From the NCBI GenBank assembly GCA_035524355.1, contig DATKPA010000037.1:18723-82722 (forward strand): a stretch of 64,000 bases of DNA, written 5' to 3'. The position numbers and the translations under genes are program-made. Under the pieces are notes generated by a model. The model made no database searches and had not been told where the DNA came from. It saw only the letters and a program-made list of their open reading frames with translations. The stretch comes from Phycisphaerae bacterium. Its GTDB lineage: Bacteria > Planctomycetota > Phycisphaerae > WQYP01. This document shows positions 1 to 64,000 of this stretch, one piece after another (position 1 is the first letter of the stretch; each line of letters opens with the position of its first letter).

Positions 1-631
1 ATGAGGTCACCGGATGCCGTCGAAAATCCGGCGAGACGTACCCGATGCGCAGGCGTCGATCGCTGCGCTTGTCGTTGTCAAATGGCTCCGCGCTCACCAG
101 CCCCGCCGCATGCGATTCATTCCAGCGCCGGTGCTCGGCGACGATTTCGTCACTCGAAAGCCGCGCGTCGTACCAGAGCGTCAACAGGAGATTGCTCTGC
201 GCCGACCAGTTCGCCGGGTCGATCTCCACGCGCTTTCGAAAGGCGGCGATGGCGTCCGGAATCTCGCCGAGTTCCTTCATCGAATTGCCCAGATTGTTCC
301 ACGCCTCTGCGTACGCCGCATTCCGCGCGATGGCCAAACGATAGTACGTGATCGCCTCGCTGAATTTATTCTGCGCCTGCAGCACGCACCCGAAGTGATA
401 ATAAGGTTCCGCCGCAGCCGGATTGAGCCGCATCGCCCGCTGCAGCAGCTCTCCCGCCTCCTGCAGAGCGCCCACCTGAAACGCCAGGGCGCCCAGCAGA
501 TGAATCGCGTTGAAGTGGTCCGGCTGCGCCGCCACGATTTGCCGGTAAATCCCCTCCGCCTCCTGCAAACGCCCCGCCCGATGGTGCTCGAATGCGTGTT
601 GGAATGCCTGTTCGATCGTGACCTGCGACAT
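1..631 (-). CDS. TPR-repeat protein with GT41 (O-GlcNAc transferase / SPINDLY-like) type C-terminal region; partial, continues beyond window start
   Basis: Minus-strand reading frame from ATG (revcomp of cat ~629-631) translates MSQVTIEQAFQHAFEHHRAGRLQEAEGIYRQIVAAQPDHFNAIHLLGALAFQ...AEAWNNLGNSMKELGEIPDAIAAFRKRVEIDP (TPR-like helical repeats) then ...RRLRIGYVSPDFRRHPV, the motif typical at the start of the GT41 catalytic region; no stop before position 1 so not in ORF track. Confidence 0.55.
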   Translation of the reverse strand, partial: MSQVTIEQAFQHAFEHHRAGRLQEAEGIYRQIVAAQPDHFNAIHLLGALAFQVGALQEAGELLQRAMRLNPAAAEPYYHFGCVLQAQNKFSEAITYYRLAIARNAAYAEAWNNLGNSMKELGEIPDAIAAFRKRVEIDPANWSAQSNLLLTLWYDARLSSDEIVAEHRRWNESHAAGLVSAEPFDNDKRSDRRLRIGYVSPDFRRHPVTS

Positions 632-730
632 TCCCGCCTCGTTGAAGCAAGAATCAAGCAGCAAGAATCAAGAAGGACATTTCGTTGGCTCTTCTTGCTT
701 CTTTATCCTTGCTTCTTGATTCACCATCCC

Positions 731-1765
731 TCAGTGAATTCCCTTTTCCGCCAGCCAGCGTTCCGCATCGAGCGCCGCTTTGCATCCCATTCCCGCCGCC
801 GTGATCGCCTGGCGATAGACGGCGTCCGCACAATCGCCCGCCGCGAACACGCCTTCGACGCTGGTGAGCGAGCGGAAGCCGTCCTTCAGCACGACGTACC
901 CCTTCTCGTTCAGCTCGACCTGGCCCTCCAGGAACTTTGTGTTCGGCGTATGCCCGATCGCGGCGAACATCCCCTTCGCCTCGATGGTGCCGATCTGATT
1001 CGTCTGAAGGTTCTTCACCTTCACACCGGTCACCCCATCCATTTCCGTGCCGACGACTTCCTCCACCACGCTGTTCCAAACCGGCGCGATCTTCGGATTC
1101 GAGAGCGCCCGCTGGCTCATGATCTTCGACGCCCGCAGCGAATCTCGCCGATGCACCAGATACACCTTCGACGCAAATTTCGTCAGGTATGTCGCCTCTT
1201 CCACCGCCGAATCGCCGCCCCCCACGACCACCAGCGACTGATCCCGGAACCGCGGCAGCGCCCCATCGCACACCGCACAGGCCGAGACCCCCATGTTCTC
1301 GAACTTCCGCTCCGACGGCAGTCCCAGATAATTCGCGCTGGCGCCGGTCGACACGATGATCGAATGCGCGAGCGTCAACTGCTCTTCATCGCCGGAGAGA
1401 TCGTTCAAATGCCAGATCTTGAACGGCCGTTCCTTCAGATCCACCCGCGTCACAAAGTGCGGCTTGGTCCGCGTGCCGAACCGCTCCGCCTGCTGCTGCA
1501 GAATTCCCATCAGCTTCTGCCCGTCCACGCCGTGCACGAACCCCGGGAAATTCTCGACTTCCGAAGTGAACATCAACTGCCCGCCCGGCATGCGGTCGCG
1601 ATTCAACCCATCGCCGGCAAGCACCAACGGCTCCAGCGACGCCCGCGCGGCATAAATCGCCGCCGTCCAGCCCGACGGGCCGGAACCGATGATCACAACT
1701 TTTTCGACATTGTTCCCATGGGGCCCATGAGCATGCGGGGATGACGGGTGCGACGAAGTGGACAT
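731..1765 (-). CDS. trxB: thioredoxin-disulfide reductase
   Basis: 344 aa; [21 protein letters not shown]-binding GxGxxG, redox-active CAVCD, second NAD(P) fold [12 protein letters not shown]; classic TrxB layout. Confidence 0.9.
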
Positions 1766-1831
1766 AAGCGACAGAATCCTTGCGAAAGTCGTTGCGGAAA
1801 CCGGAGCATTATAGGAGAGGTGCGGGCCGGT

Positions 1832-2674
1832 TCACAGCAGATCGGCCCACGTGTTCGGATCAACATGCGCGTGATACCGGCCCTTGGTGTTGGAGACATG
1901 AATCGGCATGTTGTACGCCGCGGAAAGATTCTCGTTTGTGAGGACCTTCTCAGGCGAGCCCGAGGTGATGACCGTCCCCCGCGTGGAGAGAAGAAGGATG
2001 TTCCGCGTATCCGGCAGAAGCTCTTCCAGATGGTGCGTCACCGTGATCATCGCCGGCCCGTGCGGTTCCTTATGCAGCCGCGCGAGGGTCGCAAGGATCG
2101 TCTCCCGCGCCGGCAGATCCAGCCCCGTCGTCGGCTCATCCAGGATCAGCAACTCTGGCCGACGCACCAGCGCCCGCGCAATGAGCGCCCGCATGCGCTG
2201 CCCCGTCGACAGCGTGAAATAATTCTGATCCCGCTGCGCTCCCAGCCCCACCTGCGCCAGCAGATGCTCCGCATGCCCCCACTGCTCCGCCGTTGGATGC
2301 ACGTACCCGATCGTCAGCGCCGAAAAATACCCCGACACCACGACATCCCGCGCCGACATGTTCTCATCGAAAGGATAAATCGTCGTCGGATCCACAATCC
2401 CGATCCGCGCACGCAACGACTGCACCGCGACTTCTCCCAGCGTCTCCCCCAGCACCTTCACGGTCCCTTTCTGAGGCCACAAATACGCGCACGCAATCCG
2501 CAGCAGCGTTGATTTCCCGCACCCATTCGCCCCCAGGATCGCCGCGATCTGCTTCGGCGCCACGCTCCACGTCACATCCGTCAGAATCTGCCGGGATTCA
2601 CGGGAAAAATGAATTCCATCGAGTGCCAGAACTGGAGCGGATGCCCGAGCCGATGTCGAGTTAGGCTTAGACAT
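1832..2674 (-). CDS. ABC transporter ATP-binding protein
   Basis: Walker A GANGCGKSTLL, ABC signature LSTGQRMRA, Walker B LLILDEPTTGLD. Confidence 0.8.
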   Translation of the reverse strand: MSKPNSTSARASAPVLALDGIHFSRESRQILTDVTWSVAPKQIAAILGANGCGKSTLLRIACAYLWPQKGTVKVLGETLGEVAVQSLRARIGIVDPTTIYPFDENMSARDVVVSGYFSALTIGYVHPTAEQWGHAEHLLAQVGLGAQRDQNYFTLSTGQRMRALIARALVRRPELLILDEPTTGLDLPARETILATLARLHKEPHGPAMITVTHHLEELLPDTRNILLLSTRGTVITSGSPEKVLTNENLSAAYNMPIHVSNTKGRYHAHVDPNTWADLL

Positions 2675-3212
2675 CGAAGAAATCTGCTACAGCACACGAG
2701 AATCCGGGAATTACATCGCCGAAAGAAATCATTTCCGCTTTCGCAAGGCGCTGAACACTCGTGCCGGGCCGATAGATTTCCACCGTTTCGGCGGCTGGAT
2801 CGACCAGCCATCCCAGTGGAGTGCCATAACGCAGGTAGGTTTTCAGGTTTTCCTCGCGTTCCCGTCGCGGATTGCTCGGCGAAATGATTTCAACGGCCAA
2901 GTCGGGATGGCCCTCGACAAATTTCTCGCGATGATCTTCGCCCGGTACTCGCGATTTGCTGATGAAGGCAACGTCTGGTCCCAACACCGTATCGGGATTC
3001 CGGGCCAATACGAAGCCGACTTCGACGACGACAGCGCCGAGCTTCTTTGCCTTCACGTACTGCTTCAGTAGAAGCGCGATCTGGACGGCTATTTGCCCGT
3101 GACGGAAATTCGCAGGTGACACAGTGCGCAACTCTCCTTCGTAGAGCTCAAGCAACCTGTTGCCTATCGCGAGCAGTTCTTCAGCGGTCACTAATTTCAA
3201 CGCGGTCGTCAT
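2667..3212 (-). CDS. Uma2-family (DUF820) PD-(D/E)XK endonuclease-like protein
   Basis: 181 aa; overall similarity to Uma2/DUF820 proteins (…PDVAFISKSR…PDLAVEIISPSN…); 8-nt overlap with downstream ABC gene. Confidence 0.55.
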   Translation of the reverse strand: MTTALKLVTAEELLAIGNRLLELYEGELRTVSPANFRHGQIAVQIALLLKQYVKAKKLGAVVVEVGFVLARNPDTVLGPDVAFISKSRVPGEDHREKFVEGHPDLAVEIISPSNPRREREENLKTYLRYGTPLGWLVDPAAETVEIYRPGTSVQRLAKAEMISFGDVIPGFSCAVADFFDV

Positions 3213-3245
3213 GGCACACCTCTACACCAGTATACCATTTCCGCC

Positions 3246-4142
3246 TCACCCCCCGAACGGCGCTTCCAGCCGATGCACCAGCTTCGCCGCCCGCAACGTA
3301 TTCCGCAGCAGCATCGCCACCGTCATCGGCCCCACGCCCCCCGGCACCGGCGTGATCCATGATGCCACCTTCGCCACCTCCTCAAAATCCACATCCCCCA
3401 CCGTCTTCTCCGTCACCTTCCCGAACGCATCCTCAATCCGCACCCGATTGATCCCCACATCAATCACCACCGCCCCCGGCTTCACATGATCCGCACGCAA
3501 CAACCCCGGCTTTCCCACCGCCACCACCACGATGTCCGCCCGCCGGCACGCCGCCGGCGTGTCCTTCGTGTGAATGTGGCACAGCGTCACCGTTGCATTC
3601 CGCTCGGTCAGCAGCAGACTCAGCGGCCGCCCCACGATCCGGCTCGCCCCCACCACCGTCACATCCGCCCCCTCCAGCGGCACGCCGGTCGCATCGATCA
3701 ATTCCACCACCGCCAGCGCCGTGCAGGGCGCGATAATCGTGTGCCCATACACCACATGTCCGATGTTCGCCGGATTCACCCCCTCCACATCCTTCAGAAT
3801 GTCGATCTGGTACTGCGCCTCCTGCAAATCCATCCCGCTCGGCAACGGCGAATGCAGAAAAATCCCCGTCACCGTCGAATCGCGATTCAACGCATGAATC
3901 GCCGAGTGCAACGCCTGCTCGGTCGTCCCCGCGGGCAACTGCTTGAGTTCGTACTCAATCCCCACCTGCGCGCAGGTCTTCCTCTGATTCTCCGCATATA
4001 CCTGCGCCGCCGAGTTGTCCCCGACCAGAATCGCATTCAACCGCACGGGCTTGTTCTGCGATTTTAACGCGGCAACTTCTTCCGCCACCTTTTCGCGGAT
4101 CGTTGCCGAAAGCGCCTTGCCATCAATAATCTTCGCCGTCAT
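3246..4142 (-). CDS. folD: bifunctional methylenetetrahydrofolate dehydrogenase / methenyl-THF cyclohydrolase
   Basis: MTAKIIDGKALS...VGDNSAAQVY...GASRIVGRP...PVPGGVGPMT conserved FolD blocks; start taken at internal Met (track ORF extends to 4217 with 25 extra codons). Confidence 0.9.
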   Translation of the reverse strand: MTAKIIDGKALSATIREKVAEEVAALKSQNKPVRLNAILVGDNSAAQVYAENQRKTCAQVGIEYELKQLPAGTTEQALHSAIHALNRDSTVTGIFLHSPLPSGMDLQEAQYQIDILKDVEGVNPANIGHVVYGHTIIAPCTALAVVELIDATGVPLEGADVTVVGASRIVGRPLSLLLTERNATVTLCHIHTKDTPAACRRADIVVVAVGKPGLLRADHVKPGAVVIDVGINRVRIEDAFGKVTEKTVGDVDFEEVAKVASWITPVPGGVGPMTVAMLLRNTLRAAKLVHRLEAPFGG

Positions 4143-4312
4143 GCGATCCCTTTTATAACCACAGAGGACACAGAGAGCACAGAGGAACCACGACGTGAAC
4201 AAACCGCAGATGAACACGGATAAACGCGGATGTTTCTGCTCCAGAATCCGCGCTCATCCGTGTTCATCCGTGGTTTCATTCCGTCCTCTTTGCTCTCTGC
4301 GTCCTCTGCTGT

Positions 4313-5563
4313 TCACTTGATTTCCAGCTTGCACACCCGCCGCTTCCCCACCTGCAGAATCTCGCCCCCCTTCGGCTCCACCATCATCTTGAAATCCGTC
4401 ACTTTCTGCCCCGCATACGTCACGCCGCCACCTTCAATCAACCGCTTCGCTTCATTCCCCGACGCCGCAAACCCCACCTCCTTGATCAAATTCATGATCC
4501 CAATCTTCCCCTCCTTCAGCGCCCCCGCCGACAGCGTCTTCACTTCCGTATCCGCCAGCACCTGATGCTCCGTGAAGCGCTTGCGGAAATCCTCCGCCGC
4601 CTTCTCCGCCTCCGCCGCCGAGTGATACTGCTCCACAATCACCCGCCCCAGTGTCTCCTTCGCCTGCCGCGGATGCGTTTGCGACGGATCGATAATCGAC
4701 GCAATCCGCTCCTCCGGCAGCGGCGTCACCATCCGAAACCACGCCCCCATCACCCCATCCGGTATGCTCATCGCCTTCCCAAACTGCTCCCCCGCTGGCT
4801 CCGCCACCCCAATATAATTCCCCAGGCTCTTGCTCATCTTCTGCACCCCATCCGTCCCCACCAATATCGGCATGATCATCACTATCTGCGGCGGCTGCCC
4901 CTCCGACTCCTGCAGATCCCGCCCCACCAGATTATTAAACGTCTGATCCGTCCCCCCCAGTTCCACATCACTCTTGATCTCCACCGAATCCCACCCCTGC
5001 ATCAGCGGATACATGAACTCGTGAATGTAAATCGCCTCCCCCGCCTTGTACCGCTCCTGAAACGTGTCCCGCTCCAGCATCCGCGCCACCGTCATCTTCT
5101 GGCACAGCTTCAGCGAATCCACAAACGTCATCTTGTGCAGCCATTCCGAGTTGTATCGCACCTCCACCTTCCCCGGCGACATGTCGATGATCTTCCCCGC
5201 CTGCGCAAAATACGTCTCCGCATTCTGCTTCACCTGCTCCGCCGACAGCACCGGCCGCGTCTTCTTCTTCCCCGTCGGATCGCCGATCATCGCCGTCGCA
5301 TCGCCAATGATCAGCACCGCCTTGTGCCCCAGGTCCTGAAACTCCCGCATCTTCCGCAGCACCACCGCATGCCCCAAATGCAGATCCGGCGCCGTCGGAT
5401 CCATCCCCAGCTTCACCCGCAGTTGCCGCCCCTTCCCTCCATCTGCCTTCGCCGCATGCTCCAGCCGCTTCTTCAGCTCATCCGCCGAATACACATGATC
5501 CGTCCCCCGCAAAAGAACCTGCATCTGCTGTTCGATCGACAAACTGGGTGAGAGTTTCTGCAT
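4313..5563 (-). CDS. tyrS: tyrosine--tRNA ligase
   Basis: class I HIGH (DLHLGHAV) and KMSKS motifs, C-terminal S4-like domain; start at internal Met MQKLSPSL (track ORF 4313..6004 carries a spurious 147-codon N-terminal extension). Confidence 0.9.
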   Translation of the reverse strand: MQKLSPSLSIEQQMQVLLRGTDHVYSADELKKRLEHAAKADGGKGRQLRVKLGMDPTAPDLHLGHAVVLRKMREFQDLGHKAVLIIGDATAMIGDPTGKKKTRPVLSAEQVKQNAETYFAQAGKIIDMSPGKVEVRYNSEWLHKMTFVDSLKLCQKMTVARMLERDTFQERYKAGEAIYIHEFMYPLMQGWDSVEIKSDVELGGTDQTFNNLVGRDLQESEGQPPQIVMIMPILVGTDGVQKMSKSLGNYIGVAEPAGEQFGKAMSIPDGVMGAWFRMVTPLPEERIASIIDPSQTHPRQAKETLGRVIVEQYHSAAEAEKAAEDFRKRFTEHQVLADTEVKTLSAGALKEGKIGIMNLIKEVGFAASGNEAKRLIEGGGVTYAGQKVTDFKMMVEPKGGEILQVGKRRVCKLEIK

Positions 5564-5646
5564 GACGTCCTGCGGCTTCCTTTCTAGACAAACCGCCATT
5601 GTAGGGGCGGCACCCTGGAGGGTCGAGAGTTCCCGCCCCCCCCCAA

Positions 5647-6828
5647 TTACTGCCCCGCACCCACCAGCACGAAATACATGCTCGTGCTGTTGAACAACGC
5701 ATGCAGCGTAATGTTCGCCCACATGTTCCCCGTCCGCTCGTACAAATACCCCAGCGACACCGACAACAGAAAGATCACCGGAAAATGATCCAACTGATGC
5801 ATGCTCGCGAAGAAAATGCTCGTGATCAGAATCGCCACCCACCGCCGCCACACCGCCGGCCGATAGTCTCGATCGATCACATGCGCGAACGTAAATCCCC
5901 AGTACCGCTGAATCAGCATCGTCTGCACCAGCCCGCGGAAGAAAATCTCCTCCAGCAGCGGAGCCGCCAACCCCGCCAGCAAAATGAAAATCGCCTGCTC
6001 CCACTCCGGTATCGGCCGGCTCAACGCCTTGAGCGTCTCATGAACCTCCTCCGCCCGATGCTGGAATTTCTGGATCAGCATGTCGTCGATGGTCGCAACA
6101 AACATCAGAATCGGAAATACCGTCAGAAACCCCAGCACCCCATACCCGATCCCCTTCGGAATCTTCCGCAGGCTCAAACCCCACCCGTTGATCCCCCCTT
6201 CCACCATGCGAAACGAAATCAACACCAGTGCGATCGCAGGAACCATCTCGGAAAACGTTCCCAACAATTGCTCATGCAACGTCGTCGAAGGGTCCGGCCC
6301 CGCACTGACCAACACCGTCTGCGTCGCGGCCGGATGCGTGGACGCTGCACCCCTCGTCGGCTGAGTCGACGCAGCCGCCCGCGCCGCCGGTGCACTCGCG
6401 GGAAACGTCGCCGTGGCTGGTGCCGGCCGGGTCGCCGGCGCCGTCGACACCCCTCCGCCCCGGACGCCCTGCTGCGACACCGTCACCACGCTGATGGCCA
6501 TGATCGCCGACGCTAGATAAAGTAGAATAATCGCGGCTAAAATGACCACCGAAAATCCGCTCCGGCGCGCCGGTGCGTTCGCCAGCGACGCGGATCGAAA
6601 AACCCGGAGGCGGAACAGCAGCACTATCCCCACCACCAGCCATGCGCGTACGCTCAGGTCGAATACCTGGTCCAGGTGTCCCGCCACCCACGTGATAATG
6701 TTCTGAATCAACAAATCGCACTCACTGAGAGACCCTATGTCGAATCTGCCCCCCGGAACTCCGGATATCTTGCAGCAAATCGTCCAAACAAAAAAGGAGG
6801 AGGTCGCCGCCGCCAAGGCTCGCACCAC
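5647..6828 (-). CDS. CPBP-family (CAAX/Abi) intramembrane metalloprotease
   Basis: Motif 1 EEIFFRG, motif 2 FFASMH, motif 3 HALFN on hydrophobic background; true start probably internal (GTG/TTG around 6650-6720) because maximal ORF overlaps trpC start on opposite strand. Confidence 0.6.
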   Translation of the reverse strand: MVRALAAATSSFFVWTICCKISGVPGGRFDIGSLSECDLLIQNIITWVAGHLDQVFDLSVRAWLVVGIVLLFRLRVFRSASLANAPARRSGFSVVILAAIILLYLASAIMAISVVTVSQQGVRGGGVSTAPATRPAPATATFPASAPAARAAASTQPTRGAASTHPAATQTVLVSAGPDPSTTLHEQLLGTFSEMVPAIALVLISFRMVEGGINGWGLSLRKIPKGIGYGVLGFLTVFPILMFVATIDDMLIQKFQHRAEEVHETLKALSRPIPEWEQAIFILLAGLAAPLLEEIFFRGLVQTMLIQRYWGFTFAHVIDRDYRPAVWRRWVAILITSIFFASMHQLDHFPVIFLLSVSLGYLYERTGNMWANITLHALFNSTSMYFVLVGAGQ

Positions 6829-7576
6829 TCTCGAAGAGCTTAAGGCACGCTGCGCAAATCAGGAAGCGCCACGCAATTTCTTCGCCGCCCTCACCCGCGA
6901 GCCCCAGGGCCTCGTCAACATCATCGCCGAAGTTAAAAAAGCCTCCCCCTCCGCCGGAACCATCAAAGCCGACTTCGACCCCGTCGCCCAGGCCAGAACC
7001 TACCACGCCGCCGGCGCCGACGCACTCTCCGTCCTCACCGACGAACAATACTTCCACGGCCACCTCGACTACATCGCCGCTGTCAAAAACGCCGTCCCCC
7101 TCCCCGTCCTCCGCAAGGACTTCATCATCGACCCCTACCAGGTCTACGAGTCCCGCGCCGCCGGCGCCGACGCCATCCTCCTCATCGCCGAGATCCTCAC
7201 CGACTCCATGATGATCGACCTGCAAATCCTCGCCACCGAGCTCAAGCTCACCACCCTCGTCGAAGTCCACGAAATGGATTCCCTCCTCCGCGTCAACTCC
7301 ACCATGAGCTTCCCCCACGCTTCCTACTACCTCCTCGGCATCAACAACCGCGACCTCCGCACCTTCTCCGTCGACCTCCAGAACACCGTCCGCCTCGCCG
7401 ATTTCGTCGAAAATAAAAAAATCCTCGTCTCCGAAAGCGGCATCAAGGACAAGGCCGACGTCCAGCGCATGGCCGCCGCCGGCGTCCGCACACTCCTCAT
7501 CGGCGAAACCCTCATGAAATCCCCCGACGTCGGCGGAACCCTCGCCAACCTCAAAGGCACCTTCCGCAAATCCTGA
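6737..7576 (+). CDS. trpC: indole-3-glycerol phosphate synthase
   Basis: 279 aa; IIAEVKKASPSAG, ...LRKDFIIDPYQ..., ...LLIGETLM... typical TrpC TIM barrel blocks. Confidence 0.9.
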   Translation: MSNLPPGTPDILQQIVQTKKEEVAAAKARTTLEELKARCANQEAPRNFFAALTREPQGLVNIIAEVKKASPSAGTIKADFDPVAQARTYHAAGADALSVLTDEQYFHGHLDYIAAVKNAVPLPVLRKDFIIDPYQVYESRAAGADAILLIAEILTDSMMIDLQILATELKLTTLVEVHEMDSLLRVNSTMSFPHASYYLLGINNRDLRTFSVDLQNTVRLADFVENKKILVSESGIKDKADVQRMAAAGVRTLLIGETLMKSPDVGGTLANLKGTFRKS

Positions 7577-7688
7577 CCCCCCCCCTGCCCCGCCCGTGGC
7601 ATGCTCATCCTGCCCATCTTTCTTTGTGCGCATAAAAAAAGACCCCGCGCCCAGCGCGAGGTCTCTCTTCAATCGCCTCAAAATCCCC

Positions 7689-9542
7689 TCACGGCATCGG
7701 CGCCCCACCATTCCCGCCACCACCGCCCTGACCGCTCATCGCCTGCTTGAACTTCGTCCCCGCCTCAATCGTGCTCGTGATCGCATTGATCGGCACGTGC
7801 AGCTCCATCGTCAGCGTGTTCCCCGTCACCCCCGCACTCGCCAGCACCGGCGCTATGTTCGGCACCGGCGTCACATCCGAGCCCGGCTTGATCATCGATT
7901 GCGCCACGGCCACCCACCGCGCGATCGGCAGGTACATAAACGCCACCGGATTCGCCACCACCTGGTCCTTCACGCCCGAAATCATCGCATTGTTGCTCAG
8001 CGTTTCGCTGTTGTTCTGCGCCGCATCCACAGCCCCCTCCAGGATCGCCTGGTCCGACCCGAATATGCTCAGAATCCGCTTGTTCACGATCCCCGTGTAC
8101 ATCGTCAGCCCATCCTCCCCGTACATCTTCTTGATCACCTCAATCCCCTGCTTCGACCCCGGCGCCAGCGGATGGTCCGCCGTCTCCTCCCGCAGACCAA
8201 ACTTCATGTTGATCTTCGTCAGCTTCACATCCTTCACCGTCACCGCGTCCGGCGTCACCGTCACCTTCTGCGTGAAGTCCGGATTCATCGACTCCTGCGC
8301 CAGCGGTCCCTTCAGCGACTGCAACTGCAACGCCCGGTACTTTGCCGGGTCCGTCACATCTGCCAGCATCGCGCCGTAGAAAAACCCGATCTTCCCGTTC
8401 GCTGGCGGAGGCAGCAGCACCATCGACGCACCGTTCGACAATGTCGCCATCTCCTCATACAGCACCATCGTCTTCTTGTATTCTTCAATCTTCGGGTCCT
8501 GCGCGATCACCTCGTTCGCAAACACCTGCTTCGACACCGTCCCCAGCAGATCCGCCATCGACGCACCGTTGAACGTCAGCGCGCCCGCCACCAGAAATTC
8601 CCCGTCCGGCAAACCCGCCAGCGTCGGCGGCTCCTTCGGCTTCTGCGCCGCCACAAACTTCCCGAACGGACTCTCCGGCTTGAACGCGCCGATCGTCCCC
8701 AGCGTCAACCCCGTGTCCGACAGCCGCAGCGTCAGCATCGTGTGATTCGCGTCCTTCACGAACTCCTTGAACGCCGAAAAATACGCGTTCACCATCTCCT
8801 TCTGAAACGCCCCCGCCGTCTGCCCCTGATTGTTGTTCAGGTTCATCAGGTCCATCATCCCCGTGACTTCCTGCTGCTTGTCCTCTATCAGTTTGATGAT
8901 GCTCGGCGATGCCGCCGCCGTATTCGCCCACACGACAAGATCGTTGCTCTCGAACGTCTTGAGCGTCTCCGGCGACGCCACCTTGCCAAACACCACCTTC
9001 TTCGACAGGAAGTTGTTCAGCACGTCCCGGTCCTGCGCCAACGCCACCCACTTGTCCACGTTCGCCACGTACCCCTTGTCCGTCGTATCCCCCGGCAGCG
9101 TCACTTCCGATATCCCATCCTTGTCCGGCGCGCTCGGCGACAGGTTCTGCAGCATCGCCTTCGAATCCGTCGTCGGCAGCAGCATCACCGCCGGCGGCGG
9201 CCCCGCAAATAAATTCTGATCCCCGTTCGCTTCCGCATTCGCCGGCTTCAATATCACCAGCGCCGCCGACGAATCCTGGTCAAACCCCTCCGTTATCCCG
9301 ATGTTCCGCAACGCAAAACCCGCTAGATCCGGCGGCACCGGCACCGGCATGCTCAACCGCGTCACCGCGTTCGAAATCTTCGTGCTCAAATTCTTCACGT
9401 TGTTGATCACAATTACCGCGTTGGCATCCGCCGGCACCTGGTTCAACACCGCTGGCGCCTCCGCACGGGCCGCTCGAAGGGTCGCCAATGTAAGCAGCGC
9501 CACACACGCGGCCCGGGTAAGGCTGGCTTTTCTCAGCATCAT
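7689..9542 (-). CDS. secreted protein of unknown function
   Basis: 617 aa; N-terminal signal peptide MMLRKASLTRAACVALLTLATLRAARA; Gly-rich C-terminus; no recognisable motif. Confidence 0.5.
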   Translation of the reverse strand: MMLRKASLTRAACVALLTLATLRAARAEAPAVLNQVPADANAVIVINNVKNLSTKISNAVTRLSMPVPVPPDLAGFALRNIGITEGFDQDSSAALVILKPANAEANGDQNLFAGPPPAVMLLPTTDSKAMLQNLSPSAPDKDGISEVTLPGDTTDKGYVANVDKWVALAQDRDVLNNFLSKKVVFGKVASPETLKTFESNDLVVWANTAAASPSIIKLIEDKQQEVTGMMDLMNLNNNQGQTAGAFQKEMVNAYFSAFKEFVKDANHTMLTLRLSDTGLTLGTIGAFKPESPFGKFVAAQKPKEPPTLAGLPDGEFLVAGALTFNGASMADLLGTVSKQVFANEVIAQDPKIEEYKKTMVLYEEMATLSNGASMVLLPPPANGKIGFFYGAMLADVTDPAKYRALQLQSLKGPLAQESMNPDFTQKVTVTPDAVTVKDVKLTKINMKFGLREETADHPLAPGSKQGIEVIKKMYGEDGLTMYTGIVNKRILSIFGSDQAILEGAVDAAQNNSETLSNNAMISGVKDQVVANPVAFMYLPIARWVAVAQSMIKPGSDVTPVPNIAPVLASAGVTGNTLTMELHVPINAITSTIEAGTKFKQAMSGQGGGGGNGGAPMP

Positions 9543-9867
9543 GGTCGATGTCCTTTAGTTGAATTGTGCGAACGCGGCGGTCGCCACGCTCTATCTAGTA
9601 TCCGGCTGACAGGCAAATCTCGTCAAGGAACCGCGTCTTCCACCTCCCGCTTCCGCAACCCCCGCTCGCGCCCGCACATCAGGCTTCCCCCTAATCCCCT
9701 TCCCCCCGACCTCTCCCCTTGCCTCACCGTGCGACTTCTGACGCTTTTCTGAAACCGCGCGCAAATTGAAAAATTTTGTTGCATTCGCCCCGCGCGAATT
9801 GTACGAATGATCCATCGGAAGAGGAATGGACCGTTCTGATTGTTCCCTGATGGAATGGAGTCGTCCC

Positions 9868-10014
9868 ATGCCCCACCGTCGCACTTCCGGCGCTAAAGTT
9901 CGTTCCCACAAAATCGGCATCGGCAATTCGCGGTACGCAAAGGGCAAACAAGCCCGCCTGCAAAACCGCCGCATGCTCGATGCCTATTTCCGTCTGGGCA
10001 ACGAAGCCGCTTGA
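9868..10014 (+). CDS. hypothetical small basic protein (48 aa)
   Basis: MPHRRTSGAKVRSHKIGIGNSRYAKGKQARLQNRR...; GGAG 7 nt upstream; lies in lower-GC intergenic region; weak. Confidence 0.2.
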   Translation: MPHRRTSGAKVRSHKIGIGNSRYAKGKQARLQNRRMLDAYFRLGNEAA

Positions 10015-10221
10015 GACGGTCAAGCGGTGATGTCGTGCTGTAGTCCAGTGGATCCAGGGCGTCGTCCAAAACCGCACGCCCCAGTGGTGGTTCCATCATT
10101 GCCCCCGGGCACCTCGCCGGCGCATTGCAGCCACCTGCCACCTGCTCCACCATTTAACCGCTTAGCTTCTGAACCCCCCGCTCGCATGCTATAGTGGGAC
10201 CCCATCTTCAAGGAGCCCCAT

Positions 10222-10707
10222 ATGGCCACTACCCCTTCTCCCTCCACAACCCCCTCCAGCGGAGACACACACCTCCCCACCTCCACCATCCTCGTCGTCG
10301 ACGACAACCCCCAGAACGTCGAGCTTATGCAGGCCTACCTCGAATCTCTCAACTGCACCGTTCACGTCGCCGTCGATGGCGTCGATGCCCTCGAAAAAGT
10401 CCCCCAGGTCAACCCCGACCTCATCCTCCTCGACATCATGATGCCCCGCATGTCCGGCTTCGAAGTCTGCCGCCGCCTCAAAGCCGCACCCAACACCCGC
10501 GAAATCCCCATCCTCATGGTCACCGCACTCAATGAGCTCGGCGACATCGAACGCGGCGTCGAGTCCGGCACCGACGACTTCCTCACCAAGCCCATCAACA
10601 AGCTCGAACTCCTCACCCGCGTCAAATCCCTCCTCCGCGTCCGCCACCTCAAAAACCAGCTCGACCGCACCCTCGCCTACCTCAGCGACATGGAAAACCG
10701 CGATTAG
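10222..10707 (+). CDS. single-domain response regulator (CheY-like receiver)
   Basis: ILVVDDNPQN...LILLDIMMPRMSGFEV...LMVTAL...KP receiver motifs (DD, phospho-acceptor D, T, K); no output domain. Confidence 0.75.
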   Translation: MATTPSPSTTPSSGDTHLPTSTILVVDDNPQNVELMQAYLESLNCTVHVAVDGVDALEKVPQVNPDLILLDIMMPRMSGFEVCRRLKAAPNTREIPILMVTALNELGDIERGVESGTDDFLTKPINKLELLTRVKSLLRVRHLKNQLDRTLAYLSDMENRD

Positions 10708-11019
10708 GCTCTGTCTGAAAACAGCAGTGCGGTCGGATGGCGGTCTGGAACGGCCAGATGCAAGGACGCAGACCTGAGGCATATTCGCAAATATTCCGAA
10801 GGTCGAGGACGCCGCAGATGGCCTTTCCAGGCCGACAGACGATCCCGCTGATGTCTTCAGACAGAGCCTAGTTCGGAACGCCCGTTCGGAGTTCCGCCTT
10901 TTGGCGGCCGTCAGCCCTCGATACTGGCATCTCACGTTACCCCCCGTATAATCCGTTGCGGCGAGCGGACGTACCGTTTCCACCGACATTCCGCCATCCC
11001 TTGGCTGCTCGAGTTTTGA

Positions 11020-12576
11020 ATGCTCCGATTCCGTGTCTACAAAGATGGTCAGGTCCCGGCCGATATCGACCTCTCCACCGCCTACCTCGTCGGCTCAGAC
11101 GCCGTCCCCATCCGCGGCGAATTCTCCTATTCCAACGGCGAAATCTTCTGCCGCAAACGCGCCGCCGGTCCCGCCGCTCTCACACTCCTCTGGGACCTCA
11201 AGGGCTTCGGCAACATCATGCTCGAAACCACTCGCCTCCCCGAACGCGAGGAACCCTACATCCTCTCCCTCGAACTCGCCCGCGGCCGCGTCATGCGACT
11301 CATGCAGAAACGCGAAGAGTGGGGCCTCTTCGACGTCGCCGAAGCCGCTCCCGTCAACGAAAAAGCCCTCGAAGCCCGCGACCTCCTCCTCGAAGCCATC
11401 ACCAACCAGGAAAACCCCGCCAAAGCCAGTGAGCTCGCCGAGAAATGCCTCGCCATCGTCCTCCCCATCTCCGAGCAGGCCGCCCTCACCCACGCCGACC
11501 TCCTTCTCCAGCGCCGCATCGCCACCAAGAACTTCCCCCGCGGCGCCTTCGGTGTCCGCGTCGATGCCAACATCGCCACCGAAGCCTACCGCCGCCTCAT
11601 GCTCCCCAACGCCGATTTCGTCCGCCTCCCCATGTGGTGGAAACAGATCGAACCGCAGGAACAGCAGTTCGCCTGGGGCGCCATCGACGAATGGATGGAA
11701 TTCCTCCGCCGCGCACGCGTCCCCGTCGTCGCCGGCCCTCTCGTCCACTTCAACGAAGTCGCCATCCCCGACTGGCTCTACATCTGGGAACACGACTACG
11801 AAACCGTCCGCGACCTCATGTACGAGCACATCGACCGCGTCGTCCAACGCTTCGGCCCCCACGTCGCCATCTGGAACGTCCTCTCCGGACTCCACGTCAA
11901 CGCCTCCTTCTCCTTCACCTTCGACCAGCTCATGGACCTCACCCGCATGACCGTCGGCCTCGTGAAGAAATCCAACCCCAACGCCCGCACCATGATCGAA
12001 CTCACCCAGCCCTGGGGCGAATACTACGCCAACAACCAACGCTCCATCCCACCGCTCCTTTACGCCGAAATGATCGTCCAGTCCGGCATCCAGTTTGACG
12101 TCTTCGGCCTCCAGCTCCGCTTCGGCATCCCCCGCGACGGCTGCTGGCAACGCGACCTCTTCCAGATCTCCTCACTCCTCGACCGCTTCGCCGCCCTCGG
12201 CAAACCCGTCATGATTTCCTCCCTCCAGGTCCCCAGCATTCCCGTCGAATCCGCCGCCGCAGGCACCTGGCGAAAGCCCTGGTCCGAACCCCTCCAGGCC
12301 AAGTGGATGGAAGCCGTCACCGACATCGCACTCTCCAAACCCTACGTCGAAGCCATCTGCTGGCACGACCTCGCCGACAACACTCAAAAGGGCGGCGGCG
12401 GTCACTCCGTCCCCCACGGCGGACTCGCCAACCCCGACCTCTCCCCCAAGCAAGCCATGAAAACCTGGTCCTCCCTCCGCCGCGCCGTCCTCGGCTTCCG
12501 TCAGCCCGGCCAACAACAACCCATCAAAGCCACCACCACCCCACCACCCGCACCACCCGAAACCCCAAAGGCCTGA
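11020..12576 (+). CDS. TIM-barrel glycoside-hydrolase-like protein (GH10-like fold; catalytic Glu positions not obviously conserved)
   Basis: 518 aa; blocks resembling GH10 (…VAIWNVLSG… cf. WDVVNE; …GKPVMISSLQV… cf. ITELD) but Glu residues replaced; Pro/Thr-rich C-terminal tail. Confidence 0.4.
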   Translation: MLRFRVYKDGQVPADIDLSTAYLVGSDAVPIRGEFSYSNGEIFCRKRAAGPAALTLLWDLKGFGNIMLETTRLPEREEPYILSLELARGRVMRLMQKREEWGLFDVAEAAPVNEKALEARDLLLEAITNQENPAKASELAEKCLAIVLPISEQAALTHADLLLQRRIATKNFPRGAFGVRVDANIATEAYRRLMLPNADFVRLPMWWKQIEPQEQQFAWGAIDEWMEFLRRARVPVVAGPLVHFNEVAIPDWLYIWEHDYETVRDLMYEHIDRVVQRFGPHVAIWNVLSGLHVNASFSFTFDQLMDLTRMTVGLVKKSNPNARTMIELTQPWGEYYANNQRSIPPLLYAEMIVQSGIQFDVFGLQLRFGIPRDGCWQRDLFQISSLLDRFAALGKPVMISSLQVPSIPVESAAAGTWRKPWSEPLQAKWMEAVTDIALSKPYVEAICWHDLADNTQKGGGGHSVPHGGLANPDLSPKQAMKTWSSLRRAVLGFRQPGQQQPIKATTTPPPAPPETPKA

Positions 12577-12715
12577 AGTTGTGGCATCGGCGTCCCGCCG
12601 ATGATCGCTGAAGCGGCCTCGATGGCCGATTCAGCGATGCCGCGACCACACACGAATCTCCCGATTCCTCCAAAAACATCGCCCTCTATTCCCGACTTCC
12701 AGTAAACTCCCCAAC

Positions 12716-13150
12716 ATGGGCCCTCCCGAGAAATTCCAACAACAATCGACCAAACCCGACGACTGGGGCTGGTCCCGCCCCCAGCGCACCGCCCTCGCCA
12801 TCCTCCTCTCCCTCCTCCTCGCTCTCCTCCTGATCCAATACCTCCGCCGCCCCTTCCGCCTCGACGACCCCATCACCCTCCTCCACGGCCAACCCCTCAC
12901 CCTCCCCTCCCGCATCGACCCCAACACCGCCACCCTCGAAGAACTCACCCGCATCCCCCACATCGGAGAAAAAGTCGCCGCCAAACTCCTCGCCTACCGC
13001 GACGCCCGCAAACCCCTCACCCCCGACAACATCGTCTTCCGCTCACCCGAAGACCTCGCCCGCATCCCCGGCCTCGGCAAAAAAACCGCCACCGACCTCA
13101 CCCCCTACTTCGAATTCCCCCCAGACCCCGACACCCAACCCGGCCCATAA
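12716..13150 (+). CDS. comEA: ComEA-family helix-hairpin-helix DNA-binding protein
   Basis: N-terminal TM helix, IDPNTATLEELTRIPHIGEKVAAKLLAYRD HhH motif characteristic of ComEA. Confidence 0.8.
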   Translation: MGPPEKFQQQSTKPDDWGWSRPQRTALAILLSLLLALLLIQYLRRPFRLDDPITLLHGQPLTLPSRIDPNTATLEELTRIPHIGEKVAAKLLAYRDARKPLTPDNIVFRSPEDLARIPGLGKKTATDLTPYFEFPPDPDTQPGP

Positions 13151-13213
13151 CGCCACCCCCGTTTCGTCATTGAGTCATTCGAATTTGATTCCTCATTCGT
13201 GCTTCGTCATTCG

Positions 13214-14215
13214 TCATTTCCCAAGGGCCTCCCCCACCGCCGCCGTCACCCGCGCCACCGCCTCCTCCAACGGCCCATCCGTCCGCAACCCCGCCGCCTT
13301 CGCATGCCCACCCCCGCCAAACTTCCGGCACACCTGGTTCACATCCACATCCCTTTTACTCCGCAACGACCCCCGCACCCGCCCGTCCGGCATCTCCGTC
13401 AACAACGCCACCACCTCCACCGTCTGCACCGTCAACGGCATATCCACCAGGTACTCCGTCTGGCTCGCAACCGCCCCCGTCTCCGCAAAATCGCTCTGCT
13501 TCAAGCTCATGCATGCAAACCGATCGTCAAACGCCCACTTCAAACTGTCCAGCGCGTGCTGCATCAGCAACATCTTCGGCTTCGTCTCCGTCTGCATCAG
13601 CCGCTCGTACAACTGCGCATTGTTCACGTGCGGCGTCAGATCCGCCGCCATCTCATGCGTCCGCGGCGTCACCGAATCAAACCGAAACCATCCCGTGTCC
13701 GACACCAGCCCCGCCATCAACGCCAGCGCGAGTGGCTCGTGCATCTCCACCCCCGACCTCTTCGCCACCTCCCACAGAATCTCCACGCACGCCGCCGCCT
13801 TCGTATCCGCATAAATCACCGGCCCCACATCATCCCGGCTTAAATGATGGTCGATCGCCACCACCTTCCCCCGCTCCCCCTTCAGCACCGTCGTCGCTGG
13901 CTCCATCTGCGAATATGTGCACGTATCCACCACCAGAATCGTGTCCACCGCCCCGCTCGCGCTCCCCGCCCACTCCGAATCAAACTCCCACTGCTCGCCA
14001 GGCGCTGAATCCGCCAGGAACGCATACGGCGCCGGCGGCTTCGCAAAATGCACCGTCTGTATCTCCGTCGCCCCCAGCGCCTTCAATATCCACGCCGCCG
14101 CCGTCTGCGACCCCAGCGCATCCGGATCCGGCCGCTGATGCGTGAATATCGCCACACGCTTCGCACGCTTCAGCCGCGCCACCAATTCCTCCATCGTCGC
14201 CAACGCTCCACTCAT
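13214..14215 (-). CDS. nrnA: DHH-family phosphoesterase (NrnA-like bifunctional oligoribonuclease/pAp phosphatase)
   Basis: 333 aa; DHH motif (VAIDHHLS), DHHA1-like C-terminal GGGH (FGGGGHAKAAG). Confidence 0.8.
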   Translation of the reverse strand: MSGALATMEELVARLKRAKRVAIFTHQRPDPDALGSQTAAAWILKALGATEIQTVHFAKPPAPYAFLADSAPGEQWEFDSEWAGSASGAVDTILVVDTCTYSQMEPATTVLKGERGKVVAIDHHLSRDDVGPVIYADTKAAACVEILWEVAKRSGVEMHEPLALALMAGLVSDTGWFRFDSVTPRTHEMAADLTPHVNNAQLYERLMQTETKPKMLLMQHALDSLKWAFDDRFACMSLKQSDFAETGAVASQTEYLVDMPLTVQTVEVVALLTEMPDGRVRGSLRSKRDVDVNQVCRKFGGGGHAKAAGLRTDGPLEEAVARVTAAVGEALGK

Positions 14216-15168
14216 GCCCGCTCCTTCAAAGCAATCAACTCTCGCGTTGTCTCTACATCCACTTTCATCTGCCGTACCAGCGGCTCAACTCCGCCAAACG
14301 GCAACATCTCCCGTATCCACCGATGAAATTCCACGTCCACCCTCTTACCGTATAGGTCCCCCGTGAAGTCCAGCAAAAACGCCTCAACCGTCGGCAGCGT
14401 TCCAGGGGGGGGGCGAAACGTCGGATTCGTCCCCACACTGATCGCCGCCCGATACACCACCCCCTCCACCCGCGCCCGCCCCGCATAAATCCCCGCCCCC
14501 GGCAACAATTGCGGCGTCGCCACATTCGCCGTCGGAAACCCGATTCCCTTCCCCCGCTTCGCCCCATGCACCACCTCCCCGCGCAGCGTATACGCCCGCC
14601 CCAAACACTTCATCGCATCCGCCACCCGCCCCTGCGACACCAGCCACCGAATCAAACTGCTCGATACGTTCACCAGCGTCAGATCCGACAACGCCACCTG
14701 CTCCGTCCCCACCTCAATCCCCTCAATCCCGAACTCCGCCCCGCGCTCCTTCAGCATCTCCGTATTCCCCTTCGCCCCGCGCCCAAACGTAAACGTCGGC
14801 CCCTCCACCATCACCCGCGCCCCGATCGCATCGCGCACCACGCCGCCCAGAAACCCCTCCGCCGTGATCGACAAAAACTCCCGCGTCGTCGGCACCACAA
14901 TCACCACGTCCGGCGAAAACCCCGCCAGCAACTCCTCCCGCTGCGACCCCACCGTCAACGGCTGCCGCACTTCCCCAGGCCGCAAAATCACCGCCGGATG
15001 CGGATCAAACGTCATCACCGTAAACGCCACCCCGCGCCGCGAAGCCTCCGCCCGCCCCGTCGACAACATTTTCGCATGCCCCACATGCACCCCATCAAAA
15101 TTCCCCACCGACAAAACGCCCCCACGAAGCGCCGCCGGAAACAACCGTAAATCGCTCAAAATCTCCAT
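14212..15168 (-). CDS. ribF: bifunctional riboflavin kinase / FMN adenylyltransferase
   Basis: 318 aa; N-terminal nucleotidyltransferase GNFDGVHVGH, C-terminal flavokinase GFPTAN...TNPTF blocks; 4-nt overlap with nrnA. Confidence 0.9.
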   Translation of the reverse strand: MEILSDLRLFPAALRGGVLSVGNFDGVHVGHAKMLSTGRAEASRRGVAFTVMTFDPHPAVILRPGEVRQPLTVGSQREELLAGFSPDVVIVVPTTREFLSITAEGFLGGVVRDAIGARVMVEGPTFTFGRGAKGNTEMLKERGAEFGIEGIEVGTEQVALSDLTLVNVSSSLIRWLVSQGRVADAMKCLGRAYTLRGEVVHGAKRGKGIGFPTANVATPQLLPGAGIYAGRARVEGVVYRAAISVGTNPTFRPPPGTLPTVEAFLLDFTGDLYGKRVDVEFHRWIREMLPFGGVEPLVRQMKVDVETTRELIALKERA

Positions 15169-15262
15169 GCCCCGCAGTATCCAACACTTTTAGCGCCGCC
15201 GCAACGCGACGCTTTTGTCTTGCTCCCAATCGCTCCCATTGTGTAGAATCTTACACAAAAGG

Positions 15263-15484
15263 AGGTGTCCCATCGCCACCAACCTCGACCTCGACGACAA
15301 ACTCGTTACCAAAGTCGTCAAAATCGGAAAATTCAAGTCCAAAAAGGCAGCCGTCAACGCCGCATTGGACGAATACGTCCGCCGCCACAGCCAGGCCGCC
15401 ATCCTCGAATTGGCCGGCACAATCGATTACGACGAAGACTACGACTACAAAAAACTTCGCACCCGCAAGAGCTTCAAGCGATGA
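15263..15484 (+). CDS. vapB: type II antitoxin, VapB/DUF2191-like
   Basis: …IATNLDLDDKLVTKVVKIGKFKSKKAAVNAALDEYVR…; strong RBS AAAGGAGG at ~15250 but no in-frame ATG/GTG follows (frame has ATC at 15266); upstream TTG at 15215 would give 89 aa. Start uncertain. Confidence 0.55.
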   Translation, partial: RCPIATNLDLDDKLVTKVVKIGKFKSKKAAVNAALDEYVRRHSQAAILELAGTIDYDEDYDYKKLRTRKSFKR

Positions 15485-15891
15485 TCCTGATCGACACCTC
15501 CGTTTGGTCCCTTGGCCTGAGACGCCGTCGGCGTGACTTAAATCCCGTCGAAGTCCGCGCCTATTACGCTTGGGAAACCCTCCTGAACCGGGGGGAAGCC
15601 TCCATCATCGGCCCTGTGCGACAGGAGGTTCTCTCCGGAATTTCCTCACGTCCCAAATTCGATGCTCTTGCGTCACGGCTCGCTCTGATCGACGACCTCC
15701 ATCTCCCACGCGATGCCTTTATCCGAGCCGCCGAGTTTTACAACATCTGCAAATCCCACGGCATCACCCCGGAAACAGTCGACATGACGATATGCGCAGC
15801 GGCGGATCTTCACGGCACCCCCATTTTCACGACTGATCCCGATTTTCCACAATATGCACAGCATCTCCCCATCTCGCTCTTCCGCTTTTGA
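15481..15891 (+). CDS. vapC: type II toxin VapC (PIN-domain ribonuclease)
   Basis: MILIDTSVW... PIN N-terminal Asp, ...ICAAADLHGTPIFTTDPDF C-terminal acidic residues; ATGA overlap with vapB stop. Confidence 0.75.
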   Translation: MILIDTSVWSLGLRRRRRDLNPVEVRAYYAWETLLNRGEASIIGPVRQEVLSGISSRPKFDALASRLALIDDLHLPRDAFIRAAEFYNICKSHGITPETVDMTICAAADLHGTPIFTTDPDFPQYAQHLPISLFRF

Positions 15892-15922
15892 CGCCCCCAA
15901 ATCAAAAGACTACATTGCTCCC

Positions 15923-16609
15923 ATGACCGAATCACACGAATCCCCCGTCGAATCCACTCCCGCTCCCCTTGAAGAGCTGGCCCCCTCCGCGCCGGAATCC
16001 GCGACCGAATCCTCCGCCGAATCCCCCGCCGAAGCAACGGCCGAAACCCCCGCCCCGGAAGGCTCCACCCCCGACCTCACCCCCGACTCCATGCCCCTCT
16101 TCCAGGTCCTCGAAGCCCTCCTCTTCTCCACCGACGTCCCACTCTCCGCAGGAAAACTCGCCGAAATCGTCGGCGTCGACTCCACCAAGCCCATCAAGCA
16201 AACCATCGAACAACTCAACCACACCTACGAACAACGCCAGGCCGCCTACCGCATCGAAGAACGCGCCGGCGGATACCAGCTCCTCACCCTCCCCCAGTAC
16301 GCCCAGTACATCGAACGCCTCGTCCGCAAAAAAGACGATGGCCGCCTCACCCCCGCTTCCCTCGAAACCCTCGCCATCGTCGCCTACAAACAACCCATCA
16401 CCCGCGCCGGCGTCGAAGTCATCCGCGGCGTCGCCTGCGGCGAAACTCTCCGCACCCTCATGGAACACAACCTCGTCAAAATCGTCGGCCGCGCCGAAGA
16501 AATCGGCCGCCCCATGCTCTACGGCACCACCCGCTACTTCCTCGAAGTCTTCGGCCTCGCCAACATCCGCGACCTCCCCAAATCCGACGCCCTCAAAGAA
16601 CCGAAGTAA
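15923..16609 (+). CDS. scpB: segregation and condensation protein B
   Basis: LFQVLEALLFSTDVPLS...TLAIVAYKQPITRAGVEVIRGV...LYGTTRYFLEVFGL winged-helix blocks of ScpB; acidic Ala/Glu/Pro-rich N-terminal tail; start at internal Met. Confidence 0.85.
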   Translation: MTESHESPVESTPAPLEELAPSAPESATESSAESPAEATAETPAPEGSTPDLTPDSMPLFQVLEALLFSTDVPLSAGKLAEIVGVDSTKPIKQTIEQLNHTYEQRQAAYRIEERAGGYQLLTLPQYAQYIERLVRKKDDGRLTPASLETLAIVAYKQPITRAGVEVIRGVACGETLRTLMEHNLVKIVGRAEEIGRPMLYGTTRYFLEVFGLANIRDLPKSDALKEPK

Positions 16610-16689
16610 CCGCTCGGTCGCACCACCTGCCACTTCCTCTTCACCTGCGCCGGCGCTCCCTGGCTCACCCAAAAATGGACCCGCACCCC

Positions 16690-16860
16690 AATAACTCAAC
16701 GACGCGCCCACGCTTACAACGCCACGATCCGCGGATTGCCGGAGCACATCCGCTGCGACAACGGACCGGAGTTGATTATCGAGACGATTTCGAACTGGCT
16801 GGCTGCGCCGAAGGTCGAAACGTTGTACATCGAGCGATCACCTTGGCAACAAGTCGCCCC
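16690..16860 (+). pseudogene. IS-element transposase remnant (rve integrase-core C-terminal fragment)
   Basis: …IRCDNGPELIIETISNWLAAPKVETLYIERSPWQ… matches the DNGxEF…PxxPWQNG block at the end of IS3/IS481-type DDE transposases; no N-terminal HTH/DDE part, adjacent frame ORF (16675..16881) suggests frameshift/truncation. Confidence 0.5.
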
Positions 16861-16892
16861 CGCGGCGGGTCGCCCCGATGATTGGATGGCCC

Positions 16893-17624
16893 CTACTTCA
16901 CAGCGGCCCAGACGCGGTGCACGTCGTCGTTTTCTTCGAGGGCCTGCAGGAACTCGCCGACTTCCTGGCGCTGGGCGTCCGTCAGTTCGGGATGCACTTT
17001 TGGAATGAAGCCGATTTCGCTGGTGATCACCGTCCATCCGTTGGCCGAAAGCCATTTGGTGACCGTTCCCACGTCGGTGCGTCCGCAGATGAATTTCGCG
17101 CCGGCGACATCCTTGGGAATGGCGTCTTCCTGTTCGTGCGTCAGCGGTTCGACTTCGTTGGCTCCGGCTTCGATGGCGGCTGTTTCGAGATCAATGGTTG
17201 TATCCGGGTGATGTGCTTCGACCAGGCCGACGTTTTCGAAGACGAACTTGTTGGCGCCCGACGAGGCGAGTTGGCCTTCACGAAACAGCACGCGAATTTC
17301 CGGGGCCGTGCGCTGCACGTTGTCCGTGTACACCTCGACGATGACAGGCACGTTGTGCGGTGCGCGGCCCTCGTAGACAACATGCTCCATCACCACCTTC
17401 TCGCCACCGATGCCGGCCCCTTTGTTGATGGCGCGCTGAATGGCGTCCTTGGGAACGCTCTCCTTCTTCGCCTTTTCAACAGCAGCAAAAAGCCGCGCGT
17501 TCAGAGCCGGATCCGGATCACCCATCTTGGCCGCGATGGTGATTTCGCGAACCAGCTTGGTGTTGGTCTTGGACTTCTTAAGCCCGGAGACCAATCGTTT
17601 TGCAAGTAGCCATTGGCGTCCCAT
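16893..17624 (-). CDS. yebC: YebC/PmpR-family DNA-binding transcriptional regulator
   Basis: 243 aa; …KLVREITIAAKMGDPDPALNARL…KDAIQRAINKGAG…VVYEGRAPHNV… colinear with YebC family. Confidence 0.85.
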   Translation of the reverse strand: MGRQWLLAKRLVSGLKKSKTNTKLVREITIAAKMGDPDPALNARLFAAVEKAKKESVPKDAIQRAINKGAGIGGEKVVMEHVVYEGRAPHNVPVIVEVYTDNVQRTAPEIRVLFREGQLASSGANKFVFENVGLVEAHHPDTTIDLETAAIEAGANEVEPLTHEQEDAIPKDVAGAKFICGRTDVGTVTKWLSANGWTVITSEIGFIPKVHPELTDAQRQEVGEFLQALEENDDVHRVWAAVK

Positions 17625-17960
17625 ATGCCTGCTGAATATAGCAGGAAGAGAAGCGATTGAGAATTGCTCAACTCCCTTTCCAGCACAAAAACGTGCGAAA
17701 AGTTCAACGGGCCGGGCAACACCTCCCCAGATCTGAGGCCCTCATTGGACCCCAATGAACGCCCGGATAGCCCGATAATCCCCGACTCTTCCTACCCGTC
17801 CCACGCGTCGCAAAACCTTTATCAGTTCCATATTGATCCCGCCCCATCAATCATTTATAAGCAATCCACCGTACTGCTGAGCTGATGCTCCACGCTCTCC
17901 CGGACGCGCTCCGGGCTGGCGATTGTCGCGTCCAATTTGTCCCCCGCCAGAGGAACACCG

Positions 17961-20900
17961 ATGGCCCGCACCCGCACCACCTTCCCCCACCGCATCCTCC
18001 TCGACTCCCTCGAATCCCGTCTCCTCCTCTCCCAAACCCCGCTCCCCATCACTGTCTCCTTCAGCAACACCACCATCTCCAGCGAAACCACCCCCGGCCA
18101 GACCGCCCCCTCCTTCTCCACCGGCACCGACTTCCGCTACGCCAGCACCACCGCCCCCAACGCCATCGCCGCCATCACCCGCACCTTCACCATCACCAAT
18201 ACCTCCAACGCCACCCTCAACTTCGGCAACGTCACCCTCTCCGGCTCCAACGCCGCAGACTTCTCCATCACCTCCACACTCCCCGCCTCCCTCGCCGCCA
18301 ACTCCCCAGCCAACCTCACCATCGCCTTCACCCCCTCCGCCACCGGCACCCGCACCGCCACCCTCACCATCCCCGGCACCACCGAGAACGACCAACCCTT
18401 CCTCTTCGACATCCAGGGCACCGGACTCGCCACCACCAATCTCCCCGATGGCCTCGAAATCGGTACCACCCAATCCGGCACCGGCAACGCCTCCGCCGTT
18501 AACGGCGACATCCTCCAAATGTCCTACTCCGGATACCTCTTCAACGGCTCTCTCTTCGACGCCACCTCCCTCCACAACAACACACCCCTCACCGTCCGCC
18601 TCGACAACGCCACCAACCACCCCTACCTCTACAACGACCAGTATTACAGCTCCAGCTACGACTTCCCCGTCATCGACGGCTGGGAAGAAGGCCTCCAGGG
18701 CATGAAACTCGGCGAATCCCGCGTCCTCATCATCCCCTCCTCCCTCGGCTACGGCCACACCGGCTCCCCGCCCACCATCCCCGCCGACGCCCCACTCCTC
18801 TTCGAAACCACCCTCAACCAGCTCTACTACTCCCCCCAGATCGGCGTCACCGGCAACAGCACCTACATCGCCCCCAACTCCACCTCCCCCAACACCACCG
18901 ACGGCACCGACTTCGGCTCACTCCCCCAGGGCCAAACCTCCATCACCCGCAACTTCACCCTCAACGACTACTCCTCCGCCGACAACGCCAACGGCACCCC
19001 AATCGACGGCCTCACCTTCTCCGGCCTCTCCGGCTTCTCCTTCTCCGGCACCAACGCCTCCGACTTCTCCATCTCCCAGGTCCAGGGACAGAACGGCGTC
19101 TACGCCATCACCTTCAACCCCACCGGCCTCGGCCTCCGCTCCGCCACCGTCCACGTCCACTCCAACGACCTCTCCTTCCCCGACTACTCCTTCGCCATCC
19201 AGGGCACCAACCCCCGCGCCTTCTCCATCTCCGCCAATTCCCTCACCATCCCCTCCGGCTCCACCAACCCCTCCTCCGACAACTTCACCGATTTCAGCTA
19301 CCAATCCACCTCCTTCTCCGACCCCGATACCCGCACCTTCACCATCACCAACACCGGCACCGGAAACCTCACCCTCGGCAACATCTCCTTCGCCGGCGCC
19401 AACCCTTCCGACTTCACCATCTCCTCCCCGCCCGCAAAATCCTCCCTCGCCCCCAACGAATCCACCTCCTTCTCCGTCCAGTTCAACCCCACCACCACCG
19501 GCACCCGCGCCGCCATCGTCTCCATCGCCACCGATGACCCCACCGGGCCCTACTCCTTCGCCATCGACGGCACCGGCGTCGCCACCACCTCCACCACCGG
19601 CGGCATCCAGGTCGCCACAATCCAGTCCGGCAACGCAAACGTTACCGCCGTCAACGGAGACATCCTCCAGATCGCCTATACCGGCCGATTCCTCACCGGC
19701 GGCTCCTTCACCGGCACCACCGCCTTCCGCCTCGACAACGCCACCGGCCATCCCTACGTCGCCAACGACCAGTCCGACGCCAGCACCAAAAACGCCTACG
19801 ACTCCGTCCAGATCGACGGCTTCGAAAACGGCCTCCAGGGCATCAAACCCGGCGAATCCCGCCTCCTCTTCCTCCCCGCCTCCCAAACCACCGGCGCCAC
19901 CGCCAACGGCTCACTCCTCCCCGCCGAACCCCTCCTCTACCTCGTCACCTGCACCGGCCTCTCCTACTCCCCACAGATCAGCATCACCGGCAACAGCATC
20001 TCCATCCCCAACGGCGCCGCCAACCCCAACACCGCCGACGGAACCGACTTCGGCACCCTCACCGGCACCCAGCAAAGCGTCTCCCACACCTTCGACCTCC
20101 TCGACAACAGCGCCGCCGACGACGCCTCCGGCAACATCCTCCACAACCTCTCCTTCGCCGGCGCTTCCGCCATCACGTTCACCGGCCCCAACGCCGCCGA
20201 CTTCTCCGCCGCCGCCGTCCCCGATCAACCCGGCCTCTATACCATCACCTACCAGCCCACCGGCAACGCCTCCCTTTCCACCGCCACCGTCCACTTCCCC
20301 AGCAACGACCCCCTGAATCCCGACTACACCTTCACCATCCAGGGTGCCAACAACGCCTCCCCCGACCTCCAACTCACCCTCGGCACCCCCACCCTCCCCG
20401 CCGGACAGGTCCCCACCAACACCAACAAATCCGTCTCCCTCCCCATCACCATCACCAACATCGGCGCCGCCGCTGCTGCCGCTTCCCCAACCTCCGACAT
20501 CCAAATCTTCGCCCACAACACCATCACCGGCGCCAGCACACTCCTCCTCTCCACCTCCGTTCCCGTCTCCCTCACCCTCAACGGCTCCGTCTCCTACACC
20601 TTCTCCCCGCTGATCCCCCTCACGCTCCCCACCGGCACCTACTCCCTCCTCGCCACCATCAACCAGTCCAACGCCATCGCCGATCCCAACCCCACCAACA
20701 ACTCCGCCACCACCTCCCAAACATTCTCCGTCCTCGCCGTCTACAACAACCTCACCGCCCACATCCTCTCCTCCACCCTCCCCAAATCCCTCCTCGCCAA
20801 AACCCCCATCGCCGGCAACATCACCTTCAACATCGTCAACGCCGGCACGCTCCCCCTCTCCAAAACCCAGCAGGCCACCGTCACCCTCCTCGCACACAAC

Positions 20901-21509
20901 ACCGCCACCAACGTCGAAACCCCGCTCCTCACCCTCCCGCCCCAATCCCTCTCCCTCCTCAAACCCGGCGCCAACATCAAGATCACCACCCCCATCAAAC
21001 TCCCCGCCGGACTCCCCGCCGCCACCTACTCCTTCGTCGCCCGCATCGCGCCCACCCCCAAACTCGCCGAATCCAGCACCACCGACAACTCCATCGCCAG
21101 CACCTTCACCCTCACCGTCTATCCCCCCACCTACGACCTCACCGGCACCCTCCTCTCCTCCACCCTCAAATCCTCCCCCAAAGGCGTCGCCGGCAACCTC
21201 GCCCTCACCCTCCGCTCCCTCGGCAACGTCAACCTCGCCGCCAACCAGCAGGCCCAGCTCCAAATCATCGCCCACCCCACCACCGCCCTGAACACCGCCT
21301 CCGACATCATCCTCACCACCACTACCGTCAAACTCGCCAACCTCGCCCCGCAATCCCCCATCAACTTCAACCTCCCCATCAACTACACCAAACCCCTCCA
21401 CGCCGGCACCTATCAGATCGAAGTCCGTATCGTCACCACCCCGCACCTCGCCGAAACCAACACCCTCAACAACCTCCTCACCCAGAAGGCCCTCATCCTT
21501 CTCGCCTGA
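17961..21509 (+). CDS. large secreted repeat protein with two FKBP-type peptidyl-prolyl isomerase-like domains and choice-of-anchor-D-like repeats
   Basis: GAGGAA RBS 6 nt before ATG at 17961; N-terminal [24 protein letters not shown] leader; two modules [22 protein letters not shown]…[34 protein letters not shown] and [18 protein letters not shown]…[22 protein letters not shown] (FKBP fold signature); repeated NxT-rich ~100 aa units (…NASDFSIS…, …NPSDFTIS…). Confidence 0.6.
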   Translation: [1182 protein letters not shown]

Positions 21510-22014
21510 TCTGCGCCCCCCCCAAAGCCCGGCGGCTACCGCCGCCGCGGCGCATCCCCTCCTCGCTCCATTCCCTGCTACTCGTCCACATCAAAAAGAT
21601 CATCGAGCGAATCGTCGGCCCTATCCGTTTGCCCGTCGCGCAATCAATGTCCTAAAAACGCCCCAAAGGGGCCCACGAAAATAGCCAGGGGTGACCAACG
21701 GGAACCCCTGGTAACAATCGCAAAAAAATGTATTGAGCCCCAACGGGGCGATCGAACCTCTCTCGCAAGACATTGGCAACCCGAAGACCAACACCCTCGT
21801 CCGCGCCAAAGCCACCCTCAACATCCAATCCACCCGCCGCACCTTCCTCGGCAACTGGTACTGGCACCTCCCCAACGACACCAGAGAACCCAACTCTTCC
21901 CTCGACATCCCAGGCCTCCCCAACCTCACCGAAATGCTGGGCGCTCTCGCAAAATGACTACCGCGCGGATCAAAAGTTTAGCGGCGTTGCAACGCAACGC
22001 CTTTAAGCGAGTGG

Positions 22015-24237
22015 TCACTTATCCTCGTCAAATGGATTGTCGAGCGAACCATCTGCCCAACCTCTGTCGCGCCGACCGATCGCCTCCCGAAAGGCGTTTA
22101 TTTCTCGAGCGAACTCGTTCTTCAGCGAATTTGCTCCCGCATCGTCCCTATTCGCAAGTTCGCCTAGAACCGACTCAACATCGGCAACATTTGAAAACGA
22201 TTCAACACTTCCCAGCTCAACCCTCCATCTTGTTCTGGGCCGACCTGTTGAATGCACTGCACTGAGAAGACCGCGCAGGAAAAGTAAAGTTCCTCGCGGT
22301 GATGCAATCATCTCCTTCGCAAACGCCCTGGCCTCGGTGTCACCGCCAAGCCTTTTCCAATTCCACAAGTAGAATCCAAGCCGTTCGTCAGATTTTTCCA
22401 GCCGCCCGTCCTTGGCGGCGGATTCCAGTCTCGCTAAGCAAATTTTCTTCGCCTCGACCAAATCGTGCTCATCTAGTAGGTTATCCTTATCGCTTTTGTC
22501 ATCACGCTCCCTGCGGCGCTGTTCATACGCCACGGTGTCAATCGGTAAAAACATGCCTGTTGTGGCAGCAATCGCTCCTAGAAGTGCCTTGCTGCGAACA
22601 GTTGCATTCTTTTCTCGCCTGAGCCAGAACAGGACAATTCGATGCGCCGTCACAGACGGCGAAAGGCCGAATAAGCCTCCGTCACCCGCGGGAAGATCGT
22701 CCCCCACGTCAAAGAGAGCGGTCGCAAAATTTCTTGCGAGAGAGACATCCAACTCGGTCTTGTATGCGTCCAATCTATCCATGAGCGGAACGAGCTGACC
22801 GTTCCTCTTAATGAGGGTCATCACTTTCCTAATCGACTGTTCATCAACCGACGCGGCAACTACGTTATCGATGAGAGCAAGCGGAATTTCTCCCTCTGGC
22901 AATGTCATAACGAAATATCGCGGGAACATCTTTTCGCTGCATACGCGGAGGGTGCGCTCCCATTCGTCATCCCAGTCCCGTCCATACCCTCCAAGCCGCG
23001 GGAACAATTGTGGCAATAGGCTGCTGACTGCCTCACGATCATCTGCATTGACGGATTCCAACATCTGATCCATCTTCTTCTTTCGTTCATCCGTCCTATC
23101 TTTCCTGAACGCCGCATCCATTGCGGTCTCAACAAAAATATCACGACATTTCGCAATCGCCGAATATACCTCCGGAACGAACACGCGGAGGACCTCTATT
23201 GCAATTAGATCGATCACATTTACTTCCAACTTGTGTTGCTGGACAAACAAGCCGACCGTGAATGAAAAGCTCGCAAGTACCCTGTGGACATCCCGCATCG
23301 TTCCCAAGAACGGCTGGATCCCGTGGTGAAATATCCGCTCCCAGCGGTCCCCGTCGAAATTACGCGTTGCGTCCTGTATCTTCCCAAGAATCTCGTCCAA
23401 TCCATTAAAGAATAATTTGTTCAACTTTGTTTGCTCTACGTCCGGCAAATCTAGGCCAACTTGGACAATTTTCTCCATGAACTCTCGCCCGGTGGCCCCT
23501 GAAAACCCATCGAGCGCCGTCTCAACAACAGCCCTGTCAAACATGAGGAGAAATATAATATTGGGAAAATCAGCGTTCGCCTTAACAAGTCGAAAGAGCA
23601 ATCGAATTTCCTCTCTCGTCAAACGATCTACGTCGTCCATAATTACGAGGAGGGGCTGACTCATGGAGCGAAGCGCAATGGCAATTTCGCCTTTTAGTTT
23701 TTGCAAACTTGGTGAGTTATGCTGCGCAGCCCCCGCCGCTTCTTTCAAAACGTCCGCAGACCCCCTCGCGCCTTTCTCAACTGCATCTGAAAAAAGAGGT
23801 AGAATCGGAACCCCAACAATCTTGCTTGCCTGACCAATGTACTTAAAGCTCGTAGCGCCTAAAAACAACAAACTCGCATACCGATGCCATTTCTCCGCCA
23901 GCCTCTCACCATCCCTTACATTCACGCTTACCGCCTTGCCGACCTCCTCAAAAAATGCACCCATCAAGCGATCCGACCCCGTCCATGCCCACGGATTGAA
24001 CTCAATTACAGAAACGGGCTTTTCGGCCTTCTGCAAAAACTCCAATACCATGTTCTTTGTTGACGACTTCCCGATCCCCCACTTGCCATACACCGCAAGG
24101 ACCAAACTCTCTTCGTCGCGCCAAGCCGAAATAGCATTGGCCAAGGCCAATGCGAAACTTCCACGCCCGAGCATATCTTCCGCTAATGACCCAATGGGGT
24201 GGTCGGAGGACAGACGTGAAGTATTGGCTTCTGTCAT
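22015..24237 (-). CDS. KAP-family P-loop NTPase
   Basis: Walker A LAVYGKWGIGKSST near N-terminus after DxL…FA…LA…I motif, Walker B LLVIMDDVDR, long helical C-terminal region; lower GC than flanks. Confidence 0.75.
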   Translation of the reverse strand: MTEANTSRLSSDHPIGSLAEDMLGRGSFALALANAISAWRDEESLVLAVYGKWGIGKSSTKNMVLEFLQKAEKPVSVIEFNPWAWTGSDRLMGAFFEEVGKAVSVNVRDGERLAEKWHRYASLLFLGATSFKYIGQASKIVGVPILPLFSDAVEKGARGSADVLKEAAGAAQHNSPSLQKLKGEIAIALRSMSQPLLVIMDDVDRLTREEIRLLFRLVKANADFPNIIFLLMFDRAVVETALDGFSGATGREFMEKIVQVGLDLPDVEQTKLNKLFFNGLDEILGKIQDATRNFDGDRWERIFHHGIQPFLGTMRDVHRVLASFSFTVGLFVQQHKLEVNVIDLIAIEVLRVFVPEVYSAIAKCRDIFVETAMDAAFRKDRTDERKKKMDQMLESVNADDREAVSSLLPQLFPRLGGYGRDWDDEWERTLRVCSEKMFPRYFVMTLPEGEIPLALIDNVVAASVDEQSIRKVMTLIKRNGQLVPLMDRLDAYKTELDVSLARNFATALFDVGDDLPAGDGGLFGLSPSVTAHRIVLFWLRREKNATVRSKALLGAIAATTGMFLPIDTVAYEQRRRERDDKSDKDNLLDEHDLVEAKKICLARLESAAKDGRLEKSDERLGFYLWNWKRLGGDTEARAFAKEMIASPRGTLLFLRGLLSAVHSTGRPRTRWRVELGSVESFSNVADVESVLGELANRDDAGANSLKNEFAREINAFREAIGRRDRGWADGSLDNPFDEDK

Positions 24238-24900
24238 AATGCTCTCCTGAAATGCAGCCCTCAACCGACCCGCACCGAGTTCGGACGTATTAAATTAGGC
24301 TGGAACCAAACAAAATGCAAACATTTTTATTTCAATTCTCGTCACGATTTGACACAATGGCACTATCTCCCACAGGAGACCTCTGACATGTGTGTTGTTC
24401 GCGTATTTCGATGGCACTCCTCTTCGCTCACCGCTTCATTACCCACCACCCTCCTCACCCCCACTCAATTCCAGAACAAAAAAGGGGTCAAACATATTTT
24501 TTGGGAGGCCTCCTTCCTCGACGTCGCTGATCGCGCCCCGCGCAAACCGTGACCTTACGATGCCGACATCGTCAATCATCTGGAGAACCCGACCGCGCCC
24601 TGCACCACAATCTCCGGGGTGGCCCTCCAAATATCCAGAATTCTATTGCATTCACCCACAACCCGACTATAATCCTAACATAACGTCGACGCCGGCCGCA
24701 CGATCAAAGGGAGGGGACCCCCATGCCATCACCCGCCAATTCCCCATTCACTCATTCACTGACTCGCTTATTCGCTTACTCACTACCCTCCATCCCACCT
24801 CCCATTGCGCCCCTCCCCCGTCCAGACCTGCAGCCCGTTGCACCCCTCCCAACCACTCCCGCCTCCCCCCTCTCCCCGAGCGCGCAGGGGGTGGCAAACA

Positions 24901-25095
24901 TTCTGAGGATCTTCAGCCAGCGCTATCAAAAACGCGGTTCTTCAACCCCGACTTCTGAGGATCTTCGGCACAACCCCCAAAAAACGCCCCTCCCCTTCCC
25001 GACTTCTGAGGTTCTTCGCCCCACCCCCTCAAAAACACGCTTCCACCCCTCCCCACATTCTGAATTCACTGATTCGCTTATTCTGAATTCCCCCA
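24901..25095. repeat. ~52-nt tandem repeat, 3+ copies (TTCTGAGGWTCTTC…CAAAAACGC…CCCGAC), flanked ~300 bp apart by two copies of TTCACTGAYTCGCTTATTC
   Basis: Units at 24901-24952, 24953-25003, 25004-~25057 read directly; second motif at ~24751-24775 and ~25066-25090. Confidence 0.65.
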
Positions 25096-25226
25096 ACCCC
25101 ACCCCCTCCCAAGCCGATAATCCCCCTATCCCCTCCGCTCCCAAACTCCCCCCTAGCCTTCCCCGCCCTTCTCGAAATACAATGAATCACGGCCAACGCC
25201 ACATCCGACGCCCGCAGGAGCCTGAC

Positions 25227-26525
25227 ATGAAGAAATCCGCACGCAACTTCCTGGTTCTTGCTTCCTGCTCCCTGCTTCTCGCGGCACTGCCCGCGCGCGC
25301 GGCCGACGTCCTCGCCCATTGGTCCTTCGACGAACTCGTCAACGATGGCCACGCCTTCGCGGATCTCCATGGGCCGTACAGGGCGCTCATCACGGATCAA
25401 TCGTCCGCCACCCTCGACGCCAGCAAGGATGTCCCCTTCGGAAAAGCCGTCACCCTCGGACCCGGCGGCACCGGCCTCTCCATCCCCGCCCTCCCCGGAA
25501 TCTACGACCACTCCTTCACCGTCGCCGCCTGGGTCAAGCTCGATGACGCCCACGAACGCAATTACCTCCTCGCAGACTGGGTGAAACCCAACGCCTATGC
25601 CTTCGGTTTCGACAACAGCAAAGTCATGGTCATGCTCCGCAACGAAAAGCTCGACAAGAATGCCCACACCACCGACATCGTCAGCGGCAAAAATCTCAAT
25701 GTGCCGATCTCGGCCGATGCCTGGCATCATGTGGCCTGGGTGTGGGACAAAACCGGCGCGAAGTCCGGAACCATGACCGTCTACCTCGACGGCAACAAGG
25801 CTGCCGAAGTCAATGCCACCGGGAAAGTTCCCGCAGTCATCGCGGAGAACCACCGCCCCGCCAGCATCGGGTACAAAGGGGACACCAAGAGCGCCTTCCA
25901 CGGCTCCGTCGATGAACTCTGGGTCTTCAACGATGCCCTCTCCGCCGAACAGGTCGGCAATTTGATGAAGTCCAATGACATCAACAACAACACGCAACTC
26001 GCCAACGCCGCGCCGGCCGCTGCACCCCCCGCCACGCCCACCACGCCGGCCAATACCACCGGCTCCGTTGACGCATCGGCTGCAGCGCCGGCGACACCCG
26101 CGAATGCGACCCCTGGGACGACCGCCACGCCGCCCGACAACAGCGTCGCGGCAGCGCCGCCGGCTCCGGGCGATGCCACCCCCGGCAATACCGGGGCTTC
26201 CGCTTCCAGCACGCCGCCGATGTTCTCGGTGAGCAGTTCCACGCTTGGCGCTGCGAATTCGGCACCGCCCACCACGCCCACCACGCCCGCCACGGCCAAG
26301 CCGAGCACGCCTGCGGCACCGCCCGCGCCGCCCTCGTTCACCGTGAGCCGCCCGACCACGCCCGTGACGCCGCTCGAGCCGATCGCGCCTGCCGCTCTCG
26401 CAGAGACGCCCGCGCCGCACTACACGCCGGCGCGGATCGCCGGGATCGTTGCCTCCGGCACCATGTCGCTCTCGCTCATCATCTTTCTCTTCTGGGCGGC
26501 GCAGGAACGCAGCAAAATGCGCTAG
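25227..26525 (+). CDS. secreted LamG/concanavalin-A-like lectin-domain protein with Pro/Thr/Ala-rich linker and C-terminal membrane anchor
   Basis: Signal peptide MKKSARNFLVLASCSLLLAALPARA; …FTVAAWVKLDD…WHHVAWVWDKTGAKSGTMTVYLDGNKAAE…FHGSVDELWVFNDALS LamG-type blocks; low-complexity PTPA tract; hydrophobic C-terminus IAGIVASGTMSLSLIIFLFW; start at internal Met (track ORF 24723.. carries non-coding-like N-extension over the repeat region). Confidence 0.65.
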   Translation: MKKSARNFLVLASCSLLLAALPARAADVLAHWSFDELVNDGHAFADLHGPYRALITDQSSATLDASKDVPFGKAVTLGPGGTGLSIPALPGIYDHSFTVAAWVKLDDAHERNYLLADWVKPNAYAFGFDNSKVMVMLRNEKLDKNAHTTDIVSGKNLNVPISADAWHHVAWVWDKTGAKSGTMTVYLDGNKAAEVNATGKVPAVIAENHRPASIGYKGDTKSAFHGSVDELWVFNDALSAEQVGNLMKSNDINNNTQLANAAPAAAPPATPTTPANTTGSVDASAAAPATPANATPGTTATPPDNSVAAAPPAPGDATPGNTGASASSTPPMFSVSSSTLGAANSAPPTTPTTPATAKPSTPAAPPAPPSFTVSRPTTPVTPLEPIAPAALAETPAPHYTPARIAGIVASGTMSLSLIIFLFWAAQERSKMR

Positions 26526-26552
26526 CCGCCGGCCTGACGGTATACTTCGCGC

Positions 26553-27074
26553 ATGAACATCGTGCTTATTGGCTATCGCGGCAGCGGCAAATCGACGGTA
26601 GGAAAACGCCTCGCTCAACTGCTCGGAATGGCGTTTGTCGATACGGACGTGCTGATCATCGAACGTGCCGGGCGGAGCATCCGGGAGATCTTCGCCGCGG
26701 AGGGTGAAACGGGCTTTCGCGAGCGGGAGAGCGCCGTGATTCAGGAAGTGGCAGCGCGAAGCAACACGGTCATCGCGGCGGGCGGGGGCGCGATCCTTCG
26801 GCCGGAGAACGTGGTGGCGATGAAGCGCAGCGGCAAGGTCGTGTGGCTGCAGGCCGAGCCCGAGGTTCTGCATGCGCGCATCAGCGGCGACAGCGCCACC
26901 GCGGCGAATCGGCCGCACCTGACGCAATTGGGCGGCGGCGTGGAGGAGATTCGAGCCGTCCTCGAGAAGCGTTTGCCGCTGTATGCGGCGGCCGCGGATG
27001 TGACGATCGACATCGGCCGGATTCCGCTGGAAGAGGCGGTGGCACACATCCAGGAAAGTCTTGCAGACCGCTGA
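26553..27074 (+). CDS. aroK: shikimate kinase
   Basis: 173 aa; Walker A GYRGSGKST, …DTD…, …AAGGG… SK motifs. Confidence 0.85.
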   Translation: MNIVLIGYRGSGKSTVGKRLAQLLGMAFVDTDVLIIERAGRSIREIFAAEGETGFRERESAVIQEVAARSNTVIAAGGGAILRPENVVAMKRSGKVVWLQAEPEVLHARISGDSATAANRPHLTQLGGGVEEIRAVLEKRLPLYAAAADVTIDIGRIPLEEAVAHIQESLADR

Positions 27075-27238
27075 TCCCCTCCAGCAAGCGGGGAACGTGC
27101 GAATTATGAGACGCACCAGCATAATCGCTGTAATCGTTTATGAATTTCGCACTTATCGGTCGATAGCAAGAGCTGAAAGCTGAACTGTGCGCCCGCAGCA
27201 TTGACGCTGCGTCCAGGCCTCGCGGTCTTAATTCGTTC

Positions 27239-27556
27239 ATGGAAGGAACGCCGATGGTCGCCCAAGCAGCCCCATTCGTTACCGTCTCGTCCAGTGCAAT
27301 CAAGGTGCTGGATCTCCTCACCAACCGCTACCACGTAGGGATCGTCCGGGAAAGCTCGGATGCGGGCTTCAATGTGGAACTGCCCGCCAGCGCCCGCTTC
27401 CATGCCGGCCAGCGCGTGCGGTTTGTCCTGGCGGATGGACAGGCGATCGTGGCGAAACGGTCCATGCACCGCGGTTTTATCACGCAGGTGTCGTCGGAAG
27501 ATGCCATCCGCCTCAACGTGCGGCTCGCCCGCCTTCCCGAAACGGCCGTCGCCTGA
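27239..27556 (+). CDS. hypothetical protein (105 aa)
   Basis: complete ORF with ATG; no recognisable motif (weak PilZ-like resemblance only). Confidence 0.3.
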   Translation: MEGTPMVAQAAPFVTVSSSAIKVLDLLTNRYHVGIVRESSDAGFNVELPASARFHAGQRVRFVLADGQAIVAKRSMHRGFITQVSSEDAIRLNVRLARLPETAVA

Positions 27557-27665
27557 TCGGTTCTCGCCGGCAACGCCCGCAGACCGCGGCCTTGTTTCGA
27601 CTGCTCCCGCCGCGTCAGCGCGTCTTGATCGCTCCCCCACCTTTTGATAGAGTAGTACCTCCCAT

Positions 27666-27738
27666 GGGGATATAGCTCAGTTGGGAGAGCGTCTCGATGG
27701 CATCGAGAAGGTCAGGGGTTCGAGCCCCCTTATCTCCA
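27666..27738 (+). tRNA. tRNA-Ala (anticodon GGC)
   Basis: GGGGATATAGCTCAGTTGGGAGAGCGTCTCGATGGCATCGAGAAGGTCAGGGGTTCGAGCCCCCTTATCTCCA; cloverleaf with G3:U70 Ala identity pair, anticodon loop ATGGCAT; CCA not encoded. Confidence 0.85.
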
Positions 27739-27744
27739 CTAGGT

Positions 27745-27786
27745 AAACCGCCGCAGCGATGAAAGTTGCGGCGGTTTTGTTTTTGC
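27745..27786 (+). terminator. rho-independent terminator after tRNA-Ala
   Basis: ACCGCCGCAGC-GATGAAAGT-TGCGGCGGT stem-loop followed by TTTTGTTTTT. Confidence 0.65.
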
Positions 27787-28297
27787 CCCTTTTCCAAATC
27801 GATGCGATGAAACGGCCTCACTACATCCGTTAGTAAAGCCCCTTTCTCTTGGCATGCGATCGCACTTTGCACCCTCTTCGTGTTTAGGTGTTTACGTCGT
27901 CGCCGGCCACCCTCACCGCCCCCCCAACTCCCCCTCGCGCACCAGCAACTTCGGCCTCCCCCCGCTCGCAAGAATCCCCAGCGCCCGCTGAATCTGCGCG
28001 GCCTCCCGATGCAACCCCCCTTGCGTCGCCACCCCATGCGCCCGATGCAGCGCCCCCACCGCCTCCCTCATATTCCGATGCCGAAACTTCTCCCGCGCCT
28101 CCCCGAGCAACACCCGCAACTCCCCCCGCACCCTCTCCACACCGTCGCCTCCATCACCTTTCGAAAACAGCGTCCCCATTCACTCGCTCCCCGCGGACCG
28201 CTGTTTCAAGATGCGATAACCCAAAAAACATTTGTGTTGATTTGTGTTCATTTGTGGGCAATTCCCGTCGTCGTTCCGTCGTGGTTTCAACACCCGC

Positions 28298-29767
28298 TCA
28301 CCGCCGCCGATCCCCAAACTTCTTCCCCCCGCGCGGCGGCCCGCCACGCCCTCGAAAATCCCGCCGCTGCCCCCCCCCACCACCACCCCCGCCGCCGCCG
28401 CCACCCAAAATGGTCTTCAACCGCGGCCCCTTCACTCCAATCGACTCCGGCCCCCTCACCTTCCGCTTCGCCACCAGCATGCCAATCAACCGGCACGCAA
28501 TCTGCGTCAAATCCAACTGCTCCTCCAGCACCGCCAACAGCCCCACCGCGCTGTCCGGCACTTTCATCGCGCAAATCTTCGCCACGAGCTTCGCATCCTC
28601 CTTCTTGTGAATGTCCGAAGCCGTCGGCACCTCCCGATGAATGAACGACGCCTTGATCGCGCTCTGCAACCGCTTCAACTGCCGAAACTCAAACGGATTC
28701 ACCAGCGTGATCGCCTTCCCCTTCTGCCCCGCGCGACCGGTCCGCCCGATGCGATGCACATACCCCTGCTGATCGAACGGCATGTGATAGTTGAACACGT
28801 GCGACACCCCCGTCACATCCAATCCCCGCGCCGCCACATCCGTCGCCACCAGCATCTCCACCCGCCCCTCCTTGAACGCTCGAATCGTCTCCTGCCGCTG
28901 GTCCTGCTCGATGTCCCCATGCAGCGGCCGCGCCATGCAGCCACGCGACATCAACACCTCGCACAGCTCATCCGTCTCCCGCTTCGTCCGGCAGAAAATA
29001 ATCGACTTCGCCGGCTCCTCCGCATCGATGATCCGCACCACCGCGTCCAGCCGCTCCGGCTCATCGACGATGTAAAACGACTGCTCCACATCCGTGTTCG
29101 TCGCATCGTGCTGCACGAGATTGATCGTCACCGGATCCTGCAGAATGTTCTGCGCCAGCTTCCGGATCGGCGGCGCCATCGTGGCGGAGAACAAAAGCGT
29201 TTGCCGCTCCTTCGGCAGGTACTCAAAGATCTTCTGAATGTCCTCCATGAACCCCATGTCCAGCATTTCGTCCGCCTCGTCGAGAATCACCACCGACGGC
29301 TTGAACTCCCCCATCCGCCCCGACTCCAGCAAATCCAGCAACCGCCCCGGCGTCGCCACGACAATCTGCGCCCCGCGCCGAATCAACTCCACCTGCCGCC
29401 CGCTCGACTGCCCCCCATACACCGCCACCGACCGCACCTTCGCGATCCGCCCCAGCTTGAAAAGTTCATCGCTGACCTGTCCCGCCAGTTCGCGCGTCGG
29501 CGTGATGACCAGAATCTCCACGCCACCGCTGAACTTCAACCGACTCATCGCCGGCAACCCGAACGCCGCCGTCTTCCCCGTCCCCGTCCGTGCCTGCGCA
29601 ATCAAATCCTTCCCCGCCAGCACCACCGGAATCGCCGCCGCCTGAATCGGCGTCGCCCCCTTATCCCCCGCCGCCACCACCCCCGCCTTCACCGCCTCGC
29701 TCAACTCAAACGACTCGAACAACACCTGCGCCACCGGCTCCGCTACCTCATCCAACGTCGGCTTCAT
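28298..29767 (-). CDS. deaD: DEAD-box ATP-dependent RNA helicase with Gly/Arg-rich C-terminal tail
   Basis: Q-motif, Walker A AQARTGTGKT, DEAD (ILDEADEM), SAT, HRIGRTGRAG; C-terminal GGGGGGGGGGGQRRDFRGRGG; start at internal Met MKPTLDEV. Confidence 0.9.
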   Translation of the reverse strand: MKPTLDEVAEPVAQVLFESFELSEAVKAGVVAAGDKGATPIQAAAIPVVLAGKDLIAQARTGTGKTAAFGLPAMSRLKFSGGVEILVITPTRELAGQVSDELFKLGRIAKVRSVAVYGGQSSGRQVELIRRGAQIVVATPGRLLDLLESGRMGEFKPSVVILDEADEMLDMGFMEDIQKIFEYLPKERQTLLFSATMAPPIRKLAQNILQDPVTINLVQHDATNTDVEQSFYIVDEPERLDAVVRIIDAEEPAKSIIFCRTKRETDELCEVLMSRGCMARPLHGDIEQDQRQETIRAFKEGRVEMLVATDVAARGLDVTGVSHVFNYHMPFDQQGYVHRIGRTGRAGQKGKAITLVNPFEFRQLKRLQSAIKASFIHREVPTASDIHKKEDAKLVAKICAMKVPDSAVGLLAVLEEQLDLTQIACRLIGMLVAKRKVRGPESIGVKGPRLKTILGGGGGGGGGGGGQRRDFRGRGGPPRGGKKFGDRRR

Positions 29768-29862
29768 ACCAATTCTCCAAATAAAACGCAGGCAGTAACA
29801 CCGACGTCCAAACCAAAACCCGAATCGCCCACTATACCACAATCCCCCGCATCACATTCCGC

Positions 29863-30771
29863 TTACGCCCGGCGTGCCCAACGCAGTTTTGCCGACCGCG
29901 ACCGCGGATTGCACTCAATCTCATCCGCCGTCGCCGTCACCGCCTCCTCCGAAATCCCCGCATACACCCCCGCCCGCTCCCCCTCCTTGAACGCTTTCTT
30001 CACCCGCCGATCCTCCCCCGAATGAAACGAAATGATCACCGCCGTCCCCCTCGGCTTCAGCACATCCGGCATCACGCGCAACAGATTCTCCAGATTCGCC
30101 AGCTCCCGATTCACCAGAATCCGCAGCGCCTGAAACGTCCGCGCCGCCGGATGCAGCTTCGCCCCCGCCGCCCGCACCAGCGTAAAATCCCGCGCCTCGC
30201 ACACGATCGCCATCAACTGCTCCGTCGTCACGATCGGCTCCTCCGCCCGCCGCTCCACAATCAACCGCGCAATCGCCGCCGCATCCGTCTCATCCCCCAA
30301 CTCCAAAATCGCCTCCGCCAGATCCTCCTCCGACATCCGCGCAATCAACGCCGACGCCGGCTGCCCGCGCGTCGGATCCATCCGCATATCCAGCGGCCCC
30401 GCCCGCTTGTACGAAAACCCCCGCGCCGGATCGTCAATCTGCGTCGACGCCACCCCCACATCCGCCAGCACCCCATCCACCCGCTCAATCCCCTCCGCCA
30501 TCAGCACCTGCATAATCCCTGCAAAATTCCCATGATGCAGCGAAAAATTCCGCGCAATCTTCCCCAGCCGCTCCCGCGCCACCGCAATATTCGCCGGATC
30601 AAAATCAATCCCGATCAACCGCCCATTCGTCCCGATCCGCTTCAGAATCTCGCACGAATGTCCGCCCAATCCCAGTGTGCAATCGACAATCACCATCCCC
30701 TCCCGCAAGCGCATCGCCCCCAGCACCTCCTCCAACATCACCGGAACATGTCGCGTTTCACGCTTCTTCAT
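29863..30771 (-). CDS. rsmH: 16S rRNA (cytosine1402-N4)-methyltransferase
   Basis: 303 aa from MKKRETRHVPVML…; VDCTLGLGGHS SAM motif, …DLGVSS-like DVGVAST, …FHSGEDR…; track ORF 29863..31614 has a spurious 281-codon upstream extension. Confidence 0.85.
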   Translation of the reverse strand: MKKRETRHVPVMLEEVLGAMRLREGMVIVDCTLGLGGHSCEILKRIGTNGRLIGIDFDPANIAVARERLGKIARNFSLHHGNFAGIMQVLMAEGIERVDGVLADVGVASTQIDDPARGFSYKRAGPLDMRMDPTRGQPASALIARMSEEDLAEAILELGDETDAAAIARLIVERRAEEPIVTTEQLMAIVCEARDFTLVRAAGAKLHPAARTFQALRILVNRELANLENLLRVMPDVLKPRGTAVIISFHSGEDRRVKKAFKEGERAGVYAGISEEAVTATADEIECNPRSRSAKLRWARRA

Positions 30772-30888
30772 CCGGCGCAGTGTACCGTGGCATGGGCGTC
30801 CCGCCCATGACGGCCCGCAGGCCGTGCGTCTGTTCCTGGTGATTAAATCATTCCCCCCTCGTTTGGGTCCGCCGCTCAATCCCTTATC

Positions 30889-32817
30889 ATGATTCCAATG
30901 AAGCGCATCTTCGCCGCCATCCTGCTCGCCGTCGTCACCCCCGCCCGCGCCGACATCCTCGTTCTCTCCAACAACACCTTCACCGACGGCAAAATCCTCT
31001 CGCAATCCCCCACCGAAATCCTCCTCCAGCCCGCCGACAACTCCCCACCGCAGCATCTCCCGCGCTCGCAGATCTCCCGCATCCTCCTCACCGACGACCA
31101 CGGCGCCCTGCTCCCCAACCCCTCTCAACCCACACAGCAACGCCCCATCGCCGCTCCCCCGCCAGAGCCCACCGCCCCGCCCCTCGCCATCCTCAACACC
31201 ACGGGCCCCACCTACTACCTGATCCCCCTCCACGGCGAAGTCGGCGCCACCATCCTCGCCTCCGCACTCGACAAATCCCTCGCCGACGCCGCACTCCGCA
31301 ATCGGGGGGGGGCCACCGTCGTCGTCCTCGACATCAACTCCCCCGGCGGCCTCGTCGAAGAAGCCGAGAAGATCCTCAAGGTCCTTCACCACTACAACGC
31401 CAAACTCCGCATCGTCGCCCTCACCGATCAGGACCTCTCCGCCGCCGCCATCATCACCCTCTCCGTGAAAGAGATCTACGTCAAACCCAGCAGCACCATC
31501 GGCGCCGCGGTCTCGTTCATTCCCAACAAGCTCTTCCTTCCACCCAAGCTCGAAGAAAAATTCCAGTCCGCCTGGCGCGCCGTCGCACGCAACTCCGCCG
31601 AGGAGGGCGGCCACGAACCCCTCCTCGCCGACGCCATGATCGACCCCTCTTTCGACCTCCGCATCATCTCCGTCGACGGCAAACCCACCGTCGTCGAAGG
31701 CCCGCCCCTCCCCGGAAAATCACCCCTCCTCCGCAAGGGAAAAATCCTCACCCTCACCTCCCACGAAGCGATCGACTGCGGCCTCGCCGCCGGAGAAGCC
31801 GAAGACCTCGACGATCTCGCCAAACAACTGCACCTCTCCCCCTGGACCGAGTGCAAAGGCCTCGCCGTCCCCCTCGCCGATTGCATCACCCGGCGCGCCA
31901 CCTCCTTCAAAACCGAAATCGATAAAATCAACGCCGACCTCGCCGACAACCTCATCAAGGCCCAGCAATCCGACCCCTCGCAATCCATCCGCGTCAACAT
32001 CTCCCGCCCCGGCCAGCCGGCCGCCTCCAAGCCTGCCGAAGCCCACAACCCGATTGCTGACCGTCTCCTCTGGAAGCAGCGCTCCCTCGCCACCGTCATC
32101 TTCCTGCAGAACGCCGAGCAAAACGTCCGCGACGCCATCGCTCTCTCCAACGCGTTCGGTCAGGAAACCACCGCCGACGCCCTTCAAAGACTCCTCGCCA
32201 AAATCGCCGAAGGCCGCGCCGGCATCTTCGACAACCGCAACAGGTTCGGCGAAGGCGCCGCCGCCGTTCCGACCGCGCCCACGCCCGCCACCGCGTCCTC
32301 AAACGCCAATAACCTCCCGCGCCCCAACCTCCCCGCGCAGATCACCACGCTCTCCGACGCGCAGCTCGCGCTCACCTCACCCGAATACGACGACCAGGCC
32401 CGCGCCGCAAAATTCCTCGCCACCGCCCCCGTCGATCCCGCCCAGCAGAAGAAGATCACGAACCTCCTCCTGCCCCTGTTTCAGGGTCCCGATACAAACC
32501 GCCAGTACATCTTCATGGAAGCCTTCGCCCACTGGGCCGCCAGGGAGGATGCCTCCGTGCTCCTCGCGATTCTCTCCAGCCCCGCGCGCTCCGCCGCCAA
32601 CCCCAATCCCCAGAACCGCTACTGGCCCCCCGCCATCACCGCTCTCGTCCGCCTCGACCCCGCCGCCGCCGAGCCGATCCTCCAGCAGCGCAAATCCGAA
32701 TTCTACTTCCGCAGCAAAATCACCTTCGCCCTCCAATCCCTCATCGACGCCAACTCCCCCGACAAACCCGCCGCCCAGCACCTCCTCGAAATCCTCCGCC
32801 CCAATCCGGCCCCATAA
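30889..32817 (+). CDS. secreted NfeD/ClpP-class (S49-like) serine protease-domain protein with C-terminal helical repeat region
   Basis: Signal peptide MIPMKRIFAAILLAVVTPARA; …YLIPLHGEVG…VVLDINSPGGLVEEAEKI…ALTDQDLSAAAIITL… resembles NfeD/SppA crotonase-fold protease domain; C-terminal ~200 aa with HEAT-like LLxxL repeats. Confidence 0.45.
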   Translation: MIPMKRIFAAILLAVVTPARADILVLSNNTFTDGKILSQSPTEILLQPADNSPPQHLPRSQISRILLTDDHGALLPNPSQPTQQRPIAAPPPEPTAPPLAILNTTGPTYYLIPLHGEVGATILASALDKSLADAALRNRGGATVVVLDINSPGGLVEEAEKILKVLHHYNAKLRIVALTDQDLSAAAIITLSVKEIYVKPSSTIGAAVSFIPNKLFLPPKLEEKFQSAWRAVARNSAEEGGHEPLLADAMIDPSFDLRIISVDGKPTVVEGPPLPGKSPLLRKGKILTLTSHEAIDCGLAAGEAEDLDDLAKQLHLSPWTECKGLAVPLADCITRRATSFKTEIDKINADLADNLIKAQQSDPSQSIRVNISRPGQPAASKPAEAHNPIADRLLWKQRSLATVIFLQNAEQNVRDAIALSNAFGQETTADALQRLLAKIAEGRAGIFDNRNRFGEGAAAVPTAPTPATASSNANNLPRPNLPAQITTLSDAQLALTSPEYDDQARAAKFLATAPVDPAQQKKITNLLLPLFQGPDTNRQYIFMEAFAHWAAREDASVLLAILSSPARSAANPNPQNRYWPPAITALVRLDPAAAEPILQQRKSEFYFRSKITFALQSLIDANSPDKPAAQHLLEILRPNPAP

Positions 32818-32993
32818 ACCCGGCGGCGCCTCCCCAACGACGCCGCCTCGGGCGGCGCGGGGCTTTCGCGCCCCACGTCGCGTTGACTTTCCTCCCGTCA
32901 ACCCGACAATCAACGCTGTAAACAATCCAACAAGTGACCATCTCATTCCAGCAGTGGGACACCAGAGCGCGTCGGCCAAACGGAGTGCCACCC

Positions 32994-33806
32994 ATGAACT
33001 TCAGCCACCTCTACGACTACTCCCACATTCGCTTCATCCTCACCAGCCTCGCACTCCTCGCACTCCTCCTCGTCATCATCGAAATCGGCTATCGCGCCGG
33101 TAAACGCCACGCCAAACGCAACGTCGAAAACTCCGCGCTCGACATCGGCACCATCCAGGCCGCTATCCTCGGCCTCCTCGGCCTCCTCCTCGCCTTCACC
33201 TACTCCTCCGCCTCCACCCGCATGGAAACCCGCAAACAAATGATCGTCTCCGAAGCCAACGACATCGGCACCGCCTTCCTCCGCGCCGACCTCCTCCCCG
33301 AACCCCAACGCTCCGCCCTCCGCAACGCCCTCCGCGACTACGCCAACACCCGCATCATCGAAGACGACGTCGCCGCCGACCCCGAAAAATCCCGCGCCGC
33401 CATCGCCAACTCCGAAGCCATCCTCAGCCGCCTCTGGCCCATCGCCACCGACCTCGCCGCCACCGGGACCCGCCCCTTCACACCCGCCGACGCGCTCGTC
33501 CTCCAATCCCTCAACGCCGTCATCGACACACACTCCAGCCGCCTCGCCGCCGGACGCGACCACCTCCCCCCCGCCATCCTCGCCCTCCTCCTCTTCGTCG
33601 CCTTCATCTCCGTCGGCATCTCCGGCTACGCCTGCGGCCTCGCCGGCCACCACAACCTCCTCCTCACCACCATGCTCGCACTCCTCATCACCGCCGTCAT
33701 GCTCACCATCGCCGACCTCGACTCCCCCCACGCCGGCCTCCTCCGCGCCTCCCAACAATCCCTCCGCGACCTCACGAGTTCCCTCAACACCACCCAACCC
33801 CACTGA
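32994..33806 (+). CDS. DUF4239-like membrane protein
   Basis: two TM segments near N-terminus and two near C-terminus with long helical middle; start at internal Met MNFSHLYDY. Confidence 0.4.
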   Translation: MNFSHLYDYSHIRFILTSLALLALLLVIIEIGYRAGKRHAKRNVENSALDIGTIQAAILGLLGLLLAFTYSSASTRMETRKQMIVSEANDIGTAFLRADLLPEPQRSALRNALRDYANTRIIEDDVAADPEKSRAAIANSEAILSRLWPIATDLAATGTRPFTPADALVLQSLNAVIDTHSSRLAAGRDHLPPAILALLLFVAFISVGISGYACGLAGHHNLLLTTMLALLITAVMLTIADLDSPHAGLLRASQQSLRDLTSSLNTTQPH

Positions 33807-34397
33807 CCCACAACCAAACGCTTATCCACCCAATAAATGTCTCCAACGTTCATCGATCCTCACCTGCTAAAAATCTCGCCCCGCGATTGTGCCCGCGACA
33901 ACGCTTGCGTCGTCGCGAGCCGTGCATATCACACATTGCACCCCCTCCACCCGCCCCCGGGCATGTTCGCTCCGTCCTTACCGACATTCAAAACGTGACG
34001 ACCAACAACCGCGACCCCGCGGCAAGCGCTCCTGCCCACCCCCCGGACAGCCCGTCCCCACAACACACATGGCCCCGCAGCGCCAGGCCCCGGCCGACTG
34101 GAGCCACGCGCGATCACACGCCAGAAGAAAAAGTTCCCCTACATGACCGCGCCGTGGGCCAAGCTCAAAGCGCAACTCTGTGAAAAACACTGTGATACGG
34201 CTTAACTTAGTGCCATCAGGGACGTGGGTAGTTGATCCGTCGCTTCTCCAGTGTTACGCGTACCAGGATGCCACGGCATGCCCGGATCACTCCCAAGGGA
34301 TATGTTCATCACGTGCTGAACAGAGCGGCAGATGACAAGAGCCAGTTGCGTTCTCGTGTGGTCCGGCGTTTTGTCCGGAGGTTGAGGCGGAAGCTGG

Positions 34398-34868
34398 TTA
34401 ACCGCGGGGGTTGCGGTGGTAGGAATCGCGGAGTGATTTGACGCGGTCGTGGTCTTCGCGGACGTTACGGTACTGGCGTTCGACGAGTTCGCGGATGCTG
34501 GCAACGTTGAGGTAGCCAAGGGCGTCTTCGTACACTTTTTTGATGCTGTCTTCACCACGTTCGGCTTCGTCGAGGATGGACTTGGGATCTTTGCCGGTGA
34601 GGGCGATCCTGGCGTCGAGCCACCAGCGGTGGACGGTGGCAAAGACGGAGCCGGAGGTGGTTGGGAGCTCGCCGGCGGAGGTGATATAGGATCGCAGCTC
34701 GGCGGCGTTGTGTGCGCGCTTCTGGCTGAACTCTGCGAAGAGAGATTTCAGTTGAGTGTCAGAGGTGGAGTCGGCGGCCTCCTGGAAGCCTTTCTGACTG
34801 TCGATGTTAATGCTGAGCAGTTCCTGAAGCTGGTTGATTGATTGATCACGCACGTCTTGCAGATTCAT
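34398..34868 (-). CDS. PA2169-family (DUF2383) ferritin-like four-helix-bundle protein
   Basis: 156 aa; MNLQDVRDQSINQLQELLSINIDSQKGFQEAAD…LKSLFAEFSQKRAHNAAEL… and …SVFATVHRWWLDAR… match the PA2169 family pattern. Confidence 0.5.
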   Translation of the reverse strand: MNLQDVRDQSINQLQELLSINIDSQKGFQEAADSTSDTQLKSLFAEFSQKRAHNAAELRSYITSAGELPTTSGSVFATVHRWWLDARIALTGKDPKSILDEAERGEDSIKKVYEDALGYLNVASIRELVERQYRNVREDHDRVKSLRDSYHRNPRG

Positions 34869-35318
34869 GGCGGGCTCCTTTTCATTCTTATGCCGTGATG
34901 ATTAATTGCAAATGGCGGGCCAGCGGCGTGGGATTGGGGGAGATTGCGGAAAGTGCGGGTGAATGAAAAGGGCGACCCGCGAATCGGGCTGGGGCACGTG
35001 GAGTGCGGGGGGATTGGAGGGGATTCACAGGAGGAGCGGCAGCAATTTGGATTTTTTTCTTGCTGGTTGCGGGAACCACGATAATATGGGTTGGTCCTAT
35101 CTTCTGTTGTACACATCTTTGCGCCATATTTGTCCGCGTGTGTGCGGGCGAGTGGTGAAGTGCGCGTGCTTCATGGACCGCCATTCTTTTCATGGTGGGA
35201 ACCGTGTGGGGTTATGCGGCTGTGGAAGATGGTGCGCATTTGTCCAGCGGAGGGTGTGGGGGAGACGTCGAATTGAGAAGCCGAAGTAGCGGGTCCCGCA
35301 TGCAAGGGAGGGCAAGTC

Positions 35319-37607
35319 ATGCCGATTGCGCCGACGTTTCCAGGGGTGTACGTTCAGGAGTTGTCGAGCGGCGTACACACGATCACGGGCGTGAGCACGT
35401 CGGTGACGGCGTTTGTGGGCATTGCGCAGCGTGGGCCGATCGAGAAGCCGGTGCATTTGCTGAGTTTCACCGATTTTGAGCGGAACTTTGGGGGGTTGAG
35501 CCGCAGTTCGGACATGAGTTACGCAGTGAGCCAGTTTTTTTTGAATGGGGGGAGCGAAGCGTACGCGGTGCGCATTGCGAACAATCCGACGTCAGCGAGC
35601 CTCGCCTTGAAGAATAAGACTGGAGAGGTCGTGCTCACGCTGACTGCGCAGGACGAAGGGTCAGCGGGGAACGATGTGTTCGTGACGGTAGATTACGGCG
35701 TTCAAAATTCGGAAGCGAACTTTAATCTGACGCTCACGCGTAAGCCGAAGGAAGACCCATCAAACGAGACGGTGGAGGCGTGGCTGAATCTTTCGATGAA
35801 CATCAACGATGCGCGTTATGTGGGGACGATTCTGCAGGATTCGGTGCTGGTAACGGCGGCAGTGACGCTTCCGGCGGCGGTCGCCGCGGGGACGGGCCAG
35901 ACGGAGAGCGGGGATCTTTCGAATTCGGGGCCGCTGAACAAGCTCATTGATGACACCCACAACAGGCTGGGAATCGCGCTAAACGGGGATGATCCAGTGA
36001 CGGTAGTGCTCGATCCGGTCGCGGAGGACGATCTGGGGAAACTGGCGGCGGGGATTCAGAAGAATCTGCAGGATGCGCTTGGGGCGGCGAATGTGAAGGT
36101 GGAAGCCGACACAAGCGACAACGAAAAGCGTCTTGTGATTACATCGCTTAAGGCGGGGGAGTCATCGACGGTTCGGATCTCCGCCGGGGTGACGCAGGAC
36201 GTGACGGCGCGCCTGCAACTGGGGGTGATGGGGGGTACGGACAAGGACGCGGTGGCGGTGGCAAGGCCATTGGAGACGCCCCTTCATGGGACGGTAACGA
36301 GCGGGGTGATTGCGAATGCGGACCTCGATCAGACGCCAAGCGCCAAGAAGAGCATGAAGGTGGTGCTCGACGGCATGCTGGCGGATATTGAATTATCGGG
36401 GGCGGACATACCGGCAGGGAACCTTCCGGATCGTTTGAAAGCGGCGGCGCAGATGATTCAGAATGCCGTCGTGGAGGCAGGCAAAGCGAACTTTGCGAAC
36501 GTCGATTCGTTCAAGTGGTTTACGGCGGAAGCGGACGGTGGCGCGGGCACACTCATTCTGCGGTCTGGTACGCGGGGCAGCGGCTCGACGATAGAGATTC
36601 GACCGGGAAGCGACGGTTTATCGAGTGCGCTCAAGTTGACTGCCGCAGATGGGGCGGAGGTGAAGTTGGCGAAGGCGCAGGACGCGCCATTGAGCGGGGG
36701 CAGCGAGTTGGAAGTGGACATGAAGCAACCGTACAGCGCGTTTATCGGTGATCGTTCGAAGCACGAGGGGATATACGCGCTGGAGGAAGTGGATCTGTTC
36801 AATCTGATGGTGCTTGCCGGGGTATCAGACCCGGGCGTGCTGAGTGATGCGGTGGCGTACTGCCAGGAGAGGCGGGCGTTTCTGATCGTGGACAGTCCAG
36901 TGAACCAGACGATCGACGAGATGCAAACACTGGTCCGGAGCGCGAAACTGCCGAAGAGCAATTATGGCGCGGTTTACTATCCGTGGATCGGCATTGCGGA
37001 TCCACTCCAGGGGGGGCGGCTGCGGACGGTACCGCCGAGCGGGACGATTGCGGGGGTTTACGCGCGGACGGACAGTACGCGCGGGGTGTGGAAGGCGCCA
37101 GCGGGGATCGAGGCGTCGCTTGCAGGGGTGCAGAAGGTGGAAAGGCCGATGACGAATCCCGAAAACGGGATTCTGAATCCGCGGGGAGTGAACTGCATCC
37201 GGAACTTTCCGGTGTTTGGTGCGGTGGCATGGGGAGCGCGGACGCTGCAGGGGGACGACCAGTTCACGAGCGAATGGAAGTACGTGCCAGTGCGAAGGCT
37301 GGCGCTTTATCTGGAAGAGAGTCTTTATCGGGGGACGCAGTGGGTGGTTTTCGAGCCCAACGACGCGCCATTGTGGGCACAGATCCGGCTGAACATCAAT
37401 GCGTTCATGCAGGGACTTTTCCGGCAGGGTGCGTTTGCCGGTCAAACGCCGAAGGATGCGTATTTTGTGAGGTGCGACAGCACGACGACGACGCAGAATG
37501 ATGTGGATAAGGGGGTGGTGAACATAGTCGTCGGTTTTGCGCCGCTAAAACCGGCGGAATTCGTGATCATCTCGTTTCAGCAGATGGCGGGGCAGGTTCA
37601 GACCTGA
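35319..37607 (+). CDS. contractile tail sheath protein (eCIS sheath)
   Basis: 762 aa; N-terminal …FPGVYVQE… and C-terminal …GAVYYPWIGIADP…GVYARTDSTRGVWKAPAG…NCIRNFPVFGAVAWGARTL… are the conserved sheath blocks; RBS AAGGGAGGG upstream. Confidence 0.85.
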   Translation: MPIAPTFPGVYVQELSSGVHTITGVSTSVTAFVGIAQRGPIEKPVHLLSFTDFERNFGGLSRSSDMSYAVSQFFLNGGSEAYAVRIANNPTSASLALKNKTGEVVLTLTAQDEGSAGNDVFVTVDYGVQNSEANFNLTLTRKPKEDPSNETVEAWLNLSMNINDARYVGTILQDSVLVTAAVTLPAAVAAGTGQTESGDLSNSGPLNKLIDDTHNRLGIALNGDDPVTVVLDPVAEDDLGKLAAGIQKNLQDALGAANVKVEADTSDNEKRLVITSLKAGESSTVRISAGVTQDVTARLQLGVMGGTDKDAVAVARPLETPLHGTVTSGVIANADLDQTPSAKKSMKVVLDGMLADIELSGADIPAGNLPDRLKAAAQMIQNAVVEAGKANFANVDSFKWFTAEADGGAGTLILRSGTRGSGSTIEIRPGSDGLSSALKLTAADGAEVKLAKAQDAPLSGGSELEVDMKQPYSAFIGDRSKHEGIYALEEVDLFNLMVLAGVSDPGVLSDAVAYCQERRAFLIVDSPVNQTIDEMQTLVRSAKLPKSNYGAVYYPWIGIADPLQGGRLRTVPPSGTIAGVYARTDSTRGVWKAPAGIEASLAGVQKVERPMTNPENGILNPRGVNCIRNFPVFGAVAWGARTLQGDDQFTSEWKYVPVRRLALYLEESLYRGTQWVVFEPNDAPLWAQIRLNINAFMQGLFRQGAFAGQTPKDAYFVRCDSTTTTQNDVDKGVVNIVVGFAPLKPAEFVIISFQQMAGQVQT

Positions 37608-37634
37608 CAGGGCGTCCTTTCTTACGGTGAAAAC

Positions 37635-38162
37635 ATGGCCAAGTTTACTGTGAATGCCGCACGTCTTGATCCTTACAAGAACTTCAAATTCCGCGTGAAG
37701 TGGGACGGAAAATACGTTGCCGGGGTGAGCAAGGTGACGGCGCTGAAGAGGACGACGGAGGTTGTGAAGCATCGGGAGGGGGGCGACCCGAGCAGCAGCC
37801 ACAAGTCACCGGGTCGTACGGAATATGAACCGATCACGATGGAGCGGGGAGTGACGCACGATACAGAATTCGAGCGTTGGGCGAACAAAGTATGGAACTG
37901 GGGGAACGGGCTGGGGCAGGAGGTTTCGCTCAAGGATTTCCGGAAGGACATCATGATCGAGATTTACAACGAGGCGGGACAACTTGCGCTGGCGTACAAG
38001 GTGTATCGTTGCTGGGTATCGGAATTTCAGGCGGAGGCGGATCTGGACGCCAATGCGAATGCGACGCTGATACAGTCGATCAAGTTGGAGAACGAAGGTT
38101 GGGAGCGGGACTATGAAGTCCCGGAGCCTGCGGAGCCCAGCTTCAGCGAGCCGGCGGCTTGA
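37635..38162 (+). CDS. contractile tail tube protein (T4 gp19-like / eCIS tube)
   Basis: 175 aa; …RLDPYKNFKFRVKWDGKYVAGVSKVTAL… signature of gp19-family tube proteins. Confidence 0.8.
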   Translation: MAKFTVNAARLDPYKNFKFRVKWDGKYVAGVSKVTALKRTTEVVKHREGGDPSSSHKSPGRTEYEPITMERGVTHDTEFERWANKVWNWGNGLGQEVSLKDFRKDIMIEIYNEAGQLALAYKVYRCWVSEFQAEADLDANANATLIQSIKLENEGWERDYEVPEPAEPSFSEPAA

Positions 38163-38183
38163 ACGGGATAAGCGGGTTGAACG

Positions 38184-38930
38184 ATGCGGACACCAAGCGC
38201 GACTGAATTGTTGTGCGCCTGGGAGAGAGCGCTCTCCAGGCCAGCGGCACTGCGTGGGATTGCGGTGCTGGAAAGTTGCTGTCCCGGGACGGACGGGGAG
38301 GAGCTGGCGCGCCTGCCGATCGGGCAGCGCGATGCGAGGTTGCTGGAATTGCGTTCCATCACGTTTGGGCCGAGTGTGCCATGCATTGCGAAATGCGGAT
38401 TCTGCGGTGAATCGCTCGACGTGGAGTTCGGCCTGGAGGAGATACGGCAGCGGGCGCCAGCGTTGGAGGCGGGCGGGGTCGGGGCGCTGAGGGTAGAGGC
38501 TGAGGGGTGGGAGGTACGGGCGCGGCTGCCGAATTCACTGGATTTGGAGGCAGCGGCAGGGGCACGAGATGCGGAAGAGGCCAAAGGTATTCTGCTGTCA
38601 CGATGCGTGGAATCGGTGGCGGCACCGGACGGGCAGACATCGCCGCTGGAGGCGTTGCCCGCGCAGATTATTGCCGCGATTTCGGATCGCATGTCGGAGG
38701 CGGATCCGCAGGGCGATGTACGGCTGGAATTGAACTGCCCGGAATGCGGTGGCGAAGGCGTTTTTGTTTTCGACATCGGCACATATCTGTGGGAGGAACT
38801 GCAGGCGTTCGCAAAGAGTCTCATGGGTGAGGTGCACGAGCTGGCGCACGCCTATTCGTGGTCGGAATCCGACATTCTCAACATGAGCGCGCAACGGCGG
38901 TCGTATTACCTGGAGATGATCGGCGCATGA
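38184..38930 (+). CDS. eCIS-associated hypothetical protein, Cys-rich (putative zinc-ribbon)
   Basis: 248 aa; Cys clusters ESCCPG, CIAKCGFCG, NCPECGG; no family recognised. Confidence 0.4.
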   Translation: MRTPSATELLCAWERALSRPAALRGIAVLESCCPGTDGEELARLPIGQRDARLLELRSITFGPSVPCIAKCGFCGESLDVEFGLEEIRQRAPALEAGGVGALRVEAEGWEVRARLPNSLDLEAAAGARDAEEAKGILLSRCVESVAAPDGQTSPLEALPAQIIAAISDRMSEADPQGDVRLELNCPECGGEGVFVFDIGTYLWEELQAFAKSLMGEVHELAHAYSWSESDILNMSAQRRSYYLEMIGA

Positions 38931-39733
38931 GCGGATTCCTGGATCAACTTGCGAACCGGGCGATCGGGACACCGATGGCGGTTCGGCCGAGATTGCGGCT
39001 GCGGTATGAGCGGAAGTCGCCGATGGCGGCGGCGCTGGAGGTGGCGGATGCGGAGATTGATGCTCCGGTTCGGGGTTCGCGGAGAGCAGTCGCCTCCGTC
39101 CGTGCGCAATCGGACTCGGCGCAGGTTACGAGCAGATCGGCGGAGGAGGAGCCGCCATCGCGAGCGCGTTCGCATTTTCCTGCGGCGGCATCGACTCGGG
39201 ATGAGCAAGTGATGCCGGTTCGTCATCCAACAATTCCGGAGCCGGCGCCGGCCGCGCGTTCCAGAACCGTTGCGGCGGACGCGAAGCCGATGGAGGGCCG
39301 GTCAGAGCAGGAGATGGATGAAGGGGAAGTCCGCCGGACGCGCCTTCGCATTATCGAGAAGGTTCATGACATGGCAGAGCAAGGGGATGCCAATAGACAT
39401 GGGGAAACGGGGGGCCGGGAAAAGGGGGAGCCGGCAGTATCGGCGCCGCCGGCGGTGACGGAGGTGTATCACTCGCCGATGGTGCAGAACCTTGGGTCCC
39501 AGATCGGATCGAATAGGCGGGAGCAGGAGGTCATGGGTACGTTCGCAGTTCCACGGCCGAATGGAGAGCGGCTGCCGCCACCGCAACAGCCCTCGGTACA
39601 TGTCACGATCGGCCAGGTGGAGATCCGCGCGATCGCGTCATCGCCGCCGAGCGCAGCGGAGCCGCCAGTGCCAGCGTCTTCGCGGCATTCTCTGGACAGG
39701 TATTTGAGCCGCCGGCGGGAGGGGAAGCGATGA
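38927..39733 (+). CDS. eCIS-associated hypothetical protein, largely low-complexity
   Basis: 268 aa from MSGFLDQLANRAIGTP…; ATGA overlap with previous stop; Ala/Arg/Pro/Glu-rich, conserved-looking C-terminus …SVHVTIGQVEIRA…. Confidence 0.4.
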   Translation: MSGFLDQLANRAIGTPMAVRPRLRLRYERKSPMAAALEVADAEIDAPVRGSRRAVASVRAQSDSAQVTSRSAEEEPPSRARSHFPAAASTRDEQVMPVRHPTIPEPAPAARSRTVAADAKPMEGRSEQEMDEGEVRRTRLRIIEKVHDMAEQGDANRHGETGGREKGEPAVSAPPAVTEVYHSPMVQNLGSQIGSNRREQEVMGTFAVPRPNGERLPPPQQPSVHVTIGQVEIRAIASSPPSAAEPPVPASSRHSLDRYLSRRREGKR

Positions 39734-41103
39734 GCACTGCAGCAGCGATCGCCGCCGTGACTGCTTCCATTCAGAATCTGCTGAATGACGGGCTTCAGAA
39801 GGCGCGTGGGCTGGGGATAGTCGCGGCGGACGCGAAAGTGACATCGGTCGCGCCGGACCGACTGGGGGAAAACCCTTCGTCGAGCCTTGTCCTGTTTTTG
39901 TATGACGTATCACCAAACACGGGGTGGGCGAACCAACGACTTCCGAGCCGCGATACGGGAGGAAGCCGCATCGCCAATCCCTATTTAGCGCTCGACCTGT
40001 GCTACATGCTGACGGCGTATGGCAATGTGGATTGCGAGGCGGAGTTGTTGCTGGGTCATGCGATGCAGGCGCTGCACGAGACGCCGGGACTGACGCGGGA
40101 TTTCATTCGCACAGTGCTCGATCCGGGACCGCCCGATGGGGCTGGAAACCCATTGCCGCAAGTATTCCGGACGGGCGCGGTCAATCTGGCGGAACAGATT
40201 GAGCTGATCAAGATCACCCCGAAGTATTTGAGCATCGACGATCTGTCCAAGATCTGGGCCAGTCTGCAATGTCACTATCGGCCGAGCACGGCGTACCAGG
40301 TGACGGTGGTGCTGATCGAAGCGGCGAATCCGGTCGGAAATGCCCCGCCGGTGCTGCGCATCGGGGCGCTCGATCGTGGTCCTGTTGTCCAGGCGAACAT
40401 GCTGCCGCCATTTCCGACCTTGATTGCAGTGGTGCCACCGGCGGGCCAAGCGGCGGCGCCAATCAGCGGCAAGGTGAGTTTTTTCGGGCATCATCTTGCG
40501 GGGACAGGACATCGTGTGGTTCTGCGCAATCCGCAACTCGATGTCACGATCGCTCTGGATGGAGGCGCATTGAATGTGACCAAGCCGGGACTGAGCCCGA
40601 GCGATCTCGCAGCGAACGCACTTTTGCGGTTTGCGGACACGCGCATAGACGCCGACCTGAGCAAGGTTGCAGCGGGCACCTGGCGGGCAGGCGTGTACAG
40701 CGTCAGTATAGAGCTGACGCCAAATGGATCGAGCGAGGCGCGAGCGACGAATTCGATGCCGCTGGCGATTGCACCCTCCTTCGCGACGAGCGGTCCGGAT
40801 AAGCCGGTGGTCGTCAAGGGGCCGAGCAACCTGCTGAGCATCACGCTCACCACATCGCCGATGATCGCGCCGCGGCAAGGGGCGAGCGTCATTCTGGGGT
40901 CGCAGGAAATCCCGATGAGTGATATCGCGGCTCCGACGAACAAGCCGGTATTCCAAGGCGTCGTGCCGTCGGACATGCTGGGCGGGCCGCAGGATTATCT
41001 CGCGCGGCTGCGGGTGGCGGGCGTGGAAAGCCAGTACATCCGTTATTTCGACAAACCGATACCGCCGGAATTCGACCCCACACAGCGGATCACGATCCCA
41101 TGA
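39730..41103 (+). CDS. DUF4255 (Pvc16/Afp16-like) tail terminator/cap protein with long C-terminal extension
   Basis: 457 aa; …SSLVLFLYDVSPNTGWANQ…NPYLALDLCYMLTAYG…AELLLGHAMQALHETP… matches Pvc16_N pattern; ATGA coupling with flanking genes. Confidence 0.7.
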   Translation: MSTAAAIAAVTASIQNLLNDGLQKARGLGIVAADAKVTSVAPDRLGENPSSSLVLFLYDVSPNTGWANQRLPSRDTGGSRIANPYLALDLCYMLTAYGNVDCEAELLLGHAMQALHETPGLTRDFIRTVLDPGPPDGAGNPLPQVFRTGAVNLAEQIELIKITPKYLSIDDLSKIWASLQCHYRPSTAYQVTVVLIEAANPVGNAPPVLRIGALDRGPVVQANMLPPFPTLIAVVPPAGQAAAPISGKVSFFGHHLAGTGHRVVLRNPQLDVTIALDGGALNVTKPGLSPSDLAANALLRFADTRIDADLSKVAAGTWRAGVYSVSIELTPNGSSEARATNSMPLAIAPSFATSGPDKPVVVKGPSNLLSITLTTSPMIAPRQGASVILGSQEIPMSDIAAPTNKPVFQGVVPSDMLGGPQDYLARLRVAGVESQYIRYFDKPIPPEFDPTQRITIP

Positions 41104-43052
41104 TGCGAGAGGCAGCTTCAATTTCTTCGGACGTAGATCAGCAAGCACTGATGGTTGCGCTCGATCGGATTCGAGGGTTCATCGAGGCGTATTGTGCAAA
41201 GCATGCGGAGGCGAAGGGAGAGGAAGATCCGTCCGAGGATCACCAGGAAATCGCCATCGAGGCCGAGTCGGCGCTGGCCCGGTTGTGCGAGGCGTTTCGG
41301 CTGTCGGAATTTGAGCGGGATATTCTGCTTTTGTGCGTCGGTTCTGATCTCGACGGGCGATTCGCGAGGGCGGTCGCTGCAACAGGTGGACGGCCTTCCT
41401 TCGGCATGGCGCTGACGGTGCTGCCGAAGGCGCATTGGAGCGCGATTGCACCGTCCGGGCCGCTGCGATATTGGCGATTGATTGAGCCAAGCGAGGGGGA
41501 TGCGCTGACCTGTCGGCCGCTGAGAGTAGATGAGCGTGTGCTGCACTTTCTCATGGGCGTCGCCAGCCCTGACGAAAGGTTGCGCGGCGTAATGCGAGCG
41601 CTTAAACCTCCGAAGCTCGTGGCTCCGTCGCAGAGGAAGGTTGTGGCGCGGGTACTGGAGGCGTGGCGGGGCGCTGAAAGCGGTCGCCCACTCATTGAAT
41701 TGCATGGACGACCTGCTGATGCACGAGTCATCGCAGCGGCGGCGGCGGCGGCAGCGGGATGGACGGTTCACCAGATCGACAGTGCATCGCTTACGGCGAG
41801 TGGCATGGGGTTTCAGAATGCCGCGAGATTGATCGAGCGCGAGGCGGTGCTCTCGAATAGGGTGCCGCTGATCGACGCCACCGACGTTGACGCCTCCAAC
41901 ATCGAACGGCTCAATGCGATGGTGGAGGCACTGGAATGTCCGACGTTTCTCTGCACGACGGATTCGATCAGCAACATCAATCGTTCAGTGATCCGGATCG
42001 AAGCGCCGGCGGTTTCTCCGCAGGAGATTTCGGCCGTATGGCGGGGTTCGCTTGGGCCGCTGGCGAAGGGATTGAATGGGGAACTGGATCGTGTATCGCG
42101 GCAGTTTCCGTTGCAGCCCGACGAGATTGCGGAGGTTGCGGCATCGCTATCCGGCCCGGGAATGGAGGATTGCACCCATGTGGAACGGGCGGCAGTCCTG
42201 TGGAAGGCGTGCCGGGGGCTGGGACGCGATCGATTCGGGTCGCTTGCACATCGGATTGAACCTGGTGCCCGGTGGGGCGATCTGGTGTTACCGGAAGTGC
42301 AGCTCCGAACATTGCAGCAGATGGCGGCACATGTGCGGAATCGGTGGAAGGTGTATGAGACGTGGGGATTTGCGGGCCGCGGCAGCCGGGGTCTCGGAAT
42401 CAGCGCGTTGTTTTCAGGGCCGAGCGGGGCGGGAAAGACGATGGCGGCGGAAGTGCTGGGTTCGGAACTGGAGCTCGATCTGTTTCGAATCGACCTGAGC
42501 GCGGTCTGCAGCAAGTACATAGGGGAGACGGAGAAGAATCTGAAGCGGATATTCGACGCGGCAGAGGCGAGCAGCGCGATTCTGCTGTTTGACGAGGCGG
42601 ACGCGCTGTTTGGAAAGCGGAGCGAGATCAAGGACAGTCATGATCGCTACGCGAACACTGAAGTGGCCTATCTGCTTCAGCGCATGGAAAGCTTCTGTGG
42701 GCGCGGACTGGCGATATTGACGACGAATGCGGCGCACGGGGCACTCGATCAGGCATTCTGGCGGCGGCTGCGGTTTTCGGTTTCGTTTCCGTTTCCGGAT
42801 GCGGCCGCGCGCCGGGAGATCTGGGTGCGAGTGTTTCCGCCGACAGCGCCGACCGAGTCATTGGATTTCGACAAGCTGAGCCAGCTCAATGTATCGGGCG
42901 CAAGCATTCGGAACATTGCCCTCAATGCGGCGTTCCTGAGCGCGGAGGCGGGCGAGCCGATTTGCGTGAAGCACATTCTTCAGGCGGCGCATGCGGAGTG
43001 TGCCAAGCTGGAGAAGCCCCTGGGCCGGAATGAAATAGCGGGGTGGGTATGA
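41100..43052 (+). CDS. eCIS AAA+ ATPase (Afp15/Pvc15-like)
   Basis: 650 aa; C-terminal AAA module Walker A FSGPSGAGKTMAAE, Walker B ILLFDEADALF, sensor/arginine finger TTNAAHGALDQAFWRR; large N-terminal domain of unknown function. Confidence 0.85.
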   Translation: MMREAASISSDVDQQALMVALDRIRGFIEAYCAKHAEAKGEEDPSEDHQEIAIEAESALARLCEAFRLSEFERDILLLCVGSDLDGRFARAVAATGGRPSFGMALTVLPKAHWSAIAPSGPLRYWRLIEPSEGDALTCRPLRVDERVLHFLMGVASPDERLRGVMRALKPPKLVAPSQRKVVARVLEAWRGAESGRPLIELHGRPADARVIAAAAAAAAGWTVHQIDSASLTASGMGFQNAARLIEREAVLSNRVPLIDATDVDASNIERLNAMVEALECPTFLCTTDSISNINRSVIRIEAPAVSPQEISAVWRGSLGPLAKGLNGELDRVSRQFPLQPDEIAEVAASLSGPGMEDCTHVERAAVLWKACRGLGRDRFGSLAHRIEPGARWGDLVLPEVQLRTLQQMAAHVRNRWKVYETWGFAGRGSRGLGISALFSGPSGAGKTMAAEVLGSELELDLFRIDLSAVCSKYIGETEKNLKRIFDAAEASSAILLFDEADALFGKRSEIKDSHDRYANTEVAYLLQRMESFCGRGLAILTTNAAHGALDQAFWRRLRFSVSFPFPDAAARREIWVRVFPPTAPTESLDFDKLSQLNVSGASIRNIALNAAFLSAEAGEPICVKHILQAAHAECAKLEKPLGRNEIAGWV

Positions 43053-43360
43053 AGAGCGGCGGGAAGTTGCCATCGATTCACCTGCGGATTGAAAGGGTGA
43101 CGGTTCAGGGCATTCCGATGACGTCACTCGGGGCGGCGCGGCTGCAAGCGTCCATCGCCCGGGAGTTGAGCGGACTTCTCGCGCGGGGACGGCCGCTCCC
43201 TTCCGCGCCGGGGAAGCAGCCGCAGATTCGGCTGACGGCCGGTGCGGGTCCGGCGGAAATAGGACGGCAGATTGCGCGGGAGCTGTTCAGTCGCATCGAT
43301 CCGCGGATACAAAGCGCCATCAACCGGGCTCGCCAAATCAACGGGGAGGGCACGGAATGA
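43043..43360 (+). CDS. small hypothetical protein (105 aa) in eCIS operon
   Basis: overlaps ATPase stop by 10 nt and next gene by ATGA; no motif. Confidence 0.35.
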   Translation: MGMKSGGKLPSIHLRIERVTVQGIPMTSLGAARLQASIARELSGLLARGRPLPSAPGKQPQIRLTAGAGPAEIGRQIARELFSRIDPRIQSAINRARQINGEGTE

Positions 43361-46029
43361 GCAGGACGGCCACGCCCAAGCAAAAGAAGAACACTCCCGC
43401 CGTGGAGGTGAATACGCCGCAGAAGCACAGAGTAAGTGCGGTCAATGAGTTCTCAGGTCGAGGCGGCACGATTCAATCCTTCAACGTGGACGCGCTGCGG
43501 CTTCCTCCCACAAAAGGTCCCAACGCGCTGTCCCTCTACCAATCCCTGGCCAAAGGGGGCGGCCTGCAAGCGATACTCAAGGTGAACGATGTGCGAACCA
43601 AAGCGGCGCTCTGGCAGGAACGGGCGAACACGTCTGAGCTGCGCGCTCGCTGGCTGCAACGCATCGGCTGGCCCGACAGCGACGTAACGGACCAACTCTG
43701 GCAAAAGGCGGGTGGAGGTCCGGCGTTTCCCACGCTGAACGGTGAGACGCTGCAAATGGACCACATCGTCGAGTTGCAGGTTGGCGGCAACAACACGATC
43801 GAGAATATCCAGATCCTCGAACCAGGCAACAATCGAGACAGCGGCAGTGCGATCAAGAATCAGGTATTCGGGCTGGCAGAGGAGATTCTCCAGACTGAAA
43901 CCCTTTCCGACGGCGATGCGGATGAGATTCAACTCTCCTTCTCCGCTGCAGTGATGAGCGAAGCGCCTGTCCAATCGAAGGCGCTTCTCGTCGAACAAAA
44001 GGCCAAAACCATCAAGCCCCCGAAGGGATCGATGACGGCGCAAGTTACCGAGCCATATCCCATCCGAGCCGGCGGGGCCACAACGGATGTGCAAGCGCCT
44101 CCTGCGTTCGCAAAGGACAGCAAAGCAGCGCCGGTTCCGATTCTCAACGATGCCGCCAACAAACCGGCCGCGGAGCTCGTGCCCGGCTTGCTGCTGGAGA
44201 CGCTTCGGCACAACAAGTCGGCCGACGAGATCGGCGCCCGTATTGATGATCGCAATAAGACGCGCCTGCCGGTCACACTCAACGAGAAGCGCGGCGACGA
44301 TCTCGTACTGGCCGTCAACAAAACGACGCGGGTGCTGAAACAAACTTCGGCCGCAAAGGAGATTTCGTTCACGTATCCCTACCTCAGTCCAGGGGCGATT
44401 ACGAGTCTCAGGTCAGATCCGGACGGAGGCCTGAGTTTTGCGGGTTACATTGAGACAAAAATACCGTTTCTCGGAAGGCTGGATGTCGAATATTCGCGTG
44501 ACGAATTCCGACTGGTGAAAGATTTGAGCCAGACGCTCAAATCGCCGCTCCCCGGAACCCGGATCACCGAAGCCAAGTTGGCGCTGACATTGAGTCCGGA
44601 GTTGAAACCGTCGGGCTATTTCGCGTTCGCAATCGGGCCACAAAACAGGGAGTTCCTCGAAGCCCGAGTGGAAGTCTCCCGGAACGAATCAGGGCTCGTC
44701 GCCACTGGCACGATCCACGCGTTCATCCCCGGGGTGGACAAGGCCGGGGGCAACATCACGTACAGCAATGGGAACTGGTCGGGCCAGGCGACGCTGCAGG
44801 CAGACCAGCTCAAATCCAAGCTGAAGTACGTCCGCAGCGGCCAGATCACGGTGGCGTTTGACCAGGGACAAATCTCTCCCAGCGGCGAAATCGTCTTTGA
44901 TCTGCCGAGGACTGACGGCATTACTGCGAAGGTGTCGAAGCAGAACGATCGCTGGGTGTTTGATGGCGACGGCACGATCAAGATTCCACGGCTCGGCGAC
45001 CTCGGGATGCACGTCACTTATGACGGCAAATCCTTTGTCAGTAGAATCCGCCCCGGGCCGACGTTTACGCTCCTTAACGTTCAGGGCCAACTCGAAGAAC
45101 TCACGTATCGCGACGGTGCCGTCAGAGGCAAGGGATCGCTCACATACAAACGAGGCAAGGCCAGCGGAAAACTCGCTCTCGAACTAAATGAAGACGGCCG
45201 CTTTACAGGCAGCGGCGAGCTCGTTTATCAGGTGAATGATAATCTTGCCGTAACCGGCACGGCAGCATTGGACAAGGACGAAAAGCTTCAGGTTAAAGGG
45301 AAACTCACCTACAACCGAGCGATTGAGATTCCACACACGAAGTTCGGCGGAGAAAAGGCGCTTTTCGACGCGGGAATAACGATTCCGATACCAGGTCTTT
45401 CGTTGGGGCCCGCCGTGGGGCTGAAGGCGCGGATTGAAGGATCGCTCTCAGCGGGCTTCAGCATTGGACCGGCGCAGATCCGCAAGATCGAAATCGGAGC
45501 GGCTTTTAATCCGCTTGAGCCCAACACGAATATTGAAATTACCGGTGCTGCCGAGTTCTTCATGCCTGCCAGCGCTCATGTTGCCGGAGCGATCCGCGCC
45601 GGAATAATGCTGGACGCATTCATCGGTGATATCACGGGCGGCCTGGAGGTTCGCGCGCGGGCGGATCTTGATGGATCATTCACCGCGCCGGTCAACGTGT
45701 CCTGCACGCCAAAGCGTTTTTCGCTTGATGCGCAATTCGAATTAATGCTGAACCTCGCGCTCCTCCTCGGCATCGACGCGTGGCTGCGCGCCAGGGCGGG
45801 CATTGCCCCATTCGACGTGGAGACCGAAAAGCGATGGACGCTGGCCGAGAGGAAGATCGACAGCGGCCTGAAATTCGGGGTGCGGGCGCCGATCCACTAC
45901 GCGTCGGATGAAGCCTTTATCCCCCCTTCATGGGACAGCATCGAATTCATCAAGCCCACGATCGACTTCAGCAAACTGCTGGATCGCGCGATTTCGTCCG
46001 CACAGCCAATACAGAAAGCGGGAGGGTAG
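43357..46029 (+). CDS. large eCIS-encoded protein with N-terminal HNH-like (beta-beta-alpha-Me) nuclease motif and Gly-rich beta C-terminal region; candidate payload or atypical tail-length protein
   Basis: 890 aa; …LQMDHIVELQVGGNNTIENIQILEPGNNRDSG… (res ~134-163) resembles HNH/EndoVII motif (DH…N…N); occupies the position of the tape measure in P2-like gene order; C-terminal 600 aa not helical-looking. Confidence 0.4.
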   Translation: MSRTATPKQKKNTPAVEVNTPQKHRVSAVNEFSGRGGTIQSFNVDALRLPPTKGPNALSLYQSLAKGGGLQAILKVNDVRTKAALWQERANTSELRARWLQRIGWPDSDVTDQLWQKAGGGPAFPTLNGETLQMDHIVELQVGGNNTIENIQILEPGNNRDSGSAIKNQVFGLAEEILQTETLSDGDADEIQLSFSAAVMSEAPVQSKALLVEQKAKTIKPPKGSMTAQVTEPYPIRAGGATTDVQAPPAFAKDSKAAPVPILNDAANKPAAELVPGLLLETLRHNKSADEIGARIDDRNKTRLPVTLNEKRGDDLVLAVNKTTRVLKQTSAAKEISFTYPYLSPGAITSLRSDPDGGLSFAGYIETKIPFLGRLDVEYSRDEFRLVKDLSQTLKSPLPGTRITEAKLALTLSPELKPSGYFAFAIGPQNREFLEARVEVSRNESGLVATGTIHAFIPGVDKAGGNITYSNGNWSGQATLQADQLKSKLKYVRSGQITVAFDQGQISPSGEIVFDLPRTDGITAKVSKQNDRWVFDGDGTIKIPRLGDLGMHVTYDGKSFVSRIRPGPTFTLLNVQGQLEELTYRDGAVRGKGSLTYKRGKASGKLALELNEDGRFTGSGELVYQVNDNLAVTGTAALDKDEKLQVKGKLTYNRAIEIPHTKFGGEKALFDAGITIPIPGLSLGPAVGLKARIEGSLSAGFSIGPAQIRKIEIGAAFNPLEPNTNIEITGAAEFFMPASAHVAGAIRAGIMLDAFIGDITGGLEVRARADLDGSFTAPVNVSCTPKRFSLDAQFELMLNLALLLGIDAWLRARAGIAPFDVETEKRWTLAERKIDSGLKFGVRAPIHYASDEAFIPPSWDSIEFIKPTIDFSKLLDRAISSAQPIQKAGG

Positions 46030-46032
46030 CGA

Positions 46033-46695
46033 ATGGGCTCGGCTCCAACATCTCCGCGCGTACAGAAGGGGGCGCTGATCGGCTTCGATGCGGCCAATCC
46101 GCTGGCGAGCGTTGTTGTGTTTCAGTACAACCCGGAGACTGTCACCCGCACGCTCGCCGCCCAGACCGCAGGGACGCCCCCTCCACACAGCACAACTGCG
46201 CCGTCCGACGCCCAACGGCTGATCGGTCCCCCCAATGAGACGATCAAGCTCGACGTGGTCATAGACGCGACCGACCAACTCGAGAAAGGGGACGCCACGG
46301 CAACCAGCGTGGGCATATATCCGCAGCTTTCCGCACTGGAAATGCTTCTGTATCCCAAGAGCACCCTCGTCATTGCCAACGAAGTGCTGTTGCGCGCGGG
46401 GGTGATCGAGGTGATTCCCGCGGAAGCGCCGCTTGCGATTCTCGTGTGGGGGCCCAAACGTGTGCTGCCGGTGCGGGTCAACGAGTTTTCGATCACGGAG
46501 GAAATGTTCGACCCCAACCTGAATCCGATCCAGGCGAAAGTGTCCCTGTCGATGCGCGTGCTGAACTATCGCGATCTCGGCCTTCTGAGCGTCGGCGGCG
46601 GTCTGTTCATGGCGCATCAAATGGCGAAAGAGGGTTTGGCGACGCTGAACGGCGCGAACAACATCGGGCCGATAGCAAGCGCCATTGGAGTATAG
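46033..46695 (+). CDS. tube-like / tube-initiator baseplate protein (gp48/gp54- or Pvc5/7-like), tentative
   Basis: 220 aa; …LASVVVFQYNPETVTRTLAAQ… N-terminal block reminiscent of tube-fold proteins; position between putative length determinant and hub. Confidence 0.35.
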   Translation: MGSAPTSPRVQKGALIGFDAANPLASVVVFQYNPETVTRTLAAQTAGTPPPHSTTAPSDAQRLIGPPNETIKLDVVIDATDQLEKGDATATSVGIYPQLSALEMLLYPKSTLVIANEVLLRAGVIEVIPAEAPLAILVWGPKRVLPVRVNEFSITEEMFDPNLNPIQAKVSLSMRVLNYRDLGLLSVGGGLFMAHQMAKEGLATLNGANNIGPIASAIGV

Positions 46696-46697
46696 AC

Positions 46698-47003
46698 ATG
46701 TTCGATCCGACGAGCCGGTACAGCAAAATGGATATCAAAACGATCGCCGTAATGGGTGCAGACGGGGAACCTCGGGCTATCCGATATATAGCCCGCCGAT
46801 TTGTGCCGCAGCCGGGCGTCAATCCGCAGATGGTGAAGCATAAAGTCGCGGAGCAAGACCGCATCGACAATGTGACGGCGAAATACCTGGGCGATCCGAC
46901 GCAATTCTGGAGGGTGGCCGATGCAAACGCCGTGACGACGCGCCCCGAAGAACTGACCAGCGAAATAAACAGCGTCATTGTGATTCCGATACCCGTGATG
47001 TGA
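46698..47003 (+). CDS. LysM-like tail protein (P2 gpX-like)
   Basis: 101 aa from MFDPTSRY…; …HKVAEQDRIDNVTAKYLGDPTQFWRVADANAV… LysM-type motif. Confidence 0.55.
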   Translation: MFDPTSRYSKMDIKTIAVMGADGEPRAIRYIARRFVPQPGVNPQMVKHKVAEQDRIDNVTAKYLGDPTQFWRVADANAVTTRPEELTSEINSVIVIPIPVM

Positions 47004-47012
47004 GGGCAACAG

Positions 47013-48131
47013 GTGCTTGAGAGCTTGTTTGGAATTCGGCTGCTGTTGTGGATCGGACAGACGGTGCCGCTGCCCGCGTCGTACGAAGCGGCCACGTCCC
47101 TGGCAGGAGTGGAAGTGACGAACGATTCATCCAAGGCGGACGGGTTCAAGCTGACGTTCGCGGTCGGGCGAAACGGCGTTGGCGATTACGGATTACTGCA
47201 AAGCGGCGAATTGGCGCCGATGAACCGCGTGATCGTCGGGGTGATCTTCGGGGTGGTGCCGGAGGTTCTGATCGACGGAATCATCACGCAGGTGCACCTC
47301 GATCCGAGCAGCACTCCGGGGCAGAGCACTCTGACCGTCATGGGCCAGGAACTTGCCGTGCTTATGGACCTGGAAGAGAAGAATCTGAGCTATGAAAACC
47401 AGCCGGATTCGGTGATTGCGATGCGCGTACTTACGGGATATGCCCAATACGGCATCATTCCGCAGCCGTCGGCAACAACGGACGTGCCCATCCAGGTGGA
47501 ACGGATACCGCGGCAGCAGGAGACGGATTTGAAGTTTCTCCTGCGATTGGCGCAGCGGAACGGATTTGTGTTTTACCTCGAACCGGAAACGGTGGGGATG
47601 AACAGAGCGTACTGGGGGCCGGAGAACCGGCTGGGCATTCCGCAGCCGGCACTCTCAATGGACATGGGCGCTTCCACAAATGTGGCGAGCCTTGCATTTT
47701 CAGATGATGCCTTGGCCGCGACGGCCACGAAGGGGACTGTGATTGAGCCGATCACGCGGACATCGCTGCCGATCCCGCCGCTCCCGTCTCTGAGGATTCC
47801 ACCGCTGGTTACCTCCCCGGCGCGGGCCTATCGAACGACTCTTCAGCGGGAGACTGCGAACCAGAGTCCGACGACTGCGGCGACGCGATCGCTTGCCAGC
47901 ACGACAAACGCGCCCGACTCGGCCACCGCTCAGGGCGAGGCGGACGGCGTTCGGTACGGTTCAGCGCTTCGGGCGCGAAGGCTCGTGGGCGTGCGCGGCG
48001 CGGGGTCCAGCCACGACGGCTTGTGGTACGTCAAAGCGGTAACGCACACGATTTCCCGCGGCCAGTACACGCAGCGATTTTCGCTGAGTCGTGAAGGGAT
48101 TGGAACGCTCACACCGGTGGTGCTGCCATGA
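47013..48131 (+). CDS. baseplate hub protein (P2 late control gene D / gp27-VgrG-like)
   Basis: 372 aa; C-terminal …GVRYGSALRARRLVGVRGAGSSHDGLWYVKAVTHTISRGQYTQRFSLSREG… typical of gpD family. Confidence 0.6.
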   Translation: MLESLFGIRLLLWIGQTVPLPASYEAATSLAGVEVTNDSSKADGFKLTFAVGRNGVGDYGLLQSGELAPMNRVIVGVIFGVVPEVLIDGIITQVHLDPSSTPGQSTLTVMGQELAVLMDLEEKNLSYENQPDSVIAMRVLTGYAQYGIIPQPSATTDVPIQVERIPRQQETDLKFLLRLAQRNGFVFYLEPETVGMNRAYWGPENRLGIPQPALSMDMGASTNVASLAFSDDALAATATKGTVIEPITRTSLPIPPLPSLRIPPLVTSPARAYRTTLQRETANQSPTTAATRSLASTTNAPDSATAQGEADGVRYGSALRARRLVGVRGAGSSHDGLWYVKAVTHTISRGQYTQRFSLSREGIGTLTPVVLP

Positions 48132-48628
48132 GTGACGGATTTTTCGGAAAATTTCGGGGTGTCGTGACGGACATTGAGGATCCGCTTCAAATTGGACGCG
48201 TCCGCGCACGGGTGCCGGACGTTATGGGAGACCAGGAGAGCGGGTGGGCGATGCCGTGTTTCGCGTTCGGCGGCCAGGGCATGGGGTTGTTCGCGCTGCC
48301 GAAGGTTGGTGCAGGGGTGTGGATCGAATTTGAGCACGGTGATCCGGATTATCCGATCTGGAGCGGCTGCTGGTATGGGTCGGTCAGCGACGTGCCCCCG
48401 GAGTTGTTGACGCCCCCGTACAAAAAAGTGCTGCTTAAAACTGCGGATGGGACGAGCATCTTACTGGACGATACGCCGGGTGTCGGAGGAATTACGTTGG
48501 AAACGTCGGGGGGGCAGAAGATCGTGGTTTCCCAGACGGGAATAGAGATCAACAACGGGATGGGCGCAGCGATCAAGCTGACGGCCGCGCAGGTTTCTGT
48601 CAACGATGGCGCTTTGGATGTGATGTGA
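48128..48628 (+). CDS. baseplate spike protein (P2 gpV / gp5 N-terminal OB-fold)
   Basis: 166 aa; …FRGVVTDIEDPLQIGRVRARVP…ESGWAMPCFAFGGQGMGLFALPKVGAGVWIEFEHGDPDYPIWSGCW… gpV signature. Confidence 0.8.
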   Translation: MSDGFFGKFRGVVTDIEDPLQIGRVRARVPDVMGDQESGWAMPCFAFGGQGMGLFALPKVGAGVWIEFEHGDPDYPIWSGCWYGSVSDVPPELLTPPYKKVLLKTADGTSILLDDTPGVGGITLETSGGQKIVVSQTGIEINNGMGAAIKLTAAQVSVNDGALDVM

Positions 48629-48652
48629 TTCGACCCATCAATGGAGCCTCAA

Positions 48653-48970
48653 ATGCCCGGATTTGTACTTCATCAAGGCGCGACGGTGCTGTGCATGCAT
48701 GGCGGGCAGGCGCAGCCGACCGTGCCGAACCCCCGCGTGCGTGTCGCCGGCCAGCCGACGGTGCAGCAGCCGAACCCCTACATCGTCGCCGGTTGCCCGT
48801 TCGCGCCGGGCGCTCCCAGCCCGTGTGTGACCGCCCAATGGACCGTGGCGGCCATGCGGGTGAAATCCGGGGGTTTGCCCCTGCTTCTCCAGGACAGCCA
48901 GGCGGTTTGCGCTCCCAATGGCACCGGCGTCACCATCGTGGCTCTCCAGACGAGGGTGAAAGCACAGTGA
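48653..48970 (+). CDS. DUF4280 / PAAR-like spike-tip protein
   Basis: ~105 aa; …GATVLCMHGGQAQPTV…AGCPFAPGAPSPCVTAQW…AVCAPNGTGVTIV… conserved Cys pattern of DUF4280. Confidence 0.6.
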   Translation: MPGFVLHQGATVLCMHGGQAQPTVPNPRVRVAGQPTVQQPNPYIVAGCPFAPGAPSPCVTAQWTVAAMRVKSGGLPLLLQDSQAVCAPNGTGVTIVALQTRVKAQ

Positions 48971-49326
48971 ATATCGCCTTCCCATACCAGTTCAACACCT
49001 TCTATCGAACCGCCGAGGCGACCGATGACCAGCACATCATCGATCTTCTGGAACAACTCCTTTTCACCTCCCCCGGCGAGCGGGTGAACCGCCCCAGCTT
49101 TGGCAGCGGGTTGCTTCAGATTCTGTTCGGCCCGACCAGCCCCGAGCTTGCGGCGGCCACCCAACTGATGATGCAGGGCGCCATTCAGCAGTACATGGGC
49201 AGCCTGATCCATGTTGATTCCATTGATGTGGTCAGCGAAGAGGCGACGGTGCAGGTCACGGTTCGATACCTCAATCGAAGGACGCAGCAGCGGCAGATCG
49301 CGCAGTTGACGAGGAGCGCACCGTGA
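48967..49326 (+). CDS. gp25-like baseplate wedge protein (GPW/lysozyme-like)
   Basis: 119 aa, GTG start overlapping previous stop; …TSPGERVNRPSFGSGL…IDVVSEEATVQVTVRY… gp25/GPW blocks. Confidence 0.75.
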   Translation: MNIAFPYQFNTFYRTAEATDDQHIIDLLEQLLFTSPGERVNRPSFGSGLLQILFGPTSPELAAATQLMMQGAIQQYMGSLIHVDSIDVVSEEATVQVTVRYLNRRTQQRQIAQLTRSAP

Positions 49327-59900: not shown

Positions 59901-60534
59901 CGACCAGTCCCCCGCCGTGCAGGACCTCACCGACACCATGAAATCGCGAGTCCGATTGATGTCCAAATCATTGTCGCAACTCAATGCCAACCAGTCTCAA
60001 CCTTCCGCCCTGGACCTCGCCCGCACCGCGGCCTTTCTGCCTTCCTACGGAATCGCTCTTCAGTTGGCCGATTCTCCCACACGCCTGACCATCGAAAACT
60101 CCATACTCCTCGGCGAACTCAGCATCCTTGGCGCATCCATCCCCTCAATCAGCACGGAATCCCTCCCGGCCCTTCAAAAACTGATAGCCCGCAATCCCAA
60201 AAATAAAATCGGCGGAGAATGGCACCTGCGAGGCAACGATGTCACGCGCATCACCATCCTCCAGCAGTCGGGCAACGCTACACTGAGCTCCGTCCCATTC
60301 CACCTCTGGTTCCGCGAGAACGCGCTCTGGTCCAACAACAATGTGCTCGTCGCGTATCACCACGACTTTTCAGCCAACGCCTACCACGGCCAGGGCGACG
60401 CCGGCTGGGTCGTCGGTAACGATGCCACCTACGTCGCGAACTGGGCAACCAACGACTTCCGACTGTTCCATCTGTGCGGCAACACGCTCGCCACCGCAGC
60501 CGTAGCAAATGTTCGTCTGAACATCGTCGTTTAG
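56941..60534 (+). CDS. putative tail fibre / receptor-binding protein with Ig-like and right-handed beta-helix regions
   Basis: 1197 aa; conserved N-term MHGDFTRDTFNPKRHYQQVLLQQGRVLLDANFNEF; central Ig-like segments; C-terminal …IRGCGPGTRLRLQG…FRGCDIEAAD…IRDCTL… beta-helix-like repeats. Confidence 0.5.
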   Translation: MHGDFTRDTFNPKRHYQQVLLQQGRVLLDANFNEFAALLAHRDQTTAADLIGDCGGPADRAAFRIFSDLNELTADEKQHLADLHIATPLANGDFFISAGHYYVDGILCENESAIPFTNQPDRFNVQALPPGNYMLYADVFQRHLTELEAPSLREPALGGPDSATRAKTVWQIKADPIGPLNNPDVCSTGTLDHLRDPRTARLTADTIKPPADDDPCTLPPEAGYTGLENQLYRVEIHQPGKALDAANAPGVAVTLPAADAPQNVITIAAAVPWQKGQPIEIFPAKPGAPMRGQLAWLTDVAGTTLTINIPIDPAFVAADQPMARQVAATWKWSRENGSVVTTIEKIDGDKITVSSIGPDAKLQFAVDSWVEILDDALELEGLPGQLAQIKDIAGNVITLMSPANPLAATPANVDPARFPKLRRWEAIGAVKFIADPPSNWLPLESGIQIRFADADYRTGHYWQIPARTATAESPDGDIQWPTQNSLRVPRPPRGITHHLCKLAIVTVAAGSPTSLSSDCRCLFPALSATPRLFYLSGDGQEVMPVPTNAANLYKLPHPLIVGVANAQCLPAAATVRFTVTSGAGRVAAQGAAPAGASVDLPITSNGQAACDFHLDGTNWTQQVSAALLDQNGNAITPLIFFNANLSVAAQVAFDPGSCSGMQGRNTVQDAISQLASMARIDIFGGDGQDANPGDTLAKPIQVSISSACGPVAGAKISFQAEGNGALNGGGSGAAVTSGPDGLAACSWTPDPALPTQQLTATLVQTPANQPIEKPSQVIFTANIRQAGADGCCCVSIGPRGDFPTIEAALAKLLKTTPDICLCLMAGDHLLQKPLELTKPANVHIRGCGPGTRLRLQGAGIAARRLNSFALEDMQVLISRTNDPFVFLNCKSVLFRGCDIEAADKPIVLLRIAGADDLLIRDCTLQSLFPFWQSPIEGFDVTKVPGLTFPPPLDAITSQTYADAVEQIAQSLIKAPPAALKSYASLWGDQSPAVQDLTDTMKSRVRLMSKSLSQLNANQSQPSALDLARTAAFLPSYGIALQLADSPTRLTIENSILLGELSILGASIPSISTESLPALQKLIARNPKNKIGGEWHLRGNDVTRITILQQSGNATLSSVPFHLWFRENALWSNNNVLVAYHHDFSANAYHGQGDAGWVVGNDATYVANWATNDFRLFHLCGNTLATAAVANVRLNIVV

Positions 60535-60809
60535 ACGCGCACAATGTTGGCCTGCGGATTTGGCGCCCGCCCGTCTCTGATGAGGCAGTCGTACGCCTGC
60601 ATGCGGTGATCGAGTGCCAGTTGGAGAAAATATCGCGGGGTATCGATGCCCCTCTCTGCAGCGCGGGTCCGAGTTCCATCTACCCCAAGAACCAACTTCG
60701 TCTCCCATGGCGCGAAATGTCCCCGTGCCCGATCAGGGCACAGGTTGGGGACAGCCGTGGTAATGGCAGCGGGGGAAACGCGGTAAGTGTAGAAAAGAAG
60801 GCCCCTTGG

Positions 60810-60823
60810 AAGAGGCCTCTTTT
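60810..60823. terminator. short palindromic hairpin (AAGAGGCCTCTT) + T-run between fibre gene and tRNA-Ser; possible weak/bidirectional terminator
   Basis: perfect 12-nt palindrome read directly, followed by TT on + strand and U-rich run on - strand. Confidence 0.3.
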
Positions 60824-60828
60824 GAAAC

Positions 60829-60917
60829 GGAGAGAACGGGATTCGAACCCGTGGTAGAGTTATAAACCCTACACCGGTTTAGCAAACCGGCGCCTTCAGC
60901 CGCTCGGCCATCTCTCC
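60829..60917 (-). tRNA. tRNA-Ser (anticodon GCT)
   Basis: revcomp GGAGAGATGGCCGAGCGGCTGAAGGCGCCGGTTTGCTAAACCGGTGTAGGGTTTATAACTCTACCACGGGTTCGAATCCCGTTCTCTCC; long variable arm, anticodon loop TTGCTAA. Confidence 0.8.
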
Positions 60918-61051
60918 TTAAGCGCTCTGACAAAGGTATCGGCTGCGGGAGCGCGGGTCAATAGCACCAAAAGGGGCAATCGATCCCCTTTCGCAACCAG
61001 CACAAGCGGGCCGTTCCCTTTCCATCCCGCTCGCAGGCGGATTAAAAGCAA

Positions 61052-61495
61052 TTAGCTGTGGGGCATCAATTCGGTGGGGGCCACCGAGTCGCCGCCGTCG
61101 CCGAGTTGCCGCCCGACATAGCCCGGCTGTTCGGAGCGGTGCACTTCGTTGTTGAAGGCGGCGAGGATTTCCTTTTCGATCATCTGCCGGCAGTCGACGT
61201 TGATGGGGTGGGCGACGTCGCAGTGGAGTTTGACGCGCTCTCCAGCCGGAACCATCGCCGGGAGCTGTGCGCCGCACTGGTTGCAGAACCGTGCATGGAG
61301 ATGGTTCTTCGTCCGGCACTGCGGGCAGGCGGCCATGATCTTGCGCGAGGGCATCGCCACGAACAATCCGTTCGGCCCGTTGATGATCTTAATGTCACGC
61401 ACGACGAAGCAGCCGTCAATCGTGATGCAGCAGAAGCCGCGCAAGCGGTCCTGCCCGGACGGAGCAAGTTGGATGGCTACATCGGTGATCTTCAT
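61052..61495 (-). CDS. spoVG: SpoVG-family protein with inserted Cys4 zinc-ribbon
   Basis: MKITDVAIQLAP…LRGFCCITIDGCFVVRDIKIINGPNGLFVAMPSRK SpoVG core, followed by CPQCRTKNHLHARFCNQCG. Confidence 0.75.
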   Translation of the reverse strand: MKITDVAIQLAPSGQDRLRGFCCITIDGCFVVRDIKIINGPNGLFVAMPSRKIMAACPQCRTKNHLHARFCNQCGAQLPAMVPAGERVKLHCDVAHPINVDCRQMIEKEILAAFNNEVHRSEQPGYVGRQLGDGGDSVAPTELMPHS

Positions 61496-61996
61496 TGGGA
61501 ACTCCTGCACAAATGAGTTGGATGCGCGAACAAGCGTTCACTCACGCAAAAAAAGCCGATGCCTTTGCAAAGCGACTCCGGCTGCTGCATCGGTAAAACG
61601 AAGCGGGCCTCGACGGAGGATTGAGCGGCTGCCGCACTGCGCGTGGCGGTCGTCACTAAGCATACACTCTCACGCATCACTTGGAACACAAGTAGACCTC
61701 AGGGCAAAGGCAACAACCGTCCGTAATTGTACGTACACGCTTCCGCGTGCGGAAGTCACTCATTCGAGCCGCCGGTCTTTGCCACCAAGAACCAGCAAGT
61801 CTGGTCCTTCAAAAAAGATGAGAGGTGAACGATACGTCAACATTCTAACCACAAAGCCAGGCGACAACGAGAAAAATACCGTGATCTCCTTCTTCCACCG
61901 CCGCAACTAATATATCAATGGATGAATGTATTCGCCACTCCAATCCCGCGATTTGCTTGGCGCACGCCCCCGCGCCCCCGTATGCTCGCGCCCGCT

Positions 61997-62473
61997 ATGG
62001 TCAGAGCTTACATTGCAATCGGCTCAAATCTTGGTCAGCGCCAGGACGCAATCCGCGCCGCTCTCGCACGCCTGTACGAAGTCCCAGCCACCAGGGTGGC
62101 GGCGATCGCGACGTTCCGCGAGACCGATCCGGTCGATGCGCCGCCGGAGTCCGGACGCTTCATCAACGGGGCCGTCTGTCTCGAGACGGCGTTGTCGCCG
62201 GTGGAACTTCTGCGGCACCTGCTGCAGATCGAGCGGGAGATGGGGCGGAATCGCGCCGACGAGGGCCAGGTGCGCAACGCTCCGCGGGTACTCGACTTGG
62301 ATCTCCTTATGTATGCAGATGTTACGCTCGATGATGCGGAGCTGACGCTCCCCCATCCCCGCATGCACTCACGCCGTTTTGTGCTCGAGCCCCTGGCGGA
62401 AATCGCGCCCGATGTTCGTCACCCCGCCATCGGAAAAACCATCAAAGAACTTCTGGAAGAACTCACTGTTTAA
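61997..62473 (+). CDS. folK: 2-amino-4-hydroxy-6-hydroxymethyldihydropteridine diphosphokinase
   Basis: MVRAYIAIGSNLG…VLDLDLL…PHPRMHSRRFVLEPL HPPK blocks; start at internal Met. Confidence 0.85.
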   Translation: MVRAYIAIGSNLGQRQDAIRAALARLYEVPATRVAAIATFRETDPVDAPPESGRFINGAVCLETALSPVELLRHLLQIEREMGRNRADEGQVRNAPRVLDLDLLMYADVTLDDAELTLPHPRMHSRRFVLEPLAEIAPDVRHPAIGKTIKELLEELTV

Positions 62474-62486
62474 TCCCGGGTCCATC

Positions 62487-63374
62487 GTGCACGTCATCCA
62501 TCACATCCCAGAATTCCGGAAATGGCGACGCCGCCTGAGCGGTCCGGCGGCGGCGACGGTCACCTTCGCCCCGACCATGGGCGCGCTTCACGATGGTCAC
62601 GCCTCGCTTGTCAAAAGCGCGCGGAACCTCGCCCGCAACGGCACCGTCCTTTCGTCCATCTTCGTCAATCCCACTCAGTTTGGTCCCTCCGAAGATTTTT
62701 CCAAATATCCGCGAACGCTCGATGCGGACCTCCAGATCCTGGCCGACGCCGGGTGCGATGCGGTATTTGTTCCGTCCGCCGACGAGATGTATTCCGGCAT
62801 CCGCACGCTCAACTCCCAGGCGCTCGCGCAGATGACATCGATTGATCCCGGTCCCCTCTCGACCGTGCTCGAGGGGGCGATCCGTCCGGGCCATTTCCGC
62901 GGCGTGTGTACTGTGGTGGCGAAGTTGCTGAACGCCGTGCAACCGACCCACCTTCTTCTCGGACAGAAGGATTTTCAGCAGCAGGCGATCCTTCGGCGCA
63001 TGTGCATCGACCTCAACATGCCGGTGGAGGTCGTCACTTGTCCGACGGTGCGCGACGCGGACGGACTGGCGATGAGCAGCCGGAATCGGTATCTGAACCC
63101 GGACGAACGCTCCCGCGCGGTTGCCCTTTATGAGGGACTGACGGGTGCCAAGCGGCTTTACGATGCCGGCGAGCGTTCCGCGGCGACGCTCGAATCGGAA
63201 ATGAGGCTGCGCCTCGAAGCGCGGCATCTTCAGGTTCAATATGCCGTTGCGGCGCATCCGGAAACCCTCGCGCTCTGGGTGGCTCAGCCCGACGGGCGGA
63301 TCGCCGGACCCTGCGTGTTCCTGATTGCCGCCAAGCTCGGCTCCACCCGACTTATCGATAACATGCTGCTTTAA
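62487..63374 (+). CDS. panC: pantoate--beta-alanine ligase
   Basis: …FAPTMGALHDGHASL… HIGH-like motif, …FVNPTQF…, …RPGHFRGV…GQKDFQQ…MSSRN… PanC blocks; probable GTG start near 62487. Confidence 0.85.
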   Translation: MHVIHHIPEFRKWRRRLSGPAAATVTFAPTMGALHDGHASLVKSARNLARNGTVLSSIFVNPTQFGPSEDFSKYPRTLDADLQILADAGCDAVFVPSADEMYSGIRTLNSQALAQMTSIDPGPLSTVLEGAIRPGHFRGVCTVVAKLLNAVQPTHLLLGQKDFQQQAILRRMCIDLNMPVEVVTCPTVRDADGLAMSSRNRYLNPDERSRAVALYEGLTGAKRLYDAGERSAATLESEMRLRLEARHLQVQYAVAAHPETLALWVAQPDGRIAGPCVFLIAAKLGSTRLIDNMLL

Positions 63375-63442
63375 CACTCTTCCCGAAACGTCAGGCGACC
63401 CGCGGCAACAATCAAGCACGTCCTGGTTCCTTTGGAGATTCC

Positions 63443-64000
63443 ATGAAGTTGATCCCTGCTCCCGCGAAATTGGCCCTCGTTCTCTCCGGTATTGTCACTC
63501 TCGCGGGCTGCTCGCTCGGCCACGAAGATCCCAAATGCATTGATGTGCGCCCCAGCTATCCGGTCCGCTACGCCACCGACCGCATCAGTCCGGCCGTCGT
63601 ACGCCTCGATATTGTCTCGGAGAACTTCCAGCAGGGACAGGCGCGTTCTGAACGCTCCATCGGCTCCGGCGTCATCATCGACGACCAGGGCCACGTCCTC
63701 ACGAACTTCCACGTCGCCGGACGCGCAAAACGCATCGACATTACTCTTTCCAGCCTCGAGCATGTGCGGGCCAATCTGCTCGGTTCTGACCATTGGACCG
63801 ATCTGGCTCTGGTGCAGCTCGACATGGATGAAGTGCACCGCCGGCACCTGACGTTCTCGCACGCCGACCTGGGGGATTCCTCCAAGGTCATGCTGGCGCA
63901 GCCCGTGATGGCGGTGGGAACGCCGTACGGCCTCTCGCGAACCGTCACGGCGGGCATTGTGTCCAATACCGACCGGACCTTCGATGAATCCGACATCGAC
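63443..64000 (+). CDS. HtrA/DegP-family (S1C) serine protease lipoprotein; partial, continues beyond window end
   Basis: MKLIPAPAKLALVLSGIVTLAGC lipobox; …GSGVIIDDQGHVLTNFHV… (catalytic His) and …DLALVQL… (Asp); not in ORF track because no stop in window. Confidence 0.7.
   Translation, partial: MKLIPAPAKLALVLSGIVTLAGCSLGHEDPKCIDVRPSYPVRYATDRISPAVVRLDIVSENFQQGQARSERSIGSGVIIDDQGHVLTNFHVAGRAKRIDITLSSLEHVRANLLGSDHWTDLALVQLDMDEVHRRHLTFSHADLGDSSKVMLAQPVMAVGTPYGLSRTVTAGIVSNTDRTFDESDID

Follow-up and report, generated by a model that had tools for sequence, protein, structure and literature searches.

In the analyzed window, a 64,000-nt stretch of the genome of a Phycisphaerae bacterium, an intact open reading frame (ORF) of 740 codons occupies positions 22015-24237 of the minus strand. 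According to the ORF list and its translation, it is the only long ORF of a pocket bounded by two host genes, encoding a secreted 1190-aa FKBP/CARDB protein (17937-21509) and a LamG protein (25227-26525), the latter divergent from it. Both neighbours are on the plus strand, in agreement with the opposite orientation given to the gene in the preliminary description, where its product was taken to be one residue longer (741 aa). The longest form of the ORF (22015-24264, 749 aa) begins at an alternative TTG start at 24264, but the Shine-Dalgarno sequence AGGAGA, visible at 24243-24248 of the minus strand with 5 nt between it and the ATG at 24237, favours the 740-aa form. The same form is annotated by NCBI (HUO08038.1), with an identical start in ENA. 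The gene, hereafter the pifA-like gene, is flanked by 505 bp (21510-22014) and 989 bp (24238-25226), close to the non-coding flanks of about 500 and 960 bp described before, but the flanks are not wholly devoid of gene calls, as a hypothetical 74-aa ORF (HUO08037.1, 21733-21957, plus strand) is annotated on the 3' side. Gene callers also predict a small ORF of 54-67 aa in the upstream flank (24349-24552). Neither small ORF matches a Pfam or NCBIfam family. The genes around the pocket are housekeeping or secreted-protein genes, with no defence island there.

Upstream of the pifA-like gene the GC content dips to 0.40 (24300-24399), and a by-eye match in this AT-rich stretch, TTGCAT-17 nt-TAATTT (24292-24320, minus strand), is a possible promoter of the gene. 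It falls under the threshold of the consensus scan and is not reported by it, though the consensus may not be that of the host phylum. On the same strand, some 300 nt past the 3' end of the gene, lies a two-hairpin element (21659-21711), identified by a terminator scan and Rfam. Its second hairpin (21672-21660) with the following U-run resembles an intrinsic terminator, while the element as a whole shows a sub-threshold similarity to the Acido-Lenti-1 sRNA (RF01687, 24.4 bits with the gathering score of 37, E-value 0.002-0.025), both stems of that motif being formed. This element may be the terminator of the pifA-like gene, its membership in the cassette being uncertain.

The GC content of the pifA-like gene is 0.512, with z = -5.8 relative to the 1136 other windows of 2223 nt from the same sequence (mean 0.615, standard deviation 0.018), and is below the minimum among them, 0.577. 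The sliding-window comparison suggested in the preliminary description thus bears out its low-GC pocket, though not the extent given (21510-25230). The compositionally foreign segment, delineated by composition profiles, GC3 and GC3 skew, covers approximately 21950-24600, the gene being extended by about 65 nt on its downstream and about 360 nt on its upstream side, whereas the outer flanks are host-like (GC 0.605 at 21510-21949 and 0.586 at 24601-25226). GC3 of the gene is 0.555, compared to 0.72-0.91 in the neighbouring genes. The host has an extreme strand-specific GC3 skew, which is much weaker inside the pifA-like gene.

The best reading of this composition, together with the phylogenetic patchiness, is that the gene has been horizontally acquired. 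As we found at the pocket neither a recombinase ORF (integrase or transposase) nor terminal repeats or a target-site duplication, as the two borders are not joined by any repeat of at least 10 nt, direct or inverted, and as neither a syntenic relative nor a related genome with an empty site was found, the case for foreign origin comes from composition and patchiness only. A tRNA-Ala gene is 3.4 kb from the pocket, with two host genes between. The best database homologue of the protein is only 43-45% identical.

The same foreign composition, and the position of the gene alone between long non-coding flanks, could also mark a recently transferred passenger that is unexpressed or non-functional in this host and decaying. 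A 42-nt stretch 437 bp downstream seemed to point the same way, as it resembles the 3' end of the gene with stop codons in register and could hint at an earlier turnover of the site. When scored with a profile, however, with 400 random segments of the window as the null, it did not pass as a relic of the gene. Moreover, the 740-codon ORF is uninterrupted and well preceded by its Shine-Dalgarno sequence, all residues invariant in the family are present, and the sequence is identical in independent assemblies; we consider such a decaying passenger very unlikely.

The product of the pifA-like gene is a KAP P-loop NTPase in which Walker A and Walker B are both intact. Transmembrane (TM) helices inserted in or beside the NTPase domain are typical of the KAP family (Pfam PF07693; Aravind et al. 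2004). Residues 34-339 match model positions 1-292 of the 293 in KAP_NTPase (133.3 bits with the cut-off of 20, E-value 1.4e-38), so the family given in the preliminary description was right, while the specific PifA family (see below) had not been recognized. Walker A (GKWGIGKS, aa 51-58) and Walker B (VIMDDVDR, aa 198-205, with IMDDVDR at 199-205) conform to the KAP patterns GxxGxGK[ST] and hhhhDDxDR, respectively. Both motifs are invariant across 47 homologues, and all 39 invariant columns of the family are retained, including G51, W53, G54, G56, K57, S59, D201, D202, D204 and R205. The distance between the two motifs is 147 residues, and there is no TM hairpin in the window protein, whose insert reaches a Kyte-Doolittle mean (19 residues) of 1.03 at most. 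In about half of the homologues sampled, the insert is longer (171-179 aa) and contains one or two hydrophobic segments scoring 1.8-3.0. Identity among homologues decreases from about 50% in the NTPase domain to about 30% in the C-terminal half and 25% in the insert.

The AlphaFold2 model of the whole protein (pLDDT 87.8, pTM 0.82) shows an all-helical, helical-repeat-like C-terminal half (aa ~361-740), which is modelled with pLDDT 87.9 when taken alone. The top matches of the full model among solved structures are the RADAR RdrA rings, Orc1/Cdc6, RFC and BrxC. The C-terminal domain has no significant match in PDB (best E-value 0.014, RdrA included), showing weak TPR-like or helical-repeat similarity only.

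PifA, encoded by the F plasmid, aborts infection by phage T7 and is the classical single-gene abortive-infection protein. On sequence evidence, the window protein is its distant, full-length homologue, colinear along the whole length. The PADLOC check suggested in the preliminary description returned the PifA model (PDLC02361) with E-value 5.9e-84 and 281 bits, residues 15-729 covering model positions 2-715 (714 of 720), while the next-best defence models were much weaker (PDC-S20, 6.5e-16; QatA, 1.8e-9). F PifA itself scores 963 bits on the same model, which makes the window protein a distant member. Pairwise BLASTP against F PifA yields 27% identity over aa 12-358 (E-value 1e-24) and reaches only the N-terminal 350 aa and a single weak C-terminal segment, but hhalign of the 47-sequence family profile aligns 671 columns with positions 14-730 of PifA (probability 99.9%, E-value 4e-32).

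The two proteins are of nearly the same length (740 and 741 aa), colinear to within about ten residues of either end, and have the same Walker A-Walker B spacing of 147 with no hydrophobic segment in the insert; each acts as the product of one gene and has no enzymatic effector domain. On the other hand, identity is only 20-27%, the C-terminal halves can be aligned at the profile level alone, and the window gene has neither plasmid context nor a pifC repressor gene: a tblastn search of the window with F PifC gave no E-value better than 0.06, and no ORF lies upstream of the gene. The Pif model of DefenseFinder also demands PifC. The host differs as well, being a planctomycete, while a DefenseFinder-based survey reported Pif from Proteobacteria only (bioRxiv 10.1101/2024.10.26.620412). 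PifA is an accepted KAP member despite the missing TM helices (PMC13001434), and it senses T7 gp1.2 and gp10, leading to membrane depolarisation and nucleotide leakage (PMC13001434, PMC8594841). The assignment to the PifA family makes the pocket gene less novel, as it would probably represent an already known kind of module and not a new system.

Comparison with other defence systems shows weaker similarities. RdrA of RADAR (PDB 8hr8, 8hra, 8fnt, 8fnu), a ring-forming defence ATPase of similar size, is the best match of the whole model (Foldseek E-value about 1e-5), but with a TM-score of just 0.27-0.31 and 10-13% identity. RADAR was rejected given this weak fold match, with no gene for the RdrB adenosine deaminase and no other gene in the pocket. 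QatA and the PADLOC candidate PDC-S20 are KAP-type defence NTPases as well, and match weakly over the P-loop region. QatABCD was also rejected, as the NCBIfam QatA model matches partially, with 33.8 bits at the cut-off of 600, and QatB, QatC and QatD are not found nearby. STAND/Avs sensors and Tmn (YobI family) combine a P-loop switch with a variable helical-repeat sensor of phage proteins, in which they are functional analogues only: the window NTPase belongs to the KAP clade, not to STAND or YobI, and has no recognisable effector domain. Tmn, like PifA, is membrane-linked (PMC13001434).

A similar general design is seen in four KAP NTPases whose C-terminal regions are unrelated, EF_KAP and three metagenomic fusions, which protected Enterococcus faecalis from phage (PMC13552941). 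In EF_KAP, the only one mutated and the one examined for its mode of action, protection depended on both Walker B and the C-terminal region and was equal at MOI 1 and 10, due to which EF_KAP was judged not to act by abortive infection (PMC13552941). As in this group, the window protein consists of one chain, in which a KAP NTPase precedes more than 300 aa of C-terminal sequence without a known fold. It might then be a defence protein unlike PifA, its NTPase-regulated C-terminal domain directly blocking phage replication with neither killing nor a membrane lesion, as would suit a protein that has no TM segment and a C-terminal domain matching nothing solved and resembling PifA at the profile level only. 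However, by its description EF_KAP differs in architecture, as TM helices occur both N-terminally and within its NTPase and its C-terminus is unrelated, whereas the colinearity with PifA extends nearly to both ends, at identical Walker spacing. The hydrophobic hairpin in about half of the sampled members, moreover, ties the family to the membrane, and we regard a PifA-unlike mode of defence as rather unlikely, although it is the strongest of the alternatives.

The family is large. The first 600 candidate stretches surveyed already yield homologues from at least 466 GTDB species, which represent more than 20 phyla, and 3876 clusters (at 50% identity) score with E-values not exceeding 1e-30. Phage genomes practically lack the family. 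The low-GC signature is family-wide and not specific to the window locus: the GC content of homologous genes is lower than that of their flanks by 7.9 points on average, being more than 3 points lower in 57 of 70 cases and more than 3 points higher in none of the 70. Homologues are often found next to defence genes or on mobile elements, and their neighbours include mad2/mad8, type I methyltransferases, RmrA, AriA, PtuA, HEC-01A, BREX fragments with Mrr, HigBA, Zeta, PLD-SNF2, Eco57I, DarT-Macro, BilD/ThiF and ParE. One homologue resides inside an integrative and conjugative element (ICE) beside TrwC relaxase, TrwB and an integrase, and a Vibrio one on a conjugative plasmid, with IS elements and an anti-phage dCTP deaminase. 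Several others, the window gene among them, are alone amid housekeeping genes with no conserved context. By a crude enrichment measure, 237 PADLOC families are matched among immediate neighbours and 130 among genes 6.5-10 kb away. Variable restriction-modification, toxin-antitoxin, DarTG and BREX contexts with no fixed partner, low GC and a fast-evolving C-terminal half are features typical of immune genes. The preliminary description had named a conserved housekeeping context of homologues as an argument against defence; since the contexts are variable (defence islands, mobile elements or solitary sites), this is not what is seen.

A fixed partner was sought among neighbours of at least 70 aa, and the largest neighbour family occurs in 6 of 77 loci. 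This bears on a possible two-component system formed with one of the small ORFs of the flanks, as suggested by their prediction by gene callers and by the helix-turn-helix (HTH) gene directly upstream of some homologues. Yet neither ORF has a Pfam or NCBIfam match, no neighbour is conserved in more than these 6 loci, and the 74-aa ORF, convergent with the KAP gene and of host-like C-rich composition, clusters only with itself; hence we consider this possibility extremely unlikely.

The mobile-element contexts, in turn, admit a main role other than defence, with an NTPase of a mobile element or of membrane signalling (serving, e.g., mobile-element competition, plasmid or ICE maintenance, or membrane-complex assembly) for which phage exclusion would be incidental. 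F pifA adjoins the RepFIA replicon under PifC/RepC control, and the ICE and plasmid homologues, as well as the solitary ones among housekeeping genes, point the same way. The phage range of F PifA is very narrow, and defence as its primary role has been doubted by authors (PMC8594841, PMC13552941). Against this role, no mobile-element gene is found within 10 kb of the window gene, the family is scarcely found in phages, and the immune-gene signature described above holds, making such a role improbable.

We therefore favour, with somewhat better than even confidence and by analogy with PifA, the reading that the pocket contains one horizontally acquired, intact pifA-family gene, most likely acting as stand-alone anti-phage defence. 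The single-gene defence or abortive-infection module proposed in the preliminary description gains support from the full-length homology to PifA and from the lack of a conserved partner in 77 loci; "candidate" remains the right word for it. The pifA-like gene is preceded by a Shine-Dalgarno sequence and an AT-rich region of its own, and is divergent from the LamG gene. By analogy with F PifA and STAND-like NTPases, its fast-evolving C-terminal helical domain would recognise one or a few phage proteins, and the recognition would flip the conserved NTPase module, probably via nucleotide-dependent oligomerisation, given that, among solved folds, ring-forming RdrA and Orc1/Cdc6/clamp-loader ATPases come closest. 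The active complex would then harm membrane integrity, causing depolarisation and leakage of nucleotides and ATP, so that phage replication is halted and the infected cell sacrificed. The output is probably abortive infection at the membrane, as in PifA, though this is the weakest link of the favoured reading, since EF_KAP was judged non-abortive (PMC13552941).

A broader and doubtful possibility is that PifA is the first representative of a very large pan-prokaryotic family whose members are single-protein immune sensors, with two modes of membrane coupling and a new helical sensor/effector fold. If so, PifA would be no oddity of enterobacterial plasmids, the family comprising more than 3800 clusters (50% identity) in over 20 phyla, CPR bacteria and archaea among them, and coupling to the membrane either by a TM hairpin inside the NTPase or in a soluble form like the Phycisphaerae copy. 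The latter, being of the soluble type in a planctomycete host, whose envelope is unusual, would possibly have an output different from the membrane lesion of F PifA.

Elsewhere in the window, a contractile-injection-system cluster is located at 35-60 kb.

The lower-GC pocket holds a single long ORF (22015-24264, minus strand), located between the stop codon of a gene encoding a secreted FKBP/CARDB protein (17937-21509, plus strand, 1190 aa) and the start of a gene encoding a LamG protein with a signal peptide (25227-26525, plus strand); its orientation opposite to that of both neighbours is thus as had been described. AGGAGA lies 5 nt before the ATG at 24237, which yields a product of 740 aa, the form annotated by both NCBI (HUO08038.1) and ENA, so the 741 aa of the preliminary description are too long by one residue. 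The source contig, 89 kb long, belongs to a Phycisphaerae MAG, and the window proteins are deposited at NCBI as HUO08031-HUO08040. The flanks of the gene, 505 bp and 989 bp long, had been taken for non-coding, but the annotation of the 3' flank includes a hypothetical ORF of 74 aa (HUO08037.1, 21733-21957, plus strand), which has no family match and no cluster members other than itself.

The GC content of the gene is 0.512, compared to the mean of 0.615 in 1136 other windows of equal length (sd 0.018, minimum 0.577), which corresponds to z = -5.8, and the GC3 value is 0.555 against 0.72-0.91 in neighbouring genes. The pocket is therefore real, but at 100-300-nt resolution the deviant composition extends over approximately 21950-24600 rather than over 21510-25230 as proposed, since the outer parts of the flanks have the host GC content (0.59-0.61) and the strong host bias of C over G. 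The other neighbours are ribF, scpB, yebC, aroK, and genes for a DEAD-box helicase and rsmH, with a tRNA-Ala gene at a distance of 3.4 kb. Apart from the gene itself, no defence or mobility genes were found nearby, nor is there a PifC homologue in the locus, and a search for insertion scars identified no direct or inverted repeat of at least 10 nt joining both borders of the pocket. No syntenic relative with an empty site was found (a genome with an at least 90% identical YebC is not syntenic to it), the LamG protein retrieved distant matches only in a metagenome scan, and the remaining contigs carrying window proteins, including the one studied here, represent the same strain. Taken together, these data show a stand-alone, intact gene of foreign composition.

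The encoded protein matches Pfam KAP_NTPase with 133 bits (cut-off 20), in agreement with the initial assignment, and the PADLOC PifA model with E = 5.9e-84, residues 15-729 covering model positions 2-715 of 720, that is, end to end. Other KAP-type defence models match weakly (PDC-S20, 6.5e-16; QatA, 1.8e-9). The protein was compared to PifA of the F plasmid (F PifA), the reference being pifA downstream of pifC on an IncFIA plasmid. BLASTP aligns residues 12-358 (27% identity, E = 1e-24), with only a faint match in the C-terminal segment, while hhalign with a profile of 47 homologues aligns 671 columns with PifA residues 14-730 (probability 99.9%, E = 4e-32), and hence the homology reaches through the non-NTPase half as well. 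The PADLOC PifA model gives 963 bits for F PifA and 281 bits for the window protein, a score similar to that of other environmental homologues. By these scores the protein is a distant member of the PifA family rather than the orthologue of F-plasmid pifA.

Both nucleotide-binding motifs are intact (Walker A GKWGIGKS, 51-58; Walker B IMDDVDR, 199-205), as are 39 of the 39 invariant columns of the family alignment; that such a gene is an inert passenger, as its foreign composition might suggest, seems very improbable. All tested sequence-level features of the PifA family and of KAP NTPases were observed, except for a transmembrane insert, which F PifA likewise lacks, and the pifC operon context. 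The gene belongs to a known type and does not constitute a new system. It is not a RADAR component, as no RdrB gene adjoins it and the fold match to RdrA is weak, and not a Qat component, as the score is far below the threshold and partner genes are absent.

At the sequence level, the family has no match among solved structures. The AlphaFold2 model built with the family alignment has pLDDT 87.8 and pTM 0.82, the only disordered stretch being residues 141-172 in the insert between Walker A and Walker B. The best fold match is RdrA of RADAR, a ring-forming ATPase (E ~1e-5, TM 0.27-0.31), followed by Orc1/Cdc6, clamp-loader subunits, and BrxC. When residues 361-740, the C-terminal half, are modelled alone, the prediction is again confident (pLDDT 87.9); this predicted domain gives no significant match in PDB (best E = 0.014), only weakly resembles TPR-like and helical-repeat proteins, and has no structural precedent. 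Identity of homologues to the window protein is about 50% in the NTPase, 25% in the insert, and about 30% in the C-terminal half. The family layout is thus a conserved NTPase engine with a second domain that varies.

Two forms of the insert are present in the family. In the hairpin-containing form, the Walker A-Walker B spacing of 171-179 residues includes one or two segments sufficiently hydrophobic for a transmembrane hairpin, while in the hairpin-free form, with a spacing of approximately 142-159 residues, clear hydrophobic segments are absent. The spacing is exactly 147 both in the window protein and in F PifA, and the peak 19-residue hydropathy mean in the insert of the former is 1.03. 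Among the homologues from the database search, six (P0003, P0005, P0006, P0033, P0051, P0056) contain extra domains, either a C-terminal helix-hairpin-helix (PF12836, HHH_3) or PF10049; the PF10049 protein is named YuzE by one source (JGI). Such fusions might indicate that a part of the family contacts nucleic acids.

The family is large and widespread. An exhaustive HMMER search identified 3876 clusters (at 50% identity) with E <= 1e-30, the nearest being 45% identical to the window protein. In a scan of GTDB species representatives, the first 600 candidate stretches contained 466 confirmed relatives, which are distributed over Planctomycetota, Nitrospirota, Acidobacteriota, Verrucomicrobiota, Chloroflexota, Cyanobacteria, Proteobacteria, Firmicutes, Elusimicrobia, Omnitrophota, several CPR lineages, and archaea. 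In phage genomes the family is essentially absent, with one weak partial match. The Pif system has been reported in Proteobacteria only (bioRxiv 10.1101/2024.10.26.620412), whereas the full-length relatives of PifA have a far wider distribution, and a Planctomycetota genome holds a confidently modelled one.

Among 70 loci whose flanking sequence sufficed for comparison, the GC content of homologues is on average 7.9 points lower than that of their own flanks, being more than 3 points lower in 57 loci and more than 3 points higher in none, so that the foreign pocket is characteristic of the family. When four ORFs per side were compared all against all, no conserved partner gene emerged, the top neighbour families occurring in at most 6 of 77 loci; a hidden two-gene system is accordingly extremely improbable. 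Immediate neighbours are very heterogeneous in their Pfam matches, and their PADLOC matches include mad2 (five members), mad8 (three members), type I methyltransferases, RmrA, AriA, PtuA, HEC-01A, and capH. They match 237 PADLOC families, compared to 130 for control genes 6.5-10 kb away; the contrast is crude, and the families listed at the top for the control set are mostly redundant type II methyltransferase models matched by two proteins only. We regard this enrichment of defence genes as supporting evidence, not proof.

Contexts were looked up for seven close homologues with precomputed annotation. One is surrounded by BREX fragments, Mrr, and methyltransferases; another by Zeta toxin, PLD-SNF2, Eco57I-type RM, DarT-Macro, BilD/ThiF, and ParE-Phd; the third adjoins HigBA amid housekeeping genes; the fourth is found among hypotheticals including DUF4365 and Nmad3; the fifth resides in an ICE with TrwC, TrwB, HipA, and an integrase; the sixth, among hypotheticals with a resolvase near; and the seventh is solitary among housekeeping genes. 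In addition, a homologue from a Vibrio plasmid (32% identical over the full length) has IS3 and IS256 transposases on either side and is adjacent to an anti-phage dCTP deaminase. Residence on such elements would fit a gene that primarily serves mobile-element or membrane biology, which we consider improbable given the defence genes encountered in the same neighbourhoods. The proposal of a single-gene defence module is supported as a candidate, of a known type, by the full-length PifA-family match and the lack of a conserved partner.

PifA is among the earliest abortive-infection proteins described, and to our knowledge neither its mechanism nor its structure has been established to date. The T7 protein gp1.2 and the capsid protein gp10 trigger a membrane lesion that depends on F PifA and involves depolarisation and leakage of nucleotides, transmembrane helices being absent from F PifA (PMC13001434, PMC8594841; bioRxiv 10.1101/2024.10.26.620412). 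In 2026, four KAP NTPases with uncharacterised C-terminal regions were reported to protect Enterococcus faecalis from phage; EF_KAP, the one that was mutated, requires the Walker B motif and the C-terminal region, and is reported as non-abortive (PMC13552941). By analogy with F PifA and these KAP proteins, the variable helical C-terminal domain would sense a phage protein, the NTPase would then switch, probably with oligomerisation, like the ring ATPases nearest in fold, and the infection would be aborted, the membrane being the most likely site. Of these steps the output is the least certain, since EF_KAP is reported as non-abortive; defence in a non-abortive mode is nevertheless rather unlikely here. 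For genome annotation the gene is ordinary, being one defence gene of a known type; of interest is the coexistence of hairpin-containing and hairpin-free forms, and such a wide family provides comparative material on phage sensing and output in KAP NTPases.

Several elements were observed in the flanks. Approximately 300 nt downstream of the gene, on the same strand, there is a two-hairpin element (21659-21711, minus strand), whose second hairpin with a U-run resembles an intrinsic terminator. It matches the Acido-Lenti-1 sRNA motif (RF01687) below the threshold (24.4 bits, gathering score 37, E = 0.002-0.025), with the conserved linker GGCUAUUU. This motif has been described from Acidobacteria and Lentisphaerae, the latter sharing the PVC superphylum with the host. 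Further, a 42-nt direct repeat (21580-21621 and 22017-22058, 74% identical), with the copy 437 bp downstream of the gene, resembles the last 14 codons with stops in register (…ADDSLDDLFDVDE and …ADGSLDNPFDEDK; 21578-21643 and 22015-22058, both minus strand), and several tblastn matches of homologues fall in the 3' flank. The repeat could be a relic of an older pifA allele, but this idea was rejected as unproven: a six-frame search with the family profile was silent on the minus strand, and the best score of the search, -1.0 bits, was equalled by 8 of 400 random window segments.

Local repeats, absent from the rest of the window, occupy 24746-25083, the host-like intergenic part that precedes the LamG gene: a tandem repeat of 51 nt (24947-25063, 2.2 copies), with a third copy of TTCTGAGGATCTTC at 24901, and ATTCACTGAYTCGCTTATTC at 24754 and 25064. 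Being local and situated in host-like sequence, the three copies of TTCTGAGGATCTTC and the tandem repeat were rejected as a part of the cassette. One Logan contig ends at 24732 and the other begins at about 25064, so the repeats lie in the unassembled gap between them.

In host genes of either orientation up to 34 kb, the GC3 skew of the plus strand is -0.6 to -0.9 (on the coding strand, ribF(-) +0.79, scpB(+) -0.78, FKBP(+) -0.90, DEAD(-) +0.62). This strand bias is far above ordinary replication skew and independent of gene orientation. The skew flips sharply at approximately 34150 to about +0.4 and becomes negative again near 49000, and the switch points carry no inverted repeats; the flip may reflect an inversion, a foreign block, a replication origin or terminus, or a mis-join in the MAG. 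Exactly at the flip begins a cluster encoding a PVC/Afp-like extracellular contractile injection system (35319-60534): tail sheath (Phage_sheath_1/1C), Pvc16_N, an AAA+ ATPase with a winged-helix domain, a PA14/GLEYA protein, DUF6519, and several large ORFs without Pfam matches. Finally, an ORF just upstream of scpB and overlapping its annotated start (15265-15891, plus strand) has a C-terminal part that, by eye, resembles a PIN/VapC-type toxin domain (…ILIDTSVWS…FTTDPDF…).

Follow-up and report, generated by a model that had tools for sequence, protein, structure and literature searches.

The contractile injection system (CIS) of Halogeometricum borinquense works bound to the cytoplasmic membrane, in a T6SS-like manner (PMC11566945). 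It is archaeal and plasmid-borne and is anchored by a 6-TM protein, with two gene blocks around a cargo slot; Cis11 (Baseplate_J) is present twice, and a tape-measure homolog is lacking. The Streptomyces coelicolor system CIS-Sc (subtype IId; 8BKY and 9GTP) is cytoplasmic (PMC10066040) and requires the membrane protein CisA; IId loci contain a single afp11, their VgrG-like afp8 is unsplit, and afp12/13 are mostly missing (PMC6899500). The S. davawensis CIS carries Tme immediately upstream of its baseplate genes (PMC11126660), a 2247-aa protein that has DUF4157 at its N-terminus and an EndA-like nuclease at its C-terminus and also contains transmembrane helices and coiled coils. Afp of Serratia entomophila and PVC of Photorhabdus, both lineage I, encode three paralogous sheaths and the Afp14 tape measure, keep the cap and ATPase genes at the 3′ end, and have toxins beyond the fibre gene. 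AlgoCIS of Algoriphagus (7ADZ/7AEB) and the Anabaena tCIS (7B5H) belong to another lineage, with a crown, extra clade-specific parts and LysM fused to a tube-fold protein.

The Phycisphaerae locus described here resembles each of these in part. It shares with H. borinquense the two-block layout, the paired Baseplate_J genes and, in its relatives, a slot filled by DUF4157 proteins, whereas it is bacterial and chromosomal, its operon lacks a membrane protein, it has a LysM-like (Cis6-type) gene, its sheath is ~190 aa longer and only one gene, lacking DUF4157, occupies its cargo slot. CIS-Sc is likewise a lineage II system with cap and AAA+ ATPase, and it shows clear homology in its sheath and Baseplate_J proteins. 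Like the S. davawensis cluster, this one places a large ORF with a nuclease-type motif directly before the baseplate genes and is of a type spread horizontally across distant phyla. Sheath, tube, Afp5-13-type baseplate order, Afp15 ATPase and Afp16 cap are common to it and Afp/PVC; in contrast to those, it has one long sheath, an early cap and ATPase, no Afp14 and no toxin genes after the fibre. AlgoCIS and tCIS provide the best solved tube matches and, in their baseplate LysM proteins, the CIS matches of our LysM-like profile, but here LysM is a separate gene and the crown and extra parts are absent.

Gene content and class of the locus

Eighteen genes, all on the plus strand, tile positions 35319–60534 of the window (the whole 64-kb stretch of DNA that was analysed) with a coding density of 99.8% and gaps of at most 27 nt, and 4-nt ATGA/GTGA start-stop overlaps form 10 of the 17 junctions. 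A first-pass annotation had described 18 co-directional genes mostly joined by such overlaps, and the count was exact once the mechanical ORF list had been corrected: the fourth gene starts at 38927 instead of 38858, the tenth at 46698 instead of 46446, and ORF 48625–49326 comprises two genes in different frames. We conclude, with a probability of about 0.88, that this is a single intact chromosomal CIS operon in a Phycisphaerae (Planctomycetota) MAG, that it belongs to the Afp/PVC-related ("eCIS") superfamily, and that its gene content matches subtype IIa of dbeCIS lineage II. Two afp11 genes, split gp27/gp5 ORFs, a PAAR-like gene, divergent afp12/13 and the absence of afp14 all agree with the IIa rules of Chen 2019 (PMC6899500); the comparison with dbeCIS proposed earlier gave a fit by gene-content rules, not by Afp11 phylogeny. 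The best solved sheath match, 9EZM, is a clade IIa protein.

The operon opens with a contractile sheath of the Cis2/Afp2-4 type (762 aa, 35319–37607), recognised by PF17482 (E 7e-12) and PF04984 (E 2e-10) at residues 490–754 and bearing a large insertion at about residues 100–475. Its 675 homologs come from many phyla, are mostly 740–790 aa long and share ~50% identity; its two best solved matches, each in two stretches, are the H. borinquense (9EZM, 280 bits) and S. coelicolor (8BKY, 274 bits) sheaths. The inner tube (gp19/Hcp-like, 175 aa, 37635–38162; PF06841, E 4.9e-44) has a median identity of 79% among related loci and matches tCIS All3324 (8e-15) and the AlgoCIS tube (8e-14). A T4 gp51-like baseplate-hub assembly protein with a 4-Cys zinc ribbon follows (248 aa, 38184–38930; PF12322, E 4.5e-14; PHROG 150 "baseplate hub", E 2e-10) and was found in 34 of 36 related loci. 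The clade-specific 268-aa protein after it (38927–39733) had no match in Pfam, NCBIfam, PHROGs or PADLOC; it has a low-complexity R/P/A-rich middle between conserved ends, and ORFs at its position in 34 loci share an N-terminal MSxFLxxLAxRA...PRLxSxFEP and a C-terminal IGRIEVRA...SLxxYLxxR.

The tail terminator or cap (Afp16/Pvc16, DUF4255; 457 aa, 39730–41103) matches PF14065 (Pvc16_N) at residues 9–209 (E 1.3e-42) and has a C-terminal extension of ~250 aa. The AAA+ ATPase of the Afp15/Pvc15 type (650 aa, 41100–43052; PF00004, E 2e-25) ends in a winged-helix domain (PF22977 WHD, E 8.6e-17), and ATPases with these two domains occupy the equivalent position in related loci. Pfam confirmed both members of this pair, which had been named as the hallmark of eCIS. 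A clade-specific protein of 103 aa (43049–43360) gave nothing in family searches; most related loci have an ORF of 80–140 aa after the ATPase with the motif hxhxIxxLxLxG...ELxRLL in common.

Downstream of the protein in the cargo slot, the baseplate block begins with a second tube-fold protein (Afp5/Cis5-like, a baseplate-proximal tube or tube initiator; 220 aa, 46033–46695; PF19266 CIS_tube, E 8.2e-8), found in 34 of 36 loci, and a small LysM-like, gpX-like protein (101 aa, 46698–47003). The latter was negative in Pfam, and the PDB matches of a profile of 17 orthologs were all LysM proteins (CEBiP, AlgoCIS 7AEB_M, Kbp and tCIS All3321), at sub-threshold E values of 0.2–0.7. The gpD/gp27-like hub (372 aa, 47013–48131) scores 24 bits against a cut-off of 30 for PF05954 (E 2.3e-5) and also matches PHROG 52 tail protein (E 2.4e-10) and, weakly, NCBIfam VgrG_rel. 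It precedes a gpV/gp5-like OB-fold spike (166 aa, 48128–48628; PF04717 Phage_base_V, E 2.7e-24), a PAAR-like DUF4280 spike tip (109 aa, 48641–48970; PF14107, E 8.1e-5, 23.6 bits against a cut-off of 26.3) kept in 33 of 36 loci at a median identity of 54%, and a gp25/gpW sheath-initiator wedge protein (119 aa, 48967–49326; PF04965, E 1.1e-13).

Two Baseplate_J (gp6/Afp11) wedge proteins come next. The first (847 aa, 49323–51866) passes the PF04865 cut-off (E 1.9e-5) and matches the solved J-like protein 9GTP (1.7e-14) and T4 gp6 (1e-7); the second (990 aa, 51863–54835) matches the family weakly (16 bits), is clearly paralogous to the first protein (BLASTP E 5e-19), and carries a PA14 lectin-type insert at residues 331–462 (PF07691, E 1.1e-27) present in only 11 related loci. 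A gpI/Mu gp48/gp7-like wedge protein (Afp12-like; 695 aa, 54832–56919), kept in 33 of 36 loci, scores 18 bits against a cut-off of 37 for PF10076 (E 0.0027), with PHROG tail/baseplate wedge matches at E 0.001–0.005. The last gene encodes a tail fibre (1197 aa, 56941–60534) with an N-terminal DUF6519 domain (PF20129, E 2.1e-70), which the literature defines as eBAP5, the attachment domain of eCIS fibres (PMC12923769).

Profile searches of the kind proposed in the first-pass annotation therefore confirmed sheath, tube, Pvc16/DUF4255 cap, AAA+ ATPase, gpV, gp25, both Baseplate_J proteins and the DUF6519 fibre. Its gpD, DUF4280, gpI-like and LysM assignments are consistent with the results at weaker, sub-cut-off scores; GPD, DUF4280, Mu gp48/gpI and the second Baseplate_J fall below their curated cut-offs yet agree with position. 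The locus had also been called complete, and the 18-gene set is indeed intact, although the window holds no recognisable tape-measure protein and no DUF4157 domain. No tape-measure homolog that could account for length control in this CIS was found.

Gene order in related loci

The order from sheath to gpI-like gene is colinear in 31 of 36 full-length related loci, whose hosts include Pseudomonas, Paraburkholderia, Acidobacteriota, Nitrospiraceae, Myxococcales and Verrucomicrobiota, among others. The earlier view that this order is unusual does not hold, and neither does the placing of cap and ATPase directly after the tube, since the gp51-like (PF12322) gene and the conserved 268-aa protein intervene. 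The cluster type is already known: it occurs gene for gene in dozens of other bacteria and is catalogued in dbeCIS/eCIStem-type surveys.

The baseplate block had been assigned the P2 order X-D-V-W-J-I-H. The V-W-J-I-H part (spike, gp25-like, J, I, fibre) agrees with P2/Mu tails, as do the gpD-like hub and gpX-like LysM protein, but X-D directly before V does not. In P2, neither gpD nor gpX neighbours V, and X-D preceding V is instead the Afp5-13/Mu-like arrangement. The locus further differs from P2/Mu in its DUF4255-type cap and AAA+ ATPase and in lacking head, tape-measure or chaperone, and lysis genes.

The cargo slot and a proposed mechanism

Between the two gene blocks, just upstream of the baseplate genes, lies an 890-aa protein, g8 (43357–46029), a candidate cargo or tape-measure-position protein and the main new detail of the locus. 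Its mixed alpha/beta N-terminal domain contains an invariant HNH-like motif (D135, H136, E139, Q141, G144, N150, N159) and is followed by an all-beta part, with a beta-rich domain of ~650 residues resembling outer-membrane barrels; neither transmembrane helices nor coiled coils were found in it. Members of its large family normally begin with a DUF4157 domain, which this copy lacks, and a profile search found DUF4157 nowhere in the 64-kb window. All relatives inspected have DUF4157 proteins in this slot, which is bounded by the ATPase and tube-like genes. The slot corresponds to the archaeal "interspacing" cargo region, from which DUF4157 proteins are secreted CIS-dependently (PMC11566945), and to the position of Tme (PMC11126660), from which g8 differs in its length, its lack of DUF4157 and transmembrane helices, and its N-terminal nuclease-type motif. 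The position of g8 makes it the most likely payload. Against that role, it is without DUF4157, believed to fasten cargo to the spike complex (PMC13277306), and its median identity among related loci (35%, against 40–42% for gpD and J) indicates a rate near that of baseplate proteins, a level that fits a structural role as well as a toxin role.

Solved homologous machines suggest how the products of this locus, known here from sequence alone, may work. Hub, spike, tip, gp25, the two gp6-like proteins, the gp7/gpI-like protein, the tube-fold initiator and the LysM-like protein would form a baseplate that nucleates the tube, around which the extended sheath would wrap, with the Pvc16-type protein as tail cap. 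The AAA+ ATPase and gp51-like factor may help in assembly or cargo loading. Target contact by the DUF6519 fibre and PA14 lectin module would trigger sheath contraction, pushing tube and spike through an envelope with g8, its HNH-like motif and large beta-barrel-like domain included, as the putative payload.

Site of action and alternative readings

It has been reported that the mode of action of a CIS is not predictable from sequence (PMC12998442). We lean slightly toward released extracellular particles, and the PA14 domain and eBAP5 fibre favour surface-glycan binding on a target. The first-pass label eCIS was borne out as superfamily membership, but its "extracellular" part goes beyond what is established, as the closest characterised sheaths are membrane-bound or cytoplasmic.

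A less likely alternative is a cell-anchored, T6SS-like machine with its baseplate on the inner face of the cytoplasmic membrane, firing into a touching neighbour as in H. borinquense. That archaeal system supplies the best solved sheath match and shares the two-subcluster layout, central cargo slot and lack of a tape-measure homolog, and the IIa gene content is also in keeping with it. However, transmembrane prediction was negative for all 18 proteins, the cluster has no membrane protein as a constant neighbour (adjacent genes vary among the related loci L003, L057, L059 and L060), and it is not obvious what the PA14 domain and 1197-aa fibre would bind at a membrane's cytoplasmic side.

We consider it unlikely that the particle stays inside its producer and fires under stress, causing regulated cell death or DNA release as in S. 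coelicolor, S. davawensis and Chloroflexota/Deinococcota. The second-best sheath match, S. coelicolor Cis2, would agree with this, as would the best J-protein match (the sheath sequence of 9GTP is that of 8BKY), the g8-like position of the S. davawensis DUF4157 nuclease effector and the lack of lysis or release genes. Against it, the locus departs from the Streptomyces type in its two afp11 genes, split spike genes, gpI-like protein and large fibre, g8 lacks the helices and coiled coils of Tme, and a target outside the cell is implied by the PA14 and fibre modules.

The flanking genes are housekeeping (rsmH, DEAD helicase, NfeD, bestrophin-like, DUF2383, tRNA-Ser, HPPK, panC, tyrS, folD, ribF), and searches of the window found no head, portal, terminase, integrase, holin, endolysin or T6SS membrane genes, in line with the first-pass annotation, whose exclusion of a prophage, an R-type tailocin and a canonical T6SS stands. 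Although every structural gene has phage-tail ancestry and the operon is followed after 294 nt by a tRNA-Ser, a typical place of island integration, a defective prophage tail module or R-type tailocin in place of a dedicated injection system is highly improbable and already largely refuted, given the Pvc16 cap and AAA+ ATPase pair, the missing phage genes, the lack of an att-like direct repeat between the tRNA and the upstream border, the 50,697 phage records of which none covers at least 80% of the sheath (the best is 36% identical across 54% of the query), and an intact operon that is kept in many phyla.

Layout and gene content of the operon

Eighteen genes, numbered g1 to g18 in operon order, tile the + strand at 35319-60534 with a largest gap of 27 nt and a coding density of 99.8%, and 4-nt ATGA or GTGA overlaps occur at 10 of the 17 gene junctions. 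The count of 18 given in the first-pass annotation proved exact after three starts were changed relative to the mechanical ORF list. The g4 start was corrected to 38927, which produces an ATGA overlap onto g3, and the g10 start was corrected to 46698. A 233-codon ORF at 48625-49326 was rejected as a single gene, being an artefact with a long out-of-frame N-terminus; two real genes lie there, the DUF4280-like g13 (48641-48970, +) and the gp25 gene g14 (48967-49326, +), which share a GTGA overlap. Published gene calls for identical contigs (L001) match ours for the genes covered, with the exception of a later start for g6.

We found no sites in a sigma-70 and terminator scan of 34300-35500, the terminator-like sites in 60300-61300 were only those of the tRNA and the next gene, and Rfam at gathering thresholds returned only two tRNAs and no leader RNA. 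Two small ORFs at 34963-35289 and 35192-35479 had no family match. In a related cluster with 52% sheath identity (L057/L058), a NusG paralog at 9434-9964 of that locus lies immediately 5′ of the sheath gene, and this adjacency suggests operon-specific antitermination; no NusG paralog was found in the 450-bp gap upstream of the window's sheath gene. GC skew is +0.26 at 36-38 kb and changes sign further along the operon, reaching about −0.24 at 58-60 kb, with all 18 genes on the + strand. The flip probably stems from the amino-acid make-up of the late baseplate and fibre proteins, which are rich in Pro, Thr and Ala, not from strand or origin.

A scan of GTDB representatives, one genome per species, was seeded with an alignment of g8, the 890-aa protein encoded at 43357-46029, and returned 53 loci; the counts of order and conservation use the 36 loci that cover 21 kb or more. 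The gene order had been called unusual, yet it is standard for the clade, with 31 of the 36 loci colinear with at least 13 window genes. Nor do the cap and ATPase genes directly follow the tube gene as first described, since two genes intervene.

Curated cut-offs separated passing family assignments from those below threshold. The sheath, tube, cap, ATPase, spike, gp25 and Baseplate_J proteins, all named at first reading, came out above curated thresholds in the profile searches: g1 matches sheath models PF04984 and PF17482 (E 2e-10 and 7e-12), g2 the gp19/Hcp-like tube model PF06841 (E 5e-44), g12 Phage_base_V (E 3e-24), g14 gp25 (E 1e-13) and g15 Baseplate_J (E 2e-5). The pair of DUF4255 cap and dedicated AAA+ ATPase is indeed present, in g5 (PF14065, Pvc16_N/DUF4255, E 1.3e-42) and g6 (AAA PF00004, E 2e-25; WHD, E 9e-17). 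Passing matches were also obtained for g3 (T4 gp51-like, PF12322, E 5e-14), g9 (CIS_tube, E 8e-8), g16 (PA14, E 1e-27) and g18 (DUF6519, E 2e-70). Below threshold were g11 (GPD, 24 bits; PHROG tail protein, E 2e-10), g13 (DUF4280, 23.6 bits) and g17 (Mu gp48, 18 bits; PHROG baseplate wedge match), and these GPD, DUF4280 and Mu gp48 genes stand in the expected order and are themselves conserved in 33 of the 36 loci. The assignment of g16 as a second J protein is likewise below threshold, and g16 is clearly a paralog of g15 (BLASTP E 5e-19). The best solved matches of the tube are tCIS and AlgoCIS, and that of the J protein is 9GTP.

Naming g10 a LysM protein was plausible, as a profile of its 17 orthologs matches only LysM proteins in the PDB, the baseplate LysM proteins of AlgoCIS and tCIS included, but these matches are sub-threshold and the support is weak; a Pfam search of g10 gave no match. 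Neither g4 nor g7, a 103-aa gene just before g8, had a match in any family search, NCBIfam and PADLOC included. Each is conserved within the clade, is specific to it and has recognisable motifs at its ends, which fits the "subtype-specific genes without known domains" described by Chen et al. 2019 (PMC6899500). The cap (39730-41103, 457 aa) had no match in a PDB sequence search; Pvc16_N covers only residues 9-209, and the C-terminal ~250 residues fall outside any family.

Classification, alternatives and spread

The locus brings together several defining features of the eCIS superfamily, namely sheath and tube, cap and AAA+ ATPase, a baseplate set (gp27/gp5-type spike, PAAR-like tip, gp25, Baseplate_J and a gpI/gp7-like protein) and, within the 64-kb window, no linked genes for a phage head, packaging, integration or lysis. 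DUF4157 ("eCIS_core") was reportedly proposed as a core domain by Geller in 2021, and no cluster protein carries PF13699. In the scheme of Chen et al. 2019 (PMC6899500), two afp11 copies denote IIa or IIc, separate gp27 and gp5 ORFs denote IIa, IIb or IIc, a PAAR-like gene is absent only in IIb, divergent afp12/13 mark IIa and IIb, and all of lineage II is without afp14. Here g15 and g16 are two afp11 copies, afp8 is split into g11 (GPD) and g12 (Phage_base_V) as separate genes with an ATGA overlap, the DUF4280-like g13 is of afp10 type, and gpI-like g17 with the DUF6519 fibre g18 represents divergent afp12/13; no afp14 tape measure was matched in Pfam, NCBIfam or PHROGs. By these gene-content rules, not by an Afp11 tree, the locus fits dbeCIS subtype IIa. 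The best solved sheath match is 9EZM, a Halogeometricum borinquense protein of clade IIa, which lends that placement its sole indirect support, with Streptomyces coelicolor Cis2 (8BKY) a close second.

The first reading had also held that the locus is not a prophage, tailocin or T6SS and is free of head, packaging, integration, lysis and TssJLM genes, and family scans within the 64-kb window bear this out. The window outside the operon is ordinary chromosome: upstream lie thioredoxin-reductase-like, ABC ATPase, folD, tyrS, ribF, yebC, DHH phosphoesterase and PifA-like defence genes, then tRNA-Ala, DEAD helicase, rsmH, NfeD-like, bestrophin-like and DUF2383 genes, and downstream lie tRNA-Ser, HPPK and panC. 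Pfam scans of flanking ORFs across the 64-kb window, with ~25 kb of the contig outside it, gave only housekeeping, defence and surface-protein genes and no capsid, portal, terminase, integrase, holin or endolysin family. An R-type tailocin or P2-like tail has a lysis cassette, a tape measure and frameshifted chaperones, no DUF4255 cap or ATPase, and proteins closely similar to those of phage tails. The best sheath match among 50,697 phage records reached 36% identity over 54% of the query, and no lysis gene or tape measure was matched in the cluster. The cap and ATPase, the lack of linked head or lysis genes and of att repeats at the tRNA, and the distance of the phage sheath all but rule out a prophage remnant or a tailocin.

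A tRNA-Ser(GCT) at 60828-60917 (−) lies 294 nt past the last CIS gene with its 3′ end toward the cluster. A tRNA-targeted island was set aside, as a direct-repeat search of 33800-61400, from tRNA-Ser to the upstream border, gave only short chance-level repeats and no integrase was found at the upstream border. A canonical T6SS, with its two-part TssB/TssC sheath, ClpV, TssJLM membrane complex and TssA/E/F/G/K, is excluded by the parts list: unlike TssB/TssC, the window sheath is one 762-aa phage-type protein, and no Tss family, membrane complex included, was found among cluster or flank proteins. We conclude that the finding is real and was largely read correctly at first.

Hosts of the related loci include Pseudomonas fluorescens, Paraburkholderia, Massilia, Acidobacteriota, Nitrospiraceae, Myxococcales, Verrucomicrobiota and Fimbriimonadales, among others, and median identity reaches 79% in the tube protein and 54% in the sheath and lies at 35-48% in the other genes. 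We detected 675 sheath homologs of about 740-790 aa and ~50% identity, in bacteria and in one Methanotrichaceae archaeon, a distribution that fits horizontal spread. With this locus, Planctomycetota (Phycisphaerae) join the hosts of a lineage II CIS that has been transferred widely; public eCIS catalogues already list the cluster type, and many sequenced genomes of Pseudomonas and Paraburkholderia contain it. Novelty is modest and lies in a host from the Phycisphaerae, a conserved cargo-slot protein that has naturally lost DUF4157 and the uncharacterised HNH-motif plus beta-barrel-like architecture of the g8 family; specialists would find none of it surprising. To our knowledge, experiments have yet to be reported on a bacterial cluster of this type, and the present example, at 25 kb in one compact operon with a single candidate cargo gene, suits heterologous expression. 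Three questions could be addressed on it: how tail length is set in lineage II, which has no tape measure of Afp14 type, what role is played by the beta-rich, DUF4157-linked proteins so often encoded beside baseplate genes, and, as g8 naturally lacks DUF4157, whether that domain is required for loading.

The g8 protein and its slot

Between the ATPase and baseplate genes, every relative inspected has a small g7-like gene followed by at least one DUF4157 protein: L059, the closest relative, encodes a single one of 1153 aa, L060 a pair of small ones, and L057 several. In the archaeal CIS of Halogeometricum borinquense, DUF4157 proteins of an "interspacing" cargo region are secreted in a CIS-dependent manner (PMC11566945), and in Streptomyces davawensis the DUF4157 nuclease effector Tme is encoded just 5′ of the baseplate genes and co-purifies with spike proteins (PMC11126660). 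The window slot corresponds to both the "interspacing" region and the Tme position. The g8 gene stops 3 nt before the tube-fold/LysM/gpD block, a position kept in 34 of the 36 loci.

PF13699 is carried by 62 of the 66 g8 homologs among the matches listed. Most of the best 150 g8 cluster representatives are 1050-1150 aa long and align from the DUF4157 region onward, and a handful begin past DUF4157, as g8 does. Compared with its homologs, g8 is short of ~220 N-terminal residues, DUF4157 included, and tblastn with the DUF4157 regions of six homologs matched no remnant in the 64-kb window. Residues D135, H136, E139, Q141, G144, N150 and N159 are invariant across 60 g8 homologs, and HNH models match this stretch weakly (Pfam E 0.01, PHROG E 0.002). 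HNH, or beta-beta-alpha-metal, nucleases have a conserved catalytic His and a metal-binding Asn in a beta-beta-alpha unit. NCBIfam and PADLOC gave no match to g8, Pfam and PHROGs gave no match to tape measures, and a g8 profile had no meaningful match among PDB sequences. Foldseek with the full g8 model against the PDB returned lipid-transfer proteins, LptD, porins and MACPF pores at TM-scores ≤0.13, which for this predicted model is a matter of fold class, not homology.

Tme has an N-terminal DUF4157, is the largest ORF, and carries TM helices, coiled coils and remote tape-measure homology. In contrast, g8 has no DUF4157, is shorter than both g18 (1197 aa) and g16 (990 aa), contains no hydrophobic 19-mer at a threshold of 1.6, and is beta-rich in its predicted model.

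Because the fibre gene is not followed by toxin genes, g8 is the sole candidate payload. A reading of g8 solely as a hypervariable polymorphic toxin was dropped, since its position is conserved and, among related loci, it evolves about as slowly as baseplate proteins. For the same reasons, and because the locus has no Afp14-type tape measure, we keep open a structural, tape-measure-like role for g8; g4, of low complexity with conserved ends, is another candidate length determinant. It is a long shot that the g8 family forms a new CIS-delivered class standing in for the tape measure, in which a ~650-residue beta-rich module would sit in or under the tube and, after firing, insert in the envelope of the target, forming a barrel-like passage for an enzymatic head that can be swapped, here an HNH-type nuclease. 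If that were true, the Phycisphaerae copy would show that the "core" domain DUF4157 is dispensable for loading. Genes of the g8 family are also present in two Bacteroidetes and Kapaibacterium MAGs (L010 and L012, match at 10001-12660), where homologs of the window's other CIS genes went undetected within 10 kb on either side, so that the family is not strictly tied to this cluster type or else accompanies a very divergent one.

Deployment, assembly and neighbouring genes

By analogy with the solved Afp, PVC, AlgoCIS, tCIS and Streptomyces structures, the baseplate would comprise g11-g13 as hub, spike and tip, g14-g17 as wedges, g9 as tube-fold initiator and the LysM-like g10. Tube (g2) and sheath (g1) would polymerise on it, g5 would cap the tail, g6 and g3 may serve assembly or loading, and contraction would be triggered by fibre or PA14 binding.

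According to one study, sequence cannot reveal the mode of action (PMC12998442); characterised lineage II members are membrane-bound or cytoplasmic. The extracellular mode of the first reading, with particles released outside the producer cell, is only slightly likelier than not (probability about 0.55). The second J protein, g16, has a PA14 lectin-type insert, and as only 11 relatives carry one it behaves like a swappable receptor-binding module; the 1197-residue g18 fibre bears an eBAP5/DUF6519 attachment domain. Together, insert and fibre argue for recognition of an external surface. Membrane anchoring is the mode of the haloarchaeal IIa system, which is bound to the cytoplasmic membrane and kills by contact (PMC11566945). 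Haloarchaeal T6SS-like CIS have a multi-pass anchor (Hbor_38620 type) beside the cluster, whereas no transmembrane segment is predicted in any of the 18 operon proteins, and the related loci inspected share no conserved membrane gene beside the cluster. Together these absences count mildly against anchoring, which we consider doubtful. The upstream NfeD- and bestrophin-like proteins were set aside as anchors, as related clusters have unrelated neighbours. Particles free in the cytoplasm, as in the IId systems of Streptomyces and of Chloroflexota/Deinococcota (PMC12998442), are unlikely given the surface-recognition domains of g16 and g18.

Several other features of the window were recorded. 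A 749-aa KAP-family P-loop NTPase at 22015-24264 (−) matches the PADLOC model for PifA from one end to the other (E 5.9e-84) and, because it lies within the window's only low-GC patch (0.51 versus about 0.61), is probably an abortive-infection defence gene gained by horizontal transfer. Between an ABC ATPase gene and folD, 2667-3212 (−) encodes a Uma2-family putative restriction endonuclease (PF05685, E 1e-30) that also matches the PADLOC candidate PDC-S03. Two long ORFs overlap at 24723-26525 (+) and 25029-27122 (−), and the + strand ORF is probably the real gene, since a Laminin_G_3/ConA-like lectin domain was matched in it (E 9.5e-23) and no family in the − strand ORF. A Thr/Ser/Asn-rich protein of 1190 aa at 17937-21509 (+) carries several Ig-like domains along with FKBP and CARDB domains; the extreme GC skew at 18-22 kb, about −0.54, is accounted for by its C-rich codons, and the long Gly/Glu-rich ORFs opposite it are its shadows.
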